In this document: piece by piece, positions 1 through 64,000 of the stretch
Layout: every line of letters begins with the position of its first letter
Position numbering within the stretch: the first letter of the stretch is position 1
Program-made: the position numbers and the translations under genes
From: Eledone cirrhosa
Taxonomy: Eukaryota
Direction: 5' to 3'
NCBI GenBank assembly: GCA_964016885.1
Contig: OZ024741.1
Location: 378,262,001-378,326,000, forward strand
Length of the DNA stretch: 64,000 bases
The notes under the pieces: model-generated
The model's database searches: none
What the model was told of the DNA's origin: nothing
Seen by the model: only the letters and a program-made list of their open reading frames with translations

Positions 1-72
1 GTCATTTGCAATTGGAACACATGTATACTTATATATGTGGACATCCTTCTCATATATCCAATTATATTACTT

Positions 73-268
<196 letters not shown>

Positions 269-1844
269 ATACATACAGACAGGCGCACATAAAAACTCAA
301 TGTTTGATTGTACAAGAACTATAGGGTTTGTTTGAAGACCAATCAGTCTATTTCTGAATAGATGTGGTTTCACGTTTGTAGAGGTTGTTTCGCTCAATAT
401 CATATACAATGAGGAGTTAAGCAACTCATCAGAAAACAGACGTTTGGCAAATCTTTGGGAGAAACGACGTTTTCACTTTGATTGCTTATACATCAATGTA
501 TAACTTTCGTTTCCTTTTACTGTAAATTAATTAATTGATTTATTGTTAAGGCTATATTCAGTGCTAGACACTAATCAATATGAAGATCATTGGAAGTCAG
601 ATATTTTTAGATGCAATCTCTCAGTTTTGATTGAGTGTATTATATATTCATAAATTCTCTAAGACAAAAATGCGTTCGAGTGAGAAAACTTTACTAACAG
701 TGAAATAAGAATAATATGATTTAGTTATATTTCAGATATTCATTTTATAGAAGCCGTTTTCAATTCACACAATCTAATGAATTGTTTCTCAAAATTATCT
801 ATTTTTCCACTTCAAATATGAAAATATGAAGAATATGACAACATAGGTAAAACGGACTCCAGACACCTAAATATGTATGTGAGACAATGCTGTATAATCA
901 ATGCTTATTATTAACTTACTGAAAGTTACATTTACGTTAACATCATTGAATATTTCCTGTAATCTGTGCAATTATATATTTCGTCATATTAATCAATATT
1001 GATTATAAATTGAAATGTATATAATTCAGTTAAAACCAAATTCTTCCTATATTTCATTGCCTTCCTCTTGTATTTAAATAAATTCGTATAAAAGCAATTT
1101 ATTTTATATTTATATGCCTCTATATGCGCCGCATTGTAGGTTGTAACATACATATCTTGATTTTACAATGAACAAGCAGGGTTCATTAATGCACTGGGGA
1201 ATTTATTACTGCATACATAGCTTATGTGACAATGTTAAATTGAAATCCTTTCCTATTATCATAGAAGATAGAAAAGAACTACCATTTCATATGGATCACC
1301 ACGGCGCGAGTAGCCATTGTTGGTATAAATCCATTTGTTTATCATTTGTACAAACCAAAGATCATTGGCAACCTTATTATCAACAATGCTGTAGATCTTA
1401 ATTCTATACATAAGGCGTGCTTCCTTTCAGATAGCTTGTCCAGAAAATGTGTCTAGTGCATGTATCTAAGGTGTATAAAGTCTGGCTGGGCTATGCGTTT
1501 ATTTAATAATATTTTGGTACAATATTGTGCACATTTCGAAAGCGGAGTCTACATAAATGTGTAAATATTGTCTTCAAAAGCAACCAGGCTTATCTAGAGG
1601 TAGTTACTTACAAAACTAAATGAGGTTGCTAGGCGGCCATTACTTCAATGTTTAGGAAGTTAATTAACTGAAAAATGTTGGAACTTAATTTAGCTGTGTA
1701 CATTATCATATTCTATGTGACATTATGATAACCAACATACATTTCCGATCGATTATGATATGTATTGGAGACCTATGTGTCTGTATCGGAAATACACAAA
1801 TTAAATGTAGCACTGGAATATTAGTTATATCATTACCTATTAGA

Positions 1845-4658
1845 TTGGCTAGTTAATTTTCGTCGACGCCTAGAGTTTCCCCAAGTACGTTGCCGCTCTT
1901 CCCCTCCACTAATCCTTTATAGAACGCCAAGGTGGAGTTTCCTCCGATCACATTGCCCGCCTGGTCCAGGGCCATGAGCGACTGAAGACATTCCATTCAC
2001 AAAACGCTACCTCTCGATACTTCGCTTGAACCAGGACTGCAGCTCGTCAAGGAGACGAACTGGGGAAAGACGCGTCTAACAAACGGCGACCGCACCTGAT
2101 CAACGTCGAGGAAGAAGTGAAGATGTCGTAGCCTGAACGCGTGTCTGCGCATCATCAGACACGGCATGCCCAGCCCTCCACGTAGCGGGTGTTGACAGAA
2201 GAGGGACCGCCTGACCATCGGAGCGCGTCCTTTCCACAAAAAGTGAAAAAGCAAACGCTCCAGCGCAGTCAGGCGAGTCTTAAGTCAAGGCACGACGGTC
2301 AGGCGGTAGTAGATGACGGACGCGATGTACGCATTCGCCACCTCCGCTCGACCTTTCAGGAATAGCTTCCTCTCTGCCAATTCTGGGTGAGAGAAGCCAC
2401 CCTGCTCGTCACCTCGTCCCAGTTTTTGTCCGTCTGGAGGTCCGGAGCGAACCAAACCCCTAGCAATTTAACCGGTCCGTCGGTCAAGCGCCCGACGACG
2501 CTGTTTGGTTGCATGGACCTGCCTCTCCAGGTGCCGAGCTGCAGGCCCACCGAGATTTCCTGGTTGATCATTGCTCCTGTCACCGCTTCGTATTCTCTTA
2601 TTGTAGTGCCGATCGCCTCGATGTGTTTGGCGTTCGACACCACTACGGTGACATGTTCCGCACATGCTGACTGGGATATTCCTCATGCTAGTTCGCGCAG
2701 GACACCCCCTCAACGTCTCAAGTTTGTGCAGTAACTGCTTGAGAGTCGATACGTACAAGAGGGACGAGAAGGAACATCCTTGGCAGACCGAGCGCATGAT
2801 GTTGAACGGTTCCGAAAGGTGACCGTAACACTCTCACCACAGAGCTGATGTCGCTGTGCATGGCAGCGATCCTGTCTCTGAAGACAGGCCCAAAGCCAGC
2901 CGCCCTCAGGACTGCCGCCAGATAAGGATGGTCGAACCAATCGACTGATCTAATTCGACTGATATAAATTGATCAAGGACACAGCCGTGCCAGGTTCCCT
3001 AGCTATACTCTCCACGATGTATCGCATGAGGTGGAGGATGTCGTGGATGTATATATCGGGGGGCATGTCTGCGCCTCTCTCACCAAACCACCAACGACAA
3101 GCGCCAACCTCTTTGCTAGCATCTTGGCCAAAATCTTGAACACTGCGTTTATCAGAGTTATGGGTCTGAAATTATCTATGTTATCCCCCTTGTTCGGATC
3201 TTTTTTCAGCAGCGCAACCGCTCCTCAGCTCACAGAGCTTGGAAATCTCCCGTTCTGTTGCCAGTTCCAGTAGACGACCGCGAAGAGGCCTCCGAACAAG
3301 TCTGGCATCTGTACGTAAAGTTCATAGGGCAGACAATGGAAACCAGGCGATTTATGCAGCCAATCATTGCCTCCCGTACATCAGCTTCTGTTATCGGCTT
3401 TCCGCAACACTTCCCCTCAGTGGCGGAGAGCCGCGGCAGTCCGTCGAGGTAGACACTAAATTACATCCCTCGATCCAGCCCACCTCTGCGCCCGTACAGC
3501 TGAACGAAGTTTCGCTGAAAAACTTCGCACATTTGCCCGGGATCGAGTAGCATGCGCCCGTCGTTGTCCACCAAAGACTGGATCGTGGCTGTGTTGCCAT
3601 GACGCGCCTCCGCCACTCGGGCCCATTGAACGGCTTTCGTGCCTCGTGTCTGACAGGACGCACCTTAGCTCTGACAACGCAGCCTTCCTACTTTGCATTG
3701 AAGAATTGGTCGCGATGCCTTTGCTAAGCGCCTCCTCTAATTTTCTAACTAGTTCTCCGTCTGCTCTATTTTTCTCAATAGCTAAATCCTCACTAAACCA
3801 TATTTTAATCGCTCTTTTCAGAGCAAACCACCACTTGATGTTGAAGATGGCCCCCTTCAACGCCCGCGTAACTAGTTCCCTAATCCGGTCTCTGTAGCCC
3901 TTGCGCGTGGGTAAGGACGCGTTTAGCTTCCAGTACCCGGGTCCTCGTCTATGAAGACTATCTATGTCAAGCACACAGATCACGAATTTGTTGTCCGTGA
4001 ATTGTAGACAGCCTATGCTAGACCTATCTATTTCCCTACAAAATACTATATCTAGATATGATCTGGATGACCCGAAGCGGTTTGTCCAAGTCCACATTGG
4101 CACATTCGGGAAAGCCAATCGGTACCTGTCAGACAGTTCAAAACGCCTGAGCACGTTGGTGAGGCTCTTGCTCCCTCCTCCACTATCCGCTAATCCCACA
4201 CAGTCCCAGCGTGCATCTATTCCATTCCAGTCGCACATTAACACTAAAGATTGGGACGTTCCAAGAAAGGTCTACAGACGCCGGAAGAAATCAGGCCGCC
4301 CTGCTCCTGTCGGGTCATAGACGACCACTAGCCTGAAAGCTTGCCCGTCTCCGCTGGTCACGTCCAGCACCACCAACTTACCTTCTGGCTCCAGCAGGAT
4401 GGTATCGTATGGCGAGATCCAAACCTCTCCGAAAAAGCACAGCAACTCTTCGCCCCCCCCCCGATCCAGGCGGGTGGGAGCTGCGTACACATCGTAGCCG
4501 CCGAAGATCGGTGCGAAGGCCCGTGCTTCGGAGATTCTGGTCTCGCTGATGACAACTACATCTATGTTTAGTGACCTGACGTCGTTGAGAAGGTGGCCCT
4601 GCTTCCATGACGACCCCAAGCCACGCGCATTTATGCTGCCTATTCTGAGTGAGGTCAT
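1845..4658 (-). pseudogene. T1 ORF2, APE endonuclease + reverse transcriptase, frameshifted
   Basis: MTSLRIGSINARGL, VISET, SYLDIVF and GPGYWKLN (APE domain and linker); VCQGCSFSSLLY, VKLLGVWF and GGLGMP (RT and thumb) are spread over several frames. Confidence 0.9.
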
Positions 4659-4691
4659 GTTGAATTGAGTGGAAAAGATGGGAAAGCCCAC

Positions 4692-6481
4692 TTACCTTAC
4701 TTATCGTAGAGGAAGGATGGTTTCTCCATCCTTTTCTGCTTGTGGCCTCCTCCGGAAGCATTTCCTTATAAATCCTCCTGGAGAGTGCTTGTCGGAAGTC
4801 TCCGATGTCTTTGGGGAATCTTTGTTTTAGTGTCGTGTACATTTTCTGTGTGATGCGAGTGATTTATATGTGTGGAGGTGGTGTGAACTTTTGGGTTGTT
4901 GTGTAGTCTTTTTCTGTGATGCTGGAATTGTGTTAGATGTTGTGTAATAGTTGGTTGTTGTTCAAATTTAAAGCTGTGTAGTGTGTATCGTTTTGATTGT
5001 TTTGTTTTGTTTACGTTTGTTGTTGGTTTGTTTCTGTTTCGCTTTTTGGTGACTTTTGTGGTGCTGTTGATGGTGACGTTGGGGTTAATGATGGTGATGG
5101 TGTTGGCGTTTGTGGTGATGGGAATGGTGATGCTGGTGTGGATGGTGGCATAGCTGTCCTAACGTTTTTGTTTGATAGTTTATTTCTTTCCTTCTGTATT
5201 TAGTTTTTGAAGGGGGAAGGAAGGGGATTTTATCTTTTTTGACTTATTTTTCTTTTTTTCTTTTTTCCTGATACCGGATCCCACTCCTCGTCGTCACAAC
5301 CTGTCTCCAGTTCGATACGTTGGGGAGTGGAAAATCCACAGCCATTTGTTTTGGTTGTTGTGTGGTGGATGGTGTAGGCGCTGGTGCTAGTTCTGACCCG
5401 TTGGGTGGTGGTGGTGTTGGTTTTGCTACTGTTGCTGGGGTTGTTGCTGCTACAGTTGCTGGGGTTGTTGCTGATACAGTTGTTGCTGCAATTTCTGCTG
5501 CTGCTGGTGTTGAAGGTTGAGTCACTGTGGTGGGTAAGAGAGGTGGCCTAAACATTTTAGACTGAGGGCAGAAAACCTTAGGTGTGTTACATCACCACAA
5601 ACGACAGACCTAGGCCTTCTACCCTCGACAATTACGGTGAGGTGGCTGCCGTCAGTGAGGTCTGTTATCTCTGGGATGTCCTTAATGCTTTTTGTTCCGC
5701 TTGGATCAGGAGCTCCATCCCAGATCCGGACCAGTTCGCCTGCTTTTCTTTTGCTATTTCTATTATTTTGGTGTTGGCCTCACTGCCGGCGACCGAGGAC
5801 GGCAGCCATTAGCCAGGGAATTTCGATGGCCGGTGGAACGTGGGTCACCCTGATCTTTACGAGTCTCTGGCCATAATAGCTTGGGACGAGTGTGAAGTCG
5901 TCGCTTCTTAATGGGCTCTCTGGCCTCCTGTGGTGTTCCAAAGAACACGTCCACGGTTCCATATTTCTTCCTATGTCTGATGTGGGATTTTTTGCCCACA
6001 CATGTCCCAAAGCTTTTTGGATTTGGGACTCGGATGCCCGTTCCACTCTGCGCGATTTTATGTTAATCGTCCGATAAGACACGGTGCATAGGTGCCGATG
6101 CTCCAGTTCATTAGGTGGGGGTGAGGTGACCCTGTACCCATCTTTCTTTACCATTTTTTTGGCTTCTTCTAATTCCTCCTGAGTTACCTGGAATGCTTCG
6201 CACTTTTTTGCTACTCTGGCAAAGGACAGGGTTTTTATTCTCATTGTTGATGTTGTTGTTATCGTTATTTTTGTTATTGTTAATTTAGTTTCAGTTGTGG
6301 TGGCGGTTACGTGAATGGTGTTTGGTGTGGAAGAGTTCATTTTGGCAGAATTCGTTTCGATATCACGAGATAATTTATTTTTTTCTTTTGTTTCTGTTGC
6401 CGCTGTGGTGGTGGTGTGGGTGGAGGCTTCAACACCTGCAGTCAATGGTAATGGTAGGAAATGAATGTCTGCCTGAAACAT
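4692..6481 (-). pseudogene. T1 ORF1, nucleic-acid-binding/gag-like, disrupted
   Basis: LSFARVAK, VKIRVTHVPP (RRM-like), degenerate knuckle VVCGDVTHLR near 5580-5610 and a P/T-rich linker; protein-level similarity to T2 ORF1. Confidence 0.7.
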
Positions 6482-6830
6482 ATTTAAAATATTGCTACTG
6501 CTTATATTTTTAGTGTTGGCAAACGTAGTAATATTTACAATTGTGGTGTCGATGTGAGGTGTAGTTTATGAGGAAGGCTATCAGCTACTGGGCGCAGCTG
6601 TGAGTCGGCCATTAATTTTTCAAAGATATTTTTTTTTCGTTTGATAATTATAAAAGTTTAAATTTTGGGCTCAAGGCTCCTATCTTTTTGAGTGTCCTTT
6701 TCAGAAAACAATGTATGTGCACTTATATAGAGTTAACAATAAACATTTTCCATAAATGCCAAATTTAAACAACTGAAAGTAACAAACTTTTGCGGAGCTC
6801 ACGATAATAAAATTTCCTACGTAGGTCGCC

Positions 6831-6884
<54 letters not shown>

Positions 6885-6894
6885 TATTATTATT
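6831..6894. repeat. (TAA)n switching to (TTA)n
   Basis: About 17 TAA units, then about 4 TTA units. Confidence 0.95.
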
Positions 6895-6990
6895 GTCCCA
6901 AGTCTTAACAAAATGTTTAATCCCAACATTAAGGGAATTTAGGTCAACACATATACGCGACTAACCCCATATATTCACCGAACGGACATC

Positions 6991-9900
6991 AGTCCTTCAT
7001 TGCTACCACCGCTACAACACCATCACTACTGCCATCATTACTACCACTATCCCATCACCGCCACCACCACTCCTTCATTGCTACCACCGCTACAACACCA
7101 TCACTACAGTAATACGATCACATCACCACCACTGCCTCGGTATCGACATCACCACCACCACTGTCTCAGTATCGCTACCGCCGCTATTCTCTCCCATTGC
7201 TTCCTGCTAGTTGCTGCCACCATATTATAGAATTCCTACTAAAAAAGAGGAAGGCATCAAAATATATAGATATACTCAAAAGAAAAAAGAAAAAACAAAC
7301 ATCAAAACCAAAGCAGCACAGCAACAACAGCAAAACACGAGAAAAAAAAACAAAACAAAAAAAAAAAACAAACAAAAAAACAAACGTAAAGAAAATAAGA
7401 ATGAAGAGAGAAACAAGCGGACGGACAGAGAAGAGAAGGGAAAAACCAAGTCAAACATTCGAACACTACATTACAATGAAACTTATGCTTATTCATTTTG
7501 GGGTTTTTTCTGCCTGTGTGTTTGTTTATTTGTGTTCGTCTACAGCGTGGTGATAATGCCACACAAGAGCCAAGTGGAGCGGCGAAACCACCGGAGACGG
7601 TGAATCCACAGACAGATGGCTATGTAACCATACATTCGCCAATCCTCGATAAGAGTGTTTAAATATCGAACCTAAACAGTTCGAATAACGGTGAAATGGA
7701 GACTAGAACGTCATGTGACAGACTCTCACCCAACAGGTGCTCCCTGGCTCAGCAGCAGGAACCTGACTGTCAACCAAATACTGCTGGTGTTGGAGGAAGA
7801 AGAAGAAGGAAAGGGGCCAGAACCAACTGGACGAAAGAATTGAATAGAACTGTTATGCAATGTTACCTGAAAAGTAACCCCAAGGAGAGGGGCTATAGGA
7901 GACGGATGCATAACATCTGGAACGAGATTGGTCTATTTAAATTAGATGAACAAAAATTGGCCGGGCAGGCTCGGGTAATAAGAACTAATGGGTGGAGAAG
8001 CGAGCTGGAACTGGAGGAACTGAGCAGAGAGAATAGCTTGGAGATGGAGGGTGTAGTATGCCAGACAAACGAGCCAGTGGGAAATGAAGGTGAAGAGGTC
8101 GAGAGAACGGAGGAACCACCAGAAGCAGACAATGATCTGAATACTGAGATAAATAATACCTGGAACAGAGATACGGACACGGAGGAGATGAATGCTGACG
8201 GGCTAGGACAAGATTCGGTTGACATCCTAAATTTAGTGGTAGATGAAATGAACAATGATAGTGGGAGACCTATGAACCTAAGATTTGTAGACAGGAAAAA
8301 GTTAAAAGAAACAACAGCTAAGGTAAACAAAGTCATCCCATACCTTGAGGCGAGGAGCCTTCACCAGTGTAACAATATCCTCAAAGCAACAGCAAATACG
8401 GTGAGAAAACTACTTGGTATAAAAGCGAGAGGAAACAACAGGCAAGAAAGAGCAGAGCCTTGGTAGAAGAAACGACTGAGTGGTCAAATCAAGGAAATGA
8501 GAAATGAGATAGGAAAGCTTGAGTCACTACTGAATCGGACACTAAAAAACATAGGCACTAAAAATAGACTGGAAATAAAGTACAAAACTAGTAGGAAAAA
8601 GCTAAATATTATCATAGAGGAACTGAAGCAACGCATTGTAGCAAAGAGTGCAAAAATGAGGCGATACAAGAACAGAGTCTGTCAGTATAAACAGAACCGC
8701 ATGTTCGACAACAACTAGAAGATGCTGTTTGGACAGCTTGAGGGGAAAGAAAGAGGCAACGACTTGATCCCTGAGGCGGAACAAACTAAAACATTCTGGA
8801 GAGGAATATGGGAGCATGATATTAGACATAATGACCAGGCAGGGTGGATTGAGACAGTACAGAGGGAGATCGGTGAGCAGGCATACCAACAAACTGATTT
8901 GAGTATCACAGTTGAAACTCTTAAGGGGCAGGCCAAAAACATAACCAACTGGAAATCACCAGGCCCAGATGGTGTGCAGGGGTATTGGATTAAAAATTTA
9001 ACATCCCTCCACCCGAAACTGACAGCCATATTCAATGACTGCTTGGTGTCGGGTGAGGTGCCAGAGTGGTTGACAAAAGGTACCACAATTCTGATAATGA
9101 AAGACCGAATCAAGGGTAATGATGTTACCAACTATAGACTTATTACATGTCTGTCCGTAATGTGGAAACTGTTGACGAGCATTGTGTCTGAGGAAATCTA
9201 CCATCACCTCCACACAAACAACTTGTTACCGGACGAACAGAAAGGATGCCGAAAGAAGTCACGTGGTACAAAGGACCAGTTACTTATTGATAAGATGGTA
9301 ATGGGAAATTGCAGGAGGAGACACACTGATCTTGCCATGGGATGGATAGACTACAGAAAGGCATTTGACATGGTGCCTCGTTCTTGGATCACCAAAAGCC
9401 TGGAGATCTTCAAGGTGGCAGATAACATCAGACAGTTGCTGGGCAGGAGTATGGGGTCCTGGCAGACAGAGTTGTCATCAACTGGAGAATCCTTGGGAAG
9501 CGTGAAGATCAAGAGAGGTATCTTCCAGGGAGATAGGCTGTCCCCTCTGTTGTTTGTACTTGCCCTCATGCCCTTGACCATTATACTGCGAAAAGTGAGA
9601 GCAGGATATAAGTTGGGAAAGGGAGGACTTACCATCAATCACCTCCTCTTCATGGACGATCGTAAGCTCTTCGGGAAGAGTGAGAAGGAGTTGGATGTGC
9701 TTGTTGACAGTGTCCGTATTTTCAGCAGTGATATATGTATGCAGTTTGGTATTAGTAAGTGTGGAGTCATTGTGATGAGGAGGGGTAGGTTGAGCAGAAG
9801 TAACGGAATCCAGATACCAACAGGTGAGATGATAAAGGAAAATGACTCTGAGAAAGGATACAAGTATTTGGGCGTTCTGGAGGCTGATGGCATAAAGAAC

Positions 9901-11159
9901 AAAAAAATGAAGGAATTGTTAAGAACTGAATACATTTGGAGAGTAAGGAGCGTATTGAAGTCACATCTGAACAGCAGAAATGCCATAAGCGCAGTAAATT
10001 CCCGAGATGTGTCCATTATTAGGTACAGTGCGGGAATTCTGAGATGGAATGTTGCTGAACAAAAAGAGATGGATAGGAAGACTTGAAAGCTATTGACTAT
10101 CTACAACATGTTCCATAAGAGGAGTGATGTCGATAGACTCTACCTAAGGAGATCTGAGGGTGGAAGAGGTCTCATCAGCATAGAGGACTGTGTTCAGATG
10201 GAGAAAAACAACCTATACAAATACGTGACTGATAGTAAGGAGCCAATGCTCAGAACTGTACTGAAGGAGGGGACAATAGGCCAGGGGATATCCAAGGGGG
10301 AAATAACATCAAGGAGAAAGAGCAGCCTTCAGGGAAAATCCATTCATAGTACCTTCTTTGAGAAAACTGAATTTAGAGATCCACAGACATGGAAATGGTT
10401 GAGAAGAGGAGACCTCAAAAAGGCTACAGAAGGAATGTTAATGGCTGCGCAGGAGCAGGTCCTTAAAACGAAGTGGTTGAAACACCATATTTACAAGGAG
10501 GAGGCTAGCCCACTGTGCAGGATCTGTGGAGAGAGAGAGGAGACTGTGGCTCACATTGTATCCGAGTGTAAACACCTAGCCCAGACCTACTATAAGGGCT
10601 GGAGACATGATGTGATGGGCAGGGTGATCCACTGGCACCTGTGCAAAGTAAACAATTCACCACATTATGAGAAATGGTATGAGCATAGGCCAGAGGCGGT
10701 GATGGAGAACGATCACGTGAAGGCGCTGTGGGATTTTAGGATACAGACGGACAAGAAACTGGAACACAATAGACCTGATCTGGTGGTTGTGGACAAAGAA
10801 AAAAGATCGTGTCTGATTGTGGATGTGGCCTGCCCATTCGACACGAGAGTGCAAGAGAAGGAGAGGGAGAAAATTAACCGATACCAGGACTTAAAGTGGG
10901 AGGTAAAAAGGATTTGGAAATGCCATGAAGTCAAAGTGATCCCGATTGTCATAGGCGCACTGGGGACTATCTCCAAAAGTTTCCAGGATGGTTAAAGAAA
11001 ACGGCCCCTTCACGCTTTTTGGAACGCTTCAAAAGGCATGCTTGCTGGGAACAGCAAGAACCCTCCGATACGTCCTGAATATCTGAGGCTGCAGGTAATG
11101 GCTTGATATCCATTCCAACGGACTTTCCAGTTAACCAACATCAATGACTGAGATTCAAG

Positions 11160-11160
<1 letters not shown>
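6991..11160 (+). mobile_element. R4/Dong-like retrotransposon, array copy 1 (parent A)
   Basis: CCA-rich 5' UTR, single RT-CCHC-RLE ORF, short 3' UTR and (TAA)18 tail at 11161-11214. The 5' boundary is approximate. Confidence 0.9.
7696..11086 (+). pseudogene. Dong copy 1 RT/RLE polyprotein, disrupted
   Basis: In-frame stops at 8464, 8716 and 10084, plus a frameshift near 10987. Motifs KSPGPDG, IDYRKAFD, GIFQGD, FMDD, CRIC..H..SEC, RHD, RPDL..IVDVACP..K. Confidence 0.92.
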
Positions 11161-11214
<54 letters not shown>

Positions 11215-11215
<1 letters not shown>

Positions 11216-14200
11216 TTTTCGATCAGGAATGTTGGAGTCGAAAATGGCAAAATGACTAAACGACTACAAATTATTATTTCACCACCAATACCACCACCAC
11301 TACCACGAGGAAAACTCTGGTCAAATCGACTCAAATTTATACCCCAACTACAACACCATCACTACAGTAATGCGACCACATTACCACCACCACTGCCTCA
11401 GTATCGCTACCGCCGCTATTCTCTCCCACTACCTCCTACTAGTTGCTGCTAGCACAGCACCACCACCACATTGTAGAATTCCTACTAAAAGAAGACACCA
11501 TCACTACAGTAATACGACCACATCACCACCACCACTACCTCAGTATTGCTACCGCCGCTATTCTCTCCAACTGCCTCCTGCTAGTTGCTGCTAGCACAGC
11601 ACCGCCACGACATTGTAGAATTCCTACTAAAAAAGAGGAAGGCATAACAAAATATAGATAGACTCAAAAGAAAAAACAAAAATCAAAATCAAAGCAGCAC
11701 AGCAACAACAACAAAAAAAACGTAAAGAAAATAAGAATGAAGAGAGAAACAAACGGACGGACAGAGAAAGGAAGGGAAAACTAAGTCAGACATTCGAACA
11801 CTACATTACAATGAAACTTATGCTTATTCATTTTTGGGATTTTTTCTGCCTGTTTGTTTGTTTGTTTATTTTTGTTCGTCTACAGCGTGATAATGCCACA
11901 CAAGAGCCACGTGGAGTGACGCAACCACCGGAGACGGTGAATCTACCGGTGGTTATGTAACCATACAATCTCCAATCCTCGATAAGAGTGTTTAAATATC
12001 GAATCTAAACAATTCGAATAACGGTGAAATGGAGGCTAGAACGTCATGTGGAAGACTCTCACCCAAGAGGTGCTCCTTAGCTAAGCAGCAGGGACCTGGC
12101 TGTCAACCAAATACTGCTGGTGTCGGAGGAAGAAGAAGAAGGAAAGGGACCAGAACCAACTGGACGAAAGAATTGAATAGAACTGTTATGCAATGTTACC
12201 TGAAAAGTAACCCCAAGGAGAGGGGCTATAGGAAACGGATGCATAACATATGGAACGAGATTGGTCTATTTAAATTAGATGAAGAAAAATTGGCCGGGCA
12301 GGCTCGGGTAATAAGAACTAATGGGTGGATAAGCGATCTGGAACTGGAGGATCTGAGCAGAGAGATTAGCTTGGAGATGGAGGGTGGAGTATGCCAGGCA
12401 AACAAGCCAGTGGGAAATGAAGGTGATGAGGTCGAGAGAACGGAGGAACCACCCGAAGCAGACAATGATCTGAATACTGAGATAAATAATACCTGGAACA
12501 GAGATACGGCCACTGAGGAGATGAATGCTGACGAGCTAGGAGAAGATTTGGTTGATATCCTAAATTTAGTGGTAGATGAATTGAACAATGATAGTGGGAG
12601 ACCTATGAACCTAAGATTTGTAGACAGGAAAAAGTTAAAAAAACCAACAGCTAAGGTAAACAAAGTCATCCCATACCTTGAGGCGAGGAGCCTTCACCAG
12701 TGCAAACATATCCTCAAAGCAACAGCAAATACGGTGAGGAAACTACTTGGTATAAAAGCGAGAGGAAACAACAGACAAGAAAGAGCAGAGCCTTGGTGGA
12801 AGAAACGACTGAGTGGTCAAATCAGGGAAATGAGAAATGACATTGGAAAGCTTGAGTCCCTACTGAATGAGACACTAAAAAACATAGCCACTAAAAATAG
12901 ACTGGAAATAAAGTACAAAACTAGGATGAAAAAGCTAAATATTTTAATAGAGGAACTTAAGCAACGCATTGCAGCAAAGAGTGCAAAAATCAGGCGATAC
13001 GAGAACAGAGTCAGTCAGTATAAACAGAACCGCATGTTCGACAACAACCAGAAGATGCTGTTTGGACAGCTTGAAGGGAAAGAAAGAGGCAAATACTTGA
13101 TCCCTGAGGCGGAACAAACTAAAACATTCTGGAGAGGAATATGGGAGCAGGATGTTAGACATAATGACCAGGCAGGGTGGATTGAGACAGTAGAGAAGGA
13201 GATCAGTGAACAGGCATACCAACATACTGATTTGAGTATCACAGTTGAAACTCTTAAGGGGCAGGCCGAAAAACTAACCAACTGGAAATCACCAGGCCCA
13301 GATGGTGTGCAGGGATATTGGATTAAATATATAACATCCCTCCACCCGAAACTGACAACCATGTTCAATGACTGCTTGATGTCAGGTGAGGTACCAGAGT
13401 GGTTGACAAAAGGTACCACAGTTCTGATAATGAAAGACCGAATCAAGGGTAATGATGTTACCAACTATAGACCTATCACATGTCTGTCCGTAATGTGGAA
13501 ACTGTTGACGAGCATTGTGTCTGAGGAAATCTACCATCACCTCCACACAAACAACTTGTTACCGGACGAACAGAAAGGATGCCGAAAGAAGTCACGTGGT
13601 ACAAAGGACCAGTTACTTATTGATAAGATGGTAATGGGGAATTGCAGGAGGAGACACACTGTTCTTGCCATGGGATGGATAGACTACAGAAAGGCATTTG
13701 ACATGGTGCCTCATTCTTGGATCACCAAAAGCCCGGAGATCTTCAAGGTGGCAGATAACATCAGACAGTTGTTGGGCAAACGTATGAGGTCCTGGGAAAC
13801 AGAGTTGACATCAACTGGAGAATCCTTGGGAAGCGTCAATATCAAGAGAGGTATCTTCCAGGGAGATAGCCTGTCCCCTCTGTTGTTTGTCCTTGCCCTG
13901 ATGCCCCTGACCAGTGTACTGCGAAAAGTGAGAGCAGGATACAGGTTGGGGAAGGGAGGACTTACCATCAATCACCTCCTCTTCATGGACGATCTTAAGC
14001 TCTTCGGGAAGAGTGAGAAGGAGTTGGATGTGCTTGTTGACACTGTCCGTACTTTTAGCATTGATATATGTATGCAATTTGGTATTAGTAAGTGTGGAGT
14101 CATTGTGATGAGGAGGGATATGTTGAGCAGAAGTAACGGAATCCAGATACCAACAGGTGAGATGATAAAGGAAATTGACTCTGAGGAAGGATACAAGTAT

Positions 14201-15492
14201 TTGGGCGTTCTGGAGGATGATGGCATAAAGAACAAAAAAATGAAGGAATTGTTAAGAATTGAATACATTCGGAGAGTAAGGAGCGTATTGAAGTCACATC
14301 TGAACAGCAGAAATGCCATAAGCGCAGTAAATTCCCGAGCTGTGTCTATTATTAGGTACAGTGCGGGAATTCTGAGATGGAATGTTGCTGAACAAAAAGA
14401 AACGGATAGGAAGACTAGAAAGCTATTGACTATCTACAACATGTTCCATAAGAGGAGTGATGTCGATAGACTCTACCTAAGGAGATCTGAGGGTGGAAGA
14501 GGTCTCATCAGCATAGAGGACTGTGTTCAGATGGAGAAAAACAACCTATACAAATACGTGACTGATAGTAAGGAGCCAATGCTCAGAACTGTACTGAAGG
14601 AGGGGACAATAGGCCAGGGGATATCCAAGGGGGAAATAACATCAAGGAGAAAGAGCAGCCTTCAGGGAAAATCCATTCATAGTACCTTCTTTGAGAAAAC
14701 TGAATTTAGAGATCCACAGACATGGAAATGGTTGAGAAGAGGAGACCTCAAAAAGGCTACAGAAGGAATGTTAATGGCTGCGCAGGAGCAGGTCCTTAAA
14801 ACGAAGTGGTTGAAACACCATATTTACAAGGAGGAGGCTAGCCCACTGTGCAGGATCTGTGGAGAGAGAGAGGAGACTGTGGCTCACATTGTATCCGAGT
14901 GTAAACACCTAGCCCAGACCTACTATAAGGGCTGGAGACATAATGTGATGGGCAGGGTGATCCACTGGCACCTGTGCAAAGTAAACAATTCACCACATTA
15001 TGAGAAATGGTATGAGCATAGGCCAGAGGCGGTGATGGAGAACGATCACGTGAAGGCGCTGTGGGATTTTAGGATACAGACGGACAAGAAACTGGAACAC
15101 AATAGACCTGATCTGGTGGTTGTGGACAAAGAAAAAAGATCGTGTCTGATTGTGGATGTGGCCTGCCCATTCGACACGAGAGTGCAAGAGAAGGAGAGGG
15201 AGAAAATTAACCGATACCAGGACTTAAAGTGGGAGGTAAAAAGGATTTGGAAATGCCATGAAGTCAAAGTGATCCCGATTGTCATAGGCGCACTGGGGAC
15301 TATCTCCAAAAGTTTCCAGGATGGTTAAAGAAAACGGCCCCTACACGCTTTTTGGAACGCTTCAAAAGGCATGCTTGCTGGGAACAGCAAGAACCCTCCG
15401 ATACGTCCTGAATATCTGAGGCTGCAGGTAATGGCTTGATATCCATTCCAACGGACTTTCCAGTTAACCAACATCAATGACTGAGATTCAAG

Positions 15493-15553
<61 letters not shown>
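11215..15553 (+). mobile_element. R4/Dong-like array copy 2 (B-5'/A-3' chimera)
   Basis: Full unit between TAA tracts; tail at 15494-15553. Confidence 0.93.
12029..15328 (+). CDS. R4/Dong-like polyprotein, 1099 aa: N-terminal Myb-like region, RT, CCHC knuckle, restriction-like endonuclease
   Basis: Uninterrupted ORF with NYRPITCL, GIFQGDSLSPLLF, FMDDLKL, YKYLG, CRICGEREETVAHIVSEC and RPDLVVVD..IVDVACP..KINRY. It lacks the last ~30 aa (..ACLLGTARTLRYVLNI, seen in copy 5) because of a 1-nt deletion. Confidence 0.9.
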   Translation: MEARTSCGRLSPKRCSLAKQQGPGCQPNTAGVGGRRRRKGTRTNWTKELNRTVMQCYLKSNPKERGYRKRMHNIWNEIGLFKLDEEKLAGQARVIRTNGWISDLELEDLSREISLEMEGGVCQANKPVGNEGDEVERTEEPPEADNDLNTEINNTWNRDTATEEMNADELGEDLVDILNLVVDELNNDSGRPMNLRFVDRKKLKKPTAKVNKVIPYLEARSLHQCKHILKATANTVRKLLGIKARGNNRQERAEPWWKKRLSGQIREMRNDIGKLESLLNETLKNIATKNRLEIKYKTRMKKLNILIEELKQRIAAKSAKIRRYENRVSQYKQNRMFDNNQKMLFGQLEGKERGKYLIPEAEQTKTFWRGIWEQDVRHNDQAGWIETVEKEISEQAYQHTDLSITVETLKGQAEKLTNWKSPGPDGVQGYWIKYITSLHPKLTTMFNDCLMSGEVPEWLTKGTTVLIMKDRIKGNDVTNYRPITCLSVMWKLLTSIVSEEIYHHLHTNNLLPDEQKGCRKKSRGTKDQLLIDKMVMGNCRRRHTVLAMGWIDYRKAFDMVPHSWITKSPEIFKVADNIRQLLGKRMRSWETELTSTGESLGSVNIKRGIFQGDSLSPLLFVLALMPLTSVLRKVRAGYRLGKGGLTINHLLFMDDLKLFGKSEKELDVLVDTVRTFSIDICMQFGISKCGVIVMRRDMLSRSNGIQIPTGEMIKEIDSEEGYKYLGVLEDDGIKNKKMKELLRIEYIRRVRSVLKSHLNSRNAISAVNSRAVSIIRYSAGILRWNVAEQKETDRKTRKLLTIYNMFHKRSDVDRLYLRRSEGGRGLISIEDCVQMEKNNLYKYVTDSKEPMLRTVLKEGTIGQGISKGEITSRRKSSLQGKSIHSTFFEKTEFRDPQTWKWLRRGDLKKATEGMLMAAQEQVLKTKWLKHHIYKEEASPLCRICGEREETVAHIVSECKHLAQTYYKGWRHNVMGRVIHWHLCKVNNSPHYEKWYEHRPEAVMENDHVKALWDFRIQTDKKLEHNRPDLVVVDKEKRSCLIVDVACPFDTRVQEKEREKINRYQDLKWEVKRIWKCHEVKVIPIVIGALGTISKSFQDG

Positions 15554-15554
<1 letters not shown>

Positions 15555-18500
15555 TTTTCGATCAGGAATGTTGGAGTCGAAAATGGCAAAATGACTAAAC
15601 GACTACAAATTATTATTTCACCACCAATACCACCACCACTACCACGAGGAAAACTCTGGTCAAATCGACTCAAATTTATACCCCAACTACAACACCATCA
15701 CTACAGTAATGCGACCACATTACCACCACCACTGCCTCAGTATCGCTACCGCCGCTATTCTCTCCCACTACCTCCTACTAGTTGCTGCTAGCACAGCACC
15801 ACCACCACATTGTAGAATTCCTACTAAAAGAAGACACCATCACTACAGTAATACGACCACATCACCACCACCACTACCTCAGTATTGCTACCGCCGCTAT
15901 TCTCTCCAACTGCCTCCTGCTAGTTGCTGCTAGCACAGCACCGCCACGACATTGTAGAATTCCTACTAAAAAAGAGGAAGGCATAACAAAATATAGATAG
16001 ACTCAAAAGAAAAAACAAAAATCAAAATCAAAGCAGCACAGCAACAACAACAAAAAAAACGTAAAGAAAATAAGAATGAAGAGAGAAACAAACGGACGGA
16101 CAGAGAAAGGAAGGGAAAACTAAGTCAGACATTCGAACACTACATTACAATGAAACTTATGCTTATTCATTTTTGGGATTTTTTCTGCCTGTTTGTTTGT
16201 TTGTTTATTTTTGTTCGTCTACAGCGTGATAATGCCACACAAGAGCCACGTGGAGTGACGCAACCACCGGAGACGGTGAATCTACCGGTGGTTATGTAAC
16301 CATACAATCTCCAATCCTCGATAAGAGTGTTTAAATATCGAATCTAAACAATTCGAATAACGGTGAAATGGAGGCTAGAACGTCATGTGGAAGACTCTCA
16401 CCCAAGAGGTGCTCCTTAGCTAAGCAGCAGGGACCTGGCTGTCAACCAAATACTGCTGGTGTCGGAGGAAGAAGAAGAAGGAAAGGGACCAGAACCAACT
16501 GGACGAAAGAATTGAATAGAACTGTTATGCAATGTTACCTGAAAAGTAACCCCAAGGAGAGGGGCTATAGGAAACGGATGCATAACATATGGAACGAGAT
16601 TGGTCTATTTAAATTAGATGAAGAAAAATTGGCCGGGCAGGCTCGGGTAATAAGAACTAATGGGTGGATAAGCGATCTGGAACTGGAGGAACTGAGCAGA
16701 GAGATTAGCTTGGAGATGGAGGGTGGAGTATGCCAGGCAAACAAGCCAGTGGGAAATGAAGGTGATGAGGTCGAGAGAACGGAGGAACCACCCGAAGCAG
16801 ACAATGATCTGAATACTGAGATAAATAATACCTGGAACAGAGATACGGCCACTGAGGAGATGAATGCTGACGAGCTAGGAGAAGATTTGGTTGATATCCT
16901 AAATTTAGTGGTAGATGAATTGAACAATGATAGTGGGAGACCTATGAACCTAAGATTTGTAGACAGGAAAAAGTTAAAAAAACCAACAGCTAAGGTAAAC
17001 AAAGTCATCCCATACCTTGAGGCGAGGAGCCTTCACCAGTGCAAACATATCCTCAAAGCAACAGCAAATACGGTGAGGAAACTACTTGGTATAAAAGCGA
17101 GAGGAAACAACAGACAAGAAAGAGCAGAGCCTTGGTGGAAGAAACGACTGAGTGGTCAAATCAGGGAAATGAGAAATGACATTGGAAAGCTTGAGTCCCT
17201 ACTGAATGAGACACTAAAAAACATAGCCACTAAAAATAGACTGGAAATAAAGTACAAAACTAGGATGAAAAAGCTAAATATTTTAATAGAGGAACTTAAG
17301 CAACGCATTGCAGCAAAGAGTGCAAAAATCAGGCGATACGAGAACAGAGTCAGTCAGTATAAACAGAACCGCATGTTCGACAACAACCAGAAGATGCTGT
17401 TTGGACAGCTTGAAGGGAAAGAAAGAGGCAAATACTTGATCCCTGAGGCGGAACAAACTAAAACATTCTGGAGAGGAATATGGGAGCAGGATGTTAGACA
17501 TAATGACCAGGCAGGGTGGATGGAGACAGTAGAGAAGGAGATCAGTGAACAGGCATACCAACATACTGATTTGAGTATCACAGTTGAAACTCTTAAGGGG
17601 CAGGCCGAAAAACTAACCAACTGGAAATCACCAGGCCCAGATGGTGTGCAGGGATATTGGATTAAATATATAACATCCCTCCACCCGAAACTGACAACCA
17701 TGTTCAATGACTGCTTGATGTCAGGTGAGGTACCAGAGTGGTTGACAAAAGGTACCACAGTTCTGATAATGAAAGACCGAATCAAGGGTAATGATGTTAC
17801 CAACTATAGACCTATCACATGTCTGTCCGTAATGTGGAAACTGTTGACGAGCATTGTGTCTGAGGAAATCTACCATCACCTCCACACAAACAACTTGTTA
17901 CCGGACGAACAGAAAGGATGCCGAAAGAAGTCACGTGGTACAAAGGACCAGTTACTTATTGATAAGATGGTAATGGGGAATTGCAGGAGGAGACACACTG
18001 TTCTTGCCATGGGATGGATAGACTACAGAAAGGCATTTGACATGGTGCCTCATTCTTGGATCACCAAAAGCCCGGAGATCTTCAAGGTGGCAGATAACAT
18101 CAGACAGTTGTTGGGCAAACGTATGAGGTCCTGGGAAACAGAGTTGACATCAACTGGAGAATCCTTGGGAAGCGTCAATATCAAGAGAGGTATCTTCCAG
18201 GGAGATAGCCTGTCCCCTCTGTTGTTTGTCCTTGCCCTGATGCCCCTGACCAGTGTACTGCGAAAAGTGAGAGCAGGATACAGGTTGGGGAAGGGAGGAC
18301 TTACCATCAATCACCTCCTCTTCATGGACGATCTTAAGCTCTTCGGGAAGAGTGAGAAGGAGTTGGATGTGCTTGTTGACACTGTCCGTACTTTTAGCAT
18401 TGATATATGTATGCAATTTGGTATTAGTAAGTGTGGAGTCATTGTGATGAGGAGGGGTATGTTGAGCAGAAGTAACGGAATCCAGATACCAACAGGTGAG

Positions 18501-19832
18501 ATGATAAAGGAAATTGACTCTGAGGAAGGATACAAGTATTTGGGCGTTCTGGAGGATGATGGCATAAAGAACAAAAAAATGAAGGAATTGTTAAGAATTG
18601 AATACATTCGGAGAGTAAGGAGCGTATTGAAGTCACATCTGAACAGCAGAAATGCCATAAGCGCAGTAAATTCCCGAGCTGTGTCTATTATTAGGTACAG
18701 TGCGGGAATTCTGAGATGGAATGTTGCTGAACAAAAAGAAACGGATAGGAAGACTAGAAAGCTATTGACTATCTACAACATGTTCCATAAGAGGAGTGAT
18801 GTCGATAGACTCTACCTAAGGAGATCTGAGGGTGGAAGAGGTCTCATCAGCATAGAGGACTGTGTTCAGATGGAGAAAAACAACCTATACAAATACGTGA
18901 CTGATAGTAAGGAGCCAATGCTCAGAACTGTACTGAAGGAGGGGACAATAGGCCAGGGGATATCCAAGGGGGAAATAACATCAAGGAGAAAGAGCAGCCT
19001 TCAGGGGAAAATCCATTCATAGTACCTTCTTTGAGAAAACTGAATTTAGAGATCCACAGACATGGAAATGGTTGAGAAGAGGAGACCTCAAAAAGGCTAC
19101 AGAAGGAATGTTAATGGCTGCGCAGGAGCAGGTCCTTAAAACGAAGTGGTTGAAACACCATATTTACAAGGAGGAGGCTAGCCCACTGTGCAGGATCTGT
19201 GGAGAGAGAGAGGAGACTGTGGCTCACATTGTATCCGAGTGTAAACACCTAGCCCAGACCTACTATAAGGGCTGGAGACATGATGTGATGGGCAGGGTGA
19301 TCCACTGGCACCTGTGCAAAGTAAACAATTCACCACATTATGAGAAATGGTATGAGCATAGGCCAGAGGCGGTGATGGAGAACGATCACGTGAAGGCGCT
19401 GTGGGATTTTAGGATACAGACGGACAAGAAACTGGAACACAATAGACCTGATCTGGTGGTTGTGGACAAAGAAAAAAGATCGTGTCTGATTGTGGATGTG
19501 GCCTGCCCATTCGACACGAGAGTGCAAGAGAAGGAGAGGGAGAAAATTAACCGATACCAGGACTTAAAGTGGGAGGTAAAAAGGATTTGGAAATGCCATG
19601 AAGTCAAAGTGATCCCGATTGTCATAGGCGCACTGGGGACTATCTCCAAAAGTTTCCAGGATGGTTAAAGAAAACGGCCCCTACACGCTTTTTGGAACGC
19701 TTCAAAAGGCATGCTTGCTGGGAACAGCAAGAACCCTCCGATACGTCCTGAATATCTGAGGCTGCAGGTAATGGCTTGATATCCATTCCAACGGACTTTC
19801 CAGTTAACCAACATCAATGACTGAGATTCAAG

Positions 19833-19884
<52 letters not shown>
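15554..19884 (+). mobile_element. R4/Dong-like array copy 3 (chimera)
   Basis: Same unit; tail at 19834-19884. Confidence 0.93.
16368..19668 (+). pseudogene. Dong copy 3 polyprotein, one internal frameshift
   Basis: Extra G in a G-run at ~19004-19007 (caggggaaaa vs cagggaaaa); could be a homopolymer sequencing error. Confidence 0.85.
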
Positions 19885-19885
<1 letters not shown>

Positions 19886-22800
19886 TTTTCGATCAGGAAT
19901 GTTGGAGTCGAAAATGGCAAAATGACTAAACGACTACAAATTATTATTTCACCACCAATACCACCACCACTACCACGAGGAAAACTCTGGTCAAATCGAC
20001 TCAAATTTATACCCCAACTACAACACCATCACTACAGTAATGCGACCACATTACCACCACCACTGCCTCAGTATCGCTACCGCCGCTATTCTCTCCCACT
20101 ACCTCCTACTAGTTGCTGCTAGCACAGCACCACCACCACATTGTAGAATTCCTACTAAAAGAAGACACCATCACTACAGTAATACGACCACATCACCACC
20201 ACCACTACCTCAGTATTGCTACCGCCGCTATTCTCTCCAACTGCCTCCTGCTAGTTGCTGCTAGCACAGCACCGCCACGACATTGTAGAATTCCTACTAA
20301 AAAAGAGGAAGGCATAACAAAATATAGATAGACTCAAAAGAAAAAACAAAAATCAAAATCAAAGCAGCACAGCAACAACAACAAAAAAAACATAAAGAAA
20401 ATAAGAATGAAGAGAGAAACAAACGGACGGACAGAGAAAGGAAGGGAAAACTAAGTCAGACATTCGAACACTACATTACAATGAAACTTATGCTTATTCA
20501 TTTTTGGGATTTTTTCTGCCTGTTTGTTTGTTTGTTTATTTTTGTTCGTCTACAGCGTGATAATGCCACACAAGAGCCACGTGGAGTGACGCAACCACCG
20601 GAGACGGTGAATCTACCGGTGGTTATGTAACCATACAATCTCCAATCCTCGATAAGAGTGTTTAAATATCGAATCTAAACAATTCGAATAACGGTGAAAT
20701 GGAGGCTAGAACGTCATGTGGAAGACTCTCACCCAAGAGGTGCTCCTTAGCTAAGCAGCAGGGACCTGGCTGTCAACCAAATACTGCTGGTGTCGGAGGA
20801 AGAAGAAGAAGGAAAGGGACCAGAACCAACTGGACGAAAGAATTGAATAGAACTGTTATGCAATGTTACCTGAAAAGTAACCCCAAGAGAGGGGCTATAG
20901 GAAACGGATGCATAACATATGGAACGAGATTGGTCTATTTAAATTAGATGAAGAAAAATTGGCCGGGCAGGCTCGGGTAATAAGAACTAATGGGTGGATA
21001 AGCGATCTGGAACTGGAGGAACTGAGCAGAGAGATTAGCTTGGAGATGGAGGGTGGAGTATGCCAGGCAAACAAGCCAGTGGGAAATGAAGGTGAAGAGG
21101 TCGAGAGAACGGAGGAACCACCAGAAGCAGACAATGATCTGAATACTGAGATAAATAATACCTGGAACAGAGATACGGCCACTGAGGAGATGAATGCTGA
21201 CGAGCTAGGAGAAGATTTGGTTGATATCCTAAATTTAGTGGTAGATGAATTGAACAATGATAGTGGGAGACCTATGAACCTAAGATTTGTAGACAGGAAA
21301 AAGTTAAAAAAACCAACAGCTAAGGTAAACAAAGTCATCCCATACCTTGAGGCGAGGAGCCTTCACCAGTGCAAACATATCCTCAAAGCAACAGCAAATA
21401 CGGTGAGGAAACTACTTGGTATAAAAGCGAGAGGAAACAACAGACAAGAAAGAGCAGAGCCTTGGTGGAAGAAACGACTGAGTGGTCAAATCAGGGAAAT
21501 GAGAAATGACATTGGAAAGCTTGAGTCCCTACTGAATGAGACACTAAAAAACATAGCCACTAAAAATAGACTGGAAATAAAGTACAAAACTAGGATGAAA
21601 AAGCTAAATATTTTAATAGAGGAACTTAAGCAACGCATTGCAGCAAAGAGTGCAAAAATCAGGCGATACGAGAACAGAGTCAGTCAGTATAAACAGAACC
21701 GCATGTTCGACAACAACCAGAAGATGCTGTTTGGACAGCTTGAAGGGAAAGAAAGAGGCAAATACTTGATCCCTGAGGCGGAACAAACTAAAACATTCTG
21801 GAGAGGAATATGGGAGCAGGATGTTAGACATAATGACCAGGCAGGGTGGATTGAGACAGTAGAGAAGGAGATCAGTGAACAGGCATACCAACATACTGAT
21901 TTGAGTATCACAGTTGAAACTCTTAAGGGGCAGGCCGAAAAACTAACCAACTGGAAATCACCAGGCCCAGATGGTGTGCAGGGATATTGGATTAAATATA
22001 TAACATCCCTCCACCCGAAACTGACAACCATGTTCAATGACTGCTTGATGTCAGGTGAGGTACCAGAGTGGTTGACAAAAGGTACCACAGTTCTGATAAT
22101 GAAAGACCGAATCAAGGGTAATGATGTTACCAACTATAGACCTATCACATGTCTGTCCGTAATGTGGAAACTGTTGACGAGCATTGTGTCTGAGGAAATC
22201 TACCATCACCTCCACACAAACAACTTGTTACCGGACGAACAGAAAGGATGCCGAAAGAAGTCACGTGGTACAAAGGACCAGTTACTTATTGATAAGATGG
22301 TAATGGGGAATTGCAGGAGGAGACACACTGTTCTTGCCATGGGATGGATAGACTACAGAAAGGCATTTGACATGGTGCCTCATTCTTGGATCACCAAAAG
22401 CCCGGAGATCTTCAAGGTGGCAGATAACATCAGACAGTTGTTGGGCAAACGTATGAGGTCCTGGGAAACAGAGTTGACATCAACTGGAGAATCCTTGGGA
22501 AGCGTCAATATCAAGAGAGGTATCTTCCAGGGAGATAGCCTGTCCCCTCTGTTGTTTGTCCTTGCCCTGATGCCCCTGACCAGTGTACTGCGAAAAGTGA
22601 GAGCAGGATACAGGTTGGGGAAGGGAGGACATACCATCAATCACCTCCTCTTCATGGACGATCTTAAGCTCTTCGGGAAGAGTGAGAAGGAGTTGGATGT
22701 GCTTGTTGACACTGTCCGTACTTTTAGCATTGATATATGTATGCAATTTGGTATTAGTAAGTGTGGAGTCATTGTGATGAGGAGGGGTATGTTGAGCAGA

Positions 22801-24161
22801 AGTAACGGAATCCAGATACCAACAGGTGAGATGATAAAGGAAATTGACTCTGAGGAAGGATACAAGTATTTGGGCGTTCTGGAGGCTGATGGCATAAAGA
22901 ACAAAAAAATGAAGGAATTGTTAAGAATTGAATACATTCGGAGAGTAAGGAGCGTATTGAAGTCACATCTGAACAGCAGAAATGCCATAAGCGCAGTAAA
23001 TTCCCGAGCTGTGTCTATTATTAGGTACAGTGCGGGAATTCTGAGATGGAATGTTGCTGAACAAAAAGAAACGGATAGGAAGATTAGAAAGCTATTGACT
23101 ATCTACAACATGTTCCATAAGAGGAGTGATGTCGATAGACTCTACCTAAGGAGATCTGAGGGTGGAAGAGGTCTCATCAGCATAGAGGACTGTGTTCAGA
23201 TGGAGAAAAACAACCTATACAAATACGTGACTGATAGTAAGGAGCCAATGCTCAGAACTGTACTGAAGGAGGGGACAATAGGCCAGGGGATATCCAAGGG
23301 GGAAATAACATCAAGGAGAAAGAGCAGCCTTCAGGGAAAATCCATTCATAGTACCTTCTTTGAGAAAACTGAATTTAGAGATCCACAGACATGGAAATGG
23401 TTGAGAAGAGGAGACCTCAAAAAGGCTACAGAAGGAATGTTAATGGCTGCGCAGGAGCAGGTCCTTAAAACGAAGTGGTTGAAACACCATATTTACAAGG
23501 AGGAGGCTAGCCCACTGTGCAGGATCTGTGGAGAGAGAGAGGAGACTGTGGCTCACATTGTATCCGAGTGTAAACACCTAGCCCAGACCTACTATAAGGG
23601 CTGGAGACATGATGTGATGGGCAGGGTGATCCACTGGCACCTGTGCAAAGTAAACAATTCACCACATTATGAGAAATGGTATGAGCATAGGCCAGAGGCG
23701 GTGATGGAGAACGATCACGTGAAGGCGCTGTGGGATTTTAGGATACAGACGGACAAGAAACTGGAACACAATAGACCTGATCTGGTGGTTGTGGACAAAG
23801 AAAAAAGATCGTGTCTGATTGTGGATGTGGCCTGCCCATTCGACACGAGAGTGCAAGAGAAGGAGAGGGAGAAAATTAACCGATACCAGGACTTAAAGTG
23901 GGAGGTAAAAAGGATTTGGAAATGCCATGAAGTCAAAGTGATCCCGATTGTCATAGGCGCACTGGGGACTATCTCCAAAAGTTTCCAGGATGGTTAAAGA
24001 AAACGGCCCCTTCACGCTTTTTGGAACGCTTCAAAAGGCATGCTTGCTGGGAACAGCAAGAACCCTCCGATACGTCCTGAATATCTGAGGCTGCAGGTAA
24101 TGGCTTGATATCCATTCCAACGGACTTTCCAGTTAACCAACATCAATGACTGAGATTCAAG

Positions 24162-24213
<52 letters not shown>
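19885..24213 (+). mobile_element. R4/Dong-like array copy 4 (chimera)
   Basis: Same unit; tail at 24163-24213. Confidence 0.93.
20699..23997 (+). pseudogene. Dong copy 4 polyprotein, one 5' frameshift (1029-aa downstream ORF)
   Basis: One G missing at ~20887 (caagagagg vs caaggagagg); could be a sequencing error. Confidence 0.85.
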
Positions 24214-24214
<1 letters not shown>

Positions 24215-27200
24215 TTTTCGATCAGGAATGTTGGAGTCGAAAATGGCAAAATGACTAAACGACTACAAATTATTATTTCACCACCAATACCACCACCACT
24301 ACCACGAGGAAAACTCTGGTCAAATCGACTCAAATTTATACCCCAACTACAACACCATCACTACAGTAATGCGACCACATTACCACCACCACTGCCTCAG
24401 TATCGCTACCGCCGCTATTCTCTCCCACTACCTCCTACTAGTTGCTGCTAGCACAGCACCACCACCACATTGTAGAATTCCTACTAAAAGAAGACACCAT
24501 CACTACAGTAATACGACCACATCACCACCACCACTACCTCAGTATTGCTACCGCCGCTATTCTCTCCAACTGCCTCCTGCTAGTTGCTGCTAGCACAGCA
24601 CCGCCACGACATTGTAGAATTCCTACTAAAAAAGAGGAAGGCATAACAAAATATAGATAGACTCAAAAGAAAAAACAAAAATCAAAATCAAAGCAGCACA
24701 GCAACAACAACAAAAAAAACGTAAAGAAAATAAGAATGAAGAGAGAAACAAACGGACGGACAGAGAAAGGAAGGGAAAACTAAGTCAGACATTCGAACAC
24801 TACATTACAATGAAACTTATGCTTATTCATTTTTGGGATTTTTTCTGCCTGTTTGTTTGTTTGTTTATTTTTGTTCGTCTACAGCGTGATAATGCCACAC
24901 AAGAGCCACGTGGAGTGACGCAACCACCGGAGACGGTGAATCTACCGGTGGTTATGTAACCATACAATCTCCAATCCTCGATAAGAGTGTTTAAATATCG
25001 AATCTAAACAATTCGAATAACGGTGAAATGGAGGCTAGAACGTCATGTGGAAGACTCTCACCCAAGAGGTGCTCCTTAGCTAAGCAGCAGGGACCTGGCT
25101 GTCAACCAAATACTGCTGGTGTCGGAGGAAGAAGAAGAAGGAAAGGGACCAGAACCAACTGGACGAAAGAATTGAATAGAACTGTTATGCAATGTTACCT
25201 GAAAAGTAACCCCAAGGAGAGGGGCTATAGGAAACGGATGCATAACATATGGAACGAGATTGGTCTATTTAAATTAGATGAAGAAAAATTGGCCGGGCAG
25301 GCTCGGGTAATAAGAACTAATGGGTGGATAAGCGATCTGGAACTGGAGGAACTGAGCAGAGAGATTAGCTTGGAGATGGAGGGTGGAGTATGCCAGGCAA
25401 ACAAGCCAGTGGGAAATGAAGGTGATGAGGTCGAGAGAACGGAGGAACCACCCGAAGCAGACAATGATCTGAATACTGAGATAAATAATACCTGGAACAG
25501 AGATACGGCCACTGAGGAGATGAATGCTGACGAGCTAGGAGAAGATTTGGTTGATATCTTAAATTTAGTGGTAGATGAATTGAACAATGATAGTGGGAGA
25601 CCTATGAACCTAAGATTTGTAGACAGGAAAAAGTTAAAAAAACCAACAGCTAAGGTAAACAAAGTCATCCCATACCTTGAGGCGAGGAGCCTTCACCAGT
25701 GCACAAATATCCTCAAAGCAACAGCAAATACGGTGAGGAAACTACTTGGTATAAAAGCGAGAGGAAACAACAGACAAGGAAGAGCAGAGCCTTGGTGGAA
25801 GAAACGACTGAGTGGTCAAATCAGGGAAATGAGAAATGACATTGGAAAGCTTGAGTCCCTACTGAATGAGACACTAAAAAACATAGCCACTAAAAATAGA
25901 CTGGAAATAAAGTACAAAACTAGGATGAAAAAGCTAAATATTTTAATAGAGGAACTTAAGCAACGCATTGCAGCAAAGAGTGCAAAAATCAGGCGATACG
26001 AGAACAGAGTCAGTCAGTATAAACAGAACCGCATGTTCGACAACAACCAGAAGATGCTGTTTGGACAGCTTGAAGGGAAAGAAAGAGGCAAATACTTGAT
26101 CCCTGAGGCGGAACAAACTAAAACATTCTGGAGAGGAATATGGGAGCAGGATGTTAGCCATAATGACCAGGCAGGGTGGATTGAGACAGTAGAGAAGGAG
26201 ATCAGTGAACAGGCATACCAACATACTGATTTGAGTATCACAGTTGAAACTCTTAAGGGGCAGGCCGAAAAACTAACCAACTGGAAATCACCAGGCCCAG
26301 ATGGTGTGCAGGGATATTGGATTAAATATATAACATCCCTCCACCCGAAACTGACAACCATGTTCAATGACTGCTTGATGTCAGGTGAGGTACCAGAGTG
26401 GTTGACAAAAGGTACCACAGTTCTGATAATGAAAGACCGAATCAAGGGTAATGATGTTACCAACTATAGACCTATCACATGTCTGTCCGTAATGTGGAAA
26501 CTGTTGACGAGCATTGTGTCTGAGGAAATCTACCATCACCTCCACACAAACAACTTGTTACCGGACGAACAGAAAGGATGCCGAAAGAAGTCACGTGGTA
26601 CAAAGGACCAGTTACTTATTGATAAGATGGTAATGGGGAATTGCAGGAGGAGACACACTGTTCTTGCCATGGGATGGATAGACTACAGAAAGGCATTTGA
26701 CATGGTGCCTCATTCTTGGATCACCAAAAGCCCGGAGATCTTCAAGGTGGCAGATAACATCAGACAGTTGTTGGGCAAACGTATGAGGTCCTGGGAAACA
26801 GAGTTGACATCAACTGGAGAATCCTTGGGAAGCGTCAATATCAAGAGAGGTATCTTCCAGGGAGATAGCCTGTCCCCTCTGTTGTTTGTCCTTGCCCTGA
26901 TGCCCCTGACCAGTGTACTGCGAAAAGTGAGAGCAGGATACAGGTTGGGGAAGGGAGGACTTACCATCAATCACCTCCTCTTCATGGACGATCTTAAGCT
27001 CTTCGGGAAGAGTGAGAAGGAGTTGGATGTGCTTGTTGACACTGTCCGTACTTTTAGCATTGATATATGTATGCAATTTGGTATTAGTAAGTGTGGAGTC
27101 ATTGTGATGAGGAGGGGTATGTTGAGCAGAAGTAACGGAATCCAGATACCAACAGGTGAGATGATAAAGGAAATTGACTCTGAGGAAGGATACAAGTATT

Positions 27201-28501
27201 TGGGCGTTCTGGAGGCTGATGGCATAAAGAACAAAAAAATGAAGGAATTGTTAAGAATTGAATACATTCGGAGAGTAAGGAGCGTATTGAAGTCACATCT
27301 GAACAGCAGAAATGCCATAAGCGCAGTAAATTCCCGAGCTGTGTCTATTATTAGGTACAGTGCGGGAATTCTGAGATGGAATGTTGCTGAACAAAAAGAA
27401 ACGGATAGGAAGACTAGAAAGCTATTGACTATCTACAACATGTTCCACAAGAGGAGTGATGTCGATAGACTCTACTTAAAGTGATTTGAGGGTGGAAGAG
27501 GCCTTACCAGCATAGAGGACTGTGTTCAGATGGAGAAAAACAACCTACACAAATACGTGACTGATAGTAAGGAGCCAATGCTCAGAACTGTACTGAAGGA
27601 GGGGACAATAGTCCAGGGGATTTCCAAGGAGGAAATAACATCAAGGAGAAAGAGCAGCCTTCAGGAAAAATCCCTTCATAGTACCTTCTTTGAGAAAACT
27701 GAATTTAGAGATCCACAGATATGGAACTGGTTGAAAAGAGGAAACCTTAAAAAGGCTACAGAAGGAATGTTAATGGCTGCGGAGGAGCAGGTCCTTAAAA
27801 CGAAGTGGTTGAAACACCATATTTACAAGGAGGAGGCAAACCCACTGTGCAGGATCTGTGGAGAGAGAGGAGACTGTGGCTCACATTGTATCCGAGTGTA
27901 AACACCTAGCCCAGACCCACTATAAGGGCTGGAGACATGATGTGATGGGCAGGGTGATCCACTGGCACCTGTGCAAAGTAAACAATTTACCACATTCTGA
28001 GAAATTGTATGAGCATAAGCCAGAGGCGGTGATAGAGAACGATCAGGTGAAGGTGCTGTGGCATTTTAGGATACAGACGGACAAGAAACTGGAACACAAT
28101 AGACCTGACCTGGTGGTTGTGGACAAAGAAAAAAGATCGTGTCTGATTGTGGATGTGGCCTGCCCATTCGACACGAGAGTGCAAGAGAAGGAGAGGGAGA
28201 AAATTAACCGATACCAGGAATTAAAGTGGGAGGTAAAAAGGATTTGGAACTGCCATGAAGTCAAAGTGATCCCGATTGTCATAGGCGCACTGGGGACTAT
28301 CTCCAAAAGTTTCCAGGGATGGTTAAAGAAAACGGCCCTCTTCACGCTTTTTGGAACGCTTGAAAAGGCATGCTTGCTGGGAACAGCAAGAACCCTCCGA
28401 TACGTCCTGAATATCTGAGGCTGCAGGTAGTGGCTTGATATTCATTCCAACAAACTTTCCAGTTAACTAACATCAATGACTGAGACTAAAGGAGTAATAA
28501 C

Positions 28502-28550
<49 letters not shown>
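24214..28550 (+). mobile_element. R4/Dong-like array copy 5 (parent B)
   Basis: The 5' 3.2 kb matches copies 2-4; the 3' part from 27448 is diverged; tail at 28495-28550. Confidence 0.92.
25028..28418 (+). pseudogene. Dong copy 5 polyprotein, disrupted
   Basis: Stop at 27482 and a GA deletion near 27865; the native C-terminus RYVLNI* is retained. Confidence 0.9.
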
Positions 28551-28551
<1 letters not shown>

Positions 28552-29520
28552 AGCTGAAATGGAAAACACAGAAAAAGCAAAGCAGGTAAAAGTAACTACA
28601 AAGAAAGAACTGCTACAGAAACTGTCTAAGAAATGGTAAGAAAAGCCTCTGTATGGAAAATACCCAGAACGAGCTAACAATCCTGATGTTGACAAAACTT
28701 TAACCCATCAGTGGTTGGCACCTCTGGACTGAAATCGGAGACTGAAGGACTGATCATATCAGCACAAGATCAGTGTCTGCCAACAAAAAATTACCAAGCC
28801 AACATAATAAAAAATGGATGCAGCCCATTATGCCGTGTATGTAAAAAACAACCAGAGACTATTGATCATATAGCTCCAACCGAATACCTAAACAAGCATG
28901 ACAGAGCTGCACAATACATACATTGGATAATGTGAAAGCATTTTGACCTGCCCTATCAAAAGAATTGGTGGGAGCATCAACCACCTCCCATACTTGAAAG
29001 AGATAAAGATCACATCTCAATCTTGTGGAACTTTAGCATCCAAACAGACCGAAAAATAGATGCAAATAGACCTGATATAATATTGAAGGACTTTAAAAAG
29101 AGGGTATGCCTGCTAATTGATATGTCCGTTCCAATAGACAAGGATGTATCTATAAAAACATTTGAAAAATTGAGCAAGTATAAGGACCTGGAGATAGAAA
29201 TTGGAAAAATGTGGAAATTGAGAACTAAAACAATACCAGTGGTTGTAGGCGCTCTAGGAATGATAACTAAGGGGTCTAATGATTACTTATCGCAAATCCC
29301 AGGAAACCCGCATATAGGAGAAATACAAAAGATAGTACTAATGGGAACTGCCCACATATTAAGGAAGATTCTGTCAATATAATTACATCACAAGTCTAGA
29401 CACCTAAAGATGCATGTGTGAGTATGTATGTTCTTTCCTGAACATGGCGGACCCTGTTGTCTCTTGAGGTCACTGGTTGTGACTTGGTGATAACTCGTAT
29501 GAACATAAAGCAAGATAAAT
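28551..29520 (+). mobile_element. Second R4/Dong-like family (D), 5'-truncated copy D1
   Basis: LKSETEGLIISAQDQ, CRVC, RPDII..LIDMSVP, LMGTAHILRKILSI*; collinear with 31565-32550. Confidence 0.88.
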
Positions 29521-32500
29521 ACACAAGACTAACATAATTCTCAAAAACATTATCATCACAAACAAACTAAACATTACTGATTTAAATCATCTCTATTATG
29601 CATCGGCTAAAGTCACCACTCACTTATGTCGAGTGAAGATGAAAAAACAATGGAATTCCCACAAAAAATCTACTTGGCAAGAGAACATCAATCGCCAAAT
29701 AAACCTTCTCCGATCTGACATAGAAATTTTAACAAACTATAAAGTAGGTGAACATGTTAAACAAACTAAACTTAGAAAATTGAAAAAAAAGTACAGTATA
29801 AAATCAATATGTGACATAGACATGCTGATAGAAATAATCAAGCAAAAAGTGTCGGCCAAAGCTGCTCGTATAAGGCGCTTTGAAAAACGATCTAGATTCT
29901 ATTAGGACAATAATATGTTCAAAAACAACCAAAGAAACTTCTACAGAAAAATTGGTAAGTCAACAATAACTGCTAAATCAATACCACCCAAGGAGGAAGT
30001 GCGAGAATTCTGGGAAAAGATCTGGGTCGAAGAAAAAGTTCATAACATACATGCCCCATGGATACACAGACAAATGAAAGATACAGCTCACCTTGAGTAA
30101 CAAACATGGGAAAATATAACAGTTGAACAGTTGCGCTTGGCTCTAAGAAAAACCAGCAAATGGAAATCCCCAGGAAAAGACAAAATACAAAACTTTTGGA
30201 TAAATGCCTTCACAGAGTCTCATGAGCTGTTAGCCCAACTTTACAATGAGATAGTTAAAGAGCCAGAAAAGATACCTTCATGGCTAGTTAACGGCATTAC
30301 ATTCCTGCTTCCGAAGAATGATGAGACAAACAATCCCCAAAATTACAGACCGATAACTTGCTTGACCACAATGTATAAAATGTTAACATCAGTCCTAACT
30401 GAATACACATATGACCACCTGATAACAAATGACCTATTTCCCATTGAGCAGAAATGGTGTAAACGAGGCTCATATGGCTGTAAGGATCAGCTTCTGGTTA
30501 ACAAAATGATACTGGAAGATTGTCATAATAGACACAAAAATCTATCGATTGCTTGCATAGATTATAGAAAATCATTTGATAGTTTGCTACACAGTTGGAT
30601 TGAAAAATGTTTAGAGATTTTCAAAGTATCCCCCGTTGTCAGGAGGTTTTTGTCATTCAGTATGAAGACATGTAAAACGACACTCCTTTTGAATAGTGAA
30701 ACAAAATCACTGGAAGCTGGAGAAGTTAAAATTAATTGTGGAATTTTTCAGGGTGACTCTTTATCACCGCTTTTATTCTGCATCGCACTTATACCATTAA
30801 GTAAAATGCTCAATGAAACAAAACATGGATATAAAGTCTATGACAAAACCATTAATCACCTGTTCTACATGGATGACCTGAAACTATTTGCAAAAAATGA
30901 TGAACAATTGCAAGGGCTATTATCCATTGTGAAGCAGTTCAGTTATGACATTAAAATGGAGTTTGGACTAGATAAATGCGCCAAAGCAACGTTCACCAGA
31001 GGAAAGCTGCTGAAGAGTTCAAACATTAATCTTGATCGGGGGAACGTGATAAGAGAACTTGATCAAGAAAAAACTTGCAAATATCTAGGTGTTTGTGAAG
31101 GAGACGGATCAAGCACTCGACAATGAGGGAAAGGATAAGGAAGAATGTTACCGCAGAGTAAGAGCAATCTTAAGAACGGAATTGAATGCAAGGAATAGGA
31201 TCGATGCCATAAACACGCTTGACATACCAGTAGTAACCTACAGTTACAATGTCATCAACTGGTCAAGCACAGAGATCCGTAGGCTCGATACAAAAATTCG
31301 AAAATTCTTAACCATGCACAGAATGCATCACCGTAAGGCAGATATAGATAGAATATATCTCCCTAGGAAAGAAGGAGGACGTGCGTTAATCCTGTTAGAC
31401 ATTGCGTTGAAAACTGCAACAATTGGATTATCTACATATCTAAGGGAATCACATGATTGTATGATCAAACTCGTTTTGAAACACGAAAGCATCAAAAGAT
31501 CATATTCCATTACAAAAGATGCACAAAGATACAGTAATGGACTACAAATTTCAGAAGTCCCATTTACTGCTGAAATGGAAAACACAGAAAAAGCAAAGCA
31601 GGTAAATGTAACTGCAAAGAAAGAACTGCTACAGAAACTGGCTAAGAAATGGCAAGATAAGCCTCGGTATGGAAAATACCCAGAGCGAGCTAACAATCCT
31701 GATGTTGACAAAACTTTAACCCATCAGTGGTTGGCATCCTCTGGACTGAAATCGGAGACTGAAGGACTGATTATATCGGCACAAGATCAGTGTCTGCCAA
31801 CAAAAAATTACCAAGCCAACATAATAAAAAATGGGTGCAGCCCATTATGCCGTGTATGCAGAAAACAACCAGAGACCATTGACCATATAATTTCAATGTG
31901 CAGTCCTATAGCTCCAACCGAATACCTAAACAGGCATGACAGAGCTGCACAATACATACATGGGATAATGTGTAAGCAATTTGACCTGCCCCATCAAAAG
32001 AATTGGTGGGAGCATCAACCACCTGCCATACTTGAAAAAGATCACATCTCAATCTTGTGGAACTTTAGTATCCAAACAGACCGAAAAATAGATGCAAACA
32101 GACCTGATATAATATTGAAAGACTTTCAAAAGAGGGTATGCCTGCTAATTGATATGTCTGTTCCAATAGACAAGAATGTATCTATAAAAACATTTGAAAA
32201 ATCGAGCAAGTATAAGGACCTGGAGATAGAAATTGGAAAAATGTGGAAATTGAGAACTAAAACAATACCAGTGGTTGTAGGCGATCTGGGAATGATACCT
32301 AAGGGGTCTAATGATTACATATCGCAAATCCCAGGAAACCCGCGTATAGGAGAAATACAAAAGATAGTACTAATGGGAACTGCCCATATACTAAGGAAGA
32401 TTCTGTCAATATAAGTACATCACAAGTCTAAACACTAAAGATGCATGTGTGAATATGTATGTTCGTTCTTGAAGATGGCGAACCTTGTTGTCTCTTGAGG

Positions 32501-32557
32501 TCACTGGTTGTGACTTGGTGATAACTCGTATGAACATAAAGCAAGATAAATGCAACT

Positions 32558-32589
<32 letters not shown>
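29521..32589 (+). mobile_element. Second R4/Dong-like family (D), 5'-truncated copy D2 with (TAA)n tail
   Basis: RT (WKSPGKD, NYRPITCL, GIFQGDSLSPLLF, FYMDDLKL), CCHC and RLE; stops and a frameshift; ORF ends at 32414; tail at 32559-32589. Confidence 0.9.
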
Positions 32590-32590
<1 letters not shown>

Positions 32591-32832
32591 TTTTCTTATT
32601 AACCACAAGGGTTTACATAAAGTAGACATTAAGGTCAGTACAGGACAATACAGGACGGTACAAATGGGCATTTCTGCGTGTAAAAAAAACAGAGGATGTA
32701 ATAAAATAACAAAGAAAAATTCCCCAATAGGTGTGAGACTTCCGAGGGACATTTGTGGAGAAAGCCCAATAAAAGACCACAGTGACCCTGACAACCAAGG
32801 CAAGTACCCTCTCCCAGTTTTCCACCTTTAAT

Positions 32833-35800
32833 TTACAGACACATACTCAGAGAAGGCCCATTCATTCGGGCCATACTTGCTTCTCTCACCCATCTTTCAA
32901 CAAAATGCTTGGAAGAGAGCACATCATTCTCTACCCTGATTTTCCTTTTCAAATGAAATTTGAAAAAGTTAATCAGGGTATCACCGAAGAGGTAAGTGCT
33001 CGTCTTCAGCCCTTTCAAACGTGTCCACCATACTATCTCTTTCGCCATGGCCACCAGACAGATAAAAACTGCCTGCCCTTCCCGGCTAAAGGAAGAGGGC
33101 GGGGCAATCTTCACGATGGACTCAGCTGATAGCTGGATCCGTCCTACACGTGACAGCAGGTGTTCGACATGAACCCACAAGTCAGCAATGCTCGGACACT
33201 GGACGAGTGCGTGCAGGACGGTTTCGTTGCCCTGTGCGCATCTCGGACATGCGAGGCTGACGGCACCTCCATGCCTGTAGAGTTTATCCCGAACTGGCAA
33301 AGGTCCCCGGTCACTGCCAGGCCAGGGATTTCTGGAAGTTGTCCATAGACCCCGGCCCGAAAGTCCTTCCGAAGAGATTGGCTAGTTGATTTTCGTCGAC
33401 GCCTAGAGTTTCTCCAAGTACGTTGTCGCTCTTTTCGCCTCCACTATTCCCCTATAGAACGCCAAGGTGGAGTTTCCACCGATCACATTGCCCGATTGGT
33501 CGAGGGCTGTGAGCGCCTGAAAACATTCCAGTCTCCAAGCGCTCCCTCTTGGTCTTCGCTTGACACAGGACTGCAGCTCTGTCAAATAGACGAGCTGGGG
33601 AAAAACGTGTCTAGCAAACGCCGACCATACGTGATCACCGTCGAGGAAGAGGTGGAGATGTCGTAGCCTGAGCGCGTGTTTGCGCATCATCAGCCACGGC
33701 ATGCCCAGCCCTCCACGTAGTGGGTGTTGACAGCAGACGGACCGCCTGACCATCGGAGCGATCCCTTCCCAAAAAAGCGAAAGAGCAAACGCTCCAGCGC
33801 AGTCAGGTGGGGCTTAGAACAAGGTACGGCGGTCAGGCGGTAGCAGATGACAGACGCGATGTACGGGTTAGCCACCTCCGCTCGACCTTTCAGGGATAGC
33901 TTCCTTTCCGCCCATTTCTGGGTGAGAGAAGCCACCCTGCTCGTCACCTCGTCCCAGTTTTTGTCCGTCTGGAGGTTCGGACCGAACCAGACCCCTAGCA
34001 ATTTAACCGGTCCGTCTGTCCAGCGTCCCACGACGCTGTTGGACGGCATGGACCTGTCTCTCTAGGTGCCGAGCTGCAGGCCCACTGACTTTTCCTGGTT
34101 GATCATTGCTCCTGTCACCGCTTCGTATTCTCTTAGTGTAGTGCCGATCGCCTCGATGTGTTTGGCGTTCGACACCACTACGGTGACATGGTCCACATAT
34201 GCTGACTGGGATCTTCCTCATGCTAGTTCCCGCAGGACGCCCCCTCAACGTCTCCAGTTTGCGCAGTAATGGCTCGAGAGTCAATACGTCCAAGAGGGAC
34301 GAGAAGGGACATCCTTGGCGGACCGAGCGCATGATGTTGAACTGTTCCGAAAGGTAACCGTTCACTCTCACCACAGAGCAGATGTCGCTGTGCCTGGTAG
34401 CGATCCAGCCTCTGAAGACGGGCCCAAAGCCAACCGCCCTCAGGACTGACGCTCCGTAACGATGGTCGACCCTATCGAAAGCTTTCGACTGATCTAAATT
34501 GATCAAGGACCCACCGGTACCAGGTTCCCTAGCTACCCTCTCTACGATGTATCGCATGAGGTGGAGGTTGTCGTGGATGGAGCTATCGGGAATGGCGCAT
34601 GTCTGCGCCTCTCCCACCAGACCACCAACGACAACCGCCTATCTCTTTGCTAGCACCTTGGCCAAAATCAAGAACTCTGCGTTTAGCAGAGTTATGGGCC
34701 TGAAATTTTCTATGTTATCCCCCTTGTTCGGATCATTTCTCAGCAGTGCCACCGCTCCTCGGCTCACACTGCTGTGAATTCTCCCGTTCTGTTGCCAGTT
34801 GCAGTAGACGTCCGTCAAGAGGCCTCCGAACAAGTCTGGCATCTGTACGTAAAGTTCACAGGGCAGACCATCCAAACCAGGAGATTTACCCCTTGTGCAG
34901 CCAGTCATTGTCTCTCGTACTTCAGCGGTTGTTATCGGCTTTTCGCAAAACTCCGCCTCAGTGGCCGAGAACCTCGGCAGTCCGTCGAGGTAGACATTAA
35001 AGTCCATCCCTCGACACGGCCCACCACTGCCCCCGAACAGCTGAGCGAAGTGTCGCTGAAAAGTTTCACACCTTTGCCCGGGATCGAGTAGCAAATCTCG
35101 TCGTGGTCCACCAAAGACTGGATCGTGGCTTTGTTGCCACGACGCGCCTCTGTCACTCGGGCCCATTGAACGGCTTTCGTCTCCTCGTGTCTGAGAGCAC
35201 GCACCCTAGCTCTGACAACGCAGTCTTCGTGCTTTGCATTGAAGAATTGGTCAAGGGCCAATTTCGCCGCAAGCACGTCGGTCGCGATGCCTTTGCTAAG
35301 CGCCTCGTCTAATTGTCTAACTAGTTCTCCCTCTGCTCTATTTTTCTCTATTGCTAAAGCCTTACTAAATCTAATGGATTCTATTCGAATCGCTCTTTTT
35401 AAAGCAAACCACCACTTGTTGTTAACGATGACCCCCGTCAACGCCCGCTTAACTAGTTCGCTAACACTAAAGAGCGGGACGTTCCAAGAATGGTCCCCAG
35501 ACGCCGGAAGACATCAGACCGCCCTGCTCCTGTCGGGGCATAGACAGCCACCAGCCTGAAAGCTTGCCCGTCTCCGCTGGTCACGTCCAACACCACCAAC
35601 TTACCCTCTGGGTCCAGGAAGATGGCCCGTATGGCGACATCCAAACCTCTCCGAAAAAGCACAGAAACTCCTCCTCCCGATCCAGGACGGCTGGGAGATG
35701 CGTACACATCGTAGCCGCCGAAGATCGGTGCGAAGGCCCGTACTTCGGAGATTCTGGTCTCGCTGATGGCCACTACATCTATGTTTAGTGACCTGAGGTC

Positions 35801-35875
35801 GTTGAGCAGGTGACCCTGCTTCCATGACGACCCCAAGCCACGCGCATTTATGCTGCCTATTCTGAGTGAGGTCAT
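32833..35875 (-). pseudogene. T2 ORF2, APE-RT-C-terminal cysteine-rich domain
   Basis: SINARGL, KSPGLDGLP, NFRPITLLN, LDQSKAFDRV, SVRQGCP and CPRC..ETVLHALVQC; frameshifts; ~350 bp of APE deleted at ~35462 relative to T1. Confidence 0.9.
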
Positions 35876-35907
35876 GTTTAATATAGTGGAAAAATGGGAA
35901 TGACCAC

Positions 35908-37664
35908 TTACCGTACTTTTCGTAGAAGAAGGACGGTTTCTCCACCCCTTTTCACTTGATCGTCTGGTGAAGGGACCGTTAAATCGTCCCTTCGGCTGGT
36001 CGTCGGTTCTTCTATGAGTATGTCCGAATATACTCTCCGGTTGAGAGTCCCTCCTAGGTCTCTTAAATCACCAACTGCGTTGGGGAATTTCATGTTAATG
36101 TTTGTGTATTTTTTCTGTGCTATTTTTAGCAGTCTTATGTTCGTTTGCGTTTTGATTGGTGCTGGTATTATGTAGTCGTGCTGTGAAATGTCTGTGTGTT
36201 CAATTATGTAAGTCATTAGTTTCTTGTTGTGTGTATTTATTGACGTGTATTTGTTTTTCTGGGGGTGGGGTGTGGTTCTGCTATTTTCCTGTCGTTGTTG
36301 CTGGGTGTGTGTGTTTTATTGCTGTGTTTGCGATGTTGGTGCCTGTGGTGGTGGTGTTGAAGGTGTTGTTGTTGTTGTTGTCGGTGGGGTTGTCGTCGGT
36401 GGTGATGGTGGTGCTAGTGTGGGTGGCGATGGTGTTGCTGGTGTTGCTGCTGTGAGTCTCTTTGCAGTAGCCTTTACCATTTTTTCATTTCTTTCCTCCC
36501 TTTTCGAAGACGACGATGCGCTGCTTCTGCGTTTGTGCCTTCTTACGACCTTTTGCCATCACTCTCCCACCTCACACGCCATGTCTGATTCTGCGAGGTC
36601 GGGGAGGGGCCCAGTTCCACTCTTTTTACTTGTTGTCGTTGGTGATGTTTGCAGTGGAGTCTCTGTTGCTGCTGCATTTGGTATTACTGTTGTTGTCGTT
36701 AATACTTCCACTGCTGCTGCTGTTCTTGATTTCCGTGGCGTGGGTATGGGTGCCACGGATTTATCGTTTCTGGTTGCCGCTTGTCCTGTTGCTGGTAGCC
36801 GTGGAGCCGGTTTCTGAAGGAGGGGGTTTTTCCCCTTTCTCAGGGTCTTCTCGTTGCAGAAGGCCCTGAGGTGAGTCTTCGATCCACAGCGAAAGCATTT
36901 CGAGCGTTTGCCCTCAACACTTATGGGCAGTTGAGTGCCGTTATCGAAGTCTATCACATCCGGCATAGCTTTGATGCACTCCTGGTTGGTTTGGATTAAC
37001 ATCTCAATGGAGCTGCCGACCCAATCTTCTCTTACGTGACCGTACAGTGCTGTTGGGTCTCGAAAACATTTTCGGCTGCCTTGCAGATTGCTCGGTGTCC
37101 GGTTTTCGTCAACATCTTCTTCGCTTCCTCTAATTCCTCATTTGTTATGAGAATGGTTTCCAGGTTCTTTGCGATACCTGCAAACGAGATTGGTTTTTCT
37201 TTGCTGTTGTTGTTGTTGTTGTTGTCGTCAGAGATGCTGTTACTTTTGTTGTTGCTGCAGGTACTACGACTACTGCCGCCGCTGCTGTTGCTGTGGTTGT
37301 TGTTGTTGTTGTTGCTGCTGCTGCTGTTATCGTTGCTGTTGCTGCTAATGCTGTTGTTGTTTATGCTGCTGCTGTTGCGGCTGCTACTGTTGTTCTCCTT
37401 GTCACTGTTGCTGCTACTGCTATTATTCATGACGTCAGACGAATGAAATGGGGTTTCGTATTTCCCGCACACCTTTTTCGCCGTTGTCGTCGTCGTCGTG
37501 GAGAAATGTTGCACGCTTTCTACGTGATTTTCCTTTACTGGCGTCGCTTGCGAAAAGAAGGGAGGGAGAGAGACACATTTAGAGAATGGAGGGAGAGAGA
37601 CAATCTTCTGTAGTGACGATTGAGGAAGAAGAAGACGGAATGAGTGGGAGTAACCTATGAACAT
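35908..37664 (-). pseudogene. T2 ORF1 with CCHC zinc knuckle and S/N-rich low-complexity N-terminus
   Basis: ISFAGIAK, EELEEAKKM (shared with T1) and CFRCGSKTHLRAFC; internal deletion at ~37033; CAA/CAG repeat at 37200-37430. Confidence 0.78.
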
Positions 37665-38520
37665 TATTTTTCGTAGGCATGTTTTTTTTGTTTAAAATAA
37701 ATATTGGGCACAAAACCCCAATAAGCGGATATATAACTCCGAAGGGCCAAATAACGGGCAGAAAGACTCCACTCACGAGGAGGATGGTGTTTTTGTCTAC
37801 AATTTGGTTAAAGTTTTAAACAATTTACAATTGTTATAGCGGTCAAAATTTACAATACCTTACAGAGTCGAGCCTCCGTCAACCATAGCATTCAATAATA
37901 ATAATAATAATAATATTAGTAGAATTATGTTATAAGTACGATCCGTGTACACAATTTATTTTAGAAGGCCTATTTGTGATTCGTCCATTATGTTTCTACT
38001 TCGTTTTCTTAGTGTTTTTATTATTGTTTTGTCGATGGTGTTCGCTTTATTTCAAATCTTGTGGGAGCTTCGTTATGGGCGTCCATGATGTTATTCCGCC
38101 CGCTCCTATTATAACATAATTTTCTTCATTAAAATATCGGACCACATGTGTAAATAAAGAAACTGAATATCAGCCGCACCACTACTCAGATTTTTAAATC
38201 AAAACAAAAAGAAAAACGATATATGTAAGTAACAAACTCTATTGATTATATTACACATACATGTATTATAAACACAACGAACATTGTACACAAAACAAAC
38301 ATGCAGATATGCAGACGTTCGCTCTTTGAACTTAAAGAAAAAAACTATTTGAAGAAGAGAAGCAGTCGCAGACCGGACTTATTTCGAGGATTAATTTTTT
38401 TTTAATCTGGTATTCCCTAACACGAAAATTCGACATATTATTTCACCACTTATCTCTACAAATAATCTGACACTAGTTGTGAGAACTGCATAAATATTTT
38501 TATATATTTACCCATTACAA

Positions 38521-38714
38521 GGGAGCGGGGGTTTGGCAGTATCGGTAGAGGGTCGGACGCCATGTTTTGTAGCATAGGGCTACGGCCCTTTGCGTTCTGA
38601 TTTCAAATCCGCCGAGGTTAACTTTGCCTTTGATCCTTACGGGGTCGATAAAATAAAGTACCAGTAATGTACTGAATAATTGCTGGCCTTGTGCCAAGAG
38701 TAGAAACAATTATT
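38521..38714 (+). mobile_element. tRNA-derived SINE, short-tail family
   Basis: A-box TGGCAGTATCGG, B-box-like TTCAAATCC, central TTTGCCTTT..GGGGTCGATAAAATAAAGTACCAG, tail CCTTGTGCC..AGAAACAATTATT; several copies in this window. Confidence 0.85.
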
Positions 38715-38829
38715 TGAAGAAAAGAAACAGACATAGATCGGAAAACACACTGTTTATTTTGGGGGATAAGTTCTGTTTAATCAAAAATCTGACTAGGTTC
38801 ATTAGGTTGCAAAGATCAAATTTTGATTA

Positions 38830-39420
38830 ATCTCAGTTCTGCATGGATCGATTATGAAAAAGCCTTTGACAGCATACCACACTCATGGATTCTGAAATCA
38901 CTGGACATCTTCTAAATCTCACCTGTGATCTCAAACTTCCTGAAACACAATATGTCATTATGGACGACAAATCTCCAATTGTCTCATTCCACTGGGGTAC
39001 TGTGCTCCGGGAATGTAAACATCAACTGTGGTATATTACAGGGTGACTCACTTTCACCCTTGCTTTTCTGCATAGTTTAATACCCCTTACACCCGAGCTT
39101 AATAGAACAGGGTACGGTGATAGACTTGACAACAAAAAAATAAGCCCCCTATTTTATATGGATGATTTGAAGCTATATTTCAAAGATAATTGTTTCTACT
39201 TTTGGCACAAGGCCAGCAATTATCTCAGTGCATTACTGGTACTTTATTTTATCGACCCCGGAAGGCAAAGTTAACCTAGGCGGGATTTGAACTGAGAATG
39301 GCAAGGGCCGTAACTCTATGCATCAAAGCATGGCGTCCAACCCTCTACCGATATTGCCAATTCACGACGAACTAGAAGGCCTTTTGCGGAAGTAAAAACG
39401 CTTAGCGATGACATCAGAAC
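38830..39420 (+). pseudogene. RT fragment of a third R4/Dong-like family, interrupted by a SINE
   Basis: AWIDYEKAFDSIPHSWI, NCGILQGDSLSPLLFC and LFYMDDLKLY, then the SINE, then DELEGLL..SDDIR. Confidence 0.8.
39186..39364 (-). mobile_element. tRNA-derived SINE, short-tail family
   Basis: Reverse complement of the 38521 element. Confidence 0.85.
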
Positions 39421-39519
39421 ACAGTCAAAAACAAACGCAACAGCAAAAAAAAAAAAAATTCAAAAGTTTTGAACGCAACAACCTCTACCTCCCTCGCTGC
39501 TATGACTACGAGCTTAGCG

Positions 39520-42500
39520 TAGCTAAAATCAAAAACAGCAGCAGCGGCAACATCACCACTAGTAAACGATGTTACTGGCCTTGAAAAATAAAAAATAAAA
39601 AATAAAAAATAAAAAATAAAAAATAAAAAATAAAAAATAAAAAATAAAAAAAAACTAAGTCAGGCATTCAAACATTACAATGAAACTTACGTTTATTTTT
39701 TTATGTTCTTATTTATTTATTTGTTTATTTATATGTTCGTCTATAGCGTGATGGTGACACGCTAAAATCACCGGTGGTGATGAAATTACCGGGGGTTATG
39801 TAACCATACATTCACCAATCCTCGATATCAGTGTTTAAATGTCGAACCTAAGCAGTTTGAATAACGGTGAAAAGGAGACTGGGACGTTATGTGAATAACT
39901 CTCACCCAGCAGGTGCTCCCTGGCCCAGCTTCAGGGACCTGGCTGTCATCCAAATACTGCTGGTGTTGGAGGAAGGGGAAGAAGGGAAGGGACCAGAACC
40001 AACTGGACGAAAGAAATGAATAGAGCTGTTATGCAATGTTACCTGAAGAGTAACCCCATGCAAAAAGGCCATAGGAAACGGATGCATAACATCTGGGACA
40101 AGATTGGTATATTTAAAAATTGTCCGGGCAGGCTCAGGTAATAAGAACTAATGGATGGATAAGCGAGTTGAAACTGGAGGAACTGAGCAGAGAGATTAAG
40201 TTGGAAATGGAGAGTGGAGTATTCCAGACAAACGAGCCAGTGGGAAATGAAGGTGAACGGGTTGAGAGACCTGAGGACGCATCAGAAGCAAACAATGATC
40301 TGATGCTGAAATTAATAACATCTGGAACAAAGATACGGGCCCTGACTAAGTGAATGCTGACGGGCTAGGACAAGATTTGGTTGATATCCTGAACTTAATA
40401 ATAGATAAAATGAACGATGATATTGGAAAACCTATGAACCTAAGATTTGTAGAGGGGAAAAAAGTTAAAAGAAACAACAGCTAAGGTAAACAAAGTCATC
40501 CCACACCTTGAGGCGAGGAACCTTCACCAATGCAACACTATCCTCAAATCAACCGCAAATGAGGTGAGGAAATTCCTTGGCATAAACAACGGAAGAAACA
40601 ACAAACAAGAAAGATCAGAACCTTGGTGGAAGAAATGACTGAATGGTCAAAAAAGGAAATGAGAAAAGACATTGGAAAGCTTGAGTCCTTACTCAATGGG
40701 ACAATACAAAATATAATCATTAAAGATAGATTAGAAATAAAATACAAAACTAGGGCGGAAAAGCTAAATATTATCATAGATGAACTGAAGCGACGCATAG
40801 CAAAAAATGCAAAGATTAGGCGGTATGAGAACAGAGTCAGTTAGTATAGACATAACCATGCAGAAGATGTTGTTTGGACAGGTTGAAGGGAAATAATGAG
40901 GCAATGGCGTGATCCCTGAAGCGGAACCGATTAAGACATTCTGGAGAGGAATATGGGAACAGGATGTTGAACATAATAGTCAGGCAGTGGGGATTGAGAC
41001 AGGTCAAAAGGAGATTAGTGGACAAGCACACCAACAACCTGATTTGAGTATCACAGTTGAAATTCTTAAAGGGCAGACCAAAGAACTAATCAACTGGAAA
41101 TCACCAGGCCCAGATGGTTTGCAAGTGTATTGGATTAAAAACATAACATCCTTCCACCCGAAACTGACAACCAGGTTCAATGACTGTTGATGTCGGGTGA
41201 GGTACCAGAGTGGTTGACAATAGGTACCACAGTTCTGATAATGAAAGACCGAATCAAGGGTGATGATGTTACCAACTATAGACCTATCACATGTCTGTCC
41301 GTAATGTGGAAACTGTTGACAAGCATTGTGTCTGAGGAAATCTACCATAACCTCCACATAAACAACGTGTTACCGGACGAACAGAAAGGATCTCGAAAGC
41401 AATCCCGTGGTACAAATGACCACTTACTTATTGATAAGATGGTAATGAGGAATTGCAAGAGGAGGCACACTGATCTTTCCATGGGATGGATAGGTTACAA
41501 AAAGGCATTCGACACGGTTCCTCAATCTTGGATAACCAAATGCCTAGAGATCTTCAAGATGGCAGATAACATCAGACAGTTGTTGAGCAAAAGTATGAAG
41601 ATCTGGGAAACAGAGTTAATGTGGGGCGGAGAAACATTGGGAGGCGTGAAGATCAAGAGAGGTATCTTCCAGGGAGATAGTTTGTCCTTTCTGATGTTTG
41701 TCCTTGCCCTGATACTCCTGACTGTTATATTGCCAAAAGTCAGAGCAGGATACAAACTGGGAAAGTGAGAGCTTCCCATCAACCACCTCCTCTTCATGGA
41801 CGACTTTAGACTCTTTGGAAAGAGTGAGGAGTTGGATGTATTTGTTGACGCTGTCCGTATTTTCAGCAATGATATATGTATAGGATTTGGTATTAATAAG
41901 TGTAGAGTCCTACTGATGAAGAGAGGGTAAATTGAGCAGAAGCAACAGATTCCAGGTACCAACAGGTGAGATGATAAAGGAAATTGACACTGAAGAGGGG
42001 TACAAATATTTAGGTGTTCTGGAGTCAGATGACATCAAGAACAAAAAAAATGAAGGAATTGATAAGATCTGAGTAGATTAGGAGAGTAAGGAGCGTATTA
42101 AAATCACATCTAAATAGTATGAGTGTCATAAGTGCAGTAAATTCCCGAGGTGTGTCTATTATTCGGTACATAGCGGGAATTCTGAAATGGAATGTTGCTG
42201 AACAAAAAGAAATGGATAGGAAGAATAGGAAGCAATTGACTATCTACAACATGTTCCACAAGAGGAATGATGTCGATAGACTCTACTTAAAGAGATCTGC
42301 AGGTGGAAGTAATCTTATCAGCATAGAGGACTGTGTTCAGATGAAGAAAAACAACCTGCACAAATAGGTGACTTACAGTAGGGAGCCACTTCTCAAAATT
42401 GTACTGAAAGACATACTAGACCAAGGGATGTCCAAGGAGGAATTAACTACACGGAAGAAGAGCAACTTCATGAAAAATCCCTTCATAGTACCTTCTTTAA

Positions 42501-43317
42501 TAAAACTGAATTAAGATATCTACAGACATGGAACTGGTTAAAAAGAGGAGACCGTAAAAAAGCTACATAATGAATGTTAATAGCTGGGCAAGCGCAAGCC
42601 CTAAAAACGAAGTGGGTGAAACACCATATTGACAAGGATGAGGCTAGCTCACTGTGTAGGATCTGTGGAGAGAGAGGAGACTGTGGCTCACATTGTATCC
42701 GAGAGTAAACACCTAGCCCAGACTCACTATAAAGGCTTGAGACATGATGTGATGGGCAGGGTGGACCACTGGCACCTATGCAAAGTAAACCATTTACCAC
42801 ATTCTGACAAGTGGTATGAGCATAAGCCAGAGTCAGTGATAGAAAATGATCAGGTGAAGGTGCTGTGGCATTTTAGGATACAGACGGACAAGAAACTGGA
42901 AGACAATAGACCTGACCTGGTGGTTTTGGACAAGAAAAAAAGATCGTACCTGATTGTGGATGTGGCCTGCCCATTCGACACGACAGTGCAAGAGAAGGAG
43001 AGGGAGAAAATTAACCGATACCAGGACTTAAAGTGGGAGGTAAAAAGGATTTGGAACTGCCATGAAGTCAAAGTGGACCCGATTGTCATAGGCGCACTAG
43101 CTACTATCTCAAAGAGGTTCCAGGGATGCTTAAAGTAAACTGGCCCCGGCCCGCTTGTTGGAACACTTCAAAAGGCATGCTTGCTGGTAACAGCAAGAAC
43201 CCTCCGATATGTCCTGAATATCTGAGGCTGCAGGTAGTGGCTTGATATTCATTTCAACAAACTTTCCAGTTAACTAACATCAATGAGTGAGACTCAAAGA
43301 ACAACAATAATAATAAT

Positions 43318-43361
<44 letters not shown>
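39520..43361 (+). mobile_element. R4/Dong-like copy C (same family as the array, more decayed) with (TAA)n tail
   Basis: Collinear with array copies from the 5' UTR through the 3' UTR; many stops and frameshifts; tail at 43300-43361; (AAAAAAT)n at 39583-39654. Confidence 0.9.
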
Positions 43362-45106
43362 GAATTTCTTTATTGGCCACAAGGGCTGACATCAAGAAAA
43401 CAATTACAGACGGCACAGCACGGTAGAGGACGGTACGATGTAGGTTTTGTGCGTGTAAATATTTTTATTATTTATATAAGAAAAGAAAAAGAGACATAGA
43501 AACATATATATATATAAACAATAAAAATTTAAATTGAAAAAATGAAAAATTCCCCAATAGGGGGTAAACCTCCGAGGGTTACTCGTAGCGAAAACCATAC
43601 AAAAGACCACGGCCACGCTGACCGCCAGGACAAGCGCCCTCTCTCAATTTTTCCATCTCTCAAACTACAGACGTATATTCAAAGGGGTCGCGTTCACTCG
43701 GACCATTCTCGCTACATTCACCCACCTTTCAACAAACTTGCTAGAAGGCAGCACCTGCCTCTCCACCCTGATTTTCCTCTTCAAGTGAAACTTGAAAAAG
43801 TTAATTAGGGATTCGCTGAGGAGAAAAGTGTCTGTCTTTAACCCTTTCAACCTTGTCCACCACAGAATCTCTTTCGCCATGGACATCAGGCAGATGAAAA
43901 CTGCCTGCCCTTCATCCTCGAAGGAAGACGGCGAGACAATCTGCACATTGGACTCAGTCGATAACAATGCTCGGGCACTGAACGAATGCGTGCACGACGG
44001 TTTCGTCGCTCTGCGCGCATCTCGGACAGGTTCGGCTGACGGCACTTCCGCGCCTGTAGAGGTTATCTCTAACCGGCAGCGCTCCCCGGTAGCACAGTTA
44101 GGCCAGGGATTTTTGGAAGTTATCTATAGGCCATGGGCTGAAAGTTCTCCGGAAGAGAGCAAACAGCTGATCATCTTCGACGCCCATGATCTCTCCGAGA
44201 ACGTCGTCGCTCTTCCCCTCCACTAGTCCTCTATAGAACGCCGAAATGGATGTTCCACCGATATGGTGCCCAGCTGGAGACATTCTAGTTTCCAGGCACT
44301 ATCCCTCGGTCTTTTTCTGGTCCAGGACTGCAGGTCCGTCAAGGAGACGAGCTGTGGGAAAACGTGCCTGTCGAACGGCGACCACACCTGTTCACCGTCA
44401 AGGAAACACCAGAGATGTCGCAGCCTCAGCGCATGTTTGCCCATCATCAGCCATGGCATGGCCAGTCCTCCACCCAACGGGTGTTGACAGCAGATGGATC
44501 GTCTGACCATGGGAGCGCGTCTCTTCCACAAAAAGCGGAATAGGAGGCGCTCCATTTTGGTGAGATTTGGGCCGGAGCAAGGGACGACGGTGAGGCGGTA
44601 GCAGATGACGGATGCGATGTACGCATTCGCCACCTACGCACGGCCTTTCAGGGACGCCTTTCTCTCTGCCCATTTCTGGGTGAGGGAGGCCCCCTTGATC
44701 GTCACTTCGTTCCAGTTTTTCTGCATCTGGAGGTCCGGTCCGAACCAGACCCCGAGCAATTTAACTGGTCCGTCGGTCCAACGCCCCACGACGCTGTCGG
44801 ACGGCATGTACTTGCCTCTCCAGGTGCCGAGCTGCAATCCCACCGACTTTTCTGGTTTATCTTTGCTCCTGTCACCTCTTCGTATTCCTTGAGAGCAATG
44901 CCGAGCATTTGGCGTATCTGGTCCTTGACACCAGCACGGTGATATCGTCGGCATAAGCCGACTCGGATTTCCCGCATCCTAGTTCGCGTGGGACGCCCCT
45001 CCTCGCCCCCAATTTGAGCAGTAACGGCTCGAGAGCCAATACGTACTAAAGGGACTAGAGGGTCAACCCTAGTGGACTGAGCGCATGATGCTGAACGGCT
45101 GCGAAC
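43362..45106 (-). mobile_element. Tx1/L1-like copy T3, 5'-truncated
   Basis: RT-thumb and C-terminal homology (VKLLGVWFG, GGLAMP, LINFFKFHLKRKIRVE); the 3' end with AATAAA abuts the Dong C tail. Confidence 0.88.
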
Positions 45107-45169
45107 GACAACAACAGTGCAAGAAAAGGAGAAGGAGAAAATTAAACAATGCCAGGATTTTATCATCAC

Positions 45170-46085
45170 CCGACGGCTTCAGCCGAAATGGACTCAACAA
45201 TTGATTTCAACGGGGGTCTGTCGTTCATTCCCGTTGCCAAGTCCAGGAATTCAATACCAGAATCTCTGGAGATGACATCGGGGTAGTAGAGCTTGCGCCC
45301 CCTGTTATTAGTGATTGCTTCTAGTTTCCAAAGCACTAATGGGGATATAGCATCGTAGGTGGCACGATGGCAGAGGCCAGCAAACCTGTCTCTCTTCTAA
45401 CGTACTACGTGGGATGCCGGCATATATTTCTCTCATAATGCAGTGGCCAAATCACACGAGCAAGTTGCACCATATTCATTGAGATTTTAGCAAATGTATT
45501 GGGGGTGGGAGGTAGCACTTCCCACTCCTCCTCACCTTGCTTTCCAGGTGGTCCACCATACCACCTCTTTCACAACGGTCACAAGACAGAGGATATTGGC
45601 CTTCCCTGCCTTGCCAAAAGAAAGCGGTGGGTCGATCTTCACTATTGACTCGACCAATGGCTGGTCCGTTCTACACGCGATAAAAGCTGTTCGACATAAT
45701 TCCACAATTCAGTAATTCACGGACATTGGACGCCAGAGTACAGAACAGTTTCGTAGCTGAGTGTGCATCTTTGGGAATTTATCCGTGTCCACGGCTCGAA
45801 GGTCCTCCGGAGCAGACTGGGCAGTTCGACTTCGTCGACACCCTGACTCTCTCCGAGTGCGTCATCACACTTGCCCACCACTAATCCTCTATAGAACTCG
45901 ACAGTGGAAATGCTACTGAGTGCATTGCCCGCCTAGTAGAGAGTTGAAATTATCAGACAACGTTCCAGATACCCGTTCCCCATCTCGGTTTCTTCTTCAC
46001 CCATGATTGTAGCTCAGACAAAAAGACGAGCTGTGAAAAGGCCCGTCTGATAAACGGCAACCACACTTGTTCAGTGTTTAGGCAC
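45170..46085 (-). mobile_element. Tx1/L1-like fragment T4 (ORF2 C-terminus and probable 3' UTR), decayed
   Basis: LWNYVEQLLSRV, ESIVKIDPP and KEVVWWT match the T2/T3 C-terminus. Confidence 0.7.
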
Positions 46086-46104
46086 AATATCTGAAGATAA
46101 TCAT

Positions 46105-47090
46105 ATATTCTATATTACTGGCCGCAAGGTCAGAACATAAGGACAATACAAAAAGAGGTGTCAATGGGGGTTTATATATAATCGAGCATAAATTATAAAA
46201 AATTAACAAAGAATATCAATAACAGAATTCCCCAAAGGGGCAGCATACCACTCAGGGATGACGTTAGGAATCCCACAAATCCCAACCCTCCCTCATCTCC
46301 AAGAGCATCCTAGAAAAGTGCCCCTCTCTCCCTCCATCCTTCCAGCCTATTTAGATACAAACTACTCCTCCATTTTATTCTTTCCAATTGCTACTTCTTT
46401 ATTGAATGGTATGGATTCTACTCTAATCGAGAGCGCCCCACCACCTATTGTTGACAATGGCCCCTGTCAACAGCAGCTTAACTAATTTGCTAATCCGGTC
46501 GCTGTAGACTTTATGCGCCGGGACCCACGTGTTAAGCTTCCAGTAGCCAGATCCCTGAACACGTGTTCTATCTAACAAACTTTTGGTCTGAATATGAGAC
46601 ATTCTGTAATTGTGGACACCCTACACTATCTTTTCCACTAATCTAATTAGAAACCTTTCTAAGTATGATCTAGATGTCCCTGAAGTGGCGCATTAGGGAA
46701 ATCGAGTCGATACCTGTAAGACATTTGAAACTAGCTGCTCAGGTTGTTGAGGCGTTTACACCCCTTACCCCACACTTCTATCGGCTCCTCCCACACATCC
46801 CCAGCGTGCGTCCAAGATTCCGTTCCAGTCCACTGATAAGACTAAAGGGCGAGACGTTTCTAGAAAGACTTCCAGACGCCTAAAGAAATCAGGCCGCCCG
46901 GCCCCAATCTAAAATCACCACCTTCACTATTGTTCACATCTAGAACCTCCAGCTTACCGTCCGGGTCCAGGAAGATCGTCCGTACCTCCAGACCCAGGCC
47001 TTTCCTAAACAGCACTGCCACCCTGCCTCCATTCCAGACCGACTAAAAGATGCGTAGATCCCAAAGTATTCGAAAATAAGGGCTAGTGCC
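46105..47090 (-). mobile_element. Tx1/L1-like fragment T5: 3' UTR joined to APE region (large internal deletion)
   Basis: 3'-end motif CCTTGCGGCCAGTAAT and the AATTCCCCAA motif shared with T2/T3; APE homology (GYWKLN, IFLDPDGKL) at 46360-47090. Confidence 0.65.
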
Positions 47091-47585
47091 AGTTGTTACT
47101 TTTGTCTTTTCTTTGTTCTGTCTAACGCCATTTTCCCGTGAAGTGATAAATTGATATCAATCGATCTACGTAACTGTATATGCGTCTATCTGCCTATCTT
47201 TGTATCTCACAGTCTGTTATGAATTGATCTGTCTGCCTTACAGATGCATCTAATTTTGGACATGAGCAACAATAATAACAAATCACAAATCTAAATCGCT
47301 CTCCGACGACAGATAGATAGGTATGTGGTGAGACAGCAATTATCGGATTTTATTGTATATGCAATTGATACTAATTAAAGTAAATATGGAAGAACATTAT
47401 TGTTCTATTGACTTAAATGAATATAACATTGTTAGAGGGAATGAGAAGAGTTCATTGCAATCTGGTAATTGATAAATAAAATATGTTTACACTATATCCA
47501 GATATTCCAAACGTGTATTAGTTTTGTATAGACACACACACGCACGTGCCTGCACAGACGCACACGCACCCTCACACATGCACCT

Positions 47586-47600
47586 ACACACACACACACA

Positions 47601-47671
<71 letters not shown>

Positions 47672-47798
47672 TGTGTGAGTGTGCGAGTGTGTATGTGTGT
47701 GTGTGTATCAAAGCTTTTGTACATTCAATTTGAGTATCTTGGTCAACCCATGAACAGTTCAGCCTACATATATAATTGTACGTGTATATGACTAATGC

Positions 47799-47835
<37 letters not shown>
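47586..47835. repeat. (CA)n/(TG)n and (TA)n microsatellites
   Basis: Directly visible. Confidence 0.95.
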
Positions 47836-47837
<2 letters not shown>

Positions 47838-47867
47838 AAAGAATAGAGGTGTAACACACGAGTTGTG

Positions 47868-48195
47868 ATATATTAGTAAGAGGAAAAGAAAATGCTGACA
47901 CATTTTTCCCAGTGAAATAGTTTCATTAGTAATAAGTATAAATTAGTAATAAGTATTGGTTAGTTTTCAGTTTTAGTTTTAAGATTTTACTGGTTGCGCA
48001 TTTATAATGCTTTTCAAAAATACCCTATCTCAAAATTATTTTTGAAAAGCATTAGAAATGCGCAACCGGTAACAAGTTAAATCCAAAACTGAATACTAAC
48101 CAATACTTATTACTAATTTATACTTATTCCTAATTAAACTATTTTCTCAATGGGAAAAATTCGTCAGCATTTTCTTTTCCTTTTACTAACATATA
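47868..48195. mobile_element. Foldback/MITE-like long palindrome
   Basis: ~150 bp inverted arms (TTAGTAAGAGGAAAAGAAAATGCTGAC / GTCAGCATTTTCTTTTCCTTTTACTAA) with a ~14 bp spacer at 48023-48036; TA-rich flanks. Confidence 0.8.
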
Positions 48196-48251
<56 letters not shown>

Positions 48252-48255
<4 letters not shown>

Positions 48256-48360
48256 AGGCGTGTGGATTCGCAATCGTAAGGTTGTGAGTTCGATTCCTGG
48301 ACCAGGCGACGCGTTATGTCCTTGAGCAAGACACTTTATTTCACGTTGCTCCTTCTACCT
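48252..48360 (+). mobile_element. tRNA-derived CORE-type SINE remnant (similar to octopus OR SINEs)
   Basis: B-box GTTCGATTCC followed by CORE-like TGTCCTTGAGCAAGACACTT. Confidence 0.7.
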
Positions 48361-50414
48361 GGAGTTGCGACCGATAGATAGTATTAGCAATTGGAAAGAC
48401 CAATGGAAACATTGTTCCCTCGGTCCGATTTGACGAAAGTCGATCGTTCCTATATATATAGGGAGGGGCTCTGTATATATTTCAGTCTAACTATGTGCGT
48501 GCATGCATTCATACATTACGCAAAATTTAGATATAGTTTACTGCTCCGCACTTAGCCGTATAACATTATACATTAATTTAATTCTCTTACAATTTCCTTT
48601 CATATTTACGCTTATCATTACCAAATGTATATGCAACATATTACAAGAAATTTTTAAGTCTCTATATCATATCCATCTATATTCGAAGAGATATTGTGAT
48701 TTGTTTTAACTGTTGTTATTGTTGGTCTTGTCCACATAATTTAGTGATGGACGAATAAGTACCTGTCACATATAAATAACTGTCTTTAAATATCTGACCT
48801 TACTACACACCGATATCAAAATATTAGTAAAAGAGCTAATATCCCATTGAAGTGTTTTCACCTTAAAGAGAGGAAGGTTCTAAGGGATAAGAAGTGTTAG
48901 AATGCCAAGATGCCATTTGTTATGCATCATGTTAAGTGATGGACATATATACATTTATGTCATATAATTGCCATGAAAAGCTAATAACAGTTAAACTAAT
49001 TAGAGAAAGCAATAAAGCAATAGACAATTAAATATATCGATCTCAAATAAAACTATTAATAACAATATTCATAACTAAATTGTATGAATGTCCATTGAAA
49101 ACATTATATTAACATTGGTGAAGCTGGCTAATAACAGCCTGAAGCAAATGATAAGAGTACTTGAAACATATTTAAAATTGAAATTCCTGAAGCCACATAT
49201 CACTTGTAATTGTTTACTTTTTTAACACTAGTTCTAATAAATCCTATTTATCAATACTTTTCTTAACAATTTCTGAATACCATTTGTTCACTGAATACAA
49301 ATAATTGACAAGAAATTAAGAAGAGAAGATTATTTGTATCTAAAGATCAATTTCAATAGTTCATGAATATCTCCATTTACAATATCTACCTCATTATATT
49401 TCACTCTATTCAATCTGTTATTGTATTTTTAAATTCAACATATATGATGAAGCATGATATAGAGTATAATCCAAAATATAAAAGGGAAACACAATAATGG
49501 GCACAACTAAAGTCTTATATTTTTCGTCTTTTGTAGTCATGAACTTTTAATAACACATGCTACCTTTGTAAAATCTGTGTTAAATACCTTGATTCGTATA
49601 CTCATTTCTTTCTGCGTAATTGAAATTACTTATGATTATCATCACTAACGTCAATATCGACAATAACATTAGCGGCGACATTTTCCACATCGTTTAGTCT
49701 GTGCATGCGTATATGATGCATGTATATTATATCGTACAGCAGCTAGGGAATCAGTACGCTTTTGCATCGGCAGAAATCTTTTATTTAACGGATTCCTTGA
49801 ATTTGATTGTGCAGAACACAAAGATAGCTGCAGAGTTAATAAGACTGCCTAAGTGTTTTGTGTATTAGGGTAACACATTATATCAAATTAATTAGTATCA
49901 GGTCAACACATTATTAAATGGTGTTTTACGCTTATTACGTCAATACATATGAAATAAACGATGAGTAGGTTAAGCAGTATGTAAACACTTGTGATATTGA
50001 TAAACACACAGATGAACACAGCAGTGTATTTTATAACATTGTTTTACGTAGCATAACGCACATTCAAACAGGCGTACAATAAATCATACAGTTGGTTAGT
50101 AGGAAATTATATTTAAAAAAATGATATAATGATTTTCACATCTAAGGTATCTTTCGTGTCCAAAAATATATACATCTGTCAACGACACAGACGAAGAGGT
50201 TTATATTAGAAAGGTAGGCTAAAGAGACAGGCAAAAGGGCCGATACAGCAATAAACAGATACATACATCAATATAAATGAAATTCCCGTTTCAATGGCAG
50301 ATATTCAATTGTAAGATGGATTATTTTCCAAAAAGTGTCTAATGTAGTTATACGAAAAAGCATTATTGTAAATTTGTATTCATTGAGTAATCAACGAACC
50401 ATATTAATCTTTGG

Positions 50415-50415
<1 letters not shown>

Positions 50416-50491
<76 letters not shown>

Positions 50492-50515
50492 TGTGTGTGT
50501 ATGTGTATATATATT
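50416..50515. repeat. (TA)n/(TG)n microsatellite
   Basis: Directly visible. Confidence 0.95.
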
Positions 50516-50804
50516 CCATAAAGAAGAATAAAGGTAAATTCAGTGTATTCAGTTTTTGATCATGCAAGTTTTAATCCATAAAATCCCATGCTTCTCTCTA
50601 ATATATAACGCTCATATGTATTGAAATTGTCAAACGTTTTGCAATCTAGTTATTTCACTACATCTCTATGGTAGTAATTAATACTATGGGAACTATGATT
50701 CAGCCGCCTTATTTCTATGAAAGTCCTGTTTGTTTCTTATATTAGTCAATTTTGATGACAACGTCTAGAATATTTTTTCTACTATAAGACATTCTTTAGT
50801 TCAA

Positions 50805-51115
50805 AAGTAGCTGACGGTACGAAATATGATCGGTACATATTTTCATTCATCGAAGGACTCTCTACTCATCCAGATCAAATTTGCCTTTCAACCTTTCAAT
50901 GAAGTTAAAAAAGTACCAGTCAAGTACTGGGATCGATTCTTCCGCTATATCTCTTTCTTATTTCCTCTTTCCCTGCAGTACTCAGACTTGGAAAGAGTTG
51001 GGCTCCACCAGCAGTAAAATCCTAAAGAAACGCCGTATGCCAATACGGTGCCCCTACAACTCTATGGGGAGTTCCCAGGCCGTATATACTGCCTACTTAT
51101 ATTCCAGATTATATT
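50805..51115 (+). mobile_element. SINE, long-tail variant, decayed
   Basis: Central TTTGCCTTTCA..AAGTACCAG domain plus a ~200 bp tail homologous to 57200-57420 (reverse). Confidence 0.65.
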
Positions 51116-51289
51116 TATATGGTGTATTTAGCATCGACTAAATACTCATCTAAGTACAAAGCAATATGTCTTATTACGTAAGTCTATGTGCGTCCAAATA
51201 TTTATGTAATATATATGTGAGCATGAATAAAGAAAAAAATAGTAATCAGTATTCTATTATTGGTTTTAAATCTATTTGTCTATTCCCGT

Positions 51290-51480
51290 GTCACGTATCC
51301 CGTGCTGGCATCACGGAAGAAGGCCACTCACGATTATACGACCAATGTGCTACTGGTATTAATTCTCAACTATGTAGGCGTCTTACTGAAGAATACAGCA
51401 CACCACTCTAGCCGAGGAATTTAAACCAAGGTTTTACGATATGGAGGTAATACTCAAATCCATAAGCCTCATTGCTGCAC
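51290..51480 (-). mobile_element. Decayed CORE-type SINE
   Basis: Minus strand GGTTTAAATTCC..GCTGTATTCTTCAGTAAGACGC resembles B-box plus CORE start. Confidence 0.4.
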
Positions 51481-52049
51481 TAACCTATATATTGGAATAC
51501 ATATTCTCAAATGCAGAGAATACAAAGTAAGTTACTAGTGGGATTTAAATCCACAAAACCTTCACAGGCATGCATAACCATTATTGAATTCTACATTTAG
51601 GAGTTTTGAGACAGAATAATATATTATTTGGCTAGTTGTAAATAGAGCATAGTCCCACAGCACTTAGAATAAGTTATATTTATTCGTTGAATAATTTATA
51701 TTCCTTACATGGAAGTTGTGTAAATACCACAAAATATATGTACCCTGAATCCTCAGCTATTGTAATAACATATTGCATAGATATAAAACAAAATCAATAA
51801 CCAGATACCACTTAAATCTTTCACACATTTCTTTTGAAATACGTGATGTTTCTCTCCTTGTCAATAGTTTATCAATTTGATTTGAAGTTGCTGGACTGTT
51901 ATTTTCATTATACAACATAATATTGCGCTTTTCAATGTCTTGTTAGACTGGCAGATGCTTACAACATTACATTTATGTATTTGATCTGCAACATTTTGAT
52001 GTGAATTCGTGTGTTGAAACATACATTCTTATAGTTGGGTATGTTATAG

Positions 52050-52870
52050 TAAGCGTGACGAGAAATGTGCCGCATGTACTATCCAACAGTGTTAAAGACA
52101 CATATACAGCACTTTATCCACTCCATGGAATTTTCTGGTTATAACCAAAGATATTGTGTACAAAGGACCCACGGCTGAATTCAAAGCCACTCTTGAGAAT
52201 TATATGCGTGGGATTTGCTCATAATACAGGAACAAATCATGAGGACTAAGGAAAGATGAAGGAAGGTTAACTCATCTTATGACAGCTATGACAGCTAAAA
52301 ATACCAGTGTCATATTGGTCGATGCTACCCTTATAGGTGAACTAGCGAATCGTTTTAGAGATGCTGTAGAAAAAATAATCATTGGGATTAAAGTCGTAGA
52401 AAACCAAGAGCTACCATAAAATCCCAGATCGGGAGAATTACCACTTTAGGAGAAAACGCTGTAATGATAGAAAATGTATAGTCTATATGATAAGCCCACA
52501 TATAAACTATATAAACTTAAAGTGTAGTCTATAGAATAATATCTACCTGTGAACGATTCAGAAAGAAGACAACGCCATACATAGGAGATCCAGCAATACT
52601 GTATGCTTCACAGCAGGATGGGCCACTGTGTGGCGTAGCAGTATGGCTCCCTTAAAACATTTCACACGATTTTTACAGAATATGTTTTGTCCCCGATTTA
52701 CATACACAATCATTTTCATTTCTGGAAAAGCCCGAGCATTTGCCGCTCAATGTTTCATGAGAGTTTTACTATCTATAATAGATTCCATGAAACCTATGAT
52801 CATTGGATTAGCTAGAAAAACCTCTCATTGGGAAAATATCCAAATATTTCATATTAATAATGTTCATCAT
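52050..52870 (+). mobile_element. Heavily decayed Penelope-like element remnant (RT C-terminus + GIY-YIG)
   Basis: Manual translation gives HFIHSMEFSGY, SVILVDATLIGELANRF..IKVVE, VVYRI and YIG in order across broken frames. Confidence 0.5.
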
Positions 52871-53931
52871 TAGTTGACTATTGGATGTACAATTATCAAA
52901 AGGGACTCTGAAAATTAATTGTTCTAAGTATTTCCAACAATTATAGAGTGAGTGCTAATTCGGTATGTTTATAATTATTGAGCTATAATTTCATTTTTAT
53001 AACATTCCCTATTCGATAACTCTGTAAATATATACTTCTATCTTCAGTGTGTTAAATAATTATGGGTGGTCATAGAGATACCAACGGAATTGCAGTGACG
53101 TAGCATTTTCCTAATCTGTTATGTAATGCATGCAATATCAAGTAAAGTTGCTTTGTAAAATATTTGTGATTCGTTAAATTATGTTACTTCCTATCACATA
53201 GACAAGGGACTAACTAGTAAAACTAATCAATAGTATGACATTGAACCTAAACACTATGGTTCTTAAATCAACAGAATCGGCAAATATACAGGTACTTAAT
53301 GGATAACAATTTATGCACTATACACTGTTTTGTAAATGAATGCATTTTGAAATCACACATGGCATTTTGTTATTGTTGGTGATGGCATAATATAATTTAT
53401 TTAGTATTGTTAGAATGTATTTCCCTATCATCAATTATGAAGAAGCTTAATAGTATTATCATCACTTTGTTTTTATAATCTTGTTAATTACAGCATTAGT
53501 GACAGTGGTAATTTAATTTCTTATCACTAACTCACCTTTACCAGCAGCCAGCTAAATTTGACACAAACTAATTCAGTTACTGTTTACAGCTCGAAATATA
53601 AGCTTAAGTCGTGTGAAGTCGTCTTCTGTAATGCCATTAAAAACTTTAACACGTACATTATTACATTCATCATATACAGAACATTGATAGAGCTTGAAAT
53701 ATCAGAGTTGAATCTTAAGTAGGCATGTTTATCATTTGCAGAAATATTATTTCTTTTAATTCATATTTTATATACACGTATAATAGATACGTGTGTAACC
53801 TTGTTAATATGATAGTATTGGCTGCAGTAGTGACGTTTTTAACACACATTCACTTGGCAATTTGTATTGAATCTTTCATTTATTATTAATGAAACAATTA
53901 CACCACATGCATTTATTATTGTTACGTACAT

Positions 53932-54124
53932 GGGCGGTGGATTAGCAGTATCAGTAGAGAGTCGGACACCATGCTTTGAAGCATAGATTTACGTCTCTTT
54001 ATGATCTGAGTTCAAATCCCGACGAGGTTAACTTTGCTTTTCATCCTTACGGGGTCGATAAAATAAAGTACCAGTAATGTACTGGGTAATTGCTGGCCTT
54101 GTGCGAAAAGTAGGAACAATTATT
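53932..54124 (+). mobile_element. tRNA-derived SINE, short-tail family, with TSD
   Basis: Full copy; TSD ATTATTGT(A)TACGTACATG at 53915-53932 and 54119-54137. Confidence 0.88.
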
Positions 54125-55021
54125 GTATACGTACATGGTCGAATGGGATGCTGGAAAGAGCAGCTAAGTTATACAGAATTTACATTGCATTGTCTCTAAC
54201 AGGCCGCAAAACACACTTCTCACAATACAATTAGAAAACGGTTGGAATAGTCCAAACTGTTATGATTTTGACATTCTGCCTGTTAATTTGAGGATGACCC
54301 AGGTCTAATAATCATTCTTTAAACATTGTTAAATCATTGATCGCTTCAAGTATCCACAAGAATGAATAATTTTCACAATTTAGAATCAGCTCTAAACTAA
54401 TTCGATATATACAAGCATATACAATAATGTTCATATATATATATATATGCATTCATAGTGTTATATTCTGTTAATACATTTAGTTTTAATCTCCGATTGA
54501 TTACCATTGATAACACAATCGAATTAAATAAAATATTTTAAATAGAACCTCAAATGAATGGCCACGAAGACGGGTGTTTAGTTACCCTGAGATACATGTT
54601 GGGAAAATCAGTCGCTTTAATTGAAACTATATTTAATTGAAGATATATTTGCATCGGGTATAGAAGCAAAGGTTAATCCAAAACAAATTTCAATTTACTT
54701 AAATTATGTTTTGTAATTGACATAATATTAAACAGTTCATCATACAGATTATAATACGTGGGCAAACACAGCTGAAGAATATTTTCTACTTTCGATGAAA
54801 ATGAAGAAATACATAAAACCAAAATGCTAAAAGAAATCACTATTGCTTAAACGATACAGCTAGCTTCATTTGGCCGACGTTCTGGAAATGAAACAGCTCA
54901 TTCTTCGTTCTCACAGATGTATTACGTTATTCTCATCAGCGATCTAAAATCCGATTGATTCATGAAGAATGTTAAATGTTGTGCTATATCTAGTCAACTA
55001 TGTCTGATAGTATATCCTTAT

Positions 55022-55215
55022 AATAATTGTTTCTACTTTTGGCACAAGGCAGGCAATTATGACAGTGTATTACTGGTACTTTATTTTATTGACCCCGTAA
55101 GGATGAAAGTCAAAGTTAACCTCAGCGGGATTTGAAATCGGACCATAAAGGTCCGTAACTCTTTGCTGCAAAGCATGGCGTCCGACCCTCTACCGATACT
55201 GCCAATCCACCGCCC
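55022..55215 (-). mobile_element. tRNA-derived SINE, short-tail family
   Basis: Full reverse copy; imperfect TSD CCTTATAAT/CCTTATCAT. Confidence 0.88.
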
Positions 55216-55364
55216 TTATCATTGTAATATTTGTTCCTAACCACAGCTACATCATATTGTCATAGTTTGATGCTCCATTGTGCGGCGAGATAAATTCTTC
55301 AATTAAACAACAAGTGAATTGCTATTACCAAAATTGCAGCATTTTCTTTGAAATGCTTTAATAA

Positions 55365-57094
55365 CACCGTGTAACAAAAATATTTGTTTCTCTGTTCCTG
55401 GCTTGTAATCACTTTTTTGTGTTGCTTAGGTCCCAAATAAATAAAAAAAAATGTGCTATTAAACAGTTAAAAGTTTGGGTTTGTAAAAATTCTAAGCTAT
55501 TCACTAGAATTATTTGTATGCTGGATTTTACATTTTATGTGAGTTTAATTTGGTTATGTTAAATGATTTTTTTTTTATATATGTTTCAGGTTAAATTAAA
55601 ATTATAAAATATACCTAAAGAAAATTATAAAAGTGCAATAAAGTATACAATTGTTAAAAAGTGGATTAAAGAGATTTATTTATACTGGATTTTCGCACCC
55701 TGAATAAAGGGTTAGTTGTGTTTTAAGCTTTCGTCTCCAGGGTGATGCAGTGGAACTTGGTCAAGGAGGAAGTGCAGGTGACAAGTCAGACAAGTCGACA
55801 CGAACCTTTCTCAGCATTTACACGATTAGGGATAGCCTCTGCTTCTTCCATGACGTGCCTGTACTATTTGACGTTATTGGTGTGCCGTTTGTGCCCAAGG
55901 AGTAGCGGCTATTTATAGATATCCCAACAACAAGTTTGAAGGCCGTCCTCCTCCATAATGGAAACAAGTTCCCGACACTACCCCTCGCTCATTCAGTCTG
56001 CTGAAGGAAAATTACTACAGTGTGAAAGTCCTCTTGGAAGCTCTGCAATACAACCTGTACAATTGGGAAATCATTGGCAACTTCAAGGTAGTGGCTTTAC
56101 TGCTTGGACTCCAAGGAGGCTTTATCAAATTCCAATCCTTCCTCTGCCTTTGGGACAGCAGAGGAACCTCTGGCCACTACACAAGAAAGAACTGGGAGCA
56201 GCGAACATAATTTGTTATTGGGACCCGGAACGTCATGTGGTAGCCATTGGTTGATCCCAGGATTGTGCTCATGCCGCCACTGCACATTAAGATGGGGTTG
56301 ATGAAGCAGTTTGTGAAGGCTCTCAACCAAGAATCAGCCGCTTTTAAGTACCTTCTTGAGTTCTTCCCCAAGTTATCTGAGGCCAAACTCAAAGATGAAA
56401 TTTTTGTTGGACCTCAGATAAAGGTGTTTGAGTCTAACGAGTTCTCCAATAAGCTCAATAGGATTGAGAGAACAGCATGGAACTGTTTCAAGGCAGTTGT
56501 TAAGGGCTTCCTCGGCAACTACAGAGCTGAAAACTACCAGCTACTGGTGCAGGATCTGATAAAGGCTTTTGGCGCCATGGGATGCAGGATGTCGCTTAAA
56601 CTTCATGTGCTGGACGCCCACATGGAAAGATTCAAGGACAATATGGACGCCTACTCAAAAAACAATCCGAACGATTCCACTAAGATGTGAAAGAGATAGA
56701 GTGGAGTTACCATGGCCACTACATTGAAAAATGATGGAGGACTATATCTGGGGGCTTGTGCGGGAATGCGACCTGGACTACAACCGCAAATCCAGGAAAT
56801 CCAGTCATTTCGGACGTGTATAAGTTGCTTTATAAGTGTTATTTGTTTTTACTTGTTTGCTTTTGATAAGCTTGTGTAATAAAATAAATCTATACTCTGT
56901 TGTTTTAATTATATGAACTGATAAATTTAAAAAAGTTGTGTTTTTTTTTTAAAATATGAAAATTTCGCAATATCAAACTTCTGACTACAAACCCAAACTT
57001 CTGATTAAATAATAGGGTTTTCATATAATAATCGGGTATAGCAAACCAGGAAATGGCACTTAGAAACGGGGAAAACAATATATCTTACTCGGGC
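55365..57094 (+). mobile_element. DNA transposon, probably Chapaev3-like (CMC superfamily), decayed
   Basis: Starts CACCGTGTAAC; imperfect ~120 bp TIRs (AAGTTTGGGTTTGT / ACAAACCCAAACTT); TAA on both sides; transposase remnant inside. The superfamily call is from recalled motifs. Confidence 0.7.
55800..56820 (+). pseudogene. DDE transposase remnant
   Basis: RLFID..SLKAVLLHNGN, LLGLQGG..FLCLWDSR, PPLHIKMGLMKQFVKAL, IFVGPQI and GCRMSLKLH; stops and frameshifts. Confidence 0.8.
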
Positions 57095-57199
57095 TAATTG
57101 CAATTCATATAACGCTGCATTTGTAAACAGATATAATGGAATGTAAATCGCAGAAGACAAATCTACACAATCAAAGGAATTCAATAACGCAAGATATTT

Positions 57200-57556
57200 A
57201 AATTTCCGTATATTTTGAACATATGTGTATGGTTCCGTAACTCCTGGTAGAATCGTAGGGGTGTAGTATTGGGATAAGGCGTTTCTTGGGCATTTTAACG
57301 CTGTCGGGGTCCATCCATATCCAGGCCTGAGCAGAGCGGATTTCTTCTAGAGAAAGATAGAACGTGAGAGGGAGGAAATGAGAGAGAGATATAGACGAAG
57401 AATTGACTTCCGTACTAGACTGATACTTTTTTATCGACCTCGAAAGGATGAAATGCAAAGTTGATCACGGCAAGATTTGAACTCAGAGAACAGAGAGCCG
57501 GAACGAATATTCTAAGGCATTCTATCCGACGTTCTAATGAGTCTGCCCATTTGCTG
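57200..57556 (-). mobile_element. SINE, long-tail variant
   Basis: tRNA-like head with B-box (TGAGTTCAAATC), same central domain, tail shared with the 50805 copy. Confidence 0.75.
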
Positions 57557-59095
57557 AATTTTTTGTTCACGTACATCCAACAAAATCCACTGGACATATT
57601 CGTATTTGATGCCAAATTAGAATCGGATATGGTTTACTACAGATATTTAATGAATATATGTTATTTTTATTGACGTCTGCAAATATATGTTACCACGAAA
57701 TCTATACTGTCAGGTTGAAGACCAACATGTTATTGAAACTCCACAACCGGCAACATACATGATAACCTAGTCATTATCTAACCTCTATTCAAATGTTGAT
57801 AATTATATCACATCTATTAATATCATATGATATGTAGTGCCTTATCTATGTCCATCAGCAAATAACTGGAGGTATATTAATCTATGAATCAACATTGAGC
57901 TGGGAGACAGTACATGTTAATTTAAGCTGGTAATGATTCATTTCGTTTTCGTGTTTAGGTAAAGCTAAAACATTTTCTGGTGTCGACAGGTCTACAATTG
58001 TCACTATAATCTACAACTTTATATCACATATTATCCTAATAGTTAAAGCTATAACTATTATAGTTAAAGCTAAGTATTATGCCTTTTGCAATAGCATTTA
58101 TTATGGCGACATATTAGCATATATAACACGGCGCTATTAGTAAAATTAACATTAATCTCAGATGAAAGAAACACTAGTAATATGAATCTCTAACATCCAT
58201 TATATAATTCGAAGTTCAGACTGATATAAATCTGACACAAATGGAATAACTTAATCGATAACTATTATGGATGCACTTACATTGTTAGGATAATCATATA
58301 TGTTTGGTGTTGAACCATTACTCAGTCATAAAAAAAACAAAGGTATGTATAATATACACTGACAAAAGTTACTTTTTACATTTTTAAATTTTTAAATTGT
58401 TTCTTCGAAACCGAAAGAAATTATGTGTATTTTCTTACCTTCCGGATTTTCCAAGTTAATATTGCACTGCATCTACTTAGTATTCACACTGACACAATAA
58501 GAGACATATCTAAACAAATCCCGAAAATGTTTTATATAATTGCAGGCAGCAAATACAATCGATTCAGTTCTTCACATCATATGTTTAACAATGTGCTAAA
58601 ATGATGTTCTCAGATAAATGGCGAGAAGTCTTCATGGCTCATTAATTGAACTAATGTTGGCTCACTTTCAAGTTCCATCTCCAGGGAATCCGATTCACGT
58701 TATGCTCTCCCATGTGTGGACATTTACAGACAATAAAGAAAAAGAATGCAATAACATAAATTAAATAAAGGAAAGTGAAGAAGATTGTGATATTATAGCA
58801 AAACAGCTGAAATTGAAATAGTAGATAAGGGAAATGATTTATATCTTTTTATTATAATGGAACCGTCTTCCTGTTAGACACCCTTAGTAAATAAAACAAT
58901 GAAATATACATAAACTAAATTATGACAGTAACTGTTATATGAAATGGAAAGTAGCATGAAACTAGTCGATGAATTGTATTTCAGACAATTCATTTAATAC
59001 TCTCAAGATCTTTCCATTTGAAACTAATATCTAGGTAATGTAAACATTTCTTTAAGATATTCACTCGCAATATTACTAATATTATTTCATGACAC

Positions 59096-59170
59096 CGGGT
59101 CGATAAAATAAAGTACCAGTAATACACTCGGTTTTTTGCTAGCCTTGTGCCTAACGTAGAAACAATTATT
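59096..59170 (+). mobile_element. 5'-truncated SINE, short-tail family, with perfect 15-bp TSD
   Basis: ATTATTTCATGACAC at 59081-59095 and 59165-59179. Confidence 0.85.
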
Positions 59171-59212
59171 TCATGACACATGTATGCAGACACGCATACA
59201 AATCTGTCACCT

Positions 59213-59315
<103 letters not shown>

Positions 59316-60643
59316 GATATTAACAAATGGAAACTATATTTATCAAACCATATCTATTTTATTATACATATTTCAAGGATACCATGTTAAATTATGGTAT
59401 GCTTTCATCAGACAAAATACAATATATACCACTTTTATAAATGAACATTGACGTACCCCTTCAAAATGCAACCGTTACTTTTGGAAGACATCACGGATAG
59501 TGGATTTGTTTATTTTAGTAAGTCGTTGTGTTAAGGAGAAGGAAAAAGACGGAGAGAGAGAAAAACGGAGAGAGAGAAAAGTGGAGAAAGAAAGGGAGAG
59601 ATAAATAAAGAAAAAGAAGAAAGAAAAAAGAAAACAGAGAAAAACAAGAGAGAGATATCAAACCACCAGACAGAGAGAAAAAATCAAGAGAGAGAAATAT
59701 AGAGATAGGGAGAGGGGGAGAGAATGAAAACCTTAAGTCATGTCATATTAAGTTAAGTTAACAATTGAGATGAAATGTATAAATAAAATTAGAAATATTA
59801 ATATTAATATACATATATAATATGAGAAATTAATCATTGTTTAACTATGATTAGATATTTAGTTTAAAAATTGAGATCAATATATTAAAAATTGGAATTT
59901 ATCTTCAATCAAAATTGTATGGGTACACATGTACATGTACACACACAATCCTTACATATACTTATATAAACATGTGTGTGCATCCTCACCCAATTGGTAG
60001 ACACGCGTCACTCATGCATATATACAGACAGACATATATTCATAAAAATGCATATAACACATGTATATGTATGTTAATACACACACATACATACATAGTC
60101 GTATAGAGATAAGTATACATCAATATATTACATAGTATAATTGAGTACGTAAAATACAAAAGGATTATATTTTGGAAATATAATTATATCAATATAACTT
60201 AAAAAGAAAATAATTCTACAAATATTAAAATATTAAAATATTTAAAAATATTATAGAATATGTTAAGTTAAAATAATATGTTTAATAGATTTAGTATAGA
60301 AATTTATCTTACGTATATTTTACTCAAGATATTGAAAGGATAAACTTTCGAAAATTATGAGAAGCTATCAGAATAAAAACAAACCTAATAAAAAATAAAT
60401 AAAATACAAAAAAAAATAAAAAATAAAAAATAAAAAAATATAAAAAATATAAAAAATAAAAATATGAAAAATATAAAAAATAGGAACTATTTTCTCCTTT
60501 CAAGAGCTCTCAATATATTTCTCTAGAATAGTTTATTATATTTATATTTATATTTAGGAAGAAAATGAAAAAGGTGAAGGAATCTAATGATTTATCGACA
60601 GGTTTCATATATTAACCAAATTACTTAATTTATTATACTACAT

Positions 60644-61500
60644 TTAAAATTTATATTTATATTTAAACGTTGAGTTCAATATATGTATGCAGCAGCTGAA
60701 TAAATTATTACTTAAATTAAGGGAATTTTTGGTCTTTAATATAAAGAATATTTCTTCTATACAAAGATCGCAATTTTCTGAAGGGGAATTAAAAGGAGTA
60801 GCTATTGAAATAATATTCCAAATCGGCGAATATTCAACATTATCTCGTTTTAGGTCCCATAATAGGCTAGATAGCGAAGTTGAAGATTTTTTGTTTGGAT
60901 CTGTAAAAGAATTGTTATGATTATTGAAGCGGGATTTAAACTCTGTGGAGGTAGAGACCGACATAATTAAATTAAATTAAATTAGTTTTTACATTACAAT
61001 TATAAACTACATTTTTAGCTAAGCAGTTGTTATTTAACGGACAGGTGGATTTATTTCTACAGTTACAATTATTCGATTGAATATTGCTTGGGTTATTATT
61101 GGTATTTTGGTTAGGTTTTAAATTTCTATTATTAATTCTATTACTATTTTGCGCTAAATTTTTGGTGGAAGAGTAAGTTAATTTTATAGTATGTCTATTA
61201 AAAATTGAGTAATATCTATGTGTTCTAGGGAAGCGTTTGTCAAGAGCTTTAAAGAATATTTTAGCAATAGAGGTTTTAATATTTAGTGAGAAAGGAGGAG
61301 CGAACCATAGTATATTCCTAGTTCTATTTCTTTTTCGGCTTTCGGAATTATTGTAATGTTTTCTATTATAGTTGTTAAAATTGTTAACATAGTTAAAATT
61401 GTTATTATTTTTATATTATTATTATTATGGATGTATTTAATTTTATTTCTATACCCAGCTCTACCTAAAGCTTCGTTGTAATAATGCGCTTTATATTAGT
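60644..61500 (-). mobile_element. Penelope-like element fragment (RT C-terminus, Cys-rich linker, GIY-YIG endonuclease)
   Basis: YNEALGRAGY, ILWFAPPFS, CNCRNKSTCPLNNNC, VVY..YVG, FKSRFNNH and CDLCIEE. Confidence 0.85.
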
Positions 61501-62329
61501 TATAAAAATATTTGCTTGTTGTATCCCAACAATTTAAATATAACTTTTGCATATATATATATGTGTGTGTGTGTTTGTGTCTGTGTGTGTAAGTATATAA
61601 ATCTAGGTATACATATGTACACACATATATATACAGACATACACACACACAAACTCACACACACATACACACACATATATATATATATATATATAATGTA
61701 TAATAAACAATACAATATAATTATCTCATTACCAGAGGTTCTCGAATAAGACGAATACAAGAAACGGACAAGGCAATTTAAAACATAGTGAAATATTTGA
61801 AAAATCTCCTCAAGAAAGGCAAAAGTTGACCGGTCAAAAAAAATATATATATAAATAAAAGTAATGCAAGAGATATATGAAAATAAAATAAGGAAATATA
61901 GTTAGAGTATGTGTATAAATGTGTATATGTTCACTCACAAATGAACATATGTGTGTATGTACGAATGCATGTGTATAGTGAAAAAATGTGTGCGTAAGTT
62001 CATATATGAGGGCAATCATATCAGTGTATGTGTGACCACAAATACGTATATAATATATTTTGAAAAAGAAATTGTAGACAATAGAGTTAACGTACATCCA
62101 GACTCATGTATTAAGGATTGAAATATATACACAACAAGTATGATAGCACGCGTATAAACACACACACGCGCGCGACAACATGCATGCGAGTTATATATAC
62201 AGGGAAGGGAGTGTATCAGTCAAAGCAGTGTCAGTCTGAAGGTTGATACATATAAAAATGAAAAAATGAAAATAATATATGAGAATAACAAAATTTAAAT
62301 CAAAGAGAAAGTAAGGGGGATGGGTTAAT

Positions 62330-62552
62330 AATTATAAAGTAACAGTAGAAAAATAGAAAACAAGCATAGGTTCGTATGTACACATATATATAAATATATA
62401 TATAAATACGTACAGACAAAAGCACAGACATTCGTACATACGTACAAAGGCGCGCATACATACACACGAAGCAGACATATATATACAGGCATATGTATAT
62501 CTAATCACACGCACGCACGCGACCGTATATATATATATATATATGTATACAC

Positions 62553-62648
<96 letters not shown>

Positions 62649-62820
62649 ATATATATATATATACATATACATACACACATACACACACACACGTATATAT
62701 AACTATGTAAAAAACGTAGATATAAAAACACACATACACACACATGCGCACATACGAATGCGTTCCTATACATACTCAAACACGCATACACACACATGCA
62801 CGCTCACACGCATAGATACA
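62330..62820. repeat. Mixed TA/CA microsatellite field
   Basis: Directly visible. Confidence 0.9.
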
Positions 62821-63209
62821 AATTAAAAACCAGCCGTATGAATAAATGAGTACCAATTATACGCAAGTAAACATACATAAAAACGGCTGAGATACAACAG
62901 AATATATCTAGATTTGAAAATGCAACTGATATGTGATATCAGGTAGTGAAAGAAAATGTAGATGTAAAATGTGTGGAATTGTGAAGATATAAGGTAAGTG
63001 AATAAAAAACAGGGGGAGGGGGTCACTGGTGGATGTGAAGTAAAAATAAAGTTAAAGTTAAAAATAAAAGTAAATCAGAAAGAGAAGTCTGTAAAGAGGG
63101 TAATTTAAGGAAAGTGAAGCACAAACGTTTATGGAGGATAAGTATCTGAAAGTGAGATAAGTTTATGTGAGCTGGAACGCAAGTGTGATTTCATGTGTGG
63201 GCAACTGGT

Positions 63210-64000
63210 GAACATTTCTGTTTTTGCATTTAGCCAGGCTTTGGTGATTTAAGGTTCTGCAAAATCCAATATGTTTCATTTATGTAGAGTGCGCATCTTC
63301 TTGTTCCTTTTGCATATTCTTTATATTGGTTCAAAATTTACCAATCTAATATATATTGGATACCTTGGTCTTTCAAATACCATATTCTGCTAGCCAGAGC
63401 TAGTGTAAATCTTTTTTCAGGACGTCGGAAAGATACGACATGTGAGTAATAACGCGTTTTGAATTTGCCTTGTGTCATACCCACATATCGTTCGCTGGTG
63501 TCTGGTAGGTTGTTGCCGGTAGTTGTCACTTTAGCCGCATATACAATGGCTTTGGTGTTGCATTTACCTTGTAATGTGCATTCACTTTTGACTCTACAGG
63601 AACAATTTTGATGTTCTTTGGGTATTTTCTTATTGAGGATATATGATTAAATAGGTGGACCGCAGGAGTAGCTGATTTTGACACAATTTCTATTGAATAT
63701 CTTATAGTATCTATGTATTCTAGGGAAATGTTTATCTAAGAGCTCTAGGAATGTTTTGCCTACATTAGTTTTAACTGCTAAAGAGTAGGGTGGTGTGAAC
63801 CAGATTATTTATCTTTTCCTATTATTATGTTTAAAGGAGTTAGTATTGTTGGGTATGTACTTAATCGTTTCTCTAAATCCGCTATTTTGAAGGGCTTTAT
63901 TATAGAAGGGGGATGCCTTATTGAAAATAGCTTCTGAGAAAGAGAGGGTGGAGACACTATGGCTAATATTAGGGATAAAGTTTTTAAAAACTAGAGGAGG
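63210..64000 (-). mobile_element. Penelope-like element fragment running off the window end
   Basis: [42 protein letters not shown] and FKTRYYSH. Confidence 0.85.

What the first reader, a model, noticed from the sequence alone, without database searches (positions are those of the whole stretch)
1845..47090. Self-perpetuating (TAA)n landing pad shared by two unrelated retrotransposon clades in opposite orientations
Seen: about 45 kb is almost entirely retroelement, joined at TAA tracts (6831, 11161, 15494, 19834, 24163, 28495, 32559, 37894, 43300). All R4/Dong-like (RLE) copies from three families are on +, and all five Tx1-like (APE) pieces are on -. T2 has TAA on both sides, inside the D2 tail. 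T3's 3' end abuts the C tail, and the T1 and T2 5' ends both read (ATT)n-G. Established: Dong elements target TAA repeats, and some Tx1-clade elements (Kibi, Koshi) are microsatellite-specific. Inference: an ATT-specific Tx1 family uses Dong tails as targets, so each insertion regenerates targets. The fixed bi-strand arrangement could also act as a piRNA-cluster-like trap.
Basis: partly seen in the sequence, partly recalled or inferred. Interest (0 to 1): 0.7.

Follow-up and report, generated by a model that had tools for sequence, protein, structure and literature searches.

The report
Opposed retrotransposons multiply one shared microsatellite
Two unrelated kinds of jumping gene sit in the same ATT/TAA repeat all over this animal genome and face opposite ways, and full-length insertions leave repeat on both sides, which likely explains this 45-kb pile-up without one kind needing to seek out the other's tail.

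Summary
An L1-group, Tx1-like LINE (APE endonuclease) reads along (ATT)n and Dong-like LINEs (RLE endonuclease) read along (TAA)n: 337 of 341 and 279 of 282 element-tract contacts. All 57 full-length Tx copies scored, and 12 of 19 truncated ones, have (ATT)n at the 5' end. A tract inside an RTE 5' UTR gave empty and filled sites: empty median 69 bp, six single full-length Tx insertions 84-123 bp, with repeat on both sides, so target regeneration is supported. Corrections: (1) a special taste for Dong tails is weak: 30 of 80 Tx tails abut one, against 21-45% of control tracts; (2) which element came first is not shown; (3) D2-D4 are near-identical D5/D1 chimeras, best read as unequal-crossover copies, so three tracts are duplicates; (4) several junctions lack TAA; (5) the piRNA-trap idea is untested. 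Dong at TAA, Tx1 at microsatellites and antiparallel TRAS/SART are in print; I found no ATT-targeting Tx1 or shared RLE/APE microsatellite in the searched library. This scan already noted the system at eight or more other places in this genome.

The parts
1842..6832 (-). T1: Tx1-like LINE, intact head (ATT)n-G at 6832, ORF1 and ORF2 broken, 3' end (about 0.8 kb) and tail lost
6833..6883 (.). (TAA)17, head-to-head junction T1/D1
6884..11162 (+). D1: Dong-like RLE LINE, 5'-truncated inside its 5' UTR right at an internal short TAA run
11163..11213 (.). (TAA)17
11214..15495 (+). D2: chimera (5' part as D5, last 1.05 kb as D1); ORF 11996-15328 with RT, CCHC knuckle and RLE motifs, frameshifted near its end
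15496..15552 (.). (TAA)19, copied with the unit
15553..19835 (+). D3: copy of the same chimera (4 differences from D2)
19836..19883 (.). (TAA)16, copied with the unit
19884..24164 (+). D4: copy of the same chimera (8-10 differences from D2, D3)
24165..24212 (.). (TAA)16, copied with the unit
24213..28494 (+). D5: Dong-like LINE, 5'-truncated in the UTR, own 3' end
28495..28548 (.). TAA tract with one CAA
28549..29523 (+). C': 5'-truncated copy of the second Dong-like family; tail missing
29524..32558 (+). C: second Dong-like family (about 36-41% amino-acid identity to D), 5' part missing
32559..32588 (.). (TAA)10, tail-to-tail junction C/T2
32590..37893 (-). T2: Tx1-like LINE with both ends, other ORF1/5' variant than T1, internal deletion in ORF2, frameshifts
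37894..37915 (.). (TAA)6-7 at the head of T2
38525..38714 (+). SINE; a second copy on - at 39186-39360
38741..39180 (+). old Dong-like RT fragment (47% to D ORF 533-638)
39650..43300 (+). D': D subfamily (86-87% to D1-D5), preceded by (AAAAATA)n, not TAA
43306..43361 (.). imperfect TAA tract, tail-to-tail junction D'/T3
43362..45105 (-). T3: 5'-truncated Tx1-like LINE (74-75% to T1/T2), no tract at its 5' end; a 55-bp Dong piece follows at 45106-45160 on +
45538..46078 (-). T4: old Tx1-like ORF2 fragment, no tract
46100..47056 (-). T5: old Tx1-like remnant (endonuclease part joined to a 3' end), no tract

Best explanation
A Tx1-like APE LINE group and Dong-like RLE LINE families both sit in (ATT/TAA)n microsatellites in opposite orientations, likely because each primes reverse transcription on a different strand of the repeat, and full-length insertions leave repeat on both sides, which likely lets chains such as this one grow from a single tract. 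Shown: target sequence, orientation, repeat on both flanks with net gain, several elements inside one known tract, clustering. Inferred: Tx nicks the (TAA)n strand and Dong the (TTA)n strand; the 5' repeat is kept by annealing of the new cDNA to the target; any long tract serves, whoever made it (Dong, Tx, SINE, CR1-like tails, RTE 5' UTR). After build-up, unequal crossover between D1 and D5 (inferred) added three units, and deletions removed several ends.
For: Clades: D best matches R2 proteins (E 5e-30, L1 2e-13; fold search) and keeps CCHC, RH(D/N), PD..D and K..Y motifs; Tx ORF2 is APE+RT+zf-RVT and best matches L1 ORF2 (E 2e-52, R2 9e-21). Target: of 80 position-ordered T2-family 3' ends, 78 have 6 or more ATT units downstream; 57 of 57 heads have 5 or more upstream and 12 of 19 truncated copies have ATT at the break, against 0.24% of random 40-mers. 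Dong: 24 of 29 truncation points have TAA upstream (by eye). Orientation at 491 distinct tracts: Tx 337 with the ATT strand, 4 against; Dong 279 with the TAA strand, 3 against. Regeneration: RTE 5' UTR tract, 604 empty sites, first 100 median 69 bp, range 48-84; six single full-length Tx insertions give 84-123 bp for left plus right (p 1.5e-5); one Dong insertion has tracts on both sides. 14 of 32 Tx-filled sites hold two or more elements, all in the expected orientation; Tx-Tx 6 of 32 exceeds the 4.6% base rate (p 0.003) but fits a doubled rate (p 0.07). 58 of 100 D 3' ends have another within 20 kb, 8 expected. Chimera: D1 equals D3 after position 3204, D5 equals D3 before about 3235.
Against: 7 of 19 truncated Tx copies have no ATT at the 5' break, and 4 of 8 truncated insertions that could be judged in the RTE tract lost the left repeat block, so regeneration is not universal. 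Five or more junctions in the window have no tract. Only six clean filled sites were measured and tract length also drifts by slippage. The samples come mostly from one contig, and neighbours in one array are not independent. Junction phase cannot separate enzyme nicking from annealing of an RNA tail. No nicking or insertion assay exists here.
Confidence: 0.75

Rival explanations
1. Dedicated parasitism: the Tx family recognises Dong 3' ends (tail plus adjacent sequence) and inserts there by preference.
For: 30 of 80 T2-family tails abut a Dong 3' end against about 21% of tracts without a Tx end (ratio 1.7, 95% 1.0-2.9); in 14 of 19 tail-to-tail pairs the Tx copy looks younger.
Against: A second control gives 13 of 29 (Fisher p 0.51). 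50 of 80 tails abut something else; 33 sit in the RTE tract. Dong D and C ends alone number at least 14,484 against 48,932 long tracts. In 5 of 19 pairs Dong looks as young or younger.
Confidence: 0.1
2. Orientation and target come from RNA-DNA pairing rather than from a strand-specific nuclease: each RNA ends in the repeat it read through, anneals to the complementary strand at a loosely placed nick, and so copies its founder's orientation.
For: Tx 3' ends join ATTATT in 135 of 148 cases and heads follow ..ATT in 68 of 69, as expected if repeats are part of the RNA at both ends; truncated copies, which lack a 5' repeat, often lose the left block. Sister Tx 3' variants carry other repeats.
Against: 12 of 19 truncated Tx copies and 24 of 29 truncated Dong copies still have the repeat upstream; swapping APE domains switches TRAS/SART specificity (PMC7265360, passages read). 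The two readings can both contribute.
Confidence: 0.25
3. The array is kept by the host as a two-strand piRNA trap: read-through from either clade makes antisense RNA to the other.
For: Geometry only: tail-to-tail junctions are common (30 of 80), so read-through would be antisense to the partner.
Against: The same geometry arises wherever the two clades share a tract, down to two-element sites, so it needs no selection; the locus is one of many such arrays.
Confidence: 0.08
4. The D2-D4 units are an assembly artefact, not a real tandem amplification.
For: 99.8-99.9% identity; differences include single-base frameshifts.
Against: Each unit has its own substitutions (2-4) and tract length (17, 19, 16, 16), and the chimeric build is what unequal crossover gives.
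Confidence: 0.15

Closest known systems
Dong (R4 clade; Bombyx Dong, DongAg, snail DongBg, ostracod Dong)
   Same: RT plus C-terminal RLE, one ORF, (TAA)n target on both sides (PMC3812793, PMC7998251, passages read). Dong-R4 is listed among recently active LINEs of Octopus vulgaris (PMC13282606, passages read).
   Different: Here two divergent families (D, C) share a 5' UTR and share their target with an APE element. No reference sequence was available for a tree.
Kibi (TC)n, Koshi (TTC)n and crocodilian Tx1 families in (TTCC)n/(TTTC)n
   Same: Tx1-clade APE LINEs that insert in microsatellites (PMC4494074, passages read).
   Different: Target here is (ATT)n, which is not named in the passages read; figure and supplement of that paper could not be seen, and Repbase was not available.
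TRAS and SART in (TTAGG/CCTAA)n of Bombyx mori
   Same: Two LINE families enter one simple repeat in opposite orientations by using opposite strands (PMC7265360, passages read; lead from an earlier scan note).
   Different: TRAS and SART are both APE elements at telomeres; here an RLE and an APE element share dispersed microsatellites that the elements themselves lengthen.
Tx1-Mar and SINEU (crocodilians)
   Same: Tx1 group and SINEs sharing a target, tandem insertions around a duplicated target (PMC4494074, passages read).
   Different: Their target is a Mariner transposon sequence, not a simple repeat.

Membership tests
R4/Dong clade | Single ORF with RT and C-terminal CCHC knuckle plus PD-(D/E)xK endonuclease, no APE | tested here: met
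R4/Dong clade | Insertion in (TAA)n, repeat also at 5' truncation points | tested here: met
   24 of 29 truncation points; 75 D ends in the RTE tract
R4/Dong clade | N-terminal diverged SANT/Myb-like domain without zinc fingers (PMC7998251) | tested here: inconclusive
   A conserved helical module at residues 58-128 is present; its fold class was not settled
R4/Dong clade | RT groups with Bombyx Dong and R4 in a tree | not testable with these tools
   no named reference sequence was returned
Tx1 clade (L1 group) | ORF2 with N-terminal APE, RT and C-terminal zinc-binding region, closest to L1 | tested here: met
Tx1 clade (L1 group) | Separate ORF1 with a CCHC knuckle (feature recalled, not from a call) | tested here: met
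   CX2CX4HX4C in ORF1 of L063; no Pfam family assigned
Tx1 clade (L1 group) | Target-sequence preference | tested here: met
Tx1 clade (L1 group) | RT groups with Xenopus Tx1L, Kibi, Koshi rather than with L1 proper | not testable with these tools
   no named Tx1 reference among homologues; 'Tx1-like' is therefore a working label
piRNA cluster | Dense uniquely mapping piRNAs from a long precursor | not testable with these tools
   no small-RNA data could be laid on the locus

The most novel reading that the evidence does not exclude
A genome-wide ecosystem in which an APE and an RLE retrotransposon clade, plus the dominant SINE, divide the two strands of one microsatellite, make and lengthen most of their own landing sites, and thereby force convergent Dong/Tx neighbours whose read-through RNA silences the other clade; the Tx lineage is also switching targets (ATT to TTC and others), which would expose how an APE nuclease changes specificity.
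Probability: 0.15. Interest if true: 0.72.

Novelty: new variant of a known kind. Interest (0 to 1): 0.42.

Why it matters
It gives a concrete, countable cause for LINE hot spots and for long AAT microsatellites in a 3-Gb genome (likely an octopod, inferred), adds (ATT)n to the targets of Tx1-like elements, and supplies young intact copies (about a dozen 1,139-aa ORF2s among 80 loci) of a microsatellite-specific APE enzyme for tests of strand and sequence choice. The RTE 5' UTR tract is a natural assay with hundreds of empty and filled sites. It is not a new kind of element: each ingredient has a published parallel.

Tried and rejected
Small-RNA or expression test: no RNA holder listed. Laying DNA contigs and RAD reads on 36500-39700 gave no empty allele or order of insertion; repeats swamped the result. 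SINE 3' end versus Tx 3' ends: not significant (shuffle p 0.05-0.11; a Dong end gave 0.04), so a shared tail is not claimed. N-terminal Myb/SANT test: no such Pfam family among 38 aligned members; a single-sequence model (pLDDT 62) gave only generic helical bundles; the Atlas gave no result for this part and only unnamed APE-RT clusters for Tx ORF2. Named references for a tree: none. Rejected: five independent D insertions; a foreign 5' piece on D2-D5 (it is internal 5' UTR of a D subfamily). The first T2 sample included the tail in the query and was not used for tail counts. Literature searches that found no ATT-targeting Tx1 or RLE/APE shared microsatellite: (open-licence PMC and bioRxiv only; Kojima and Fujiwara 2004, Repbase Reports and the supplement of PMC4494074 not seen and may list such a family). 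Papers seen as passages only: PMC4494074, PMC4640811, PMC13282606, PMC9115989, PMC3812793, PMC7265360, PMC4758252, PMC7998251, PMC1950540.
Full report
Observation. The window lies at G000:C2:378262001-378326000 in a 3.0-Gb genome. It is likely an octopod genome; this is inferred from size, repeat content and earlier scan notes, not from a label. Nine TAA tracts lie where stated and none other within 20 kb either side. Protein mapping puts all Dong-like pieces on + and all five Tx-like pieces on -. Order: T1(-), D1-D5(+), C'(+), C(+), T2(-), spacer with SINEs and an old Dong-like fragment, D'(+), T3(-), T4(-), T5(-). The junctions C'/C, spacer/D', T3/Dong piece, T4 and T5, and the left end have no TAA tract.

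The two clades. The D ORF has RT and C-terminal CCHC and PD..D/K..Y motifs conserved across 38 aligned homologues and matches R2 proteins better than L1 by sequence and by fold. An intact relative of T1/T2 (L063) has ORF1 with a CCHC knuckle and a 1,139-aa ORF2 with APE, RT and zf-RVT, closest to L1 ORF2. Clade names rest on architecture and target; no named reference was available for a tree.

Target and orientation genome-wide. Exact end motifs occur 2,841 times for the T2 family, 10,497 for D and 3,987 for C; perfect tracts of 8 or more ATT number 48,932. I fetched 80 of the first 100 listed T2-family ends (contig C1, 2.8-72 Mb; three near-duplicates dropped, 17 not fetched). 78 of 80 have 6 or more ATT units downstream. 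57 are full-length and all have 5 or more ATT upstream of the first G; of 19 truncated copies 12 have ATT at the break and 7 do not; 4 complex copies were set aside (truncated ones judged by eye). Background is 0.24%. For Dong, 24 of 29 true truncation points among 60 loci have TAA upstream (by eye). Over 491 distinct tracts in all loci then held, Tx lies with the ATT strand 337 times and against 4; Dong with the TAA strand 279 times and against 3. Six of the seven exceptions were inspected: two locally inverted tracts, one 5' inversion, two hits to a SINE inside my reference, one Dong nested in a Dong. These loci were chosen around elements and tracts, so the table shows orientation, not frequency.

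Are Dong tails special? 30 of 80 T2-family tails abut a Dong 3' end, 19 another Tx, 26 other DNA, 5 other classes. In 90 control tracts (30 from each of three end classes, C1 0.2-23 Mb) 11, 4 and 1 are Dong tails, weighted 24%, or 21% without tracts that are Tx tails; ratio 1.7, 95% interval 1.0-2.9. A control chosen by a G/C-rich upstream flank gives 13 of 29 (p 0.51). So the excess is small and could come from clustering: 58 of 100 D ends have another within 20 kb, 8 expected. Both orders of insertion give the same tail-to-tail picture. A crude age proxy makes Tx the younger in 14 of 19 pairs and Dong in 5; in the window C (98%) and T2 (97%) are similar and D' (95%) looks younger than T3 (93%), on few relatives.

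Does insertion regenerate the target? An RTE-type LINE carries an (ATT)n tract in its 5' UTR with fixed borders (RTE label from the translated motifs as recalled). 604 sites are empty; the first 100 span a median 69 bp, range 48-84. 33 have a Tx 3' end at the right border and 75 a D 3' end at the left. I read all 33 (32 fetched, one held as L138; two are duplicates, leaving 32). Six single full-length Tx insertions with both anchors give 84, 87, 87, 93, 108 and 123 bp, with 4 or more units on each side; two further clean ones and L138 lacked the exact anchor and were not measured. A Dong insertion also has tracts on both sides. 14 of 32 hold two or three elements, all Dong on one strand and all Tx on the other: chains start inside one tract. 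The rate of second insertions fits a doubled target (pattern sensitivities differ, so this is rough). Against: of 8 truncated Tx insertions that could be judged, 4 lost the left block.

Local history. D2-D4 differ by 4-10 bases, while dispersed D copies reach at most 96.8% identity; D1 matches D3 only after position 3204 and D5 only before about 3235. Two independent insertions, D1 and D5, were therefore most likely amplified by unequal crossover into three chimeras, carrying three tracts along. D1 and D5 are both truncated inside the 5' UTR, D1 exactly at an internal short TAA run.

Mechanism. Tx 3' ends join ATTATT in 135 of 148 cases and the commonest head follows ..ATT in 68 of 69. In target-primed reverse transcription the primer strand is the one complementary to the RNA, so Tx must prime on the (TAA)n strand and Dong on the (TTA)n strand (established TPRT logic). 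Whether nuclease specificity or annealing of a read-through repeat tail sets this is not separable here; for TRAS/SART the nuclease does (PMC7265360, passages). Other suppliers of tracts are a CR1-like 3' end, the SINE and the RTE UTR.

Comparison and verdict. Dong at TAA, Tx1 at TC, TTC and TTCC/TTTC and antiparallel TRAS/SART are published; Dong-R4 and L1-Tx1 are listed as recently active in an octopus, with unexplained hot spots. Seven searches found no ATT-targeting Tx1 or RLE/APE shared microsatellite, with Repbase and one supplement unseen. The scan noted this system at eight or more other loci of this genome; those notes are unchecked and not counted as support. Real, well supported as a new variant of known behaviour; the special-partnership and piRNA parts are weak or untested. 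Interest 0.42.

Noticed in passing
L306, L307 versus L173, L283: The C and D Dong-like families, only about 40% alike in protein, share a 5' UTR (90% over 696 bp), which suggests UTR swapping.
   Followed up: partly
window 35950-37893 and 4740-6832; L095, L129: The Tx family keeps one ORF2 and 3' end but has several different heads and ORF1 regions (T1 type, T2 type, others), all starting with G after ATT.
   Followed up: partly
L137, L175, L340: Sister Tx 3' variants are followed by (TTC)n, (AAT)3 or (ATCT/ATGT)n instead of ATT; 142 of 152 distinct Tx-like ends have ATT. Possible target switches.
   Followed up: partly
window 38525-38714 and many loci: The abundant SINE lies with the ATT strand in 63 of 63 tract contacts and has (ATT)3 before 31 of 108 heads (biased sample). 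It may use the Tx enzymes, but 3' similarity was not significant.
   Followed up: partly
L240 and 604 sites: An RTE-type LINE carries an ATT tract in its 5' UTR and so spreads landing sites for Dong and Tx.
   Followed up: yes
L267 and others: A CR1-like LINE ends in ATT repeats but shows no sign of targeting them (15 tails, 2 mixed downstream contacts); a seed supplier.
   Followed up: partly
L034, L043, L057, L206, L218; window 6884: Dong 5' truncations recur at internal TAA-like spots of the 5' UTR, suggesting microhomology with the target.
   Followed up: no
L123-L125 (C1:66.40-66.42 Mb); L103: Near-identical tandem Tx units (5.9 kb; 395 bp) like the D2-D4 duplication here.
   Followed up: no
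L295: A full-length Dong inserted in a very short TAA-like site inside a Tx ORF2, antiparallel.
   Followed up: no
window 45161-45500 and 37916-38524: Unassigned stretches inside the array; the second is moderately repeated in a related organism's contigs.
   Followed up: no
L077, L078: Two T2-family 3' ends sit in a 35-bp tandem repeat with no ATT tract.
   Followed up: no

What the first reader, a model, noticed from the sequence alone, without database searches (positions are those of the whole stretch)
6991..28550. Tandem Dong array built from two dead parents, with a recombination-restored near-full-length ORF
Seen: copy 1 (A) has stops at 8464, 8716 and 10084 in its 5' part. Copy 5 (B) has a stop at 27482 and a frameshift at ~27865 in its 3' part. 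Copies 2-4 carry B sequence up to actAgaaag (14417) and A sequence from ttccaTaag (14449). The switch lies in a 31-bp identical window (10085-10115 = 14418-14448 = 27417-27447), just after A's last stop and before B's first stop. Copy 2 is therefore an open 1099-aa RT-CCHC-RLE ORF, missing only ~30 C-terminal aa. Inference: unequal crossover or circle re-integration between adjacent A and B made the chimera, which was then amplified at the DNA level rather than by repeated retrotransposition. This would be a route to reviving a retroelement from pseudogenes.
Basis: partly seen in the sequence, partly recalled or inferred. Interest (0 to 1): 0.75.

Follow-up and report, generated by a model that had tools for sequence, protein, structure and literature searches.

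The report
Tandem array from two dead retrotransposons
Two neighbouring broken copies of a jumping gene were likely joined by DNA recombination and multiplied into a five-copy row, but the long reading frame this left in one hybrid copy is truncated, mutated and has no detected offspring, so it is likely a chance by-product and not a revived element.

Summary
Copies 2-4 are B in the 5' part and A in the 3' part, switching in one 31-bp tract. Dispersed family members show that A and B are whole elements of two subfamilies (5' and 3' alleles linked, rho 0.92; 0 of 39 dispersed copies are B5'/A3'). B's 5' truncation junction and A's 3' deletion signature each occur 4 times in the genome, all in this array. 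So a 4.33-kb unit was amplified as DNA, likely by unequal exchange, and no retrotransposed daughter was found. Revival is not supported. Copy 2 lacks the last 33 residues, including a helix present in 78 of 79 homologues. It carries 48 private amino-acid changes (dN/dS about 1.2) and lacks about 740 bp of the 5' UTR. No single A/B crossover can give a complete frame, and a dispersed intact copy already exists. A second duplication of the same type was found at another locus. The process is known (TE dimer expanded by unequal exchange). Reads could not confirm copy number. Earlier scan notes describe Dong stacks in this genome; the 8 shown did not describe this chimera type.

The parts
6831..6884 (+). 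(AAT)18 target microsatellite upstream of copy 1
6885..11160 (+). Copy 1 = parent A, A-subfamily element lacking about 430 bp of the 5' end; stops at 8464, 8716, 10084; 1-bp deletions near 10985 and 11001
10085..10115 (+). 31-bp identical crossover tract (= 14418-14448, 18757-18787, 23087-23117, 27417-27447); contains an allele at 10086 that is rare genome-wide but shared by all five copies
10085..14417 (+). Amplified unit 1 (A 3' part + (AAT)n + B 5' part), 4333 bp
14418..18756 (+). Amplified unit 2, 4339 bp
18757..23086 (+). Amplified unit 3, 4330 bp
23087..27416 (+). Amplified unit 4, 4330 bp
11216..15493 (+). Copy 2, B5'/A3' chimera, lacking about 740 bp of the B-type 5' UTR
12029..15328 (+). 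1099-aa open frame of copy 2 (RT FMDD 652, CCHC 941-958, RH 970, PD 1027, D 1043); native residues 1098-1130 lost; 48 private amino-acid changes
15555..19833 (+). Copy 3, chimera with an extra G at 19004 (frameshift)
19886..24162 (+). Copy 4, chimera lacking one G at 20886 (frameshift)
21096..21123 (+). Short tract in copy 4 carrying A alleles inside B sequence (28-105 bp), likely gene conversion from copy 1
24215..28494 (+). Copy 5 = parent B, B-subfamily element; stop at 27482, 2-bp deletion near 27860
28495..28550 (+). (AAT)n tail of B; the inner tails are 11161-11215, 15494-15554, 19834-19885 and 24163-24214 (18, 20, 17, 17 units)

Best explanation
The array is four head-to-tail copies of one 4.33-kb unit (A 3' end, AAT tail, B 5' part) lying between the outer halves of two decayed Dong-type LINEs, likely produced by unequal homologous exchange, and the long frame in copy 2 is likely a non-functional by-product. 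Steps: (1) Shown: the family sits in (AAT)n and ends in (AAT)n, so copies stack head to tail. B, 5'-truncated, sits in A's tail. (2) Shown: both decayed independently (53 and 66 private differences in 3433 bp). (3) Inferred: out-of-register pairing of A and B (about 95% identical) and a crossover in the 31-bp tract made A-C-B. (4) Inferred: further unequal exchanges between near-identical units raised the count stepwise, since copies 2 and 3 share two derived changes. Short conversion tracts moved alleles between copies. (5) Shown: the chimera inherits A's 3' frameshift and B's truncated head, and has changed neutrally since.
For: Subfamily linkage in 39 dispersed copies, Spearman rho 0.92, with 0 of 39 of the B5'/A3' type. 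Trees of the two halves move copies 2-4 from the B side to the A side, each array clade 100/100. B's head junction has 4 exact genome hits and A's double-deletion signature has 4, all in the array, against 5181 hits for a family 26-mer. Units differ by 5-11 substitutions (0.12-0.25%). Copies 2 and 3 share derived changes at 14217/18556 and 15343/19683. A second locus has the same pattern: middle copy 14 of 14 downstream-parent sites, then 35 upstream-parent sites and 1 private, with an intervening 474-bp piece duplicated without mismatch. Against function: 51 replacement to 11 silent private changes, dN/dS 1.2; 9:1 since amplification; 7 of 48 private changes at sites conserved in at least 80% of 79 homologues; lost helix 1109-1129 predicted at pLDDT 94-95 and present in 78 of 79 homologues.
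Against: The crossover fell in a window that only 1.9% of positions offer, which is low for chance, though the mean over 240 ordered pairs of dead dispersed copies is 5.7%. B's 5' part has no stop where 2.5 were expected (P = 0.08). All catalytic motifs of RT and endonuclease are intact in copy 2. 7 of 48 changes at conserved sites is below the 12 expected from the 25% share of such sites. The 9:1 count is too small to be significant. Reads did not confirm copy number. Unequal crossover cannot be told from re-replication or circle re-integration of the same unit by sequence alone.
Confidence: 0.82

Rival explanations
1. Revival: recombination rebuilt a working ORF from two pseudogenes, and it was amplified because it is active or useful.
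For: Crossover lies in the 1.9% window that clears all stops up to codon 1097. Catalytic motifs are intact. Read-through from the upstream copy could supply transcription (inference).
Against: No single crossover gives a full frame (0 of 1130). Conserved terminal helix lost. dN/dS about 1.2; copy 2 gained G697D at a site invariant in 79 homologues after amplification. No daughters. A's last stop needs the allele at 10086 that B shares, so the stop may itself stem from the exchange, which would widen the window to codons 342-818 (direction of transfer unknown). An intact dispersed copy exists (L044, 1130 aa; 1 of 17 full-span copies).
Confidence: 0.04
2. A circle of one younger, nearly intact element (B5'+A3') integrated into one dead resident copy (A5'+B3') and was amplified, so all lesions belong to the resident.
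For: It would explain why the stops sit in the outer halves.
Against: In dispersed copies A5' alleles go with A3' (L059, L063, L053, L042, L035) and B5' with B3' (L062, L064, L060, L058, L055); 0 of 39 are B5'/A3'. Private change rates do not split inner from outer halves: B5' 46 and A5' 40 of 2389 bp; A3' 13 and B3' 20 of 1044 bp.
Confidence: 0.03
3. Assembly expansion: the true locus is A+B or A-C-B, and the assembler looped.
For: No spanning read was seen. Two of the unit differences are 1-bp indels in G runs.
Against: Units differ by 5-11 substitutions, with nested sharing in copies 2 and 3, four tails of 18, 20, 17 and 17 units, and an A-derived tract in copy 4. The switch sits in the 38th longest of 162 identity tracts, not the longest, 161 bp.
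Confidence: 0.08
4. Repeated retrotransposition of one chimeric source into its own tails.
For: The family does stack by insertion into (AAT)n tails.
Against: Four identical 5' truncation points found nowhere else. The unit is permuted: copy 1 shares only the 3' part and copy 5 only the 5' part. No dispersed sibling.
Confidence: 0.02

Closest known systems
TE dimers formed by double insertion and expanded by unequal exchange: R1 and hobo arrays in Drosophila melanogaster (McGurk and Barbash 2018, PMC5932611; passages read)
   Same: Site preference gives a head-to-tail dimer of non-LTR elements with distinct 5' truncations, then copy-number gain attributed to unequal exchange.
   Different: Here the two parents are about 5% apart and from different subfamilies, so the crossover tract, later conversion and stepwise order can be read directly. 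Only five copies.
LINE-LINE non-allelic homologous recombination in humans (Startek et al. 2015, PMC4344489; abstract and outline only)
   Same: Direct LINE pairs over 4 kb and about 95% identical act as recombination substrates with breakpoints inside the LINEs.
   Different: Here the pair is adjacent, so the duplicated segment is only element sequence, and it was amplified further.
R4/Dong clade non-LTR retrotransposons (PMC7998251 and PMC3774820; passages read)
   Same: Single ORF with RT, CCHC and restriction-like endonuclease; (TAA)n target.
   Different: Placement beside B. mori Dong was not tested by tree; no Rfam ribozyme hit at the 5' end.
Recombination between defective endogenous retroelements giving active or remobilised forms (recKoRV, PMC6112702, search listing only; mosaic mouse L1 lineage and recombinant murine retroviruses recalled, not read)
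   Same: Mosaic of two parent elements.
   Different: Those spread as new insertions; this chimera has no dispersed daughter and an incomplete frame.

Membership tests
R4/Dong non-LTR retrotransposon | Single ORF with reverse transcriptase | tested here: met
   PF00078 E=1.5e-23; one 1130-aa ORF in L044
R4/Dong non-LTR retrotransposon | CCHC motif then restriction-like endonuclease (RH, PD..D, K..Y) | tested here: met
   Motifs located; best sequence and fold matches are R2 proteins, E 2.6e-30 and 4.4e-36; motif roles from PMC4838377 passages
R4/Dong non-LTR retrotransposon | Insertion in (TAA)n | tested here: met
   35 of 38 dispersed 3' ends carry (AAT)4 or more; 18 of 24 truncated 5' ends abut (AAT)3 or more
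R4/Dong non-LTR retrotransposon | N-terminal Myb/SANT-like helices without zinc fingers | tested here: inconclusive
   Four helices predicted at 47-121; no Pfam hit there; no profile-profile test run
R4/Dong non-LTR retrotransposon | HDV-like ribozyme at the 5' end | tested here: inconclusive
   No Rfam ribozyme match in 7 loci with full 5' ends; the array copies lack that end anyway
R4/Dong non-LTR retrotransposon | Phylogenetic grouping with B. mori Dong or Ascaris R4 | not tested
   No named reference protein was available from the tools; the label Dong rests on architecture and target
TE dimer expanded by unequal exchange | Two independent insertions with different 5' truncations at one target | tested here: met
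   A lacks about 430 bp, B about 740 bp; different subfamilies
TE dimer expanded by unequal exchange | Inner copies share one junction and are parent chimeras | tested here: met
TE dimer expanded by unequal exchange | Copy-number variation between haplotypes or individuals | not testable with these tools
   Only graph contigs and a RAD library were available
Revived (active) recombinant retroelement | Complete ORF | tested here: not met
   33 C-terminal residues lost, about 10 of them at least 80% conserved
Revived (active) recombinant retroelement | Dispersed daughter insertions | tested here: not met
   4 of 4 genome hits to the 3' signature lie in the array; the one outside hit to the junction 40-mer shares no other array-private allele within its aligned part
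Revived (active) recombinant retroelement | Purifying selection on the frame | tested here: not met
   51:11 private and 9:1 post-amplification replacement:silent; small counts
Revived (active) recombinant retroelement | Expression and enzyme activity | not testable with these tools
   Needs locus-resolved RNA reads and assays

The most novel reading that the evidence does not exclude
Because this family inserts into its own (AAT)n tails, it builds the adjacent direct pairs that recombine. Such stacks act as a genome-wide shuffling ground where dead copies of different subfamilies exchange halves, and this is a source of the mosaic subfamilies seen among dispersed copies (for example L036, L037, L048). 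This locus would be a failed instance, caught with its crossover and conversion tracts intact.
Probability: 0.15. Interest if true: 0.6.

Novelty: new member of a known kind. Interest (0 to 1): 0.24.

Why it matters
It is a clean, readable example of how a site-specific LINE seeds a tandem array: two distinguishable parents let one map the crossover to 31 bp or less, see short conversion tracts, and order the duplication steps. With over 5000 copies and a second case found among 35 sampled loci, the family could yield a genome-wide set of mapped exchanges between 95-97% identical repeats in an invertebrate. It does not show revival of a retroelement from pseudogenes.

Tried and rejected
Circle of one intact element entering one dead copy: rejected by subfamily linkage. 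Dispersed daughter: two outside hits were followed. L070 shares only the two junction alleles, each at 0.6-0.7% genome-wide, so about 0.2 such hits are expected by chance. L077 is an older copy at 91.5% sharing 2 of 60 private alleles. Read tests: no RNA holder listed. Runs X1-X3 and X7 are graph contigs in pieces of at most 72 bp (141 bp in X7) and cannot bridge the 33-bp switch; no long locus-specific contig was listed, which proves nothing because such contigs drop rare variants. One contig carrying two rare array alleles had depth 51-52 against 7-9 for single joints, and its 31-mer has 4 assembly hits, 3 in the array; the tool states depth is no copy number, so this is not counted as evidence. 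Target-site duplications cannot be scored in (AAT)n. Rfam found no ribozyme. One search had a one-residue numbering offset, corrected; one search stopped on an index error after printing the table used. The original Dong paper was not held. No paper on revival of a non-LTR element by adjacent unequal exchange appeared in the listings; most subscription journals are not searched, and no supplements were read.
Full report
Anatomy. The window lies at G000:C2:378262001-378326000 in a 3.0-Gb genome. Self-comparison shows five head-to-tail copies of a 4.3-kb element between 6885 and 28550, separated by (AAT)n tracts of 18, 20, 17 and 17 units. The encoded protein has an RT domain (PF00078, E 1.5e-23), a CCHC motif and restriction-like endonuclease motifs. 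Its best solved relatives by sequence and by fold are R2 proteins. Of 38 dispersed 3' ends, 35 carry (AAT)4 or more, and 18 of 24 truncated 5' ends abut AAT repeats. That fits the R4/Dong description in PMC7998251 (passages). I did not test tree placement, so Dong is a label by architecture and target. A family 26-mer has 5181 exact hits in the genome. Earlier scan notes call the genome octopod; I did not test that.

Observation. Copies 2-4 switch from B to A across the 31-bp tract. Additions: A carries two 1-bp deletions near 10985 and 11001 that pass to copies 2-4, and copies 3 and 4 have one more frameshift each, in G runs.

Are A and B real parents? I fetched 35 dispersed loci, the non-window hits among the 40 scored of 2841 candidates. 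They are the best matches to the chimera, so they lean towards little-diverged copies. They gave 41 copies, of which 39 cover both halves; two without a 3' part were dropped. At 42 sites where both alleles occur in three or more dispersed copies, the share of A alleles in the 5' half predicts the share in the 3' half (Spearman 0.92). Copy 1 is 30/30 and 12/12 A, copy 5 is all B, and 0 of 39 dispersed copies are B5'/A3'. Some dispersed copies are other mosaics (L036, L037, L039, L048). Trees of 37 rows agree; the array clades are 100/100 but deeper subfamily forks are weak. This rejects the alternative that one younger intact element entered one dead copy.

DNA-level amplification. The repeated unit is permuted relative to the element: A 3' part, tail, B 5' part, four times. 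B's head junction has 4 exact genome hits and A's double-deletion 35-mer has 4, all in the array. Any retrotransposed daughter must carry the 3' end, so the second count says there is none in this assembly, barring later mutation in those 35 bases. The junction 40-mer has one outside hit, which shares no other array-private allele in its aligned part. Units differ by 5-11 substitutions, 0.12-0.25%, against 53 and 66 private differences in 3433 bp for A and B, so amplification is roughly 15-20 times younger than the decay of the parents (inference). Copies 2 and 3 share two derived changes 1.1 kb apart, pointing to stepwise gain. Copy 4 holds a 28-105 bp tract of A alleles, one of them absent from 20 of 20 dispersed copies. 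A and B share five substitutions absent from 33-40 dispersed copies, where about 0.5 is expected by chance (P about 2e-4), and lack one base that all 39 dispersed copies have. These are likely conversion tracts. One lies at 10086, inside the crossover tract; genome-wide that allele has 40 hits against 5181. A's last stop needs this base, so the stop may be a product of the exchange; the direction of transfer cannot be read.

Recurrence. At G000:C4 near 374.416-374.424 Mb a middle copy follows the downstream parent at 14 of 14 sites and then the upstream parent at 35 sites with 1 private, and a 474-bp piece between them is duplicated without mismatch. That is 1 case among the 35 loci, most of which were seen over only 6.5 kb.

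Is the ORF restored? No. I aligned 79 of the 120 listed homologues, those of 1050-1250 aa. The residues lost from copy 2 (1098-1130) include a motif with Q at 99%, R at 97% and several positions above 90%; 78 of 79 homologues cover it. A model of the natural intact copy L044 predicts helices 1096-1103 and 1109-1129, the latter at pLDDT 94-95. That the helix is required is inferred from conservation; PMC4838377 (passages) tested motifs only up to RG.W. No single crossover between A and B yields a full frame, 0 of 1130 positions. Copy 2 has 48 private replacements up to codon 1096, 7 at sites at least 80% conserved, including G697D at an invariant site gained after amplification; D972N gives the residue seen in 3 of 79 homologues and may be tolerated. 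Private replacement:silent is 51:11, dN/dS 1.2, against 554:270 in dispersed copies; since amplification it is 9:1. B's head lacks 738-744 bp of the 5' UTR seen in L062 and L064, the end where B. mori Dong has a self-cleaving ribozyme (PMC3774820, passages). One of 17 full-span dispersed copies has no lesion.

The crossover sits in a 1.9% window. B's 5' part has no stop against 2.5 expected (P 0.08). The catalytic motifs are intact, and conserved sites are hit less often than their 25% share (7 of 48). But 50 of 240 ordered pairs of dead dispersed copies have such a window, mean 5.7%, and the family has thousands of copies, so one such case is expected somewhere.

Assembly. Not excluded by reads, but substitutions between units, nested sharing, unequal tails and a switch in only the 38th longest identity tract argue against a loop.

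Comparison and verdict. The process matches TE dimers expanded by unequal exchange (PMC5932611, passages) and LINE-LINE recombination (PMC4344489, abstract). It is a new, well-resolved example of a known kind. Interest 0.24.

Noticed in passing
L066/L067, G000:C4 about 374,416,000-374,424,000: Second duplication of the same type: a 2.78-kb unit between two stacked family copies, with a chimeric middle copy and an identical duplicated short copy.
   Followed up: yes
window 8884/26216, 9627/26959, 10086/27418, 10460-10464/27792-27796, about 11001/28333: Rare alleles shared by parents A and B but by no sampled dispersed copy; the implied conversion tracts are at most 14-55 bp.
   Followed up: partly
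L036, L037, L039, L048, L050: Dispersed copies that are mosaics of A and B subfamily alleles; origin by template switch or DNA exchange not tested.
   Followed up: no
window 28549-29523 and 29588-32558: A second, distant RT-RLE family (36-41% identity to copy 2 protein) follows B's tail directly, with a 3' fragment repeated at 92.7%.
   Followed up: no
window 39650-43365: Older, degraded copy of the same family at about 85% identity.
   Followed up: partly
window 1842-6830 and 32590-37900, minus strand: Remnants of another LINE type lying antiparallel beside the AAT tracts; the second stretch has RT and APE-type endonuclease hits. Earlier scan notes describe this arrangement.
   Followed up: no
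sequencing runs: Words of this element are held by runs labelled as 16 different organisms, six besides the best holder at shares of 0.21-0.31; close relatives or horizontal spread not examined.
   Followed up: no
L053, L059, L050, L062, L064 5' ends: Full-length copies begin with a conserved purine-rich end directly after (TAA)n, and the 5' UTR varies from about 1170 to 1720 bp between subfamilies; no Rfam match.
   Followed up: partly
L035 3846-5934: A minisatellite of roughly 96-bp period lies next to a family copy.
   Followed up: no
window 12705-12707 vs 25704-25706: Copies 2-4 and copy 5 carry two different derived placements of one C within an A run, unexplained.
   Followed up: no
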